Assembly: GCA_008632985.1 (NCBI GenBank)
Contig: QPGO01000128.1
Span: 186,001-237,659 of the forward strand
Reading direction: 5' to 3'
Length of the DNA: 51,659 bases
Source of the DNA: Psammoneis japonica
Taxonomy: Eukaryota
Positions 1 through 51,659 of the stretch are shown piece by piece (within the stretch, counting starts at the first letter, position 1; each line of letters opens with the position of its first letter). The translations under genes were made by a program, and so were the position numbers. The notes beneath the pieces are model-generated. The model was not told the DNA's origin, searched no databases, and saw only the letters and a program-made list of their open reading frames with translations.

Positions 1-136
1 TCCTGCCCAATGGTTGCGATGTGCCACTCTGCTGTGAATTCACAACGCAGCATGCATGCAGACAAAAGGTTGTTTTTGTCACGCCCTTTGTGACATTTAA
101 AGGCTGTAACACGTCGCCGTGACACACCAACTCTTG

Positions 137-1058
137 TCAGCAGCTGCATGTTGCACCGGGCTTTGCTGCTGGGGCTTGAACATTTCTTGCTTGACACGAT
201 CGTTTCTTGTGGAAAAAGAACATGGCCCCAATGGTGGCTGCACTTGACACGGCAACCACCACGGCAATGACTGCAGAATTGACTCCACCCGAATGTTCAT
301 CGGGACTCGTTGAAGGGAAAAATGTTGGTTCACACGAGGGAGAACTGGTGGGTTCCATGGTCGAAACACACCTGTTGGCCATTTTGTTGGGCTCACAGAT
401 GGTGTTTTTGCAGGTGCAACAAAAGGAACAAAACTGGAGGGTGATGTTGGAAAAAAGCTTGGAGGGTCAGTTCCCTCAACAACTTTTGATTCGACATGAA
501 AGGCTTCCAGCACATCGGTCAAGCCCGCTTCATTTGGCCTGTCCATGGGTTCGTCCAGATCAAAGTTGACTTCGTCACGATGTTCTCTTGGCAACCAACT
601 TGCATTTGTGTGAAACAATTTGTAAGATGCTGCACAATCCACTTCCAATGCCAGTTCCTGAAGTCCCCTGCTGGCAAGAGAGTGGGTCAAGGTGCGACGA
701 ATGCGTTCAACCCAGTGTGGTTCCATCCAGAGATGCCTCCGTGTGATTCCACCACGTCTGATTGAGAAACAAATGCTGTCACATTGATGCGGTCTTCAAC
801 TGCAATGTCAGGGGCACAGCCTGCCACCATGGATTCAAACATCTTTTTTTCCGTTTCATTGAAGGGACGCACATCTCCCATTTGGAGCTGCTGTTTGAAC
901 GATCCGCGGGGCCGCTGCACAAATTCAAAGGTTGGCACCACCGTTGGAGAGTAAGACGGTGTCGGTGACGGAGCCAAGGTCTGACTTTTTGAGTGCGAAG
1001 TGATGAAACCGATCAGAAAAACTCTGTTGAATAAAACGCGGGACAACATCTTGGCCAT
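137..1058 (-). pseudogene. Degenerate gene for a type-I membrane/secreted protein (signal peptide, PSPTPS linkers, extracellular domain, TM helix); may continue beyond the left edge
   Basis: ORF 687-1061 gives an N-terminal hydrophobic stretch then TLAPSPTPSYSPTVVPT. ORF 137-382 gives EPTSSPS..PSTSP, a TM segment (VIAVVVAVSSAATIGAMFFF) and basic HKKR. The reading frame is broken several times and the region nearly lacks TpA. Confidence 0.55.
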
Positions 1059-1555
1059 CAAAGAGAAAGGTTCACGATTCCTCCCTTTGGCTTGTTGGAA
1101 GTCGTGTCAGTTGGTGCAGTGGGGCAATCGTTTGCGATGCCAAAGTTGGGTCTCGGAGTGCGTCTCGGCGGTGCTTCACGGAGAGTGTGAGAGAGTTACG
1201 ATGAACGACGAACCACGACCATGTCACAGCGGGATGATGCGGATAATGGATGCGAACGCGAATCCAGAATCGGATCGAACTCACAATGCGCAGGGAGCGC
1301 AAATTGTGACGGCGAGAAGAAGGAAACGAGCCTTCTCAAAGTTATTTTATACGTAGTTGAATATATAATATACCGGCGTGATAAAGTGTCGATTTCGTTG
1401 CTTTATCATTGCAACCTGGTATTCCCTAACCAATAAAAAAAATCGCAACAGACTCAAAACCATCATCATCTTTAGATCGGTGTTGTTGCTGTTGTTATTG
1501 CTGTCGTCGTCGCCATACATACCTTACACTAACACTGCTCCACCCTCACACAATC

Positions 1556-2802
1556 ATGTCGTCACTACTTTTGGAAGATTCTCCTTGCGGCTTACCGCAC
1601 GAATTGTGGCATGCCATTTGCGAATATGTGGCAACCGAAGTTTCGGTGCTGTGTTCTCTGGATGCGACTTGCACTTATTTTCGACACCTTCTCACCGATA
1701 CATTTTGGAATGCATTGTCTACCCTAAAATTCGGAACGACACGGGGAAACAAGCGAGCGTATATTTCCGGCATGGCTTTGACTTGTTTGCCACCCACGAA
1801 ACAACAATACGACGGGGCGCTGGTTGGTGGAGATGTAAGCTCGCGAGCGGCATGCAGTGCGGCAAACAAGTCGATCGTGGCGATTGGTATTTATCCTCGA
1901 GCCCTTCGTGTTCGCGAAAACGATCGTACACATTATCCACTGCGCATCTTTTCTCCGAGAAAATGGAATGAATCGCTATTTCTATGGCAAAATGTATCAC
2001 TGGATGGTCCCTGTCTAGCGGTGGAGCTTGTGGGAGACGATGACGCTCCCTGTATTGTGTGTCAAACGTCTCGCTATGATTTATGGGCGTGTCGGGGCTC
2101 GGTCAAAACAAAAATAATTCTGCCCCACGCGGATCGTCCGATTCGAGCCATCAAGGGTTCCAATCGAGGCTTGGTGGTATTGCAGGACGAATGGCTGTGT
2201 TGGTTTGTCATGTCACACGGTGGTATTTTTGTACTGCAACATCACGTGTCGCGAGTGACTGGTTCCGACACGATTGGTTTGTTCAAGGACAAGATTTGTC
2301 ACGTGAGCTATAGCAGAGCCAAGCTTGGCAAATTGGTCGAGATGGATCCTTGGAAGAAATGTTTCAATTTGATTTGGATTTACCCCGGAATCGCACCTTT
2401 AGTTCTGGATGCGTATGCATGTCGGATCGGTACATTGTCGTGACGCCCCGACCCTTTTTGACCACTGATGTGATTCGAGTGTTTGACATTATGGACGGGA
2501 CTCTGTTGCGAACCATCGCCATGGACGACAACTCGGGTGAACACCCCAATTCATTCAACACTCTGTTGCATCCGCACATTGTCAATCCACACTTTTTAGT
2601 CACGGCAACCAAGTACGGTGTGGGCTTGGCGATTTATAATTTATGCACTGGTGCATGGGTCCGATCCATTGTGCACTCTTGTGAACACCAAGTGCATTCA
2701 CTCGTGCGCTTGCCGAGCTTTTCGTACCTGGCCTTTTTAGCCACCTATAACGGTGGTGATCAAGTGGTTTGGAAGTTTGAACAATGCTTCGAATTGGAGT
2801 AG
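1556..2802 (+). CDS. F-box-like protein with a C-terminal beta-rich region; one frameshift near 2325
   Basis: N-terminus LPHELWHAICEYV..LCSLDATCTYFRHLL..FW resembles an F-box motif. ORFs 1556-2443 and 2350-2802 are joined by restoring one base: the paralogue near 10520 reads aagctctggc where this copy reads aagcttggc. Confidence 0.65.
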
Positions 2803-3740
2803 TCGGAAACGAAAAACATGTGAGCTGGGATTGGGAAACGTGTCTTGTAGTGTCAGAGGAACGGCTTAAAATCTCTGCACACTAACTTCTGTAGTATGAA
2901 CTCTTTAAAGTTTATCGTGTCATCTTTTTAGCGGGATATTCTGATATAGCTAGCGAGAGAGTAGTGCAAGGCTCCGAGAGGCTAGGGCCCTAGAGAGTAG
3001 TGTAGCTCTACCCTATAGAGCTGGCTAGAGCAGAGTGTACGAGTAATTTGAAATTGGAACCTCCGTTCCGTACTCAGCAGTAGCGTCCGACAACTGTTTT
3101 CGTACAAAGCCCAGACGGCCCCTGGATTCTTTCTTGAGAAACACCGCATTGGGTCATGCTTTTGAGGTCGCTGTTGAGACGAGTTGCTGTTTGCCTCCCA
3201 CTCCCACTGGCATTTTGTCTCAACAACAAATGCACACCCAGCCTCTTTCTCTCTGTGCAAAGGCACATGGACACTGGTGAACAACGCCACTTTGATTCCA
3301 TGTGCGCCACAAGATCGGCCGCGGAGCTGTTGCTGCATTTCGCCCAAAAAGCAACAAGTGCATCAAGATTTTCCACTTTGCTTGAAAGTTGGTCTGTCAA
3401 GGCAGATGGGTGACACCATCTGTGGTGGGCTTTTGCTCTCAACAAAGAGTTTTTGGGGCAAGGCTGTCATCATCACCCACAAAGAGCAGCGCGGTTGTGA
3501 CGACGTTGCTGCTCTGGCAGCAGCAAAGAAAGGCTGCCTTGAGAGGGCACAGGCTGGCTAAAAAACAAGCCTCGTCAGTTGTCCAAATTCTGCAAAAAGC
3601 TCAGATTGACAGCAGAGGCATCAACAAGTTCAGCAACCCAGATGAAAGCACGGAACAAGAAAAAATGCCTGAAGTTCTTCGCGCAGGCTTCAGCTCTGTG
3701 CAGCATGTGTGCTGTGCTTCCTGCAGTGTGGCTGGTGCTC
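2182..3740 (+). repeat. Segmental duplication, copy A (partner about 10380-11890): F-box 3' half, intergenic DNA and the RSH 5' end
   Basis: Near-identical over 2182-2990 vs 10380-11170. Clearly homologous but increasingly diverged over 3085-3740 vs 11238-11890, e.g. gagaaacaccgcatt, gaggtcgctgttgagacgagttg and caagttcagc(a/g)acccag. Confidence 0.9.
3570..3740 (+). pseudogene. Decayed copy of the 5' end of the RelA/SpoT gene
   Basis: ORF 3579-3860 reads STSSATQMKARNKKKCLKFFAQASALCSMCAVLPAV; RSH at 11774 reads ISSSATQRAWRKRKRSKVLHASAAVIVCVALPVAV. Confidence 0.75.
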
Positions 3741-3979
3741 TTAACTTCAGCACAGCTCTTGCAGACATGGGAGTTCAAGCAACAACAATGGGCATTGGTT
3801 GTGCTGGTGTGCAGAGTGTTGTTTCATGGTCAAAAAACAGCAGCACGGATGACACAATGAAGAATCCTAAGTGGTGCGGAAGAAACAGGTTTTGTAAAAA
3901 CTTGCACCTCATTTTTTCATTGTCTGTCTTTGCCTGTGTGCTGTGGCTTTTGCAAAGGAAAATGCAGTTGTCATCCTCC

Positions 3980-4520
3980 CTTGGTTGGTTCCCAATGCCA
4001 CATTCATTTCTGTTTGACTGTGTGTGCACCTGTGGAGAATGTTGCAAAACAAAAGGGGGCAGCCTCACATCACCCAACAAAAATTTCAGGAGCTGTGGAG
4101 CTGCTCAGTTTGCCACCACAGCAGAACTCTGTGGAGCAATGCACACCCCTTGTTTTGGCAAATGACAACAAGAAAAGCAAGAAATGCTTTTGTTTGAACA
4201 GCCACAAAGGGGTTTTTTGTCATTTTGAATGACTGCAGTCAGTGCACAACATCATTTGCAGTTTGCAAGACATGCCCTCCTGTGCAGCATGCCCCACCTG
4301 CCCCTTTTGACATGGCTGGCCAGGATTTGTGGAGCATCAAAGTGAGAAAGAAACAAGAGCCAAAGGCAGCGACTCCCTGTTGTTGGTCACCAGCTCTTGG
4401 CAATGCAAAGGTTTGCAAATCATTGACAACAAGGACAGCACAGAGAAGCCACCACGGTGGCAGCTCGCCATTGTTTCAAAATGGTGAGTCTGAAGCAGTG
4501 GAAAGGCTTGGAGGAGAGCT
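3980..4520 (+). pseudogene. Decayed paralogue of the YkgJ-type cysteine-cluster gene at 22416-23279, in inverted orientation
   Basis: Frame-hopping peptides FDCVCTCGECCKTKG, EQCTPLVLANDN and MAGQDLWSIKVRKKQEPKAATPCCWSPALG match FDCTACGKCCKTKG, EQYASLVLENDN and MASQDSWNAEVRKPDDKQEPEAIPYWSPTLG. Confidence 0.85.
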
Positions 4521-5069
4521 CTTGTGTTTGTTTGGCATTGCTGTCAACTGCCATGCCATTGCTGCTCATTTGTGCCAAACTGGCATGCCAAGTGAGATCA
4601 AAGCCAGATGGCCAAGTGAAACCAAAAAACAAGTTTGCTGGGCATCATTTGTCCACCACTGGAGTTCATTGACTTGAGCTTGCATCACCACAACTGCACT
4701 GTCTGCTGCATCCTCAGCTTCTCCTGGATTTGAACATTGGGGAAAAGCTGTGGAGTCTTTTGGCTCTGCCCTCTCGAGAGTTGCCAGCTGAGTTTAGAGG
4801 GCAGCCACAATTTGAGCTCACAAAAAAACCTCTCCAGTGGCAGCCAGCCCAGCAGCTTGCACAGTGACAGGTCTTTCTTGGCAGGGGCAAGGCATGTGTG
4901 CCACACATGGCAAGAGAAAGCTCATCCTTTGCTGCATTGGATTGAGCTGCACAGCTGTCTGGTCACATTGAACAGGCACCAGAAGCAACAACTTGCCACA
5001 AGTCCTCTTGTGGAGTCACAGGCTCCCATTTGATGGGCACACAGCAAGAGTTGGTGGCAGCTCTTGATC

Positions 5070-6130
5070 CCCTTGGTTGGCTGCCTGCTCTTAAATTGCT
5101 GGTTGAGGGCTTGCAATTTGCAATGCAGACAAAATCAGTGGGGTTGTCAAAGGCCCAAACTCTTTGATGCAGCTGGGCTCTGCAGATGAGTCAACTGGCT
5201 GCTGCGTGTGTTCCCTGTGGTTGTTGCACCTTGCATGTTGCTGGCTCTAAAGGTGCTTTCTTTGAGTGGCTTTCATTGCTCTCAATGGCACATCTGTCAG
5301 GCTTTGCTGCAAGGGTTTGGCTGTGTCTTGTTCAGCACAGTTGTTGTTTCTCTTGCAGAAAAAGGACATGCCCTCAACAGCAGCCATGTCCTTTTTGACT
5401 TGGCAGCCAACCATGCACAACAATGACTGTGAAGCTGACTCTGCCTGAATGCTCAGCAGGGCTCAACAGGAAAAAGAACTTGGGGTCTACACAGCGGGAG
5501 CTGGTGGGCTCCAATGAGGGAGCCCCTGCTGCTGGGCAGCTGCCAGACTTCCTGATGACATTCTTGCTGGTTCATGGAGGGGAAGAAACTGGGCAATGGT
5601 GTTGGGGTGAAGTTTGGAGGGTTCTCATTTGGCAATTTTTTGCTCCACATGAAATGACTCAAAAACTGTGTGGCCCATGCCTCCAAAGCCCTTTCTTTAA
5701 GTTGTCCCTGCCAGCAAGAAAGAGAGAGGGTCAGGGCATGCCGGCCAAGTGCACTCAACCCAGCATCATTCCATCATCCATCCAGAGACACCCCCACACT
5801 TCCACCGCACATGTGATTGAGAAACAAACGCAGCAGTGTTGGTGCATTTTTTGCCACAACAATGAGGGTGGCACAGCCCATTCCATGACATGCCCAAATG
5901 TCTCTTTTTCTGTTTCTTTGCTCAAAGAAGGGTGCACATTGTCTGTCACATCTGGCTGCTGTTCATGTGATCCACGGGGCCATGTTGAGAAAAATTCAAA
6001 GGTTGGCTCCACTGTCACAGGGGACCAAGATGGTGACTGGGGGGTGGAGCCAAGGTCTGACTGCTTGACTTTGAAATGACAACAACATTTTGAAAACAAT
6101 GCAGTGCGACAACATGCTCTGACAGTGGCC
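5070..6130 (-). pseudogene. More heavily decayed paralogue of the membrane-protein gene at about 1-1058 (direct repeat)
   Basis: Shared blocks: atgcagacaaaa (56/5123), caatgactg..gactc..gaatg (266/5421), aaattcaaaggttggc (921/5992) and ggagccaaggtctgact (970/6046). Translation LGSTPQSPSWSPVTVEPTFEFFSTWPRGS matches LAPSPTPSYSPTVVPTFEFVQRPRGS. Confidence 0.85.
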
Positions 6131-6346
6131 GGCCTTGCAGGCGATTTGGACGTAAAGCGAATCTGCAAAGCCTTTAAAAAGTTAAGTTGCAATGGTGCCG
6201 TCCAAAATGGGAGGCGCGGATCGCACTGTTGGCCAATCGCCAAGCTTCAAAATATGTCAGACAGTCTTGTCATTCCGTCGAAAGGAGGTACCAGGTAGGA
6301 TTAAGGATAGCGATATATTTGTAAGGTATGAGGTGCTATTGTTTTC

Positions 6347-7989
6347 TTAGGAGAATGCGATGATTTGATACGCGGTGTTGCTTGCTAATGGCCACTGAGT
6401 CGCAGTTTGCCCCAGCGTAATGGCATGATTTTTGCGGCAATCGTCAAATTCTTTGCGACACTTTTCAAGGGCAACGTCCAAGTAAGTCCGCGAGCGCGGC
6501 AATGCTGGGTACAAAGCCTTCCGTATAGAGTTCACGAAGACGGTCCTTTTCGCAAGTAGCATCGAAAAACAGCGTGGACAACTCTGCCTCATTGAAGCTT
6601 CCGTCAGCGTTCAAGCCTGCCAAAAGAAGCAAGGTTGTGCGAGATCCCAGCCGCTCGACCAAGGTCCGGATAGTTGCCCTTGGTTTGTGTCAAATCAAAA
6701 CAATAAGCAAGGCGGATTGCGTGAAGGCACTCATCGAGGTGCTCAGGCTTTGAAAATCTGAAACTTTCGTTTTTCTTTCTCCATCCAAACCTACCCGGAA
6801 ACACACCGTCACAGGCAATTTTGATGCTGTCACTCTTCATCATGAGGCGTTCAAACCAGGGCAACAAAACGTGGATGTTGGAACAAGTGATTTTAGGCTG
6901 CACGATTCCAGCTTCAAGAAACTTTGCGACAATGATCCACTCGGACGGATATCCTCGGGAAACTCGACTTTCATTTCCTTTTTCTCCTTCATGTCGTGGG
7001 AAAACATGGCGTCAAAGTACTCACTCGCGTAACAAAGCACGGAGCTCGAATGGTACGATTTTTGATTTCCGACGACAACGGTGACATCTTTTCCCGTATC
7101 TTGTTTCGGCAATGAAGCTGCGGTCCCGTTCTTGGAGAAGAACGACACCAAATCCTCAAGGAACTTCTCCAAGCCAAATGAACCACTGAAAACCAACAAG
7201 TTGAAAATAGGTTCAGGGAGAGAGTGAGAGATAACAATTTCACTAAATCCATTGTCGGTTCAATATAACTTACCCTATAGCATGGTCCTGATTGCACGCA
7301 TCGCACCGTCTCCGCGTTTCATTCGCAAGATCTGAAGCAACGAGCTCGGCGAAACTTGGCACAGAATTGGCCGTGTAAAGAGAGCGAAGGCGGTCTTTTT
7401 TACAGAGAGAATTGAGAAAAAGTCTGGATAATTCAATCTCACCAAGTATGCCTTCCGCATTCCATCCCGCCATCAACGTCAGGGTAACTCGACTTCCAAC
7501 TCGGTGCCGCAAGGACCGAATACTCGCGCGTTTCGTTTTATGGAGATCAAACAGACAAGCAAGGCGGAATGCGCGGATGCACTCATCAATATCCTCAGAT
7601 TTCGAGCTATAAAAGGATCTGAAGCGGAAACTGTTTTCTTTCTCTACTAGCCGGGAGAACTTGTTCGGGTATACATTGTCACACGCTCTTTTGAGGCTGT
7701 CACTCTTCATCTCGAGCCGTTCAAACCATGGAAGCAAGAAATGCACATTATGGGTATAAATATGGGGCTGCGCAACGCCCGCTTCGAGAAACTTGGAGAC
7801 TTGACGCCATTCCGATGGGCGCTCGTTTGGAAAGTCGACTCTCATTTCATTCCCCGTGTCACCGGAGGAAAACAAGTCGTCGAAATACTTGCTCGCATAA
7901 CGAAGCATCGAACTTGAATGCAAGAAGTGTTTGTTACCGACCACAATCGTGACATCCTTTGTGATTTCTAAGCGGCTTGGTAGTGGCAT
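6347..7989 (-). CDS. Protein with two tandem BTB/POZ-like modules; intron 7273-7186; second module has about three frameshifts
   Basis: Both halves have KDVT.VVGN...HSSS.L.YAS.YFD..FS (BTB-like). Donor GG|GTAAGT at 7273 and acceptor TTTCAG at 7186 join ORF 7270-7989 in phase to ORF 6840-7199. ORFs 6604-6903, 6465-6662 and 6347-6592 continue the similarity to module 1. Confidence 0.75.
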
Positions 7990-8589
7990 GGCGTCTCGGT
8001 ACTAGGAGTTAAAGAGCGCCGCAATGATTTCAACACTGTGGAGTCCTCTTTCTGTTGTATAATTGTAGTCGCCGAGAGTATTCGTGTCGATTCGTGTGCT
8101 GTTGTGCCGCAAGCAACGTTTTTTTAATTTTATCTTTCGAGTCGTGTTTCCCCACCCAGTCGCATCGTCCGTTATTCGGTGTTCGCGACTTCCGTTTGTC
8201 AAACTCCCCCGCGTGAAGCACACCCATGATGGCGCAACGATGGCAGTACGGAACGACTCTGCTTCCAAGCCGTCAAAACACCTCCCAATAGACCGTGAAG
8301 AAGGGTAGCCATGGAGTCGTCGAATACAAAGAAAAAGGAATCAAAAGACACACTGAAATCTATCACCGGTCACAATCAACTGCAGAGTGCCAAAAAGTGC
8401 CGCGACGAACTTGGCAGATAGAAACACGTACCGTACTGATCCTTTCGTATGATTGTACATACGGCGGGTTCTCCATGCGATTGTACTGGACGTGATTGAG
8501 ATCCTGCCTGGTGACTCGTTCGACTGCAAAAAGGCGCGGAAGTTTGGAAAGCGATTCCACACATGTTATGAATGCACCATGGTGTTTTG

Positions 8590-10380
8590 GGTTTCAACCA
8601 CCAAAGCTTGTCCCTCCCTCTGGAAAGCTCTATGGTCGAGACAAAGAATTGAGTCTCCTTCGGGCTGCTTTCGACAAGCCAAGAAGGAGGAAACGAATGC
8701 CAATGATGACGAAGAATCTCCAGACAATACTACTCCTACAACTAGCAACATTATTTTTATTGGCGGATCGTCTGGTACCGGCAAATCGGCTCTGATACAG
8801 GCCGCGTTTCATGGTGTGGATGCACTCGAGGGATGCGGAAAGTTCGAACACAACAAGGGAAACGCAGCAGCTCCGCCGTTTTCGGCTGTGGTGCAGTGTC
8901 TATCGGAAGTGTGTGAAAACATGGCACGGCATGATGAGGAGGAATACGCCGGTATTCTTACAGAAACCATTCAGCAAGACGAGTTGGCCGTTCTCGTCAA
9001 TTTAGTTCCAAAACTGTTGATCGTTCTTCGTGATAACATCGACATACAGCAGCAGCAGCAGCAGCAGCACACTTATTCTGGACGGTCCAAGGATGATTTG
9101 GAACGGCTCAAAAGGCTCTTGTGTCTCTTTTTGCAAGCCATTGCTCTCGCCAAACGACCCCTCCTTTTGATACTGGACGATTTGCATTGGATGGATGAAG
9201 CATCTTGTGCGTTATTGAAATCCATTCTTTTCAATTCTCAAATCAAGCACTTGGTCTTTGTCGGATCCTTTCGCAATGACGAAATTGACAGTGACCAGCA
9301 CGTTCTTTCCAAATGGATCATGGACGACGTGAAAAAAAGAATGCAGAAATAGTACCCCCGTCCATTATTACACTCGAGCCACTCGAACAAGATGCCTTGG
9401 AACAGTTGCTTTCCGATTTGCTAAAAAAAGACGACAATGGCATTTCCGAATTGGCCAATGCCATTTACAGCCGCACACACGGCAAAATGTCTTTTTTGTG
9501 TTGCAGCTGCTCGATAATTATTTGTGTTCCATTCGTGGAAGTGGGATGTCACCAAAATACGCAGCAAAACCAATCTATCCGACAATGTTTTGGACATTGT
9601 ATCGGCAAGGATTGATCGCATCAGCGCGCAAGAATGGTCCGTTTTGAAAATTTGCAGCTGTATCGGATTTCGTTTTGACCGGACGGTGCTAATGCAAGTG
9701 TGCGAGGCGTTTCAAGATGAGGCCCTGGCGAATCCACAAAAAAATTTGGAAAGCGTTGTGGAACAAGCCTTGATTGAGCATGTTCGTAATGAGCGATATA
9801 AATTTGTTCACAATCGGTAAGCTATTCGTATTATCGTGTGCTCGGAAAAACCTGACTGTCTTGCATTGAAGAAGCAGCTTACAGTCTTGCCCGATATTCT
9901 TATGATCCATAGGTTACAACAGGCCGCTCTGAAACTCATCCCTGATAAAGAATCTCTTGCGAGATGTCACCTTACTATTGGAACCTGTTTGTGGGACGAG
10001 TATGGGTTGAAAAGTATCATTGCGAACGTCAAAGCACCTCCTGTCGAAGATGGTATTCTCTTTTTGTGTTGCGATCAGCTCAACTCGGGCAAGTCGCTGA
10101 TTGTGGATGACACATTCAAACTAGACCTGCTCCGTCTAAATCTTGCGGCGGGGAAACGGGCTGCCTCGTTCTCTGCTTTTCTCCCGGCCGTTGCATATCT
10201 ACAGAGTGCAGCCGGATTCATAGCGGATCGAGAGACGTTTTGGAAGAAGAGTTATACCCTGTCGTTGGAGTTGTTTACGTTGCTGGCAGAAATGAGTTAC
10301 AACGCCGCCAACACCGACGCTTGCAAGGACGCTGTAGACCAAGTCGTAAAGCATGCGAAATCCATTCAGGATGCCTTTCC
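8590..10380 (+). pseudogene. STAND-class/AAA_16 P-loop ATPase, frameshifted and 3'-truncated
   Basis: KLYGRDKE motif, Walker A GSSGTGKS, Walker B LLLILDDLHWMD, SFRNDE, RTHG, YKFVHNR and LNLAAGKRAASFSAF. Probable intron about 9817-9912. Several frameshifts. The sequence switches abruptly to the F-box duplicate at about 10380. Confidence 0.75.
9047..9069 (+). repeat. (CAG)n microsatellite encoding poly-Gln within the ATPase ORF
   Basis: cagcagcagcagcagcagcagca, translated QQQQQQQH. Confidence 0.9.
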
Positions 10381-11000
10381 AAGACGAGCGGCTTTGTTGG
10401 TTTGTGATGGCGCACGGTGGTAGCTTTGTACTGCAACATCACGTGTCGCGAGCGACTGGATCCGACACGATCAGTTTGTTCAAGGACAAGATTTGTCACG
10501 TGAGCTATAGTAGAGCCAAGCTCTGGCAAATTTGTCGAGATGGATCCTTGGAAGAAATGTTTCAATTTGATTTGAATTTACCCCGGAATCGCACCTTTAG
10601 TTCTGGATGCGTATGCATGTCGGATCGGTACATTGTCGTGACGCCTCGGCACTTTTTGACCACTGATGTGATTCGAGTGTTTGACATGAAGGATGGACTC
10701 TGTTGAGAACCATCACCATTTTGGACGACAACTCTGGTGAACACCCATCATTCAACACTCTGTTGCATCCGCACATTGTCAATCCACACTTTTTAGTCAC
10801 GGCAACCAAGTACGGTGTGGGCTTGGCGATTTACAATTTATGCACTGGTGCCTGGGTCCGATCCATTGTGCACTCGTGTGAACACCAGGTGCATTCACTC
10901 GTGCGCTTGCCGAGCTTTTCGTACCTGGCCTTTTTGGCCACCATAACGGGGGTGATCAAGTGGTTTGGAAGTTTGAACAATGCTTCGAGTTGGAGCAGTT
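10380..11000 (+). pseudogene. 5'-truncated duplicate of the F-box gene (C-terminal half only)
   Basis: ORFs 10353-10706 and 10703-11089 are nearly identical to the C-terminal half of 1556-2802. The F-box N-terminus is absent, and there are single-base deletions near 10693 and 10943. Confidence 0.85.
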
Positions 11001-11773
11001 GGAAACGAAAAACATGTGATTGGGATTGGGAAACGTGTCTTGTGGTGTCAGAGGAACGGATTAAAATCTCTGCACACTACATTCTGTAGTATGAACTCTT
11101 TAAAGTATATCGTGTCGTCTTTGTAGTGGAATTTAGAGTAGTGCAAGGCTTCGAGAGGCTAGATTATGGTAGTGTAAGTCTACTCTCTAGCTAGAGTAGC
11201 TACTCTCTAGAGAGAGAGTACGGTAGCTGGTACCCCAGTCCGACAGCTGTTTTCGTACAACGCCCAGACGCGGGATTCTTTTAGGTACAAATTCTACGTC
11301 ATTCTACGGGTATCTTGCAGTTTGTCGCCGTCATTTTGAGAAACACCGCATTGCATCGTGCTTTGGAGGTCGCTGTTGAGACGAGTTGTTGTGTGCCTCC
11401 CACTCCCGCAAGCGTTTCGTCTCAACAATACCCCACCCGGCCTCTTTGTGTCAAGAACGATACATCGACATTGAACGCCATTTTGATTCACACAGCACAA
11501 GATCGGCTCGACATTGTTGTTGCGTTCCCTCCAAGGCAATAGGTGACGTCACGAGGATTGGCTCTACTTAACCCCAAGAAAGTCGGTCCGTTAACAACAG
11601 GTGGATGACGTATCTCCGGGTTTCTGCCACTACAAAGAATTTTGGGAGTGAGGTCGTCGTCAAAAACGCGGTTGTGTTGCTGCTCTGGAAGTGGAAGAAG
11701 AATTTGCCTGAACGGGGAGTGTAGACTGGTTGAAACGAGCCTTATCGGTTAGCCAAATTCTGTATAAATAACA

Positions 11774-14700
11774 ATGGAGATATCAAGTTCAGCGACCCAG
11801 AGAGCATGGCGCAAAAGGAAACGGTCGAAAGTTCTTCATGCGTCTGCTGCTGTGATTGTGTGCGTCGCGCTTCCTGTGGCAGTTACTGCATTCAGTGGCG
11901 GCGCACCTCTCTCTAGACGGGGTTTTTCGAGACCTTCACGAGTGTCAACGCAACCAACTACGCTATTTGACTCTCCCCATCATGATGGTTTTGAAAACGA
12001 AGCTCTGGCGAGAAACAGCCGAAACGGCACAACCGACAGCATGGATGAGTCGCTCTTTTCCATGGAGCAAGGGGATTTGCTGGATGAGAATGAAATTATG
12101 GATAGTGCCAACGGGCAGCAGAACAACGTTAATGGTTATGCTCCTCGTGGTTACAACGGCGACTCCAATAATAATGTGAATGGAGCCAACGGAGGAAGCA
12201 ATCATTACGGAAAAATGGCTCCAACCGCTCCCGAAGTAAATCAATGGACCACCATCATGTCGGATGGTACCAATGGCTTTTTCCGACGGTTCAATCGCTT
12301 TTCCAAAACAAAAGAAAGCAGCAGTAGTGACGCTGAAGCTCTGGAACGCATCTACAAGGATCTCAAGGACATGTCGGATTTTGACAAGATGCAAGTGGAG
12401 AGTTATTGGGAACGGCTTCTGCCCAAGGTGTCTTATCTTGGCACGGACCAGGCTGCCAAAATCTTTAATGCGCTTCGTGTTGCCTACCGCGCTCATCGAG
12501 GACAAATGCGCAAGAGTGGTGAACCCTTTATTATTCATCCCGTTGAAGTGGCGTTACTATTGGCTGGATTGAAAATGGACGGGGAAACCGTCATGGCGGG
12601 CTTGTTGCACGACACGGTCGAAGACACGGACTTGACATTTGCACAAGTCGAGTCGCTCTTTGGACATGTCGTTCGATCCATTGTCGAGGGAGAAACCAAG
12701 GTATCCAAGCTTCCGAAGCTGGCCTTTTCGGATTATGCAGATGAACAAGCAGAGAATTTGCGACAAATGTTTGTCGCCATGACGGATGATTACAGAATTA
12801 TCATTGTCAAGCTTGCCGATCGGTTACACAATATGCGGACTCTTCGGTACATGAAGCCCGAAAAACAAATCAAGATTAGTCGTGAAACATTGGATATCTT
12901 TGCTCCCTTGGCACACCGCATGGGTATTTGGCAATTCAAGAGCGAGTTGGAAGACACGGCATTCATGTACTTGTATCCACAAGAATACAAACGACTGAAT
13001 CGTCGGCTCCGCCTCCATCAGACAAAATTCCGTGACACACTGGACAAGTCGCAAAAGATTTTGCGCAAGCGGCTCGAATCGGATCCAACCCTTCGAGAGC
13101 GTGCCACCTTTCAAGTGTCGGGCCGCACCAAGGAGTTGTACTCGCTGTGGCACAAAATGGAAACCAAGGGCGAACGCAATCTTGACCACATTGTCGATGT
13201 AGTGGCACTACGGGTAGTTATTACACCCAAGGATGCACATGGCAGTGAATACGATGAGAATGACGCGGACCGTGGAGTTTGGTTGTGCTATCATGTCTTG
13301 GGGCTTGTCCAGCATTTGCCTGGCTTTCAGCCCATGCCGACTCGGGTGAGTGTTACTTTGGATGTGTACTACTTTTCTCTTTTCCTTATCGACTGTATCA
13401 TCTCATTCATATACGTCGCCTGTTGTTATTCTATGTGGGCACAGGTCAAGGACTACATTTCGTTTCCGAAGCCCAATGGCTATCAAAGTCTCCACACGGC
13501 TCTGATGCTCAATGGCCAAGCAATTGAAGTCCAGATCCGAACCTCTGCCATGCATCAAGTGGCAGAATATGGCATGGCGTCTCATTGGGCCTACACGGAC
13601 CAGAAGAAGCGAACGCTTGAAAAGACTTATCTATACAACACTCCGTGGCTGTCGAGTATCAAGGAGTGGCAGAATGATATTATTTGTTCGCGAGACTTTG
13701 TGGACAGTGTCCGCAGAGAGCTTCTGGGAAAGCGCGTCTTTGTGTTTTTACGCAACGGCAAGATTCTGAATCTAGCACGAGGCGCAACCGCGATTGATGC
13801 TGCGTTTGCCATTCATACAGAAGTTGGTTTGGGTATGCATGGTGTAGAAATCAATGGCCATCCAGTTCCATTTTCCTACGAGCTTCGTAATGGCGACGTT
13901 GTTTCTATACTAACGGGTGAAGGAAACCGTCAACGGATTGGATGCGATATGCCAAGAGCCGCTCGACAAGATCGAAACTCCGTGCCTACTTTCGGAGCAA
14001 GCAAAAGGAGAGTCTCCGAGAAGCTGGCCAGATCTTGGTCTTTGACTATTTATGGATGCACGGACCGTTGATGGAGAGAACTTCCTTTATCCCCCACGAG
14101 TTTTCCATTCCAACCACCGTGGAGGATCTGGCAACATTCTTGCCTGGCAAGTCCCAATTCAAGGACGTGGACGAATTGCTCATTTCAATCGGAAAGAAGC
14201 ACGACCGGTTGTATTTGCACACAATGATGTCCAAGATTTTCATGGTGCCACTGTCTACCTTGGTGAACGCTGAAAAAGACAGGCAGAAGCTTGTGCCGCA
14301 GGTGCATGAAGCTGTCCTTGAGAGTCGCAAGGTGGCCAGGGATGCAGCGAGAGCCGCGGCGGCGGCGCAAGAAGCGCTCTCACCGCTTTCCGATGAATCT
14401 TCCGACCAGCCAGATCTTTCTTTACAAGATGCCTTTATCAACGAGGATGATAACACCTTTGTGTATGCCGACCCAGAGAATATTTGTCAAGACTGCCTTC
14501 CTGTTCATGGTGACGAGATTATCGGAACTGCTCCTCCGGATGATGATACGATTGTTACGGTACACCGCGTCGGCTGTGCGCACGCTCAGCAAGCGATTAA
14601 TTCTGCCAGTGCTGCCAGGAGACGACAAACCAACGAACATGGTGTAGAGAGCGTCGCGCTTCGTGCCGAAGCCGAGAATCGTTTTTCGAGTCGCCTGCAA

Positions 14701-15021
14701 AATGGCTCCGACGTGGAAGAATACCCAGTTCCTTTGAAATGGGCAGAATTCAGTCCTGTCGAGGAGGAACGGTTTCAATTCTTGGCAGAAGTAGTTGTGG
14801 TGGCCGGAGACCGCAAGCTACTACTTGCTGATTGCTCAGAGGTTGTTTCGGAGAGTTGTGAGATTCTCAAGACGGGTAGCAGTTCTAGTGAGGAACATGC
14901 CACCCTTGTGTTTTTGGTGCACATTACGAGTCTGGAACACCTTCAGGCACTTATGGACAGCCTCCGGCAGATTCGATCTGTCATGTCTGTCGAACGTCGA
15001 TTTGGGAGCGAGTTACTGTAA
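11774..15021 (+). CDS. RSH: Long RelA/SpoT homologue ((p)ppGpp synthetase/hydrolase; HD, SYNTH, TGS, ACT), probably plastid-targeted; intron 13346-13444; frameshift near 13925
   Basis: AHRGQMRKSGEPFIIHP, LLHDTVED, ADRLHNMRT, GRTKELYSLWHKM, KDYISFPKPNGYQSLHT and EVQIRT, then TGS-like and C-terminal ACT-like segments. Signal-like VIVCVALPVAVTA-F. A GTGAGT..ACAG intron removes a hydrophobic insert. One missing A in ggaaaccg would restore GEGKPSTDWMRYAK. Confidence 0.95.
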
Positions 15022-15135
15022 GCGTGCGTCAATGCTTACAGGTCTTCAAAGCTTTGTCGGCCGAGCGGAATGAATTCGTCCTCTGGCGTCCGGCGAACGT
15101 TTGCTGAAGCGGATCAGCTTTTCGCTCGCTTTTCT

Positions 15136-15330
15136 CTAGTGTATTGAATGACGCACACACATACATCGTTAAAACCAGAAACCGACGCCTTAAGGTGGAT
15201 AGCTTGTTCTGGTTGTGCATTTGCCGCTGTCCCATCCTCGCAATAGCTTCACAAGAATCATAATGTTTCTTTACTCATCATTCTTCGTTAAAACACAAAC
15301 ACCTAAAATGTAAATACCAGATCATCAAAC
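15136..15330 (-). repeat. 5' fragment and upstream region of an unknown gene, paralogous to 19945-20150
   Basis: MGQRQMHNQNKLSTLRRRFLV (ORF 15029-15235) matches MGQRRMHDQNKSSTLGRRFLV (ORF 19920-20222). Shared aaaaccagaaaccgacgcc.taaggtggat. Confidence 0.85.
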
Positions 15331-16129
15331 TATTTTTTCCCGCCAAGACCGATCTTTCAATTTTGCTGTCATTTACAGTACTGGTACGTCCCGAAGCCCG
15401 AGACTTGACTGTCACCGAAGTCCAGCACAATGGATAATACTCATCATACTGTTACTGATTTCATGTAGCTCATAAGTAATGCTTTGTCGCTAATCTTGAC
15501 CTGTAAGCGGCGGAGCGGGCGTGATGACCAAAGGGCAATCCGCCTTTTTTTTTTTTCGTTCCTTTTGAGCAACAGGATCCGTGTCGAGATCACACTCCAA
15601 GCCGTAGGGCAGTCAAAATATTTTTGACCATCAGGGAGGCAACTGAGAGAACCATATACAACACATTCGGCGACAACGAGAATAGCAAATCGTGACTGGT
15701 TCAATGATCAATGATGATGATGGATGTTCAATGATATTTCGCGCGCTGAGTTCGCGGATTGAAGTTCGCGGATCAAAAGCGATCTTTGACCGTCGACTAT
15801 GTCAAGCATAATTATTGGAATCCGCGAACTAATGCCGGTACTGAGTAAACGGTCGAAGCGAATCATCGATACCTGTACGGTAAAAATAATGCTTTTGAGC
15901 AAGTTAAGTAAGCAAGTTGTGCGCTTGCCGTTAGCAAGCATGTTTCTCTTCGCTTTTCCCATGCCCCTGCATCATTACGACGTATCCCACACAAACAGCT
16001 TGTCCCGCAGTGAAACCAAATCTATTTGCTTTTGGGTTGCTTTCGAGGATCCAATCATTCGGCTTGTCTCCTGATGATGATTGCTCTGTCTCACAAAATT
16101 GAACACGGCGAGAAAGTCGAAACGACAAG

Positions 16130-17209
16130 ATGAAATCCACCATTTACCATCACCTCCTCGTCCTCTCCTCCCTAGTTTGGATCGGATCTCACCGTGCTGT
16201 GGCGTCCGAAACACCACTGTGTGGTCTCCCGCCGCTCAACAAGCGAAAGGATAAGGGCGTATTTATTACGAAAAAGTGCGGCTTTTCCGACCAGTGGTTC
16301 GTGCAAGCTACTGGCGGTCGGCAGGCTTTATCCGTCAACGGCACACTCGTGCCAGAGGAAAACGCAAGAGTCGTGGTGAAGAACAAGGACTTCACCATTG
16401 ATGTGAAGAAGAAGGATATCGATGGCTTCGATTTCCGTCTCAAAAAGGGAGACGTATGCATCACCCTCAACACGCCCGACGGCGTACCCCTTTATGTTGG
16501 TAAGAACCGTGTGCTTCTTCCTTCAAAGTCAGTCAGGCTCCCTAGCTTCAAGCCGTGTGACGGACCAGTGCTCGAATACCTCTTTGACACTTCAAACAAT
16601 ATCTACAAGGACTCGGGAGAAAAGGGATTTGATGGCAAGGCGGGAAGAGGCCGTTATGTGTACTCCAACAGTCCAGGTTTTGCCGGACGGTCTGTTTCTC
16701 TTGATGGTAGGGATGATACTATGATTATCCCCGACTCTACCAAGATGAACATGAACGAATACACCATGATGGCATGGGTGTGGTACCGTGATACTGGCAC
16801 AAAAGACTTTGCGTATCAGATCATTCAGAAATCGAGTGCCATTTGGCTCAACATCAACGTCGAAACTCGATTTGTAAACGGAGGTGGCTTCTTCGGCGGT
16901 TGCGGTGGTAAGGACTTGTTCAAAGTTACAAGTACCAAACCAGTCCCCAAGGAACATTGGACCCACGTTGCTGTCACCAACGACCGTAAGTCGTTGAAGA
17001 TCTACATCAATGGAGACTTGAGTGGAGAGGCGAATCTGCCGACGAGCAAGCCTCACTGCGCCAACCTGGGACCGTTCGTGATTGGCTCCAATTATCGCGA
17101 GACGGCGTCCGAATCGAAGGGCTATTTTGGCGGGTACATGGACTCGGTCCGCGTCTTCGACAAGGACCTCAGTCAAGAAGAAGTCCGTTCCGAAATGTTT
17201 CGCAACTAG
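16130..17209 (+). CDS. Secreted LamG / concanavalin-A-like domain protein
   Basis: Intact 359-aa ORF with a signal peptide. LamG-like motifs: SVSLDG, YTMMAWV, WTHVAVT, LKIYING, FGGYMDSVRVFDKDLS. Confidence 0.85.
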   Translation: MKSTIYHHLLVLSSLVWIGSHRAVASETPLCGLPPLNKRKDKGVFITKKCGFSDQWFVQATGGRQALSVNGTLVPEENARVVVKNKDFTIDVKKKDIDGFDFRLKKGDVCITLNTPDGVPLYVGKNRVLLPSKSVRLPSFKPCDGPVLEYLFDTSNNIYKDSGEKGFDGKAGRGRYVYSNSPGFAGRSVSLDGRDDTMIIPDSTKMNMNEYTMMAWVWYRDTGTKDFAYQIIQKSSAIWLNINVETRFVNGGGFFGGCGGKDLFKVTSTKPVPKEHWTHVAVTNDRKSLKIYINGDLSGEANLPTSKPHCANLGPFVIGSNYRETASESKGYFGGYMDSVRVFDKDLSQEEVRSEMFRN

Positions 17210-17629
17210 TTGTGCACGCCAATGGTTTAAGACATGGACTATCATGTAATATCCGCTTCGACGAGTCATACCTGATTCTTGAATTGGTGGGTGTGGCTAT
17301 CGTCGTTTGTTCATTCTTTAGTCTGCTCAATCTTATTAGCACTCCTGTTATTTGTAACTCCCATCTCAAGTGAACATTTTGTGATAGCAGTTAGCATAAC
17401 CATCGACTGTCGACTCAGTGGGTTTTGTCCTCTCACATCAAGCCAACTTGAAACTGCGCAGGCCCTGCAGCCTGCAGCACTGATGGTGCTGTAGACCTAC
17501 CGTACGTACGGTGAATAACTGCGGCTCCTCTTCCTGCTAGAGAGCAGCAGCTAGAGTGGAGCTAGCTCTAGCTGCTAGAGACTCTGCTCTAGAGAGTAGC
17601 TACTCCAGAGCTAGCAGCAGCTAGCAGCA

Positions 17630-19990
17630 GTCATCTTGCTGCTGTGAATCACACGGATTCCCTCCCACCACGCCTCGGCTGCCCGTGCTCCGATGACATG
17701 GCACAGTGGAAGCGACTCCAGTCCATCGATGCAACACGTGGAGACAGTCTAGCACACACGCAACATGCACAACCATGCACGGACTCGTGACTGTTGCCAC
17801 AATGAAAACAGCAGTCACCACCATCAGGTGAAGCAATGCGGCTGTGGGGCCAGGCTTGCAGCCACCAGTGCCAAGCAGTTGACTCTCTTTTTCATTGTGT
17901 GCAGATGGGATTGGGAGCAGAGAGCTTTCAACTTTCATCATTGGCACCTTCTTGGAGATGCCTTGGCAGCTCCATGTGGTGCCTCATCCCTGCCTGCCAG
18001 ACAGTGAGCGGTGACACTCTTGGGCTCTTCTTGTTGGCTTGGAGTTCACAGGCATGGCAAAAATTTTGTGCTGAAAGAGCCTGTCAATCAGCGCACACTT
18101 GGGAGCTTTGGTGAGTGCCAGGCAGACTCTGCATCTTTTTTGCAAGCAAGAGCTGTGTGCTGGCAAAGCCCCCGAGTGTGCTGATGGGTGGACTTTTTCC
18201 AGCCAGCAGCTGGCTGGAAATGCCCCACACCAGCACAGCTGCACATCTTTGCGTGCACACGAAATTTTTTTTGTCACATGTGGGGCCCCACCAAATTGCA
18301 GCAACAAGTGAGAGAACAGCTCCAAACACCTCTTCAGCTCAAAAAACAAAGGTGCTGTCTGACCATGACCCTGCTGAGCAGCTTTTCTCAGCGCACACAA
18401 TGTGGGGATCAAGTGACTTACCTGCCAACAAGGCGTTGGCTGGTGTGACTTCACACCCCACACCCTTTTTTCAAAGTTGCCTCAAGAGCCCATTTTGAAA
18501 TGGGCCAAGCTGCCCAGTTGCACAGGAGCTGCAGGAGTGGGAAGACAAGGCAGGCAGCAGCTGTCTTTGCTGCAGTGCAATGTCTGTTGCAGCTGTGCAG
18601 CAGCTTGGAAACCAGCAAACAAGTTTGGAAGAAATTGTGTGGACACTGGCCAGCACTGCGCAAGTGCGGGGCAAACAATGGAGATGTGAGCAGAGTGCAT
18701 TTGCAGCTGCTTTCACAAAACATCAACACAGCCCACAAGCACAACATCAGGGACCCAAATTTAAGAATCTTTGCACAGACTTACAACCAGACTGAAGTCT
18801 GCCTCAACATGAGTGAGCATGAGCACATGAACTTGTTCATGACAAATCAGTCAGGTTTGTCACAAATGACACCCAATCACAAACAGGTGTGATTTGAAAA
18901 TGAACAAATGTCTGTCTTTTCCAACAAATGTTGGCACATTGAAATCAAGATGTGGTTTGCCCATGCATTTTGCATCTCAACAAGTTGACCTTCATAAAAA
19001 ACTCCACATTGCCGTTGCTGCAAACTGACTTGGAACAAATCAGTCTTCTGGATTTCTCAAAAAACAGTTTTGTGGTGCATTGCTTCAGTTCAATTTGAAT
19101 CTGTGTGTGGTTTGCAGTGCAGTTCTGCAATCTGTTTGTGCTGCACAATTTGATTTGGAACAATGCAGCTGCTGCTGTGTGGTTTGCATGCACTGTGCTG
19201 CTGTCAAAACTCCAGCTTGTGCATCTCAGCACAGTTCACCGTGTGTTCACCCTCACCATCATCCAACTCATTTTACCCATCCTCCTCTTGCTTTCTGTGA
19301 TTTGCCACAATCATCCTGCACAAATCTTCCCACTGTCCCAGTTGTCCACTTGCAATGTCTTGTTTGATTTCCATGGCCAGCTCCCCAAAGAACTTGTTTG
19401 CCTTTGTGGCAACCATCGCTTGCTCTTTTCCTTGGTGCATTGCATCATCTCATGGAGTTGCCTGCTGTGAAGTGCTTGAGTTGCCTCATGCACTTTCTTT
19501 TCTTGGTGCTGCATTCCTTGTCCGGGAGCTCCCCCTTGTGTCTCTCCAGCTCATTTGCAACTTCCGTCAAAGCAGACATTCACTCCTTTGTCTTTTGCTC
19601 TGTTCACAACTTTTGAATGTTGTCTTTGTGACTTTTGCAACATTGTTTGTCCCTTGCCTCTTTGAACTTGCTTGCCATCTCCTGCACTGCTTCTTGTTCC
19701 GATGGCTCTTCTGGGTCTTTCGCCAACACAGCAAAGCCCAAGGTGCTTGAGGGAGCCTTCATCTGCATTCTTGAGAGCTCTTCAATGGTGAGTTTTTGCA
19801 TGAATGTTTCACACAAGTCCTCCCTGCCCGTTGGGTTTCATTCTTTGTCAGCCTCTGCATCACAGTCTGACATCAAAGCGATGTCCTTGTTGCTGCTCTT
19901 GCACTCTGCATGCCAAGCATCAAAGTTGTTTTTCAGGAGCATGTGGAGTGTGTTGAATGATGCACACACAAACATCGAAAACCAGAAACC
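17630..19990. other. TpA- and CpG-depleted hypermutated tract
   Basis: About six TA found by eye in about 2.4 kb. CG is retained mainly at the edges. Confidence 0.9.
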
Positions 19991-20042
19991 GACGCCCTAA
20001 GGTGGATGACTTGTTCTGATCGTGCATACGCCGCTGTCCCAT
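19310..20042 (-). pseudogene. Decayed unknown gene whose readable 5' end lies just outside the TpA/CpG-poor tract
   Basis: ATG at 20042 (MGQRR...) is paralogous to 15235. Downstream broken frames read like a charged helical protein (KDPEEPSEQEAVQEMASKFKEARDKQ). Confidence 0.5.
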
Positions 20043-20391
20043 CTTCACAACTTCGCATGAATCATCATTGTCATCTTCTCTTCTTCGTGCAAAACGCAAC
20101 ACCTCTACAGAAAGAAATGGGCCAAATTGAAAATACCAGACGATCGACTCGTGTTTTGCGTACTTTCTAGTACTGTTTCTACTATGAAACGCCACCACAA
20201 GCGAAGACTGTTTTTTTTTCAATTTCGGCGGTCACAGCGCCGCACATACCGCAAAGAAACAGCCCAACCTGCTTCTGTATGCTTGTGTCTTGTGTGTAAC
20301 ATTACAATAATATAAGTCAAGAGAATATAACTCTTTGTTTGCCGCGAAGATCGAAATATCAAATTCGCGGTTGTGTCGTGCGTTGACCGAA

Positions 20392-22401
20392 ATGAGCAAT
20401 CATGAAGCATTGACCTTACCGAGACGACCGACTCCATTCTTACGAAAACCGCTGGCAGTTGTTCAACGGGAACAGCGACAAGAAGCACTTCGACAAAGTA
20501 GCACGGTTGGTAGTAATACTGATGGAGAAGAAGGTGGTGGTGATCACGTTCGATTAGCAAGACACTTGTCCTTGTTGGATTTAGTATCCATTGGTGTGGG
20601 AGGAACGATTGGATCGGGTGTGTTTGTATTGTGTGGATTGATTGCCAATGAATACGCTGGACCGGCAACCGTGTTGTCCTGGGCCATTGCCGGTGTTGCA
20701 GCGTTTTTGTCCGGTTGTTGTTATGCCGAGCTCAGTGGACGAATTCCGACTGCTGGTTCTTCCTATTCCTATGCTCATGTTAGTATGGGTGAATTGCCAG
20801 CCGTTGTGACGGCATCAATGTTGACGCTAGAATTTTTAGTTTCGGGAGCCGCCGTAGCGAGGTGCGTCATGTGACTGGGGATTGAGATTTGAGACGTTTT
20901 TCAACATGGGATTTGCTCACTCTTGTTTGCTATTTTAAGATCTTGGGGAGACAAGGTTGTGGAATGGTTACGTGTTGAGATGGAAGCGGGGGATTGGGTA
21001 GACACGTATTTAAATCCGGGTTGGGGGTTCAACCCAATGGCAATGGCGGTTTCAGCCGTCACGTGTGCACTGGTATACGGTGGGGTCCGCGAATCAAAGA
21101 TTGTAACAGACATTTTCACCTGGATGAAAACTTTATTGGTGGCATTCATGGCTCTCGGCGGTCTTGCGCTGATGAATCCTTCAAACTTGAAACCATTCGT
21201 ACCACCAGAGTTTGGGATTTCTGGTGTGATGCGTGGAGCAACTTCTTCGTTCTTTGGATACCTGGGATACGATGGCATTTGTTGCGTGGCTGGGGAGGCT
21301 AAAAATCCAACAGTCAACCTACCAAAGTCTGTCCTCATCACACTGGTAATTGTGACAGTTCTGTACATTATCGCTGCATTAGGTTTGGTGGGGATGCAGC
21401 ACTACACCGAAATCAGCCCCGAAAGCGCCTTTCCAGAGGCGTTTGCAGCAAACGGGGTTGAATGGGCTGCGCAACTTACAGCGGTAAGAAATACTACCAG
21501 TAGAATTGGGCAGAATCGCTCTGTCATGGAACGGTCGTCTAACGCATCTATTTACTACGGAACTCTACAGGCTGGAGAGATTATAACGTTACCAGTGGTT
21601 GTCTTGCTATCCTCTGTGCTGCAACCGAGATTGTTTTACGCATTGGCGTGGGACGGGTTTCTCCCACCGGTGTTTGGCAAGGTTGATTCACACGGAAACC
21701 TTCGAAAGGGAATATTAATCTCGGGGAGCTGCATGACGATACTGGCCGGGTTTGTGCCGTTTACGTATTTGGACGACTTTGTCAGTGCCGGGATTCTGAT
21801 TGCATTTTCCATTACCAATTCATCTCTTGTCTTGATGCGACGAGAGTCGCCAATGGAACGACCCTTTTTGTTGGAAAAGATGCTGTTGGTGTTTAGCTTG
21901 CTTTCCCTCTTGACTGGGTTGGTACTGAGACATGCCTCGTTAGAGACTGCTTTCGGATTGACTGTGGCAATGTGTTTTCTCGTGGCAACAACTGTTTGGG
22001 GTGCCGTTTTGGGATGCTCTTGTCCGAGAAGCATTGCCTTTGGCGGCGACACCACGCTGACTACCGACATTATTGACGATGCTGTGAACCAGCGATATTT
22101 TGAAACTCCTTGTGTCCCACTCATTCCGCTCCTGGGGATATTTACCAACTGGTACCTTGTCGCACAACTAGAGTATCTTGGGATTGTTCTATTGATCATC
22201 TATATCGCATTGGCGATTGTTCTGTATTGGATGTATGGGGCCAAACACAGCGTGGGGAACAACACCAACTGGAACCAGAGTGAGTACGAAACAGCAGATG
22301 CAGGAGAGATCGAAATGGATCAACTCGACGATGCTGAAGACGTGCAAACACAGTCCACAATGAATGGTAGCACGGCAGTGGCCGATACCGAATTAACTTG
22401 A
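20392..22401 (+). CDS. Cationic amino-acid transporter (APC superfamily); introns 20862-20939 and 21484-21570
   Basis: LVSIGVGGTIGSGVFV, CYAELSGRIPTAGSSYSY, FFGYLGYD, EAKNP, PRLFYALAWDG and FETPCVPLIP. GT-AG introns join the frames in phase. Confidence 0.93.
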
Positions 22402-22415
22402 GAGCGCGGCGACTT

Positions 22416-23279
22416 TTACTCTGACGGACTATCTCGCAGAAACTGTTTCTTGTTCCTCTCAAACATTTTGAGGCGTTGGTACGCTTCCTCTACTGATACG
22501 CCGTTTTGTGGCACTACGGAATCCATGTCTTCTGCTTCATCATCGGTAATGATTTGTAAGCCTTCGCATCCGCCAAGAGTTGGCGACCAATAGGGAATCG
22601 CCTCTGGCTCTTGTTTGTCATCTGGCTTTCTCACTTCAGCATTCCACGAATCCTGGCTCGCCATGACTTTGGTCCAAAAGGGATAGGTTGAACACTGAAT
22701 CGGCCGTGCCTCGTAGATACTGCATTGATTGCTCTCTTCCAAAAATACACAAGCTCCTCCTTGGTTGTTCTTCAAACGAATCCATTTCTTCTTTGGATCG
22801 TTGTCATTTTCCAAAACGAGGGATGCATATTGTTCCATAAAATCTTGTGGAGATAAATCTAGCAGTTTCGCAGCCCCTATAATTTCGTTGGGCGACATGT
22901 AAACGCTTCCTTTTGTTTTACAACATTTTCCACAGGCCGTACAATCAAACGGCAGAGTGGGACCAACTGTTGTGCTCGACATGAACCATGGTGACTCTTT
23001 CTCGATTTCTTTCAAATGAGAACGTTCCAGCGCCCGAGCTAGAGTTGCACTGTCATCTTGGTGACTGTCGTCCTCGTTGTGAGCTCTTTGGGTAACTCCT
23101 AATAATTGTCCTTTCTTGCTGTGTCTTGCTATAAGACTTGGTTTCCTGAACGAAGGACTAACGATTCTTGTCGGAACAAGTGCATGGGCACTGAATTTCC
23201 CTTGAGTCATCATAGTCAGAAGCAGCAGAGCTATCATCATTGATATGTATCCGACATTTATGCAGTGTCGACGATTCAT
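22416..23279 (-). CDS. YkgJ/FliB-type zinc/iron-chelating cysteine-cluster protein with an N-terminal targeting sequence
   Basis: FDCTACGKCC, CVFL, CSIYEARPIQCSTYPFW and CEG motifs; hydrophobic N-terminus. Confidence 0.88.
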   Translation of the reverse strand: MNRRHCINVGYISMMIALLLLTMMTQGKFSAHALVPTRIVSPSFRKPSLIARHSKKGQLLGVTQRAHNEDDSHQDDSATLARALERSHLKEIEKESPWFMSSTTVGPTLPFDCTACGKCCKTKGSVYMSPNEIIGAAKLLDLSPQDFMEQYASLVLENDNDPKKKWIRLKNNQGGACVFLEESNQCSIYEARPIQCSTYPFWTKVMASQDSWNAEVRKPDDKQEPEAIPYWSPTLGGCEGLQIITDDEAEDMDSVVPQNGVSVEEAYQRLKMFERNKKQFLRDSPSE

Positions 23280-23409
23280 TTGGTGCTATTGCTTCTGTAT
23301 TACGGTAGAATTATGGAAGCAAATTGTGGCGAGGTCGTGCGTCGTGCAGGCCGCCATTTGCCATTTTCTGGCTGCGGCGTGCGTGAGCGAAAAGGTTATT
23401 GCGGTGCAC

Positions 23410-25130
23410 AAAAACAGCCCACGCACACATGACTGACGATGGCTCTCCACTGGCAGGCAGACAGAGGCGAGGCAGGCGAGGCAGGCCCACATCACAGAAG
23501 GGGGTCGGGCGTCCATGCAGTGCTCTGCTCTCCACTGCAGCAGCGAGCAGTGGCCAGCTAGCTGCTTTCTAGCTGGAAGTGTCGTGGTGGTGCTGGGCAC
23601 CATCTGTGCATGATGCGACTGATCGTGCATGCATCGCTCATGCAGTGCAGTGCAGAGTCGTGCGCAGATGACCACAGTGCAGAAGTGCTCATGAGATCAT
23701 CACTGCAGAGTCTGTGTAAACTTCTCAGCATTCAGCACACTTCAGTTGGTGCAGTCAAAGCCATGTCCAGCAAAGAAGCCAAAAATGAAGCAGCAGCACC
23801 TTGTTGTGTTGCCTTTCAGCACAGCAGCAGCGACCACTGGCACTGACCAAGTGTTGCTCGTTTGAGCCACGCAGGAAATCTGGAAGAAGCATGTGATCAA
23901 GGAAAAACAAACAACTTTCAAGGAAGAAAAGGTCAACCTTCTCAAGCAAGAGTGTGCTGCTCTTGTCATGGAAGAAGTTCTTGGGGAGAGCCGCCACACA
24001 ACAACACCTGGGAAGAACTCGCGAAGAGCTGTGCAGCCCCATGGCAGAACACGCCTTTCTCAACAGGCATCCAGATGATTTTGTTGCCAATGTTTTTGGG
24101 CCAGCAGTGCTGTGGCATGCCTCATTTGAAAGTGCTGTCTGCTCTGATGTGAAAAGCAAGCGTGGCTGAAAAATCAAGTACAGCGCCACAGCTGCTTGTC
24201 TTCTTGGCTGCCTTGACGCAATGCACACCCTGCCATCAGATGTGCCAAAAAGAGCCCCAGTTGGCAGGGACCTTTGGCACAAACAGGAAGAAGAAAACCT
24301 GAGTTTTGCAAGGAAGAGAAACTTCCTCTAGTGCCAGGAGGATTCGCTGCCTGGGCTTGCTCATCTGCGCCAAGTTTGGAGCACAAGAAGAAACTCTCAA
24401 TGAGTGGTGGCCTTTGAAGCAAAACAGTCTTTCCCACAATGGACCTTTCCTGGGTTGTCTGTGCACATCTCTTCGCCAAAATGGGTGCATGCACAAATGT
24501 GGCACAACAAAGGAGAAAGTCAAGACTCTGCAAAAGACTTGTTTCCAGGAGGAAGCTGCAAACAATGACAATTTCCCCAAGGACATGGGAAGGAGGGAAT
24601 GTTGGGTGCGGTTGACACACTTGGCAAAAAGGGTTTTGAGACTGACAAATTGGAAGCAAAGAAAAAAGTCTTGCTCCTTTGCACTGTTGTGCTGACAGGG
24701 AAGAAACTCTTGAGGATGGTTTTGGGATTGCATTTCCATCAGCATGAGTTCACAAAAAGACATTTCTCGGTTTTTGGGGAGCTCTAAGGAGCTCTGCACG
24801 TGCTCAGCTGTGCTCTTGACAGTGCAAAACCAGTCTTCTCATGCCAGAAAAAGTCCTTTTAAATCATTTGTCAGATGCAATCACTTTGGCTGGCAGGCAC
24901 AAGAGTTTCCTCATTTGTCACTGCTGCTCTCAAACCTGCAAAATGGGCAACACTCCACCGTGGGTGCTTGCACTCAATTTTGTCACTCACCTTCCATGCT
25001 GCTGTGGACACAGCCTTTTGAGGGTGCACCCAAGTCTTGTTCACCTTCCGGCCCATTTCTGGATCCACGCTTTGCACTCTTGCATGCTCAAGGGCGTTTC
25101 TCAAAGATTTGTGGTGGAATCGTCACTTGC
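23410..25130. other. TpA- and CpG-depleted hypermutated tract
   Basis: About seven TA found by eye in about 1.7 kb. It contains broken coding-like frames and the 5' part of the urea transporter relic. Confidence 0.88.
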
Positions 25131-25500
25131 ATTTACCGGGTCTGGCAGCCCTTGCCTTTATCGGGTCTTCAATTGGAGCCGCATCAGGCCTCATGCTTGG
25201 CGTTGATTTTTCAGGAGTCGCGATTGGATTGTGGGGTTTCAACTGTGCCTTGACGAGTGTTCCTCACGCACTCCTAACAAGCGGTTGTGCTGTCCGCCGG
25301 CGGTGCCGCTGCCACTGTGGCTGTGTTTGGAGCGCCCAAAGTCATCCTTGGAGGGTGGAGCGCACCCTATAGTATCTTACATTGCCCTTCCGCACAACAA
25401 TGTCGGGATGCTACTTACTGAAGGATGCAGTTCCCGGTCTGCTTCTCGCAAGAATCCGCACTATAGCCGGAAGCATGTGTTCCAAAAGTATCTTCAGTAG
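24800..25500 (+). pseudogene. Fragmentary UT-family urea transporter gene (C-terminal part)
   Basis: TPPWVLALNFVT, LKGVSQRFVVESS and PGLAALAFIGSSIGAASGLMLG..GLWGFNCALTS, followed by an LTLP-like and PGL..KNPH tail. Multiple frameshifts and deletions. Confidence 0.75.
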
Positions 25501-25587
25501 AATTTTTTTCTGTTAGCTCTTATCATAAATTAGCACAATCTATTGCATGGTGACGCCAAAGCGCAGCGCCGTCCCACATCTTTTTGC

Positions 25588-27628
25588 TCAGACATACATG
25601 GGATGTGTCATAACGTTCTTAATCCATGGCTCGATAACCAGTGGAGTGAGCAGGTAAAAAATGATTGCCATGAAAATGGAAATCGGGAGGGCGGGCAACG
25701 CATTGCGGTACACCGATAGCAAAACTAGCTTCCCCCCGAGTCCAGCCAAGATCACAAGCATGCAAGCTGCAAAGGTAGCAAAGCTGTACATGGCTCCCTT
25801 GGCAACAAGAACAGAATAGAAAATGAAGTCTCCCTGTAATTTGAAAGAAACGATAGTGTGAGACGAGAGGTTGAAACAGTCCATGACTGACTACATGTCA
25901 AACACAATGTTGCTCACAAGTCCAGGTTTAATCGAGTTGCCCACTCCGCCTTGCTCGCCATCACCTTCCATTTCAGCAAATACTATTCCTTGACGATCCA
26001 CCCACAAAGTCCGTTTTGGAGCACCAAGTCGATCCCTTTCTAGATATAGTTGCTTGCGTCCTCTCGTTATCCGCTCAACGGTTCCTCCAACGGGTGGCAA
26101 TCGTACCGTCACGTCGGTTCTCAATAGTCGGGGTGTGGGATTCTCGGGAATATCAATCGCTGGTGCGGATGCAGCCTGATGTTCCGCTTCCTCGTCGGCT
26201 CGACTCAAAAGCGTGTATGTTGTGTCGACACGACCCTTTGACTGTTCACGGCGTTTTGATACGCTGAAAGATCGTCCAGTAGTCATGGCAATCACGGGGA
26301 GATTGTATACTCGTGCAATCGCCAGGGGCATGACGGCGGCGCGTACTACACTTGGTGCATCACTATTTGAAACTTCGGGTACACCCGCAGTAATGGTAGT
26401 CGCCGAGGCGTAGCTGCCATCTTGACTCTCCCGGGTATCTGTTAAAGGCACAGCTGCAGGTGGTGGAGAAGGTGCTGCTGCATTGTCAGTAGAATGTAGC
26501 GATGAGGGTGCAGAGTTGCTGTTGCCAGTACCATTTCGCGGAACTCCTGGTCTCCTCGCTTCAGGTGGAAGTTCCAGTTCGTAAAGCGATCCAGGCATCT
26601 CGGGAGTATCCTTCTTGGACATGAGATTTACCAGCTGTGCCATCAACGAAAAGGAGAAACAAGGAAGGGACTATGAGCGCCAGAAAAAACAACATATAGC
26701 AACCGGATTGATAGAGAATCACTGGCACTTACCGCCTTTAGGGGACCACAAGGAGTCAAGACAGCGCATAAATCATAGCAGGCCAACATGAATAAGATCG
26801 TCCATGTTGTCCACTCATCCAAGTGCGCCCACTGCCACACCATAATAACAGAGGTCGCAACGAGATAACATTGCGTAATGTAGCTCGGAATCCCAAAGGA
26901 CCAGAAAATACTTAGCACTCCGACAATGCAAAAGTTGAATGCCGTAAAAACAAATGATACAACATCAATCGGCAGCTGATACTTGTCCACCGCCATCTAA
27001 AGAGGGCAAAGACGAGTGCAGCAGAATGAGGAGTATGAAGCGACAACGACCTTGTGTGCCTGCTGTACCAGGCAGAACTCTCGTGTTTTATGTACCTTGA
27101 AAACAGTCCCACCCCACAGTCCCAACATTGTCAAAGACCAATAAATCATGTATCCAATCATGAATTTCATGCACCTCTTTTTGTAGCACAACACCATGAC
27201 AAAGATCATGCAGCAAATCACAGACACCATGACGAGCGGATTATTGGCCAGAGAGAGTGCAGGCAAAATCAGTGAAACAGAAACTTTAAAAAGAAAACAA
27301 GCCAGAAAAAGAGACAAGGTGCGCAGTAAGTCCCAATTCATCCAGAAGAGCAGAGAGCAGTGTTTATATATCACGACATCACTAGAAACATACCTGGCTT
27401 TACAATCGCATGATACGAGGACGAACTATAAAGCAGCTCTGCAACAGACGTTTCACAAAGCAGCTTTGCAACTGACATTTCATTCTCCTCATCTTCCTCA
27501 TCGGAGCCGTCCTCCGATGACAACTCATCCTCAAAGCTTTCGTCATCTTGATTCTTTGTTGTGGATAATGTCAGTGTCTTGTATTGTTCGCCGCTGCGAC
27601 CGGCGGTACCCTGAGCGTGGGCGCTCAT
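25588..27628 (-). CDS. PSEN: Presenilin (gamma-secretase catalytic subunit), multi-exon, possibly degenerate
   Basis: YD motif LACYDLCAVLTPCGPLK, GL|GDFIFYSVLV across an intron, and PALPISI. Acidic N-terminus. Four apparent GT-AG introns. Confidence 0.88.
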
Positions 27629-27699
27629 CGTTGATTTCAATCTGCTCCTCACGACTCCTCACGAGACATGAACCTACCGCGGTTCGCTTATTGCGTCCA

Positions 27700-30600
27700 C
27701 GATTGAAATTTTGCGCTTGGTGCGGAGGGCGAGCGAGCGAATGAATCGACACTGCTGCTTGCTTCCACCTTCCCAACGTGGGCTGGGACGTGATGACCAC
27801 CTGCTGCCAATGGTCACCACTTTTCCAGTGCCACCGCCCCTTTCTTCCCATGCATGCTTGTTGGCACAAGATGAGCCATCAGATCCGATGTGAGACACAA
27901 TGGAGAGTGATGACCGAGAAGATGCGACACTCAGCCTTCTCATCAGCTGCCACACAGAGTCGATGAGGGTGTGCCTTTGGGTGGATGTTCAACAATGAAA
28001 AGTGGCTAAAAGGAGTTTTGCTGGCTGAAGTGCTGGTCTGGTTTGATGGCAACTCATCACTGACATGGGCACTCTTTGTGTGTTTGACAAGGGCAAACCT
28101 TGGGCCAGGTGTTGAGCACAGCAAGAGCGATGTGTCGGCTGGGACTGCATGTGGAGAATTCACTGGGACAGTCAACATTGGCTGGGATCATGTGTCACTT
28201 GCCATGGGTTTGAGAGGCACTCTTGCTCCACCATGAGCCTGGAGTCATGAGGCTTTGCAAGTGCAGAGTCATTGTCATGTGAGCCGCTCTCCAAAAAGCC
28301 ATTGTGGTGCAGGCTGTGTGTGTGCTCCATGGCCACTGTCTGTGTCAGTCGTGCACCAGCCCCTTGTGGCATCAATCTCTTGTAAAACCACCACATCAAC
28401 AGCTGACGTCATGGGGCCCTGCTCCAGGCCCCCCTGTCTCTGCTCTGCACCTGGGGCAGAGGAAAGTGTTTGCACAAGTTGATGAAGCTGTTTTGCAGGC
28501 TGGCTTGACATGCTTTGGAAAGTGACAGCAGAGCAGCTGAGCATGAGAGCCCAGCTGGTGGAGAGACATTGAGTGCCAACCCAGGCTTTGTGTCTTTCCC
28601 AGAGCTCCAAGAGCGGCCAGAGCCTTTTCAAACACTTTGATCTGCTCATTGTGTGCAGTGCAGCGTCGAACAACAATCTGCCACTTTAGTTGAAAAGTGG
28701 GGTGGATCACAAACAAGAAAATCACATGTGTGGTGGCAAAGTGGGTGCATGCCCAGATGCAACAGAGAGTTTTCAAACTTTCAGCTGGGGCATCAAAATC
28801 AGAAATCTGGCATCTGATGCAGCACACATGGTGGAAGCCAGCAACCACCAGCACCACAAATTGGCCCTGCAACAGAGCCACAAAAACAAGATTGAATCAA
28901 GATGGGGTGATGTTGCCAGTGGTTTGATGTGCTCCCTCCATTGTGGCATTTGCTTGTGGGTTGCATCTGCCTCCCATGGGCTTCATCTGAGTGCCACAAT
29001 TGCTCTTGTTGCATCTTGGAGAATTCTGCCATGAATTCAGCACTGTGGTTGCACACAACCTCACTTGGCCATGCACACCTGCATGACCAGGTCTGCTCCA
29101 TGACACTCAGCACAACATCTGCTTGTTTTGCAGACACTTCCAGTCACAGTCACTGCCCACACTTGCAAAATGTCTTTTCCATGTGATCATCCAGTTGGCA
29201 GGAGCCTCTGTCAAATCTGCGCACATGCTCCATTTGGCACACACATGGAGTGCACTGCACACATCATGCCAGGCCCCAACAACAGATGTGCTGGGCCATG
29301 GAGGAGATTTTGGTGCGTGCCTGACCTGGATGACACAGCAAGTCTCTGTTGTGTCATGAGCCTGTGCTGACCTGCACCATTGCATGGCATGACCTCTGAA
29401 ACCTCCCCATGTGTGACACACCTCCTTTGCACAAGCATTTGAACACCGCCCTTGAGCATTTTCAATGTGAACTTGGGTGCTCTGTCAATTGCAATGGCCT
29501 CAAAATTGTTGCAAACTTCTTGTGCATGATGCACTGGAGTTTCTGTTGGCATCTCATGACACCACTCAGTCAGCTTGGTTGGGCTGCAATGACTGGGGCA
29601 CTGCAATTTTGTCCTCACAGCACATCAATTGCCATGATGACTCTCCTTCTTGGCCTTTTGCTGCTCCTTTTGGAGGTGGTGAGAGCCAGTGGGTGGCATC
29701 ATCCATGTCAAATGCCTTGTGCGGGGGTCAAGATCTGTCAAGTGGAGGCTCATGGTGTGTGCTGTCAGCTGTGGTGTGGCTTGTCCTTTGTCTCCAGGGA
29801 TGTTGTGAGCTGGAGATCCTGTGCGGCACAGAGATTTGCCATGGTGCAAGATCTGCCCCTGCTGCTGCTGCTGCTGCTGCCAATGACTGTCACACCATGA
29901 GTGTGATTGCAGGTTGTGGCATCATGGCATGAGTGCCCTTGCTGCAGACTGGGGTGTTGTTGTTTGTGAAGTGCTTGTGTGCCCCCTTGTGTTGCCATCC
30001 ATTGATGGATGGCAGGTTGGTCAGCTCAATGTCCAGGGGCCACAACCATCCATCAATTGAGTCAAAGGTCACCAAGATCAGAGTGCATCTTTCCACTCTT
30101 TTCCTTTGAGTGCAAGTGCGAACATTTGAGCTGACCAGTTGGCTGATCACTTTCACAACAGTCGTCACCCCCGCGACAATTCCCACGTGATGTTTCCCCT
30201 CCTCATTGCTGCACTTGCTTCTTGTTGCTGGAGAAATTCACCATTGTGTCTGGCTGTAAGAAGAGGCAATCTTGCACTCCCCTTTCCTGCCAGAGCACAT
30301 GTCAGAACAGAGCGAACAGCAGCAAGATGATGTTGTTTTGAGCCAATTGCCCGGAAGGTGTTCACACACACATTTTGTGGTTCAGTGTGGCTAAAAAAGC
30401 CAGCACTGTGATGGCACAGTCAAGCTCAACCCAGTCTGATCTGTCACTGCCTGTCATGCAAGTTTCCAGTGGAAGATGGCACGTCTTCCTGCTGCTCCAG
30501 GGTTTGTGCAGAAATCTTTTGGTTCTTGCTTGGACACCACCATGGTGCGCCCCACCCCCCTCTGTTATTGCTTGTTGTCTTCTCTCCATGTGCGGTTCAA

Positions 30601-30700
30601 CGAGGAGATGGTGTGCTGCTCAGATGAGGTGGATTGTCACTTGCCGTCCTTGTGGAACACCCAGATTGTTGCACTGGCCCAAAAGTGGCACGTCATCCGT
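27700..30700. other. TpA- and CpG-depleted hypermutated tract containing the Gypsy relic
   Basis: About six TA found by eye in about 3 kb. CG is nearly absent from about 28000-30100. Confidence 0.9.
28700..29600 (-). mobile_element. Relic of a Ty3/Gypsy LTR-retrotransposon integrase
   Basis: Broken frames give EWCHEM (Zn-binding, cf. EWYHE), AWHDVC, EQTWSCRCAWPSEVVCNHSAEFMAEFSKM and NPQANATMEGAHQTTGN. These resemble Gypsy rve motifs W..RYP.P..V.YD.G.EF and NPQANA..ER.HQT.GN. Confidence 0.8.
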
Positions 30701-30817
30701 TTTAGAGCCTGCGGCCTCCAAGGCCCTTTTCTTGCTCTTCTTTGGGCCTCTTTTGCAGCCTGCAATGAAGAGATACGCGCTCACATTTTTTGCCTCAAAA
30801 ATTTTTCACCAGGGACC

Positions 30818-31800
30818 ATGACTGGAGAACCGGTGGGAGACTTTTACGTCCACCTCTTGAACGGACAAGAGGTCTCGTCCGAAATGACATCGTCCACGAA
30901 ACTGCTCAAAGGCCAACCCTCGGTGATTCACTTTTACGACGGAGGCTGAGGCGGGTGCCGCCCCTGCGCGGCACAAATGGAAAAGTGGGCAAGGGCCATT
31001 TCCCCAAAAGTCCAATTTCTATGTGTCTGTGTCGATTCGCTGGTGGTGGCTCAACTGTTTGATCGCATGTTTGGATTCGAGCATGCCGTCAATGCCCACA
31101 TTCCATCGCGTTCCTACATGCCACACGGATGCGGTCAATTAGGCTGTTCTGGATTTGTGGTTTCGGATGCGAATGGAAACTTTGTGAGTCGCAAGACAAT
31201 GGCCTTTCTTCAGCATGGCGACAAAGCCTTTCGTCACGTGGAGTCGCTCTTGGCGGAACAGCTATCCTCGCTGACCCAACGGCTACCATCATTGAAGAAC
31301 ACAAGAATGACGACCCAGGAAGTAGCGTGGATTGTACCCCTGCCACGATTGGAATCGAGAGTATGGATCACGAACACGAACGTTGTGCCAAGGCTCTCAA
31401 GCGTTTGTTACAACAACCCACGGTCAAGAGCCTACGAGTCGTCGTAGAAGAGCTGGAGGCCCACTTTGCCCACGAAGAAGCACTCATGGTGAAATATGGC
31501 TGTGGAAACGCAAGAGGCGACGGCCAATTCTCCCCTTTGCAATCTCACATTCAGGATCATTTGAGAATCGTCGAGCTAGGCCGAACCGAACTCAAACGAG
31601 TCCAGGATAATGCTGCTACGCTCTCCTCCTCGAGCTGTAGCATGGGAGACACCAATAATATGTCATCGTGACATTCGACCGTGGCTGCCACAGCACCAGT
31701 TGACCCCAAGGTGGCCACGGCAATTGCAAAAGCGTTTCAACTTCATGCAGACACCTTTGACGCATTCTATGTTGATTACATACCCTCGACTGCAAACTAG
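30818..31800 (+). CDS. Candidate selenoprotein: thioredoxin-like domain (GG-U-GGC-RPC) fused to a hemerythrin domain; in-frame TGA at 30947-30949 and 31669-31671; one frameshift near 31270
   Basis: ORFs 30476-30949 and 30977-31447 are in the same frame and separated only by TGA: VIHFYDGG*GGCRPCAAQMEKWA. Hemerythrin ligands HEH, HFAHE and HIQDH are in ORF 31129-31671. The last ligand, HADTFD, follows the second TGA in frame, ending at TAG 31798-31800. The 5' end is uncertain because a possible splice acceptor precedes ATG 30818. Confidence 0.8.
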
Positions 31801-31861
31801 AGTCGAATATGGAGCTCTTGACATGTAGTAGGGACTGGCGGAGGTCGGAAGGAGGATGCGT

Positions 31862-31965
31862 GTACTTGAGAGAGGTGTCATCAGAATGACAGCCTAGAGA
31901 GAACCGTATTTGTAGCTGCTGTGCTTACACGGTCCTGGGCTTGACAATGATGACCCTCCCAGTAC
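31862..31965 (+). promoter_or_regulatory. Eukaryotic SECIS element candidate (type II)
   Basis: Lower helix gtact..gagg.gtcatc pairs with gatgac.cctc..agtac. Core ATGA at 31886 faces TGA at 31942. Helix II is agcctag/ctgggct, followed by an unpaired GAA bulge and an apical ministem accgt/acggt. It lies about 60 nt after the stop codon. Confidence 0.8.
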
Positions 31966-32647
31966 TTAATCGTATCCTTCTCTCGGCACTCTTCAGGGCG
32001 GTCTACTGACCAGAATGCAGTTGTCAATACAAACTTAGACCAAAACCTACTAGTAGCTTCGGTACTATCATTGGGTCAAGTTATTCCCTTTAGGTAACGA
32101 ATCTTTTTTGGAAATGTAAAGGAGCTCGTTTTACATGTAGAACTCAGGAATGCCTCTTGGAATCCTCCAACTTGAGGTCCCACTTGCCCTTGCGCTTCGA
32201 GAACGGCAAATGCTGAGAAAGACGGCGTCCTTGAGATCGCCCATACGTTGAGGAGTTTGGAGATCTGCACAGATGGGCCAACAGAACACTATGGCCCGGC
32301 ACATCGACATGCTAGACTTGAGCTCGGGTGAGTCGAGATTATTTTGTCCTTGGCATACGGTACCTCAATACGTCGCGCATGTCCGAATCTAGACTAAGCG
32401 CTCCGAGAGTCGTTTGTGGCACTAGACGACGACAAACAATGTGAGGGGAACTGGATAGCAATCTGAAATGAGTGCAACGATATGGTACTGTACGGTCTGT
32501 ATGAGCATACCTACCCTGCGGAGAGCGCTCTCGAGACGCTTCAAAGCGTTTCCGACTACTCCCAACACCAATGCATGGGCTAGTCGAGGAGCAAGGTTCA
32601 GTCTCTGCAGAGAAAGGGACAATCAAACAGCTGTTTTTCCTTTTGTT

Positions 32648-33348
32648 CTAGTTAAAAAATGTGTAACCACAGTAAATCCAATACGCAAGCTCCGCATAGG
32701 CCAAGAGGAACGCATTCCAAGTCCTTCCAAAAATGTACTTTTCTACCGTACAAAGACCATGACCCAATGCAAAGACAAGGGCACAATAACATCCAGCCAC
32801 CACCAGTCGATTGGGCAACACCACCTGTTGCTCATCATTGTCCTCCTTTTCGCTTGTGGTGTAGGACAAGAGTGCTTTCATAATGTACACACCCAGTCTC
32901 AACGTGTTGAGGGATGTATGTGCCGTTCCATAGTTGGCTCCGTGCTTTTCCTCAAGATTCAACCCCAATGGAACCGAAAGGACTAGAGCGAGTACGACCC
33001 ATAGTTTCAAGTGATACACCAACACTCCCGTCCACACAAATAAAGACAGAGTCTGAATGGAATTGACAATGGTAAACAAGCATACAAAACTCGCTCCAAG
33101 GGATGTGGAGTTTGTTTGGGAAACCACCATGCGACACCGTTATAACGTGGAATCTCAATCGTTTGTCCATTGACAATAATTTTTAGGGGTGGTGGACTGG
33201 GTGGAGTCGCAAAACGATTCAAGACGTGAGCGTCGTCCATGCTGGTGGGTTCCCATCCCGAAAAGCTTGTGGCATACTGGCGTTCTTCGTTGTTGTTATT
33301 GTTGTTTCGACGACGACCACGCGATGACCTCTGCTGCCGCTGACTCAT
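32648..33348 (-). CDS. Uncharacterised multi-pass membrane protein; one frameshift near 33095
   Basis: Hydrophilic N-terminus MSQRQQRSSRG...PHPLER (ORF 33007-33483) continues into several hydrophobic helices in ORF 32648-33130. Confidence 0.55.
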
Positions 33349-33832
33349 GTTGTGATTACAAATGCAAAGAGGAGTAGTGATAAGGAGAGAGCTTGCGATC
33401 CCCAGATCTCCAAGCCCCAATCCCCAATAAGCGCTGCGATACATTGTAGTCAAAGAAATCTTCTTACGTCTAGGGCTACACACTGCGTTGGTAAAAGGTT
33501 ACAGTAGAGATTGGATCAGAAAATCACTTTTTGGAAATTCAATACTTTATTAGAGCTTGAATAAAAATATTCCTATACCATATTCATATTATGTCGTGTA
33601 TTATGGCTCTCTCAACGGCTGCCGAACGCGAACACCGATCGATCGCTTTTTTTCGTTCTCAGCTCGATCATTGTTGCGCCATCACCATCACCTCGACCTC
33701 GCTCGTTGCCGCTGTTTTCGTGATTTGCATCCCAGTGTCATTTTACCACTTGTAACGTTTTATCACATTCGCACGTATCCAAAGAAGCATCCGTAACACA
33801 AGAGCTATCAAACAAATAATTGATTATCCATC

Positions 33833-34924
33833 ATGCCTCATGTCGAACTCCCTCAGGCCGAGTTCAAGGTACGTGGATGAGCATCGTAGAAACGTACGTG
33901 TTTTCAGTACCACAACGGATACTCGTGTGCTCACAATTTTGGTATTTTTCTAAATTTTTCCACAAAACACTTTTAGGTTGTCATGTTGGGCGACACTTGC
34001 ACGGGCAAGACGAGTTTGGTTTTACGCTTTGCCGAAGGCTATTATCGTGATCAATCACGAGCCGAAGCAACGTTGGGTGCCTTTTTCATAACCAAACGCC
34101 TTCAAGTCAATGATATAACGTGCAAGATTCAAATTTGGGACACGGCCGGACAGGCACAATTCCGACCCATGGCACCCATGTATTATAAAAATGCTGCCGC
34201 GGCCATTTGTTGTTTTGATGTGACCAATCCAGAATCGTTGGAGGTTGCCAAGTATTGGCTGAATGAGTTGCAACAGAATATCAGCAAGGGATCGATTGTC
34301 ATTTGTATTGCAGCCACCAAGACGGATTTGTTGGTAGACAACAGTGATGATAATGATGATTCGGCGAGTCATCAACTCATGCGGGAAGCACAAGAGTTGG
34401 CCAATGCCATGGGGGCACTCTATGTTGAAACATCTTCCAAGAATGATACCAATGTGAATTTGTTGTTTCGAAACGTCACGGAGCGGGTGCTACGGTTTCG
34501 GGAACGAGCCAAGAAGAGAAACACAATGATGGATTCGTATTATTACGGAGCAAAGTCGTACATGATTCCCGTGACACCGGGGGCCAGTATTGACAAGGAC
34601 GGACACGTGGTCAAGGGGGAGAATAATGTACAAGAAGCAACCGAAATGCCAATGATTCCACAAAATGGTGACTTGAGTCAACACGATGCGTATAGCGAAA
34701 ATAGCAGCAGCCGGAAGAGTAAACCAAAGCAACGACGAGACAAGAGAAGTAGATCAACTCAACAAGAAGAGGAGGAACGACCCGAGATTGGACTGACGGC
34801 GTCGGATATAGCTGCCAACAAGAGCAATAAGAACAAGTTTTGCGGGGAAGATCCAATGATGACGTGTGGGATATTGACGTCGGAGAAGCGAGAAGGAGTT
34901 GACGATAGTTGCGTCATTTTATAA
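33833..34924 (+). CDS. Rab-family small GTPase (Rab5/21/22-like) with a long C-terminal tail; intron 33869-33976
   Basis: Exon 1 MPHVELPQAEFK joins VVMLGDTCTGKTS. Also TLGAFF, IWDTAGQ, APMYY, TKTD, ETSSK and a C-terminal CVIL prenylation motif. Confidence 0.92.
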
Positions 34925-35207
34925 CAATATACACTTCCACAGGGCTGCACGACAACTAGAGAGCAAGCTATCGGCAGAGCAGACGCCAACACATACAAAA
35001 TATATGCAATCTTTGCTAGCTGCACTGAAACTGCCTGGGCATTATATGAATGTGCTTTCTTTCACTTGAATAGCTATCAAAGTTCGATACAATCGTTTCA
35101 TCCAACTAAAACTTAGAAAAAGCATCCCTAGCTACTGTATGTGTATGTACTGCCCGTAAGAGTAATTATACGTACTCTTTACAGTGTTCAATCGTCAAAA
35201 AAAATCC

Positions 35208-35471
35208 CTACGGAGTCGCCGTAAAGGCCGCCACAGCCTTGGGGTGAGACGCATCGTATTGATTGGTGGGAAGGCCCAAGCCACGTCGAATAGGAACCAC
35301 CGTGAGGGGCAACAAGAGCCCAACGCCCGCGAGTGCACAACTCATGGCCGCCACGGGTTGTCGATGAATAAAACTCTTCACCCAACCCGGTCCCAATGTC
35401 GCTTGACAAATACTCAAGCAACCCGACACTGTGCCCAAGACTGCCAATTCATGTCCGTCCCATTTCACCAT
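35208..35471 (-). CDS. Small single-TM protein resembling mitochondrial complex I accessory subunit NDUFA3/B9; start uncertain
   Basis: WVKSFIHRQPVAAMSCALAGVGLLLPLTVVPIRRGLGLPTNQYD fits the family pattern of a TM helix followed by P.RR.LG. Confidence 0.6.
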   Translation of the reverse strand: MVKWDGHELAVLGTVSGCLSICQATLGPGWVKSFIHRQPVAAMSCALAGVGLLLPLTVVPIRRGLGLPTNQYDASHPKAVAAFTATP

Positions 35472-37420
35472 GATGTTGTGTGTTTCTGAGAAAAAGAACA
35501 AAACATACCGATGGATGAGAACCACGTAGAAAATGTACGAAAGGTTACGTAATAACAGAGCGACGAAAGCGACAGATTCTGTTACCCCGTTACAATTGCA
35601 CCACGTTGCGTTCCAACCATTAACGTAGTAGTGTCGACCACTCCACCTCATTAAACAAGAACGACCTTACCCTCAACAATGCAATAGTCTCTCTTTCAGC
35701 AAGACTACACTGTCGATGTTGTCACAAGACAGCGACAGACGCCTTTGGGTGTTGTACTGTACGTAGATTTGTTACCAGACTCTACAGAGCCGCGCGTCGT
35801 GCGTACGTTGCCGCCTGGTGATTATTCGAGTTAGGCTTTTAGACTTTGAGCAAGCAGATAGAAGCGCGCGAGCACTCGCGCGCTAAAGAGCACATGATCC
35901 GACATTCGATACATCGGCATCATTCTGCAAATCGCTCTGCATCATCATCATCGCGAACATCAAAACCAGCAGCTATGGGTCCCAATGTCATGCTTCCACG
36001 TGTGATCACCCCCCCCCCATTTTTTACCAAAATGCATTTCCAGCCGACTAACATCATACTAATACAAAGTTCCCGATAACTTTTGGGGTCGCAAGTAGAG
36101 GGTTGCGTTAGTTATAGAGCTATGACTAAAAATCGTCCCTCGTACTTTCACGTGTAATAAAGGTGCTCCGCGAAACGTTAGTTCCATTTTCAAATACCCG
36201 ACACCATGAACAATACATACCCAATCTATTCTCGCAAGACATTGTTTTAAAGGGTAGGAGACTGACAATGCTCATATCTTGTGTATTTTGTGGCTCTAGC
36301 GGGGATCAAAGCTAGCTAATTCTACCAAAAATGTTAAGTCGAGTGGGTCATACGGGATTCAAGACACGTGACTCGCTGTACGATGAAGTGTTCTCGACAC
36401 CGAGATTAGATGATAACTTCAACACAAGACCTATTTCATGGCTATATTCTATTCTCTAATCCATGGCTGGCCTCGTGACAACTATATTTGACCTCTTTCA
36501 TGCTATAGATAGGCCAAGTAATCCATAAAAACTCATTACAAGCAACACACTCCTGTTTTCAGATTTAACATTTTTGCGTCTCTGCCAACAATCTAGCGAA
36601 TGTACAAGCAAGGGGGCACTTCTATTACCTAACTTTATTCTTCTATAGGAGAGTATCATCAATAGGTAACTTTTTCAACGTTGTTTGACTGCTTCTTTTA
36701 AATAGTATGCCAACTTCACTCTGCATTTTCGCTCCAAAATCCGCCCCACGCCCCACCCTCTCCCACTCAAAAACACTGGCTGATCGCATTGCAGTTGCTT
36801 TATTAAAGTCTTGAAAAATATTCCTCTTGTCATTGGCGTTGCTAAAACGGGTTTGACGACGGGACTACGACATTGGATTCGTCGATGAGCTCACACGACG
36901 ATTGACACTGTGAAAATTGGCTGCGTCTTCATGACAGTTGAGTGAGACAACAAGCAGTGAGACTTCGGCACAATGACAACACCATTTCGATTCTATATTA
37001 CTTGCCTTTATATATCCGCCGGCTTTTACTCTCAGCGGGTGTCGAAAATCCGGCGAATGAGTGGTTGATGAAGACTCGGCACGTGACATGGCGTCACGAA
37101 CGACTGAATCGGTATGTTTATCAATAGCTCGCCACAAAATCAAAATCGTGGAGAACGTATTTAGATACCTATCCAACAGATGCTAATTGATTATATGCCA
37201 AATACGTTCTCGCAGAATCGAAGGTTTAGATAACTTTCTTAGCGTCGCAATCATCACCATCGTCGGTGCGAGATTTGATCAAATTCCCCGCGAGCGATAG
37301 CACCGCGGTGATAGTCTGTACGCTCATCAGGAGCGCGCCTGCCACGCCAGTTTGGATTTACTTAAGGGTTGGGACCCATAGCAGCAGTGTGTTATGCGTC
37401 ATGAAGTCAACAATAGAACC

Positions 37421-38972
37421 ATGGGCAAACTGGATATGGATAGTGCTTTTCTTCGACTGCTGTTGCTATTTCTCGCTGGAATTTTGTGGAAGAATTCACT
37501 GATAAATAGTTCAGAGACGGGAGCTTTCGCTTTTGGGACCACGACAACTCGTCAGCCGATAATAAGAAAAGCACGAGGCTCGCGGCTACAGAATGCAAAA
37601 TCTTTTCTTTCATCAGTATCAAACGACTCCGAAATATCTTTTAACAATTCAACTGCTACGCAAGAGCAAGGTTCTTCTGTTTTACAGGCTTTGGAATTAT
37701 TGCAATCTCAGTGGTCTCTACGAAGAAACACCCATCAAACGCAACCGGCCTTGGAGAATTGTCCTCGATTGGTGGAACTCATTGTGGATGGTAAACTATC
37801 TCGACTCGATACCGTGGGCCGCATCCCAATCTATGCTCGATATACCATGGTTCAAAGGCATCCAGAGCTGTTGGCTAATGTCCTATCTTCCTCTCGATTA
37901 CAGGTAAGGATCGCTCTCTTTCTATATCGGAGTGGTTGACACTGTCGGCATGTTCTCACTTCTCACCAGTTCGGAATATTCTCAGACTATGCAACAACTC
38001 TTTCAACAACAATTGAACTGGACAGAAACAGAGTACAATCGCTTTGTGTCACAACCAAAGACTCGGGCAGAGTATCGTCGTTGGACCCGATCAAATACGC
38101 GACATGTGCTACACCTGCTTCAACGGCACTTTTCGCTGACAAATGCACAAGCAAGCCAAATCATACGCAACAAACCTATAATACTCTCCACCAAGGCCAT
38201 TCAGATACAAGCCAAGGCAGATTACTTTACAAACGACTTGCAACTGACCGACCAAGAACGGAATCGGCTTTTGCGAACGTGGCCCGTGATTCTAAAGCAT
38301 TCCATTTCCAATCAACTGCAACCCAACCTATCGTTTCTCAAGAACGAACTGGGACTGACGGTGGCATGGAGAAAACTGGTGACACGATACCCTCAGTGCT
38401 TGACGTATTCGGTGGATCGACTCTTGCGTCCCAACGTGCATGCCTTGCATGACGTTTGCTTCTTGGAACGATCGACCGACGTGCAACGTGTCGTGGCTCT
38501 CTTCCCACCCTCCTTGTGGTTACGGTCCGACTTGTTGCGGACCAAAGTGCGGTTTCTCCAAGACAGTTTGAATCTCACCAATACCCAAATACGAAATGTT
38601 CTCGTTACCTTTCCCCAAGTGTTGGGTCTTTCCGTGGAAAACAACTTGAAACCCAAGATTGAATTTCTGATTGAGAGTGTCGTGGAGTTTGAACAGTTGC
38701 AGGAATTCGTCTTGTACCAACCCGCTTTATTGGCGTACAGTCTTGAGAATCGATTGCGTCCGAGGATTCAACAATTGCAAGAAAAAGACGTGTCCTTTGG
38801 ATACACGCCGCCGTATTTGATGAGTTTGTCCAATGACAAGTTTCAACATTGGTGCGTTTGTACCCGCGAAGGTTGTCTATTTTGTTCCTTTTGATTTCTC
38901 ACTCTTGTTTGATTTGTTTCAAGGCTGGATGTTCACACATCCGATTGGTGTGTCATGTCGGAAGCATCTTGA
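37421..38972 (+). CDS. mTERF-domain protein, probably plastid-targeted; introns about 37904-37985 and 38853-38923
   Basis: Repeated mTERF-like units (P.IL..SI...LQP.L.FL, YPQCLTYSV, FPQVLGLSVENNLKPK, PALLAYSLENRLRPR). Signal peptide followed by GAFAF. Confidence 0.88.
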
Positions 38973-39820
38973 TGTTTATCAGTTCCATGTTGGTGGGGAG
39001 TAGGGAGGAAGATGGAGGCACTGCAACATACACGACTATTCATGGCGCTACATTGACATGGACGACTCAAACAAATGCACGTATTACTGTGTCTGGAAGC
39101 GGCTGGTGCTCTTGAAATGCCATCGGATCGGCGGCGTCTCGCAATCTTGGCACGGCTCGCGGCCGATAGTTTGATTGCGACTTTTGACGGGAACATTACA
39201 ACGTCGGACCTGCGTTTGCGTCTTGGGAATGGCGAGAAAGAACACACCCAATCTCCGCACCAACGCGATGATTGCCATTTTTTTTTTATTCCGCCATTGC
39301 GCTTCCGTCGAGCTTGTCGATATACCAGATCAGAATGAATACGGTAGTGCCTAAAGGGATGAAAATGTTGGATTGAAAGAGCTCGATTGATCCGCTCTGC
39401 GATGTTGGGAAGAAGTTAATGTAACTTGTGGCACAGCTCGGACAACAGGCAAAATGAAACAACCGACTTTGTTCAACAGAAGAGAGACACTCGCCGCGTC
39501 GCCTCAAGTTTCTCTCGTGCGTTGGCTTCCCGTTGATCGACAGCTCCTGCGGCGCTGCCACACCCTTGCGTTTGTCGATCATCCATCTGTTTTCTGTAAT
39601 ACCGTATCCCACCACGTTCAAGTATAAACCAATGCGAAACCTTAGATCAGGAAGCTTAAATTCTGAGGCGGACCAGGGCTACAAGAGCTACTACTAGCTA
39701 GAGATAGAGAGGCAACTAGTAGTAGTAGCTTGTAACACTGGAGCCAAGAGGACCACCAATTTGTCTATCGCTGACCCTGAGACAATTAGCTAATATCTCT
39801 GTCATTCCTGACCTAAAAGT

Positions 39821-40790
39821 CTATTCTGCATTGTCCGCCGTCAGCATAACTCCATCTTTAGGCGTCAATTTTGCCTTGGGTTCAAGGCAGGCTGTACTGT
39901 ATTCAGAAGCCTTTGCGACCCCAGCCGCCGACGCAGATGTTATTATCTTGAAATCGGCTAGAGTGTCTCCAATAATAGAGTCTCTTGCATTATGAAACAC
40001 ATTAGACACGCATTTGATGGCAGGCCCCACCTCGTTTTGACTGGCGACTCGCATAATTAAATCCGTTATCATTCCGACAGCCAATACCGATGAGTCGCCT
40101 CGTCTTCCTTGCTTTTTCATCGTCTCCACAAAAGCGTTCATATCAGTGCTATTGGTGGCAAATGCAAAAATAGAGAGAAGCAATGCCGTTCTGTTTTCTT
40201 CTGACATGAGGTGATTGAATGCATTTTTTGGGCTCATCGGCTCAGCCCTGTTTCCTGTTGTAGCCGTAGGCATGAGGACAGACGACATGTTCTTGAATAT
40301 GTTTGCGACGGCGAGTTTAGTTTCATTGTCATTTGCAGCAATGTCTCCTTTTCTGTTGACTGCTGCAAATCCAACTGGGGTGTGTAGTATTTTGCCATCC
40401 CCATCGATTTCAACTACCGCTTGCTCCGTAAGCAGTAGGCCATCCGTTCCGATTATTCTTGATGCGGTGCCGTCGTTTTGTTTCTCCCGGAGGAACTCCA
40501 ATATTCGTGACTTGGTGGGGTTCCTCTTTTTCTTTTTCTTGACAGGAGCTGGGTATTCAAACTCGACTTCATTTTTTTTCGATTCCCGATTTCTCTTTTG
40601 GATGGTACGAACTGACTGACTTGTGGCTGCTAACGCGTTGGTCACAATGCACCAGGCTATGGGAAGTCTTTTCTGCCAACAAACGAACCAAGCAGTGGAG
40701 ACAAATTTTGCAGTCACAAGGAGTCAGAGTGACGATACGCTCTTCCACTTGCTCCTCAGTACATTCAACACATACAAGCGACATTGTCAA
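39821..40790 (-). CDS. Unknown protein with an N-terminal Cys-rich RING-like motif and a basic NLS-like patch; frameshifted and possibly truncated
   Basis: CVEC...PCDCKICLHC...HC in ORF 40569-40790 shifts into ORF 39821-40717 (PVKKKKKR ... VMLTADNAE). Confidence 0.45.
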
Positions 40791-41272
40791 TTGTTGTCGT
40801 CGTATTGTTATCGCAATCCGCTGGATGATTCCAGCGAGATGGTGCAGATGGTGCAGGGAAGAAGATAGGCCTTTGGATATAGCGGGGCGATTTTAGGAAA
40901 AAAGACGGCACCCCCGCGGCGGGGCCCCGCATTACGCGATACTGCGCGTGAACGATGTACTGCTTGGGCCATGGGTGTACATACTGCGTGCTACGTAGAG
41001 TCTACGTGGCACGATCAAGGAAATCGCGGGGCGCCGTATATCAAGCCTAGAAGAAGAGTATTTCACTTCTCCACCTCACAATTTTGAAAATTTGATTTTT
41101 GTATGCTTTGAGCCACGAAATGAAATCGTTGACAGCAGACGCTCCAATTATTTTTTAATTTTTTTGATTGCTCGATAGATTGAAGAGATGCATCGGCAAT
41201 GAGTACATACAGTAGAAGTACGAACCCCTAGAGTAAGAAAAGCGTTGTTGATAACGACAATCCAATGTCATC

Positions 41273-42270
41273 ATGTGCATATTTGCAGCAGCCACAAATT
41301 TCCACGACGATTTTGAATTCATGCTCTTGTTTAATCGCGATGAATTTTACGCTCGTTCATCAAGTCCACCAACACGGGTGCGCCGACTCGACGCGACCTT
41401 GTTTTATCCGCTGGATCACGTAGGTGGAGGAACTTGGATCGGTTGGAACGGTTCAAAACAGAGAATTGTGGCTCTTACCAATGTACGATCGGAACCTCCT
41501 CTAAGAAAAAACGGCGGAGACATCATCAAATCGCGCGGAGAATTGGTAATCCAAGCTCTTTGCTCCGAAAGCAACAATGACACGGTGTTTGAAGATGCAT
41601 ACTACAATTATCATTTGTTACAGACGGATCTTGTCCGCAATTCCAATCAAATATCGATGAAGCTTGTAACGTGTGCACCTCCAAGCGATTCACCAGAAAC
41701 AGTTGAATACACGGTTGATTCATCATCAGACCGCAAACCTTGGGTGGCTACCAAATCGAACGATCATGGGAACGGTCTAACCACTGCCGAGACGAAACTA
41801 GAAAATGAAAACACATGGCCCAAGGCTATTTGGTTGCGTAATCAAGTGGAAACCATACTCTCTCAGAATTGCAACAACAGAAAAGATCGGGGCTAGACGG
41901 TGCCAAGGCCTTGGTGAAGCAATTGGAACCATGCATGAATGCCACAACCATGGACGACGCTTCGAATAAGCAAGTTGCAAATGCAATTCCGTCAAAATAC
42001 AACCCACTGCCAATTCATAAGGAAAGAATCCTGTCCAAGGCACCCTTTATCATGCCGTTTTTGATACTGGACGACGACGACCAGTGGTATGGTACTGTCT
42101 CGCAAAGCGTTTTGCTGTACAGCAAGTCAGAACAGTGTTTGTATTGGGCATTTCGTGATACAAGGCAAACCACAACAGCGTCACTGGGACATTCGGAACA
42201 GGCAGCAACTCCAAGTCTGCCAAACTGGACATGGGAACGGATTTCCGTGCCAGAAGAGGACCAGCTATAA
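41273..42270 (+). CDS. TANGO2 / NRDE-family protein; one frameshift near 41880
   Basis: MCI N-terminus, NRDEF, GGTWIG, ALTN, SRGELV, SN and YGTVSQSVLL. Confidence 0.88.
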
Positions 42271-43024
42271 CAACAAACAAGAATGGTGTCGGTACAACGT
42301 ACAAAGAGAAAAAGTATCCGAGTCACGCTTTTCTCTGAGAAAATCATTGTCGCTCCTTCTCCGTTGTAAACGTATTGGTTTTTAAGTTTTTGATAGGAGA
42401 GCCGCCAAACAAATTACGCACCGTATTGAGCAACAATATGGCGTTCGCTTCAGAATCAAATATGCATTCTTCGCAATCTTTTTCTTCTGCGAGATTGTTT
42501 ATGGCACCGAAAAAACTTGGCGCATCATCATAGCGTCTTATATCATTTGTCTATTAGCACCGATAAATCGGAGGATCAAGTTTCAAGCTGCTGCTGCTGC
42601 TGTTTCCGATGTTGATTGCTAGACCGTGTGCTACGAACAATTCGAACGGCCAATGTCATTTGAAACTTCACTAGCGATCACTTCAACGTTGGCTTGGCGC
42701 GCTGCTAACATATGCATTGGCGGCGGTTTCCTATTTTGTCTAGCTATTGAGCACAACTGGCAGAGATCGGCAGCGAAACAAATGTTGCAATACTTCAACC
42801 TCTAAAACAAATCCTATTTACAGTCATGATGGCATACAGCGCGACTATCATCGCACGCACCACGACCACACATCTTCTATTATTAGACGCAAAAGATGTG
42901 TACATCTAACTTTTGACCAACCCAAGAACATTAACGAGAACAAGGGCAAAATGTCAAATCAAGAAAGAACACTGCCAAACACGCTGTGGTGGCAAAACTT
43001 GACCTTTGCGTCTCTGCCAATTGC

Positions 43025-45537
43025 TTAACGGTAACTAAAATCTCTTGATGACTTTTTGACTCGGCTTTGTTGTCGATCGTATGCGCCATTGTACGTTCTA
43101 ACTTGATCATATTCACTGCCATTGCCATTTGATCCTGCCGACGCCGACGAAGGTGGATATGGATGTCTTGGGGATGGTGCAGGGGGCTTAGGCGTCGGCT
43201 CTGGCGTCGGCTCCGGCGTTGGTGCAGGTGTCGGAGCAGGTGTTGGAGAAGGTGATGGGGCAGGAGTAGGCGGATAGTGTCCCTTGTCTTCATATCCCTT
43301 GCCATCGTAACCCTTGCCTTCATATCCCTTCCCTTTGGAACCGCTGCTTCCACTACTTCCCTTCTTACCACCCTTGCTCGTAGAGGAGGAGTATCCCTTG
43401 CCTTCATATCCTTTGCCTTCATATCCCTTTCCGTCGTAACCGCTGCTTTCACTACTTCCCTTCTTGCCACCCTTGCTTTTAGAGGAGGAGTAACCCTTTC
43501 CTTCGTAACCCTTGCCCTCATATCCCTTGCTTCCCTTGGCATAGGGCGTTGGGGAGGGTGTTGGCGCGGGAGTAGGAGACGGGGTGGGAGACGGCGTTGG
43601 CGCTGGAGGCTTATGGCCCGATCCTGAATAAGGTGATGGATGGTACGCTGGTGTTGGCGAAGGCGTCGGAGCTGGAGTAGGAGCTGGAGTTGGTGGATAG
43701 TATCCCTTGCCTTCATATCCTTTGCCTTCGTATCCCTTGCCTTCATATCCCTTTCCGTCGTAACCGCTGCTTTCACTACTTCCCTTCTTGCCACCCTTGC
43801 TTTTAGAAGAGGAGTAGCCCTTGCCTTCATATCCCTTTCCGTCGTAACCGCTGCTGTCGCTACTTCCCTTCTTGCCTCCCTTGCTCTTAGAGGAAGAGTA
43901 ACCCTTTCCTTCATATCCCTTTCCTTCATATCCCTTTCCTTCATATCCCTTGCTTCCCTTGGCATAGGGCGTTGGGGAGGGTGTTGGTGCGGGAGTAGGA
44001 GATGGGGTGGGAGCCGGCGTCGGCGCTGGAGGCTTATGGCCCGATCCTGAATAAGGTGATGGGTGGTATGCTGGTGTTGGCGAAGGCGTCGGAGCTGGAG
44101 TAGGAGCTGGAGTTGGTGGATAGTATCCCTTGCCTTCATATCCTTTGCCTTCGTATCCCTTTCCTTTAGAACCGCTGCTTTCACTACTTCCCTTCTTGCC
44201 ACCCTTGCTTTTAGAAGAGGAGTAGCCCTTGCCTTCATATCCCTTTCCGTCGTAACCGCTGCTGTCGCTACTTCCCTTCTTGCCTCCCTTGCTCTTAGAG
44301 GAAGAGTAACCCTTTCCTTCATATCCCTTACTTCCCTTTCCTTCATATCCCTTGCTTCCCTTGGCATAGGGCGTTGGGGAGGGTGTTGGTGCGGGAGTAG
44401 GAGATGGGGTGGGAGCCGGCGTCGGCGCTGGAGGCTTATGGCCCGATCCTGAATAAGGTGATGGATGGTACGCTGGTGTTGGCGAAGGCGTCGGAGCTGG
44501 AGTTGGTGGATAGTATCCCTTGCCTTCATATCCTTTGCCTTCGAATCCCTTTCCTTTAGAACCGCTGCTTTCACTACTTCCCTTCTTGCCACCCTTGCTT
44601 TTAGAAGAGGAGTAGCCCTTGCCTTCATATCCCTTTCCGTCGTAACCGCTGCTGTCGCTACTTCCCTTCTTGCCTCCCTTGCTCTTAGAGGAAGAGTAAC
44701 CCTTTCCTTCATATCCCTTTCTTCATATCCTTCCTATCCTTTCCTTCATATCCCTTGCTTCCCTTGGCATAGGGCGTTGGGGAGGGTGTTGGTGCGGGAG
44801 TAGGAGATGGGGTGGGAGCCGGCGTCGGCGCTGGAGGCTTATGGCCCGATCCTGAATAAGGTGATGGGTGGTATGCTGGTGTTGGCGAAGGCGTCGGAGC
44901 TGGAGTAGGAGCTGGAGTTGGTGGATAGTATCCCTTGCCTTCATATCCTTTGCTTTCGAATCCCTTTCCTTTAGAACCGCTGCTTTCACTACTTCCCTTC
45001 TTGCCACCCTTGCTTTTAGAAGAGGAGTAGCCCTTGCCTTCATATCCCTTTCCGTCGTAACCGCTGCTTTCACTACTTCCCTTCTTGCCGCCTTTGCTCT
45101 TAGAGGAAGAGTAACCCTTTCCTTCATATCCCTTCCTTTCCTTCATATCCCTTGCTTCCTTTGGCATATGGCGTTGGTGACGATGTTGGTGCGGGTGTAG
45201 GAGACGGGGTTGGGGACGGTGTTGGAGCGGGAGTAGGAGACGGGGTTGGGGACGGTGTTGGAGAGGGAGTAGGAGACGGGGTGGGTGACGGCGTTGGCGC
45301 TGGAGGTTTAGGAGTCGGTCCAGACTGTCCATTCATACAGTCAGAACAGTCGCAATAGCAATACCTTCCACCTCGTTTTCTATCACCGCAGTCGTCGCAT
45401 GCGCAACATGGAGGAGCTACTGCACCCAACTCCCGCTCGATTCTAACGTTTTTGCCGACAAATCGATTGGTTTCGGCGCCCGAAACACATTGCAATGAGA
45501 TCACCGTTGCGATTATTCTTGCCAGCGCAACTTTCAT
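43025..45537 (-). CDS. Secreted silaffin/cingulin-like repeat protein (Lys-Gly-Tyr-Ser blocks alternating with Pro-Thr-Pro-Ser/Ala blocks); frameshifts near 45135 and 44725
   Basis: Signal peptide [20 protein letters not shown], an RXL site (REL) and a Cys-rich segment. Then repeats of [28 protein letters not shown] and [26 protein letters not shown]. The true frame ends ...[10 protein letters not shown] at 43025. Confidence 0.8.
43260..45300. repeat. Coding tandem repeat, unit about 400-420 bp, roughly five copies, with nested 12- and 15-bp subrepeats
   Basis: The anchor ggcttatggcccgatcctgaataagg recurs near 43608, 44031, 44433 and 44836. Confidence 0.95.
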
Positions 45538-47028
45538 TCTTATGGGTCTAAACAAGAATTTTGAAACGCGATGCTTTGCAAACGGAAGTAAGGAACGGAA
45601 TCAAAACAAAATAACGTTAGTAATCTTGGTTGGCTTTGAATGACAACGTCAGGACCAGCGCAGATTTCACATTTGCGCTCCTTAGAGGACAATTCTTTGC
45701 TTTTGTTTACATTCAATCAATGGACTTTTAAAACATCGTCGTACCTGAGGCTTTTTAGTCTGGTTCCTCACAACAATATAATGCCGTAAAAGTGAGCAGA
45801 ACGAGTCGCGCTTCTGAAATCCGATTGGTGCACCGTCAGTTGGATTTTGTGAGAGTGGGACAGCACCCAGACAATATTATGTTTAATCCTCTTCAAGGCT
45901 GCACGTTATCATTTGGATTGTTTATCCTAGCTAATGAATATTTAAATCTTGGTGAAAATTACGTTTCAACCGAAGAAATCGTATGAACAAAATCGCAATT
46001 TCAAATTTTTGAATGAAACGCATTATAAAAATAAAAATTAAGCAATGAATATTTCCTTATATCTTTCCCGGATTTCAAGATATACCTTTCCTTATGTTGC
46101 GCTATTTGTCATCGACTCACGACTGGCGAACGCCGATGCCACTGGCAATGGCGTTTATGGCGTGACGAAGTCACTTGTTACTCTACAGTAGAGAGGGCCC
46201 TACCGTACCAACCGCTCAAATCTATGCACTCCCAAAGTTTGGTGCCCTCTACGCCTGCAAGGATGTGAACCACGAAGCCTGTGGCAATCCTGTTTATGTT
46301 TGTCTGGTTCCGCAATCCATCCGAATTATGATTGGCGATGAAGATGAAGCAAACAGAATTTTCGAGTTGAAAGACATGGCTAGTAGAAGTACGCAAGAAA
46401 GCCAATCTCTTGACACACCAGGAAATAAAAAGTAATTGATCGATTACCACGGTGGGGACAGTAACATAGCGATTGACTTTATGTGTGGTCTATAGATAAT
46501 GCTTTTTCTCTGGACGAGAAACGTTGCTGAAACGCATTATGTTCAAGCGCCGAGATCAACGAACTCCTTTCAATCCTCACAACCTCCTTTCAGTTATCAC
46601 ATCGTTTCTTTCGTCCTCTGAGATAGAGCGCACAAGTACATCACTATTCGGCATCAAACAGGGAATCAGAGTCGGGTGCCCTGGCCATCTTTCTTACTGC
46701 CGGTCTCGATCTCAAATCCAACGCTGCGCCGCAGAGATGATGAATTCAATCTAATGCGCATTCAATTCATTAATAGCCCTAGAGACTCTATGTGCCATCG
46801 AATCAAGATGAAAGTGGATGCGCGCACTTTGAACGAAGCTCGAGGAGAAGTCAATTTTCGAAGATGTAGTAGAAGTACGCAGTACGCGAAGGATAATGCA
46901 GTTGTCGTTGTTTTGGGATTATGGCAGATGCGGACGTCCCACAACGGCAACAAAAGACGATCAAACTGGTTCTTTGTGACGTTTTTAGTAGTATCATGGA
47001 CCTATGTATAAACATGAGCAAAATTACC

Positions 47029-49752
47029 TCAGGCAATGCCATTCTTTGATTCATCATCGGTGCATTGCGAGGCAACTTCGGATGCTGACTCGTCAATCCT
47101 ACCAAGGGGTTCAGGATATCGAACGTAACCCTGAAGCCGGTTCACAATGGGCGGGGATGCTGCAACCGAAATGCTGTTATCGTCAATTTCCTCGCCACGG
47201 TATCCCTTCTGGATGCGGTGGATTGCACTCTCAGAGAGACGAATCTGATAGGTTTCACCATCCACAATCAGTTTTGCAGACCTACCCGATCCTTTTTCTA
47301 AGAACGATGGAGTGGTGATGGGTTGAGCACGAAGGGGCTCTGTGTCAACACGAGAGGTTTCGTCACCAACACCAAAGAGTCCACCTCCAACCGGGGTGGA
47401 TCTCATCTTTTGACGCACACCACGTTTCCGGCGTTGCGAAGGACCACTAGACGCGAGCGTCGGCTCGGGAATAGACACTTCATTGAGAATTTCCTCCACG
47501 GTGCGTTCCTTGGTGGCGGTTGTTTGCTTCGTGCGACTCTTTTCCAAATTTCGCGATGCTTCCGCAAGAAGCTTTTCCGAAATATTACGGCGTTTGACCT
47601 TGTTTCGATCACCCTCTACCTCCTCCACGACCTCTTCCACAACACCCGGAAACCAACGCTGAACCTTGATTTTCGCTTCCGCAGGCATTACCTCTTCGAG
47701 AGCTGTTTTGATTTCCTCCATGCGATCCTCCACAGACTTGGCGGCTTCCGCTTCATCAATGATAAAGTTATCCTTTGCGTAAACTTCATTGACCAGGGTG
47801 GTGTCGACACCACGGGGATGCCACGAACGATGGTCAATAATTGCTAATCCCTTCTTGTTCATTGTGTTCATGAGAGTATGAAGCAAACCCCATTGAGACT
47901 TGGATTGCGTCTGAATACACAAAAAGAGCGACTGACGGCTCTTGATTGCTTCCTATACCGTTCAAAAAAAACATGAAACGAAAAAAAGTAAGCAACTTCT
48001 TACAAAGAATGGAACGAACTTTGGATTCCGTTTCTGCGATTGATATTTAGGATAACTTACCCACAAATGGTGCTCTCTTTGTTCGGATGTCATTTCTCCC
48101 GTGACATCTTCGGCTCCGATTGAATCTTGCGCTTGATCTCATCCTCCGCTGCCTTCATAACAATCCGCTCGGCCTTTTTGTTGTAGTAGCTAATTGTAAA
48201 CCTCAGCGCAAAGGGCGGCACAATTGTAGACAAGAGCACAGCCAAAACCAAGGAGGCGTACAAAATTTTATCAATCAATTCATTGTCCACTGCAAAGACG
48301 GCAATCACAAAGGCGAATTCCCCCTCGGCCGCCATACTGAAACCCGTCACGAGGCAGTCACGAAGGTGCATGCCCTGGAATCGTTTCGTTTGGTTAAAGT
48401 TGGGAACCAAGAAACCAACTCCCAATTTACCAAGGAGTGCAAGTGTAAAGACGAGTCCCTGCCAAATGACTGTGCCATTGCCAAAGTCCTTGATGGGAAC
48501 TTGGAAACTGAATATAGTCGAACAAACGAAACATCATCAGAATATATTTCAAGACGATGAACAACTTGTTTTCCACCCTAGTCACACACTTACCCAATAC
48601 TGGCTGCAAAAAAGATACGCATAAGCCATTGAAGAAGGCGTTTGAATTGACTGATGAAAAGCATGTGCAATCCGTGCGAGCGGCAAAAGGCCAATCCAGC
48701 CAAAAAGGCACCCATGAGAAAACTCGCCTTGGCATAGTACGTGGCCGGCATGAGTCCGATCAAGAGACCCAACATGATTAGCATTTCAATCTTTGGCTGA
48801 ATCTCGTGCTCAAACCTGTACAAGACATACTTTTCCAAAATGGGAGGAAGAATCACAATCGCAATGTATCCGCCCACACCAAAAAGAGCAGAGCCGAAAG
48901 AATCGGGATCAAGACCGATTGCACGGTAATGTCCGACGTGAGTGCCTCCAATTGAGACAAAATCACAAGAGCAATCATGTCGTCAATGACTGCCGCGGAA
49001 ATAATCAATTGACCAACGGGACTGGCGTGGTGTTAAAAGAGAAAATGCTTGAGTTTCGTTTCTTCAAATTTCTCGCAAAATTACAATTTCATACAAGTTG
49101 TATATACTCACGTATTGACAATCTTTCCCTGCCTCAATACATTCATGGCAATCCCCAGTGAGGTAGGTCCAAAGGTTGCACCTGCTGCAATTGCACCCTT
49201 GGTATCTGTTCCAATGGCAAAGGCAATCGCCATACCAATGGCAATCGGTAAAATCGACCCCACGATTGCAATAATGACACCCCTCGTTCCAATCAGCTTG
49301 AGAGTCGTCATATTGACATCAATACCCGCCTCCAATACCAACAAGACCAGGCTAATATGGAGTAGATTGGAAGAAAGAGTAGGAATGCATAAGATATAAT
49401 CGTATGAATAAAATGAAAAGAAAATAACAAAACACAAAATCAGTACGATTGGATATACCGGTACTCACCCCAATTCACCCAACAAGACCCACATTTTTGG
49501 AAGTGGTACAAAATCGGCAAGAGGTGGACCCAACAATATACCGCATACAATTTCACCCACCAAACTGGGCATACGCAATAGATGGGAAGCGATCCATCCC
49601 GATAAATAAATACAAGTCAGAAACAAGACGGAATAATATAGATCGTTAAACTCAATGTGAACACCAAAGCTCGAGTGTTCCTCATCGCCTTCTCCACCGC
49701 CGAGCCATCGTGACGCTGCCTCGTACAAGATGCGTTCGAGATGGAGAACCAT
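47029..49752 (-). CDS. Cation:proton antiporter (CPA2-like Na+/K+:H+ exchanger) with a long hydrophilic C-terminus; about five exons, with apparent frameshifts
   Basis: PSLVGEIVCGILLGP, LLVLEAGID, PTSLGIA, AAVIDD (about 48980-49000), MGAFLAGL, FFAASIG and GEFAFVIA. Confidence 0.88.
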
Positions 49753-50325
49753 GGTTTTGTTGTGCAGTTTCACTTGAATGAGCGATCTTCTGATGCTGCC
49801 CCTGCAATTGCTTCGCGTTGGTGTCGTTCGCCACGACGAAGGTTGTGATTTTTGTGCCGTCGTTTTTCGCGGAATTTTTGGTCGCCACTTGGTCGGTGGT
49901 GGGAAAGCACAGGCTGGTATGTTGAGTCGTAGCTGTTACGTGAATGTCTTTGAACATATCATTTATTGGTTCTTATATTTTTCAAATTCGAAATGTCCTT
50001 CAAGTTGCTAATGAGCGTCTTCAGATTCTAATATATACATTCAACTCTACGCAAATACAGAAATCTCGCGTTGGTCGCTGGTGCGTGGACGACGAGCAGG
50101 CGGGCAGACGGCGGAGAATGCATCGTCTGACCGCATCCCGCAACTAGAGAGGATGACGGACACAGGACAGGCTAAATGTTACCGCTCTTACTTGAAAATA
50201 TCACGTGTAAAATATACTGGATTCAGTGTATGTAGAATTAACCGTGAAGTCTGTACGATCGCACGCGGAGCACCGCATGCCGCAGTCGCACCGTGAAAAC
50301 GCACAGGCAAAATCATCAACACACC

Positions 50326-51179
50326 ATGGTGGCAGCGGTGAGCAATAAAGAGCATCGTCGTTGGAGAGTATCATTTGTTATTGATGGCATATCGTGTTGT
50401 AGAGATTGATTGTCAATTGGTTGGCGTTCTGGTATCATGATGAATGAATCAGCAGAGACGGTCGTTGTCGTTTCGTGTCGCTCGTCTTATCGGGTACTGG
50501 GTCCGGTATGTTTCTCACATTTTGTTGTTATTTTTCATTACCATGGTTCAGAGTGCTAAAAGTCCGCGGTATTATCCCGCAGAAGACGTTAAGCCTTCTA
50601 AAGCAGTACACAAGGTCAAACAAAATGTATGTTTCTTCTGTGTGTTGTTGTTGAGAGATTGGCTCTTGTGCTGTTTTGTATGCTAAACTCATCTTTCTCT
50701 ACTTCACTACTTTTTCGCAGCCCCCTCGTGTTCGGTCATCGATTTCTCCGGGAACAATTCTCATTTTGTTGGCGGGTCGATTCCGCGGTCGTCGCGTCGT
50801 GTGTCTCAAGGCACTCAAGAGCGGTCTGTTGTTGGTGAGTGGTCCGTACAAGATCAACGGCGTTCCACTCCGTCGTGTCAATCAAGCCTATGTGATTGCG
50901 ACAAGCACCAAGCTCGATGTCAGTGGAGTCAATGTCGATTCTTTTACGGATGAATACTTTGATCGTTCCAAGGATGAACCGAAAGAAGACGGTGAAGACG
51001 AATTCTTTGAGGGTGATGCACCCAAACCGGCGGTTGTTTCCGACCAACGCAAGGCGGACCAAGCCACGGTCGATGGGGCCTTGTTGAAAGCTGTGGAGAG
51101 TGTGCCAATGATGGAGGGATACTTGGCAGCCAAGTTTTCTCTTGGAGCCAAGGATAAGCCACACAAGATGATTTTCTAA
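50326..51179 (+). CDS. RPL6: 60S ribosomal protein L6 (eL6); intron 50627-50720, and probably a first intron 50338-50551 after a 4-codon exon (alternative start 50543)
   Basis: RYYPAED, PGTILILLAGRFRGRRVV, LLVSGPYKINGVPLRRVNQAYVIATSTK and PHKMIF. ATGGTGGCAGCG|GTGAGC splices in frame to TTCAG|AGTGCT. Confidence 0.96.
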
Positions 51180-51659
51180 AGAAAAGAAAAGTTTGACGTA
51201 TTATAAAAGAACTGTTTATGGAAACACTGTACTGCGACTATTCCAATTGATGCAGCTCGGTCTGTGCTGAGCCCATGTTGCCACCAAATCTTGAAAGGAT
51301 GAACAGGTCATTGGAGCAGATTTGAATGCAGCCAATTTGTTCCTTGACTTCGCTGGTAGGAATCCAGAAAACGCCCGAAGAGAGAGCTCATCCTCATCTG
51401 TGTCGCTGCACCTACTTTTCGACACAAAGTACGACAACGCGGCGTAGCAAATGGGAAGCTTGACTCTGACCGTCATCAGCATCTTAGGTTTAGAGATATC
51501 TTGCTATACAGGGCATCAAACAATACAATGCAATCAAATAACACCGCTGAACAGATTATAACTACGAGGCGCATTCAATCCCTGGTCCATTCACTCCTTG
51601 CGCTGGTCTCCTTCTAACTCATTATTCTTTTTGCGACTGTCGTTCTTATATTGAATCCA

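Follow-up and report, generated by a model that had tools for sequence, protein, structure and literature searches.

What process can strip a kilobase-scale stretch of a diatom genome of nearly all of one dinucleotide while leaving the neighbouring DNA normal? To approach this, we analysed a 51,659-nt window of Psammoneis japonica (diatom, Stramenopila), and all scans described here were made within that stretch. An earlier note, made from the letters of this DNA, had described five tracts almost lacking TA, and these five were recovered with borders approximately 10-100 nt from those it had proposed (Table 1). Across sliding 500-nt windows, the TA observed/expected ratio (o/e) was 0.00-0.13 inside the tracts (0-4 TA per window) and 0.3-0.9 outside (10-40 TA per window), with sharp TA boundaries and a longest TA-free run of 1569 nt. 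Pooled tract cores (11,074 nt) contained 35 TA (o/e 0.05), 175 CG (o/e 0.25), 1288 TG (o/e 1.76) and 1199 CA (o/e 1.83) at a GC content of 50.0%, against o/e values of 0.59 for TA, 1.02 for CG and 1.19 for TG/CA and a GC content of 47.1% in 38,184 nt of outside DNA, from which a repeat array at 43.0-45.4 kb was excluded. Within the CG-poor cores of the tracts, CG o/e was 0.03-0.2. At the outside density approximately 460 TA would be expected in the tracts rather than 35 (binomial P = 6e-151), and the depletion is confirmed as real and far beyond chance. Pyrimidine-purine steps accounted for 24.4% of tract dinucleotides and 24.6% of those outside; since this total is nearly unchanged, the loss of TA and CG was balanced approximately 1:1 by the gain of TG and CA, as transitions predict. 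In these five islands almost all TA steps, and the majority of CG steps, have been replaced by TG or CA, the mark left by a targeted mutation process.

Table 1. Coordinates of the TA-poor tracts, their recognisable contents and the reference sequences in the window
Feature	Position	Strand	Description
Tract 1	~1-1342		Left end cut by window start; TA almost gone, CG mostly retained (7 TA, 57 CG in positions 1-1250)
Repeat copy in tract 1	141-1006		Aligns to 5283-6082 in tract 2
Internal control	2183-2960	+	Same duplication as piece a, outside tract 2; not hypermutated
Tract 2	3104-6152		CG-free core 3683-5741; three recognisable pieces (9 TA, 31 CG in positions 3150-6150)
Tract 2, piece a	3132-3760		Mutated copy of RelA/SpoT (RSH) gene upstream region and 5' end
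Tract 2, piece b	4010-4432		Mutated fragment of CxxCxxCC-domain gene
Tract 2, piece c	5283-6082		Repeat common to tracts 1 and 2
Unmutated paralogue of 2183-3760	10380-11911	+	Small ORF, intergenic stretch, RSH gene start
RSH gene	11768-14071		Pfam HD_4, RelA_SpoT, TGS
Tract 3	17623-19997		CG-free core 17840-19416; right edge carries a copy of 15138-15304
Intact CxxCxxCC-domain gene	22416-23285	-	Pfam PF03692 (E 2.5e-13); source-like paralogue of 4010-4432
Tract 4	23313/23398-25133		CG-free core ~23664-24958
Tract 5	27690-30565		CG-free core 27962-30118; holds TA-free run 28688-30256; tail TA-sparse with normal CG out to ~31260

Because modified bases can give systematic miscalls on some platforms, we considered an artefact of sequencing, base-calling or assembly in heavily modified DNA. 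Contigs were built from the reads of one sequencing run (X1, ~60x), which shares its sample with the probable source of the assembly and does not represent an independent strain, and were compared with the window. Those at a k-mer depth of ~52-65 covered 17186-19330, 19304-26155, 27599-29482 and 29456-31000 with 3, 3, 0 and 6 differing letters, respectively. An assembly artefact is unlikely because these contigs reproduce tracts 3-5 with 0-6 differences each, placing the tract letters in the reads. Miscalling also fails to predict the indels and transversions that separate tracts from paralogues, or the TG/CA discordance between repeat copies, and we regard the probability of any such artefact as close to negligible.

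The direction of change was read from paralogues, with 10380-11911 serving as an ancestral-like reference for polarising substitutions. For the resulting spectrum, two paralogue pairs, both in tract 2, supplied approximately 900 aligned bases, to which one tract-to-tract comparison was added. None of the 32 ancestral TA in the tract was retained and 24 had become TG or CA, while 9 of 55 ancestral CG were retained and 37 had become TG or CA. The internal control kept 22 of 25 TA and 34 of 39 CG (tract versus control, P = 7e-13 for TA and 6e-12 for CG), and its two copies differed at 50 of 749 compared bases (29 transitions, 21 transversions), although it may understate neutral divergence because an ORF is present in both copies. 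The TpA to TpG/CpA direction advanced in the earlier note, and the CpG to TpG/CpA change beside it, are thereby borne out, as are its example pairs (15138/19948; 11334-11911 versus 3132-3760) and the Tyr-to-Cys changes it had seen in a copy it called YkgJ, the CxxCxxCC-domain fragment, in which four of five Tyr codons had changed from TAY to TGY. The same note knew of no description of such a process, a statement now outdated by a 2026 preprint reporting TpA-only hypermutation of integrated NCLDV and virophage DNA in Bigelowiella natans (Mettrop et al., bioRxiv 10.64898/2026.01.13.699255, April 2026); diatoms and CpG are not mentioned in the main text of that preprint.

Might the islands instead have arrived already poor in TA, through donor or viral composition or through ADAR-like RNA hyper-editing before reverse transcription? 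The integrated viruses targeted in B. natans and the absence of any recognised source for tracts 3-5 (no Pfam family at the gathering cutoff) would suit this explanation. Against it, the host gene fragments that were converted have paralogues elsewhere in the window that are intact and carry TA, and TA loss passes element-like borders into CG-normal flanks. ADARs favour a 3' G neighbour, whereas the 3' preference in the tracts is for a pyrimidine. Furthermore, across the 800-bp repeat of tracts 1 and 2, 32 steps were discordant (TG versus CA) compared to 84 concordant, and CG was kept in tract 1 at 23 places with TG or CA in tract 2, showing that the two copies were mutated independently, in place, after duplication. 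Arrival in a TA-poor state is accordingly held to be highly improbable.

TA loss and CG loss proved to be separable. The CG-free cores are nested within the TA-free tracts, TA loss extends 100-600 nt past them, tract 1 lost its TA but kept most of its CG, and the two dinucleotides differed in retention in the paralogue alignment (P = 0.023). Methyl-CpG decay alone is insufficient because it is unable to remove TpA, and sites where TA but not CG was lost (tract 1 and the margins) therefore require a second A:T>G:C process beside it, as the earlier note had argued. One enzyme class reading a 5-methylpyrimidine before a purine would nevertheless cover both losses: a TET/JBP-type dioxygenase would oxidise the T of TpA to 5hmU/5fU and the 5mC of CpG to 5fC, products that would mispair and yield T>C and C>T changes, respectively. 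TpA is self-complementary, so A>G after T is indistinguishable from T>C before A, and the modified thymines base J and, in dinoflagellates, 5hmU occur preferentially at TpA. The same islands lose TA and CG, and the TG-to-CA double changes seen in the paralogue comparison (13 of 77) fit unstable CG/TA intermediates. The separability of the two losses in tract 1 and at tract margins counts against this thymine route, however, as do the B. natans data, in which no C>T accompanies the change, and we consider it unlikely.

Sequence context further constrained the mutational process. A>G changes were enriched at TpA over other contexts (22/51 versus 81/387, P = 0.001), rather than spread evenly as in the generic alternative that the earlier note had named. 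The proposal of a TpA-targeted process stands in this respect, but the mutations are not strictly limited to TpA: all four transitions were raised in the tracts, with adenines 5' of a pyrimidine and cytosines 3' of a T additionally favoured. C>T was more frequent at CpG than elsewhere (32/94 versus 38/297, P = 1e-5) and, outside CpG, at TCH than at VCH (17/80 versus 21/217, P = 0.011). Both the non-TpA A>G and non-CpG C>T rates were several-fold over those of the control, and transversions and indels were also raised; age, relaxed constraint or misalignment could account for part of these excesses. GC-biased gene conversion was rejected, given that G>A and C>T together were as common as A>G and T>C, that GC content differed little between tracts and outside DNA and that context dependence was strong.

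The earlier note had also listed a polymerase eta-like repair process, with A>G at WA, among its candidates. Here, T:G mismatches arising from methyl-CpG deamination would recruit mismatch repair and polymerase eta, which would miscopy A:T pairs at WA as in the second phase of antibody hypermutation, a route that would place TA loss and CpG decay in the same islands and raise all four transitions, as found. Yet A>G after a 5' A was no higher than after a 5' C or G (35/152 versus 46/235, P = 0.44), and A:T sites showed 117 transitions against 30 transversions. Such patch repair also sits poorly with TA loss that outreaches the CG-depleted cores, with the CG retained in tract 1 and with the TpA-only change without C>T in B. 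natans. The candidate is therefore disfavoured, and we view it as quite improbable.

What the tracts contain was recognisable only in part. None of 106 ORF fragments from the five tracts reached a Pfam gathering cutoff, and a dozen sub-threshold, chance-level matches (E 0.003-0.05) included no integrase, reverse-transcriptase, transposase or viral family; two of them lay in tract 4 (Competence, E 0.0034; KilA-N, E 0.043). A protein search with one tract-1 ORF returned no match. The retrotransposon relic of the earlier note thus found no confirmation among these fragments, and its EWCHE motif is present at 29567 on the minus strand but without an integrase family to justify the label it was given. 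Tract 3 is probably a dispersed repeat because other X1 contigs match parts of it and diverge near both borders: summed contig depth reached 191 in 17671-18337 against a baseline of ~64, with loose contig ends at 17688, 17734, 17742, 19807 and 19902 and joints inside 18867-19347. The best reading of the tract DNA is one of discrete non-genic islands, repeated at least in part.

Duplication is not the trigger. The segments 2183-2960 and 10380-11155 form a duplicate of ~780 bp at 93% identity in which both copies are unmutated, the border of tract 2 falls inside the duplicated segment 2183-3760, only one copy is mutated in each gene-fragment pair, and old tandem BTB paralogues outside the tracts have normal composition. 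The earlier note's description of the process as repeat-associated survives insofar as recognisable tract content is duplicated DNA, but a RIP-like reading fails in view of the spared duplicates and the single mutated copy per pair. Such a mechanism, in which homology recognition leads to mutation of both copies, could draw on the duplicated tract content, on the extra X1 contigs matching tract 3 and on diatom DNMT4 enzymes, possible relatives of fungal RID (PMC9998398). The spared duplicates and BTB pair, the border within a duplication and the fact that RIP makes the TpA that these tracts lose all oppose it, and we judge it very unlikely.

Overall, we consider it likely that the tracts are islands rewritten by a TpA process of the B. 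natans kind, overlaid by methyl-CpG decay. The islands, carrying the tract 1/2 repeat, the probable dispersed repeat of tract 3 and the captured host-gene fragments of tract 2, would have been rewritten in place after their arrival by two context-specific transition processes. The first would convert TpA to TpG or CpA (A>G after T, on either strand) to saturation and reach slightly beyond the second, which would be the familiar methyl-CpG decay to TpG/CpA. What draws these processes is inferred to be some local condition of the island (in the simplest case, silent or methylated chromatin) rather than duplication in itself. For the first process, our tentative preference among enzymes, falling somewhat short of an even chance, is a TadA/ADAT2-like deaminase acting on DNA with a 5'-T preference and turning T-A into T-I, which is read as G. 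The natural tRNA substrate of ADAT2/TadA is A34 after U33. The same deaminase may also underlie the less marked excess of C>T changes 3' of a T; no deaminase gene was detected in the window by Pfam. A broader proposal, that TpA-directed DNA editing is an old, SAR-wide arm of genome defence (Rhizaria, Stramenopila), its diatom version aimed by chromatin state, not by duplication or foreign origin, and acting beside CpG methylation, and that one nuclear TadA/ADAT-like deaminase may act on both T-A and T-C, is speculative and appears to us the less probable case.

If the diatom footprint is true, the process is peculiar neither to one lineage nor to viral inserts, host-gene copies inserted at the wrong site can be struck, and the mechanism becomes open to dissection in a group for which many genomes, methylomes and genetic tools are available. 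Relics of transposons and genes in such tracts escape homology searches; the tracts also inflate spurious ORFs because TGA is the only stop left, and would bias estimates of mutation spectra and insertion ages. The literature searched yielded no report of TpA hypermutation in diatoms, and for the near-complete removal of one dinucleotide from selected kilobase islands, against the usual GC-to-AT bias, the 2026 chlorarachniophyte preprint is so far the one report.

Among known systems, fungal RIP likewise produces heavy, local, transition-only mutation in DNA that is non-genic or repeated, leaving a dinucleotide scar and broken reading frames. RIP, however, is mainly C>T at CpA and creates TpA, whereas here TpA was destroyed and A>G is prominent; RIP is also triggered by duplication and hits all copies, unlike the pattern in this window. 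Diatom transposable elements carry CpG methylation (PMC9998398), and the conversion of CpG in tract cores resembles methyl-CpG decay, from which the tracts differ in the removal of TpA and in a TA loss faster and wider than that of CG. The amphioxus enzyme BjADAT2 is reported to deaminate both adenine and cytosine in DNA and, like TadA-derived editors, to prefer cytosines in a 5'-TC context (PMC10354150). This matches the excess at TCH over VCH in the tracts, although the adenine context given for BjADAT2 is GAA and not TA (PMC10354150).

In B. natans, two viral regions collected 231 of the 302 de novo mutations recorded under mutation accumulation; of these, 230 were A>G or T>C, all at TpA (bioRxiv 10.64898/2026.01.13.699255). 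The lineages differ, B. natans being a chlorarachniophyte (Rhizaria), and so does the evidence, which comprises de novo mutations in that species and a long-term sequence footprint in the diatom. Erasure is near complete in the diatom tracts, compared to a Rho of 0.45 in the B. natans NCLDV region; the diatom islands also lose CpG, which the preprint text does not mention for B. natans; and their recognisable targets are host gene fragments and a repeat rather than viral genes. The diatom tracts also show an excess of transitions away from TpA, whereas the B. natans changes lie exclusively at TpA, a contrast between an old relic and de novo data that is not like-for-like. Both systems nonetheless show TpA to TpG/CpA change on both strands in discrete regions, with the neighbouring genome normal and, as described in the preprint, many affected sequences unannotated. 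Both combine low Rho_TpA with high Rho_CpA+TpG over runs of 1-kb windows, and 11 of the 51 such windows here pass the preprint's Rho thresholds (bioRxiv 10.64898/2026.01.13.699255), including three in a row at 3001-6000 and again at 28001-31000, and two in a row at 18001-20000 and at 23001-25000. For diatom and chlorarachniophyte alike, the leading, if hypothetical, candidate is an ADAT2-like DNA adenine deaminase.

Dinucleotide counting in 500-nt sliding windows showed TA to be nearly erased from five tracts, in which 0–4 TA remain per window (observed/expected ratio, o/e, 0.00–0.13); outside the tracts 10–40 TA were found per window (o/e 0.3–0.9), and ordinary intergenic DNA retained the dinucleotide. 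Pooled tract cores (11,074 nt) contained 35 TA (o/e 0.05) and 175 CG (o/e 0.25), together with 1288 TG (o/e 1.76) and 1199 CA (o/e 1.83), against o/e values of 0.59 for TA, 1.02 for CG and 1.19 for both TG and CA in the other 38,184 nt of the window. Pyrimidine-purine steps of all types amounted to 24.4% inside the tracts versus 24.6% outside, and the losses of TA and CG were matched by the gains of TG and CA, as expected with transitions alone at work. The density outside predicted approximately 460 TA for the tracts (binomial P = 6e-151), and the longest run free of TA spanned 1569 nt. Edges were sharp: TA was dense until position 3103 at tract 2, with the next at 3559, and dense until 17622 at tract 3, followed by one at 17750 and none before 18419. 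The depletion is therefore real and striking, and TA positions place the tract coordinates of the earlier note, a first reading from sequence alone, within ~10–100 nt.

Coordinates (window positions) of tracts, paralogues, contigs and other features
Feature	Position	Strand	Description
Tract 1	~1-1342		Repeat common to tracts 1 and 2 (basis: shared 800-bp repeat)
Tract 2	~3104-6152		Repeat common to tracts 1 and 2 (basis: shared 800-bp repeat); mosaic of gene fragments (basis: paralogue alignment)
Tract 3	~17623-19997		Extra X1 contigs, internal joints and loose ends at both borders (basis: X1 contigs)
Tract 4	~23313-25133		
Tract 5	~27690-30565		
TA-free, CG-rich margins	17654-17839, 23313-23663, 27690-27789, 30566-31260		
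Intergenic DNA with TA (examples)	15001-16000, 35751-36750		
Shared 800-bp repeat	141-1006, 5283-6082		Both copies TA-free
Duplicated segment	2183-3760, 10380-11911		Control part 2183-2960; tract part 3132-3800
Small ORF in duplication	2314-2802, 10685-11089		No Pfam match; 93% DNA identity
CxxCxxCC-domain gene	22416-23285	-	Parental copy
CxxCxxCC-domain fragment	4010-4432		
BTB/POZ tandem paralogues	6490-7092, 7340-7960	-	
Tract-1 ORF	100-795	-	
Laminin_G_3 / concanavalin-like gene	16103-17209		Within region 15670-17670
Tandem array	43185-45310		408-bp unit, 4.5 copies, 91% matches; nested 84- and 15-bp sub-repeats
ORFs at array	42931-44733, 44709-45332	-	Array within 600-aa ORF without Pfam match
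X1 contig	17186-19330		Word depth ~52-65; 3 other letters
X1 contig	19304-26155		Word depth ~52-65; 3 other letters
X1 contig	27599-29482		Word depth ~52-65; 0 other letters
X1 contig	29456-31000		Word depth ~52-65; 6 other letters
X2 contigs	25832-27394, 13344-13444		Restricted to genes

Read evidence comprised three runs, all from one sample and one study, and contigs were built from the run X1, whose sample is probably the assembly's own source rather than an independent isolate (library type not on record). These contigs reproduced the letters of tracts 3–5 as assembled, with 0–6 differences each, which excludes an assembly or consensus artefact. Indels and transversions also separate the tract copies from their paralogues, and both allelic differences listed for tract 3 are CA/CG alternatives; together with the TG-versus-CA discordance between repeat copies, these features fit real divergence, not miscalling.

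Direction of change was read from paralogue pairs recovered by BLAST of purine/pyrimidine-recoded sequence, as ordinary BLAST half-detected them, with intact genes taken as ancestral-like (~900 polarised bases). Most useful was the duplicated segment, since the left edge of tract 2 falls within it. Its control part differed from the paralogue at 50 of 749 bases (29 transitions, 21 transversions) and its tract part at 169 of 550 (127 transitions, 42 transversions), while the CxxCxxCC-domain gene (the 'YkgJ' of the earlier reading) and its tract fragment differed at 99 of 362 (75 transitions, 24 transversions). None of 32 ancestral TA was kept in tract sequence, 24 having become TG or CA, versus 22 of 25 kept in the control (P = 7e-13); for ancestral CG, 9 of 55 were kept and 37 became TG or CA, versus 34 of 39 kept (P = 6e-12). 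Only one new TA was gained in the tract copies across the paralogue alignments. The proposed direction, TpA to TpG/CpA, is thus correct, as is the loss of tyrosine codons, four of five TAY having become TGY in the aligned part of the gene. Intrinsic foreign composition of the tracts and retro-copying of edited RNA each failed a direct test.

Every transition was several-fold above control in the tract copies, part of which may be spurious, possibly because the control ORF is constrained and the deep-tract alignment is rich in indels. A small ORF is intact in both duplicate copies, which suggests a real gene, of function not known, and selection on it may hold down control divergence. With both strands pooled, A>G affected 22/51 adenines at TpA versus 81/387 elsewhere (P = 0.001) and, among the latter, 53/169 before a pyrimidine versus 28/218 before a purine (P = 1.5e-5). 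Likewise, C>T affected 32/94 cytosines at CpG versus 38/297 elsewhere (P = 1e-5) and, among non-CpG sites, 17/80 in TCH versus 21/217 in VCH (P = 0.011). TpA and CpG are the hot steps, and GC-biased conversion, which would raise GC content generically, failed a direct test.

Two context-specific transition processes, differing in reach and speed, have acted on the tracts. Deamination of 5-methylcytosine is the established source of CpG decay and would account for the loss of CpG. As TpA is its own complement, change at 'A after T' and change at 'T before A' are inseparable from sequence, and a TET/JBP enzyme that oxidises thymine might be at work instead of one that acts on adenine. Patch repair by pol-eta, a candidate of the earlier note, is disfavoured, as there is no AA excess and A:T transversions are few. 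Our tentative candidate for TpA loss is a TadA/ADAT-like enzyme that deaminates adenine in DNA, a possibility we hold at somewhat under even weight. No enzyme family other than TadA/ADAT is known to act naturally on an A that follows U (tRNA U33-A34). The candidate is favoured because of this substrate, because an ADAT2 has been shown to deaminate A as well as C in DNA and, like TadA-derived editors, to prefer C in a 5'-TC context (PMC10354150), and because of the TC excess among C>T changes in the tracts; against it, the adenine context given there as preferred by that ADAT2 is GAA.

Comparison of the two copies of the 800-bp repeat, one in tract 1 and one in tract 2, indicates that mutation took place in situ. 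The copies differ by 204 transitions and 85 transversions, with 32 TG-versus-CA discordant and 84 concordant steps, a discordance predicted by independent resolution of one ancestral TA or CG, and tract 1 retains CG at 23 sites where the tract-2 copy has TG or CA. The element therefore carried TA and CG when copied, and each copy was mutated afterwards. TA was lost faster than CG, in keeping with three further results: retention was 0/32 for TA versus 9/55 for CG (P = 0.023), CG-free cores sit 100–600 nt inside the TA-free tracts, and TA-free margins are still CG-rich. Mutation intensity in tract 2 increases from the edge inward. Strand clustering of TG and CA was not detected (runs tests, z −1.6 to +1.2 in tracts, similar to 13 control stretches), so the pattern looks like slow two-strand accumulation across a domain, not a one-strand burst.

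What the tracts have in common is that their content is non-genic and, at least in part, repeated. Being duplicated is not in itself what is targeted, since duplicates outside the tracts were spared. The part of the duplicated segment outside tract 2 (780 bp, 93% identical) was unmutated in both copies, the tract border lying inside the segment, and both parental copies, of this segment and of the CxxCxxCC-domain gene, are intact. The BTB/POZ tandem paralogues (~63% DNA identity, 392/629 aligned columns) displayed a symmetric, ordinary substitution spectrum without hypermutation. A RIP-like trigger accordingly failed a direct test, and the simplest reading is that a chromatin or methylation domain is the target. 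The Pfam search, which also covered 43 long ORFs of the window, returned no match at the gathering cutoff for any of 106 stop-free tract fragments (>=70 aa, any frame), with ~12 chance-level hits (E 0.003–0.05), leaving an 'integrase' reading of the motif EWCHE unsupported. Searching with the tract-1 ORF yielded 98 protein candidates, none at E<=0.001, and its similarity to tract-2 ORFs was weak. Recoded BLAST among the five tracts singled out the tract 1/2 repeat alone, the remainder being noise because BLAST statistics fail for a two-letter alphabet. Long spurious ORFs of up to ~230–260 aa abound in several frames of tracts 1–5 because TAA and TAG cannot occur, and gene callers would probably over-predict genes there.

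Eukaryotic genes encoded in the window include Ras, ribosomal L6e, mTERF, TANGO2, BTB, an amino-acid permease and a plastid-type RelA/SpoT homologue (RSH) (Pfam). Among the best 120 relatives of the RSH protein, all nine with a named organism were diatoms (Nitzschia, Cylindrotheca (2), Bacillariaceae sp., Odontella, Thalassiosira (2), Chaetoceros and Epithemia; 62–73% identity), which makes the source a diatom and not Bigelowiella. Run X2, from the same sample, looks like RNA though labelled 'DNA?': its contigs skip 66–147-nt pieces with CT..AC ends, equivalent to GT..AG introns of minus-strand genes, as well as a ~99-nt piece within the RSH gene, and are usable for exon-structure annotation. 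X2 gave no cover in bins of tracts 3–5, a blank that does not count as silence. At the Laminin_G_3 gene, contig depth was 2–3x baseline and both runs yielded many variant contigs differing at dozens of sites, from a gene family with multiple copies or, alternatively, from haplotypes that have diverged strongly. The tandem array, only 15.5% A on the plus strand, is the reverse of the tracts (TA o/e 1.05–1.2, TG/CA ~0.7); its ORF probably encodes a repetitive Gly/Tyr/Lys/Ser-rich protein, with the TA derived from tyrosine codons.

All of this evidence comes from a single 52-kb window. Our literature search returned no account of diatom DNA losing TpA or undergoing A>G hypermutation; as far as that search shows, this is the first sign of such mutation in the group. 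The accessible text on mutation accumulation in P. tricornutum gives the usual GC-to-AT bias and mentions no hotspot (PMC6604790). In diatoms DNMT5 methylates the CpG of transposable elements, and DNMT4 enzymes, present in many of these species, may be relatives of RID (PMC9998398). A metagenome scan with the diatom RSH protein alignment recovered 80 loci, five of them diatom-like (62–66% identity), and these contained no TA-free windows in ~27 kb total, too little to judge other diatoms. Public diatom assemblies include 49 reported as newly annotated in PMC12159174.

The phenomenon is not categorically new, as the same kind of mutation is described in a 2026 preprint on another alga, Bigelowiella natans (Mettrop et al., bioRxiv 10.64898/2026.01.13.699255, April 2026). 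In the sections available, 231 of 302 nuclear point mutations in mutation-accumulation lines fell in two integrated viral regions (NCLDV and virophage), 230 of the 231 being A>G or T>C (virophage 20/20; NCLDV 210/211), with every GC-biased change there at TpA. These mutations arose at ~6e-7 per site per generation, ~1000x the rate elsewhere in the genome, and were confined to some of the lines; an ADAT2-like protein was the proposed candidate; a term search of that text found mention of neither diatoms nor CpG. The preprint also reports 124 genomic clusters of 1-kb windows in which Rho_TpA is low and Rho_CpA+TpG is high (windowed dinucleotide statistics), and under its thresholds 11 of 51 windows qualified here (two runs of three, two runs of two), versus 0 of 918 in control loci, mostly bacterial. 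Unlike in B. natans, TA erasure in the P. japonica tracts is near total, overlaps methyl-CpG decay and reaches further than it, strikes fragments of host genes, and is accompanied by the weaker secondary contexts NAY and TC.

Follow-up and report, generated by a model that had tools for sequence, protein, structure and literature searches.

In the algal TlpA selenoprotein family a hemerythrin metal-binding domain has been reported, and approximately 80% of the family members were described as Sec forms in the main text of that survey (Jiang et al. 2020, BMC Genomics 21:699, PMC7539508). For the diatom Thalassiosira pseudonana, one thioredoxin-like selenoprotein was described that is restricted to unicellular eukaryotes (Lobanov et al. 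2007, Genome Biol 8:R198, PMC2375036). An earlier note on the DNA studied here had cautioned that algal selenoproteome surveys might already include proteins of this type, and the hemerythrin domain reported in the main text of PMC7539508 justifies that caution. The low-iron-induced hemerythrin gene of Phaeodactylum was considered as a further match and rejected, as the protein described in that report is a different one of the hemerythrin/CHY zinc-finger type (PMC5156380).

Here we analysed a stretch of 51,659 nt of DNA from the diatom Psammoneis japonica (from here: the window). With a probability of roughly 0.8, we predict that it contains a nuclear gene for a selenoprotein of approximately 327 residues, belonging to the algal thioredoxin-like ('TlpA')/hemerythrin family, with UGA codons at positions 44 and 285 and one SECIS element in the 3' UTR (Table 1). 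tRNA genes of any kind, including one for tRNA-Sec, were not found in the window. Elsewhere in the window, a 289-codon open frame on the reverse strand (22416-23285) encodes a putative zinc- or iron-chelating domain with the motif CxxCxxCC (PF03692, 51 bits). On the forward strand, an open frame of about 760 codons (20311-22593, TGA read through) contains many hydrophobic stretches and appears membrane-transporter-like by eye; its three in-frame TGAs may mark introns.

Table 1. Features of the predicted selenoprotein gene and its 3' UTR, in window coordinates
Feature	Position	Strand	Basis or remark
Coding region, intronless	30818..31800	+	327 codons with C added behind 31272
Start ATG	30818-20	+	agrees with homologues opening M-x(1-4)-PVGDFYVH
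TlpA/peroxiredoxin-like thioredoxin-fold domain	30818..31270	+	weak Pfam matches, PDB profile match, homologue model
TGA, codon 44, predicted Sec 1 opening the U-G-G-C motif	30947..30949	+	TGA in 13/13 related loci
Cys codons of the redox motif	30956-58 and 30965-67	+	
Frameshift site, window minus one C	31272..31273	+	extra C in read-derived contigs of runs X1 and X2
Hemerythrin four-helix di-iron domain	31351..31797	+	PF01814, myohemerythrin profile, seven ligand positions
Conserved Cys codon before Sec 2, C-x10-U	31636..31638	+	Cys 4-10 residues before Sec 2 in window and 12/12 loci
TGA, predicted Sec 2, codon 285, loop between hemerythrin helices 3 and 4	31669..31671	+	TGA in 12/12 loci
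Stop TAG	31798-31800	+	end of the 327-codon frame
predicted SECIS element, 3' UTR	31877..31954	+	fold, pattern, covariation
SECIS helix I, 7 bp	31877-83/31948-54	+	
SECIS core, AUGA facing GA in internal loop	31886-89 and 31943-44	+	helix II adjoins
SECIS unpaired AA	31902-03	+	followed by a further small helix

The frame that begins at the start codon reaches the first TGA after 43 codons and, if this is read through, remains open to position 31447. A second frame (31063-31671) contains the hemerythrin domain and closes at the second TGA. The earlier note had proposed that the list of open reading frames splits a single gene here, a fusion of a thioredoxin fold with a hemerythrin domain. Both proposals were borne out by nine full-length homologues of 313-351 aa (P0002-P0007, P0009, P0014 and P0047), which are contiguous single proteins and align end to end with both pieces of the window. 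When one C is added, the restored frame has TGA at codons 44 and 285 and ends with TAG. Of these two TGAs, the first had already been recognised as lying in frame; the second in-frame TGA had been overlooked, hence the gene is now predicted to encode two Sec residues.

A scan of metagenome contigs yielded 13 related loci (L001-L013). The window protein has neither a membrane anchor nor a signal sequence and opens directly at the conserved M-x-x-x-PVGDFYVH, unlike L004, L006 and the database protein P0004, in which a hydrophobic, signal-peptide-like N-terminal extension precedes the conserved start (L004:73-220, L006:85-214 and P0004 residues 1-38).

As the earlier note had stated, the fusion requires correction of a frameshift near position 31270. 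Compared with read-derived contigs, the window is one C short at 31272/73, and this C restores the frame. The extra C is present in assembled contigs of two public sequencing runs from one sample, X1 (depth 51.9, in a contig of 4505 nt) and X2 (depth 4.2). An intron in place of the frameshift was considered and rejected, since excision of any suitably long GT..AG interval fails to give an open frame. The frame-restoring contig may represent another haplotype or strain because six further sites also distinguish it from the window. Two of these six are T>A at 31185 and A>T at 31187 in the X1/X2 contigs, by which the conserved V-S of GNFVSRKT becomes E-C.

The missing C in the window copy is either an assembly error or the mark of a defective allele. 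In the latter case the 1-nt deletion would be real in this haplotype, the window copy would be a dead allele or pseudogene, and another allele or strain would code for the protein. This would explain why the window is frameshifted at a site that is not a homopolymer run, and it would agree with a read-derived contig that, differing at six further sites, may stem from another haplotype or strain. Against it, the window is intact apart from the one base, with both TGAs, every codon for an iron ligand, the V-S conserved in the family and the predicted SECIS element, and the contigs of both runs show a single form, the one with the extra C, with the limit that rare variants drop out of assembled contigs. 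We regard a dead window copy as rather unlikely.

The peptide around the first TGA reads VIHFYDGG-U-GGCRPC. This TGA had been assigned to the redox-motif position of a thioredoxin fold, and the assignment holds: the codon is kept as TGA in all 13 related loci. Cys occurs at this place in a single homologue (P0104), within a diverged motif. The proposed overlap of a UxxC with a CxxC motif fared differently for its two parts, since UxxC is universal, whereas CxxC is lost in two of the 13 loci, the motif's second Cys being replaced by V in L007 and by T in L009. In L010-L013 an intron lies directly after the U-GG-C-R-P codons and parts the redox motif from the second Cys (L010:1627-1800, L012:1627-1800 and L013:1132-1300). 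L009 continues in frame past U-GG-C-R-P and has its own intron further downstream.

The scores for the thioredoxin-type Pfam families were too low (Thioredoxin in the window, 17.6 bits at a cut-off of 23.5; Redoxin in the window, 14.9 bits at a cut-off of 26.6; AhpC-TSA, 18.3 bits at a cut-off of 26), and with these three families sequence-profile membership in the thioredoxin-like TlpA/DsbE subgroup was not found. A sequence profile compared with solved structures matched thioredoxin with an E value of 5e-5. In addition, a structure model was computed with AF2 for the homologue L001, not for the window protein, with Sec read as Cys and 57 alignment rows (pLDDT 84.7, pTM 0.77). The L001 model shows a thioredoxin-like fold in which helix 1 starts at the redox motif: a strand at residues 44-49 is followed by Sec 1 (residue 53) in a loop, and the active-site helix begins at Cys 56 of U-x-x-C. 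Foldseek returned 83 matches for this model at E <= 0.001, and the best-ranked matches listed were thioredoxin-fold proteins of the TlpA, DsbE, CcmG, ResA, peroxiredoxin, thiol-peroxidase and Sco kinds. The N-terminal domain was superposed on 3gl3 with a TM score of 0.74, on 3kcm and 2b1k with 0.66 each, and on several peroxiredoxins.

The second domain of the L001 model consists of four long helices. For the window, Pfam PF01814 (hemerythrin) scored 30.1 bits at a cut-off of 25.3, with a match that ends before the second TGA; among the homologues, L001 reached 32.1 bits, while L002 and P0002 scored 22 and thus remained under the cut-off. The profile comparison with solved structures yielded a match to myohemerythrin over the H...HxxxE region (E 3.5e-6). 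A hemerythrin di-iron motif had been claimed for this gene, and all seven ligand positions are indeed present in the window (H, HxxxE, HxxxH, HxxxxD), in columns that are invariant or nearly so in the homologue alignments. The last two of them lie behind the second TGA, where 42 codons remain in frame up to the TAG and encode the last helix of the bundle with the H-x4-D ligands. In the window and in 12/12 loci, a Cys is located 4-10 residues before the second TGA codon. In the L001 model, the loop between helices 3 and 4 that contains this Cys and Sec 2 has a pLDDT of 50-60.

At the position of Sec 2, the codon is TGA in 12/12 loci that reach this point, and each terminal stop of the related loci is either TAA or TAG. 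pN and pS were compared for nine genes free of introns, those of the window and of L001-L008. In 36 of 36 pairs pN was lower than pS, both for the segment from the ATG to the first TGA and for that from the second TGA to the stop; therefore, both outer segments appear to be translated. These data also bear on the possibility that the second TGA is a true stop, which would leave one Sec in the protein and 42 untranslated codons behind it. Most public gene models end there, and the Pfam hemerythrin match stops before it. Nevertheless, the downstream frame is open to TAA or TAG in 12/12 loci and under purifying selection in all 36 pairs, the H-x4-D iron ligands of helix 4 lie downstream, and six homologues have a Cys at this place and continue beyond it. 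We consider termination at the second TGA highly improbable and hold to the prediction that it encodes Sec 285.

The database proteins show how these codons have been treated in public annotation. A search with the first 160 residues yielded 79 of 101 candidates at E <= 0.01, and the organisms named among the matches were all diatoms (Pseudo-nitzschia, Nitzschia, Amphora, Odontella and Chaetoceros). Eight of the nine full-length forms have W at both TGA positions, and the ninth, the JGI gene model P0047, skips both places. Across the 79 homologues, W occurs at the Sec 1 position in 11. We infer that these W residues arose where a gene caller translated TGA as Trp. A Met located 10 residues behind the first TGA is the first residue of about 54 of the 79, most of which end a few residues before the second TGA, as would be expected if a gene caller stops at both TGAs. 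Among them, the MMETSP transcript models P0044 and P0045 have this Met as their first residue and terminate just ahead of the second TGA, which fits mature mRNAs that retain both TGAs.

A profile search against 1.84 billion representative sequences gave 693 matches at E <= 1e-3, 474 at E <= 1e-10 and 210 at E <= 1e-30; in most of the 150 matches listed, residue 1 corresponds to profile position 60 and the end falls near 265-291. The homologues that read through with a Cys at the Sec 2 position are P0049, P0092, P0097, P0101, P0174 and P0209. At the Sec 1 position, P0104 is the only one with Cys. Among more distant homologues, P0129, P0130, P0155, P0161, P0177, P0184 and P0195 share the two-domain layout without the C..U loop motif; in P0195, the residue at the first Sec position is W (perhaps TGA), as part of a C-W-P-C motif.

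The 3' UTR hairpin of the window starts 86 nt past the stop and 215 nt past the second TGA. Its folding energy is -40 kcal/mol (z = -3.7), which none of 200 shuffled sequences matched. In shuffled versions of the window, the strict SECIS pattern occurred on average 1.9 times per 103 kb, counting both strands, so that approximately 0.005 matches would be expected by chance in the 300 nt behind the stop. Two other strict-pattern matches in the window were rejected as chance-like: one on the forward strand at 22981-23063, which lies opposite an ORF and whose fold is not more stable than those of shuffled sequences (z 0.75), and one on the reverse strand at 27528-27493, inside an acidic coding run. 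A second SECIS element was not found between 31800 and 32900 even with relaxed rules, and the hairpin at 31877-31954 is the sole candidate to recode both UGAs.

That a SECIS element follows the stop, as the earlier note had suggested, is supported by covarying helices across 10 loci, but the Rfam threshold is missed: the model SECIS_1 aligns end to end with the hairpin at 13.4 bits, whereas its gathering score is 35, and this match appears only if the search is confined to 141 nt. In a scan of 3 kb, Rfam reported no SECIS. The Rfam model seems insensitive for these elements because it missed those of the relatives too, with none found in 11 related loci.

A fold-based scan, which by its design favours paired elements, was performed for 12 loci and the window. 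Downstream of the stop, SECIS-like elements were detected in the window and in 10 loci; that of L001 is doubtful, and for L008 no such element was found in its 360 nt. The window, L002, L003, L005 and L009 have a single element. Two per 3' UTR are present in 5/12 loci scanned, namely L004, L006, L007, L010/L011 and L012. The paired elements are located at 1578-1647 and 1888-1979 in L004, 1536-1611 and 1807-1848 in L006, 1949-2022 and 2225-2315 in L007, 2714-2780 and 2831-2872 in L010, and 2747-2814 and 2866-2907 in L012. They are 117-310 nt apart, and the loci fall in two groups.

For a comparison across loci, 15 SECIS elements from 10 loci (window included) were anchored on their AUGA/GA cores. 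AUGA and GA are invariant in all of them, with a mismatch (C.U or C.C) at position 1 throughout. Over positions 2-10, 120 of 135 cells contain a pair, compared with 42-58 when the partner strand is slid by 1-3 positions, a level of pairing that is partly built into the fold-based choice of elements, whereas the register and the compensatory changes are not. None of 1000 column shuffles reached 120 paired cells, and each position of helix II shows 3-6 pair types among the 15 elements. The unpaired AA does not keep a fixed distance in all 15 elements.

It is highly improbable that the TGAs are decoded as Trp or simply read through and that the hairpin is an unrelated 3' UTR structure: database proteins do show W at both places and Rfam makes no SECIS call at its threshold, but the W residues probably originate from the gene caller, the DNA of the loci, including that behind P0009, has TGA at both positions, Sec 1 lies where thioredoxin folds have their catalytic Cys, a sense codon in homologues specifies Cys rather than Trp, and hairpins with an AUGA/GA core and covarying helices lie in the same place in 10 loci.

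With both TGAs read as Sec, the family may tentatively be described as a two-Sec enzyme that combines a U-x-x-C centre, a di-iron hemerythrin domain and a mobile C-x(4-10)-U couple, and that uses two SECIS elements in some diatom lineages; we rate this description as a little less probable than its opposite. Judging from the folds, Sec 44 would be the attacking residue of the U-x-x-C centre in a canonical thioredoxin-fold active site, and Sec 285 would form a second selenol/thiol couple with the Cys 4-10 residues upstream. This couple would sit on the flexible loop that joins helix 3 to helix 4 in a complete di-iron bundle. The most likely mechanism, although doubtful in this specific form, is a relay: the di-iron site would bind O2 or peroxide, and the mobile C..U couple would pass reducing equivalents from the U-x-x-C centre to this site or to a substrate, or in the reverse direction, similar to what is known for the C-terminal Cys-Sec arm of thioredoxin reductase. 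The protein might then act as an oxidant-reducing or oxidant-sensing enzyme.

If the description as a two-Sec enzyme is correct, these proteins would contain their own selenol relay, leading to an iron site that binds O2 or peroxide. Selenium and iron, two scarce micronutrients in the ocean, would be linked in one predicted protein of a major phytoplankton group, and the two-Sec model offers a target for studies of Se and Fe limitation. The genes also offer a naturally occurring example in which one or two SECIS elements would serve a pair of UGAs. The family is large, with the 210 representative clusters at E <= 1e-30. Most public gene models are cut at both TGAs, by which the catalytic Sec and the last iron-binding helix are lost; hence, what appears in annotations and in expression studies is no more than a 'hemerythrin-like' fragment.

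Compared with the described selenoproteins, the gene appears to be a new member of a catalogued family. Like the protein studied here, the algal TlpA selenoprotein combines a Sec-containing thioredoxin-like domain with a hemerythrin domain and occurs in algae, a match made by description only (PMC7539508). In comparison with the approximately 80% Sec forms given there, nearly all relatives collected here carry TGA. The present analysis adds a second predicted Sec and its partner Cys, the occurrence of two SECIS-like elements per 3' UTR in some lineages, the base that the window lacks and the widespread truncation of public gene models. The main text of PMC7539508 is silent on a second Sec, the conserved Cys before it and two SECIS elements, which its supplement may record; an account of a second Sec or of two SECIS elements in the TlpA/hemerythrin family was not found in full-text searches of the literature. 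The T. pseudonana selenoprotein is likewise a diatom protein with a thioredoxin-like fold, for which the text of PMC2375036, as far as it was accessible, gives no sequence, hemerythrin domain or Sec count.

Beyond the algae, the modelled N-terminal domain can be superposed on bacterial TlpA, ResA and CcmG (DsbE) and on peroxiredoxins, with the redox motif in the same place. In contrast to the bacterial TlpA/ResA/CcmG proteins, the window protein has a predicted Sec in place of the first Cys and a fused hemerythrin domain, and lacks an anchor or signal. With myohemerythrin and hemerythrin (PDB 1a7e, 2mhr) it shares the same seven iron-ligand positions, and it differs from myohemerythrin by a loop of approximately 34 residues with Cys and Sec between helices 3 and 4 and by the fused redox domain. 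Selenoprotein P is a multi-Sec selenoprotein with two SECIS elements. The genes described here resemble it in having more than one UGA per mRNA and, in 5/12 loci, two SECIS-like elements, with one in the window; the proteins are not homologous. Thioredoxin reductase possesses a C-terminal Cys-Sec arm, to which the loop of the present protein is likewise comparable without being homologous: in both, Cys and Sec would lie on a flexible segment, here not adjacent but spaced as C-x(4-10)-U.
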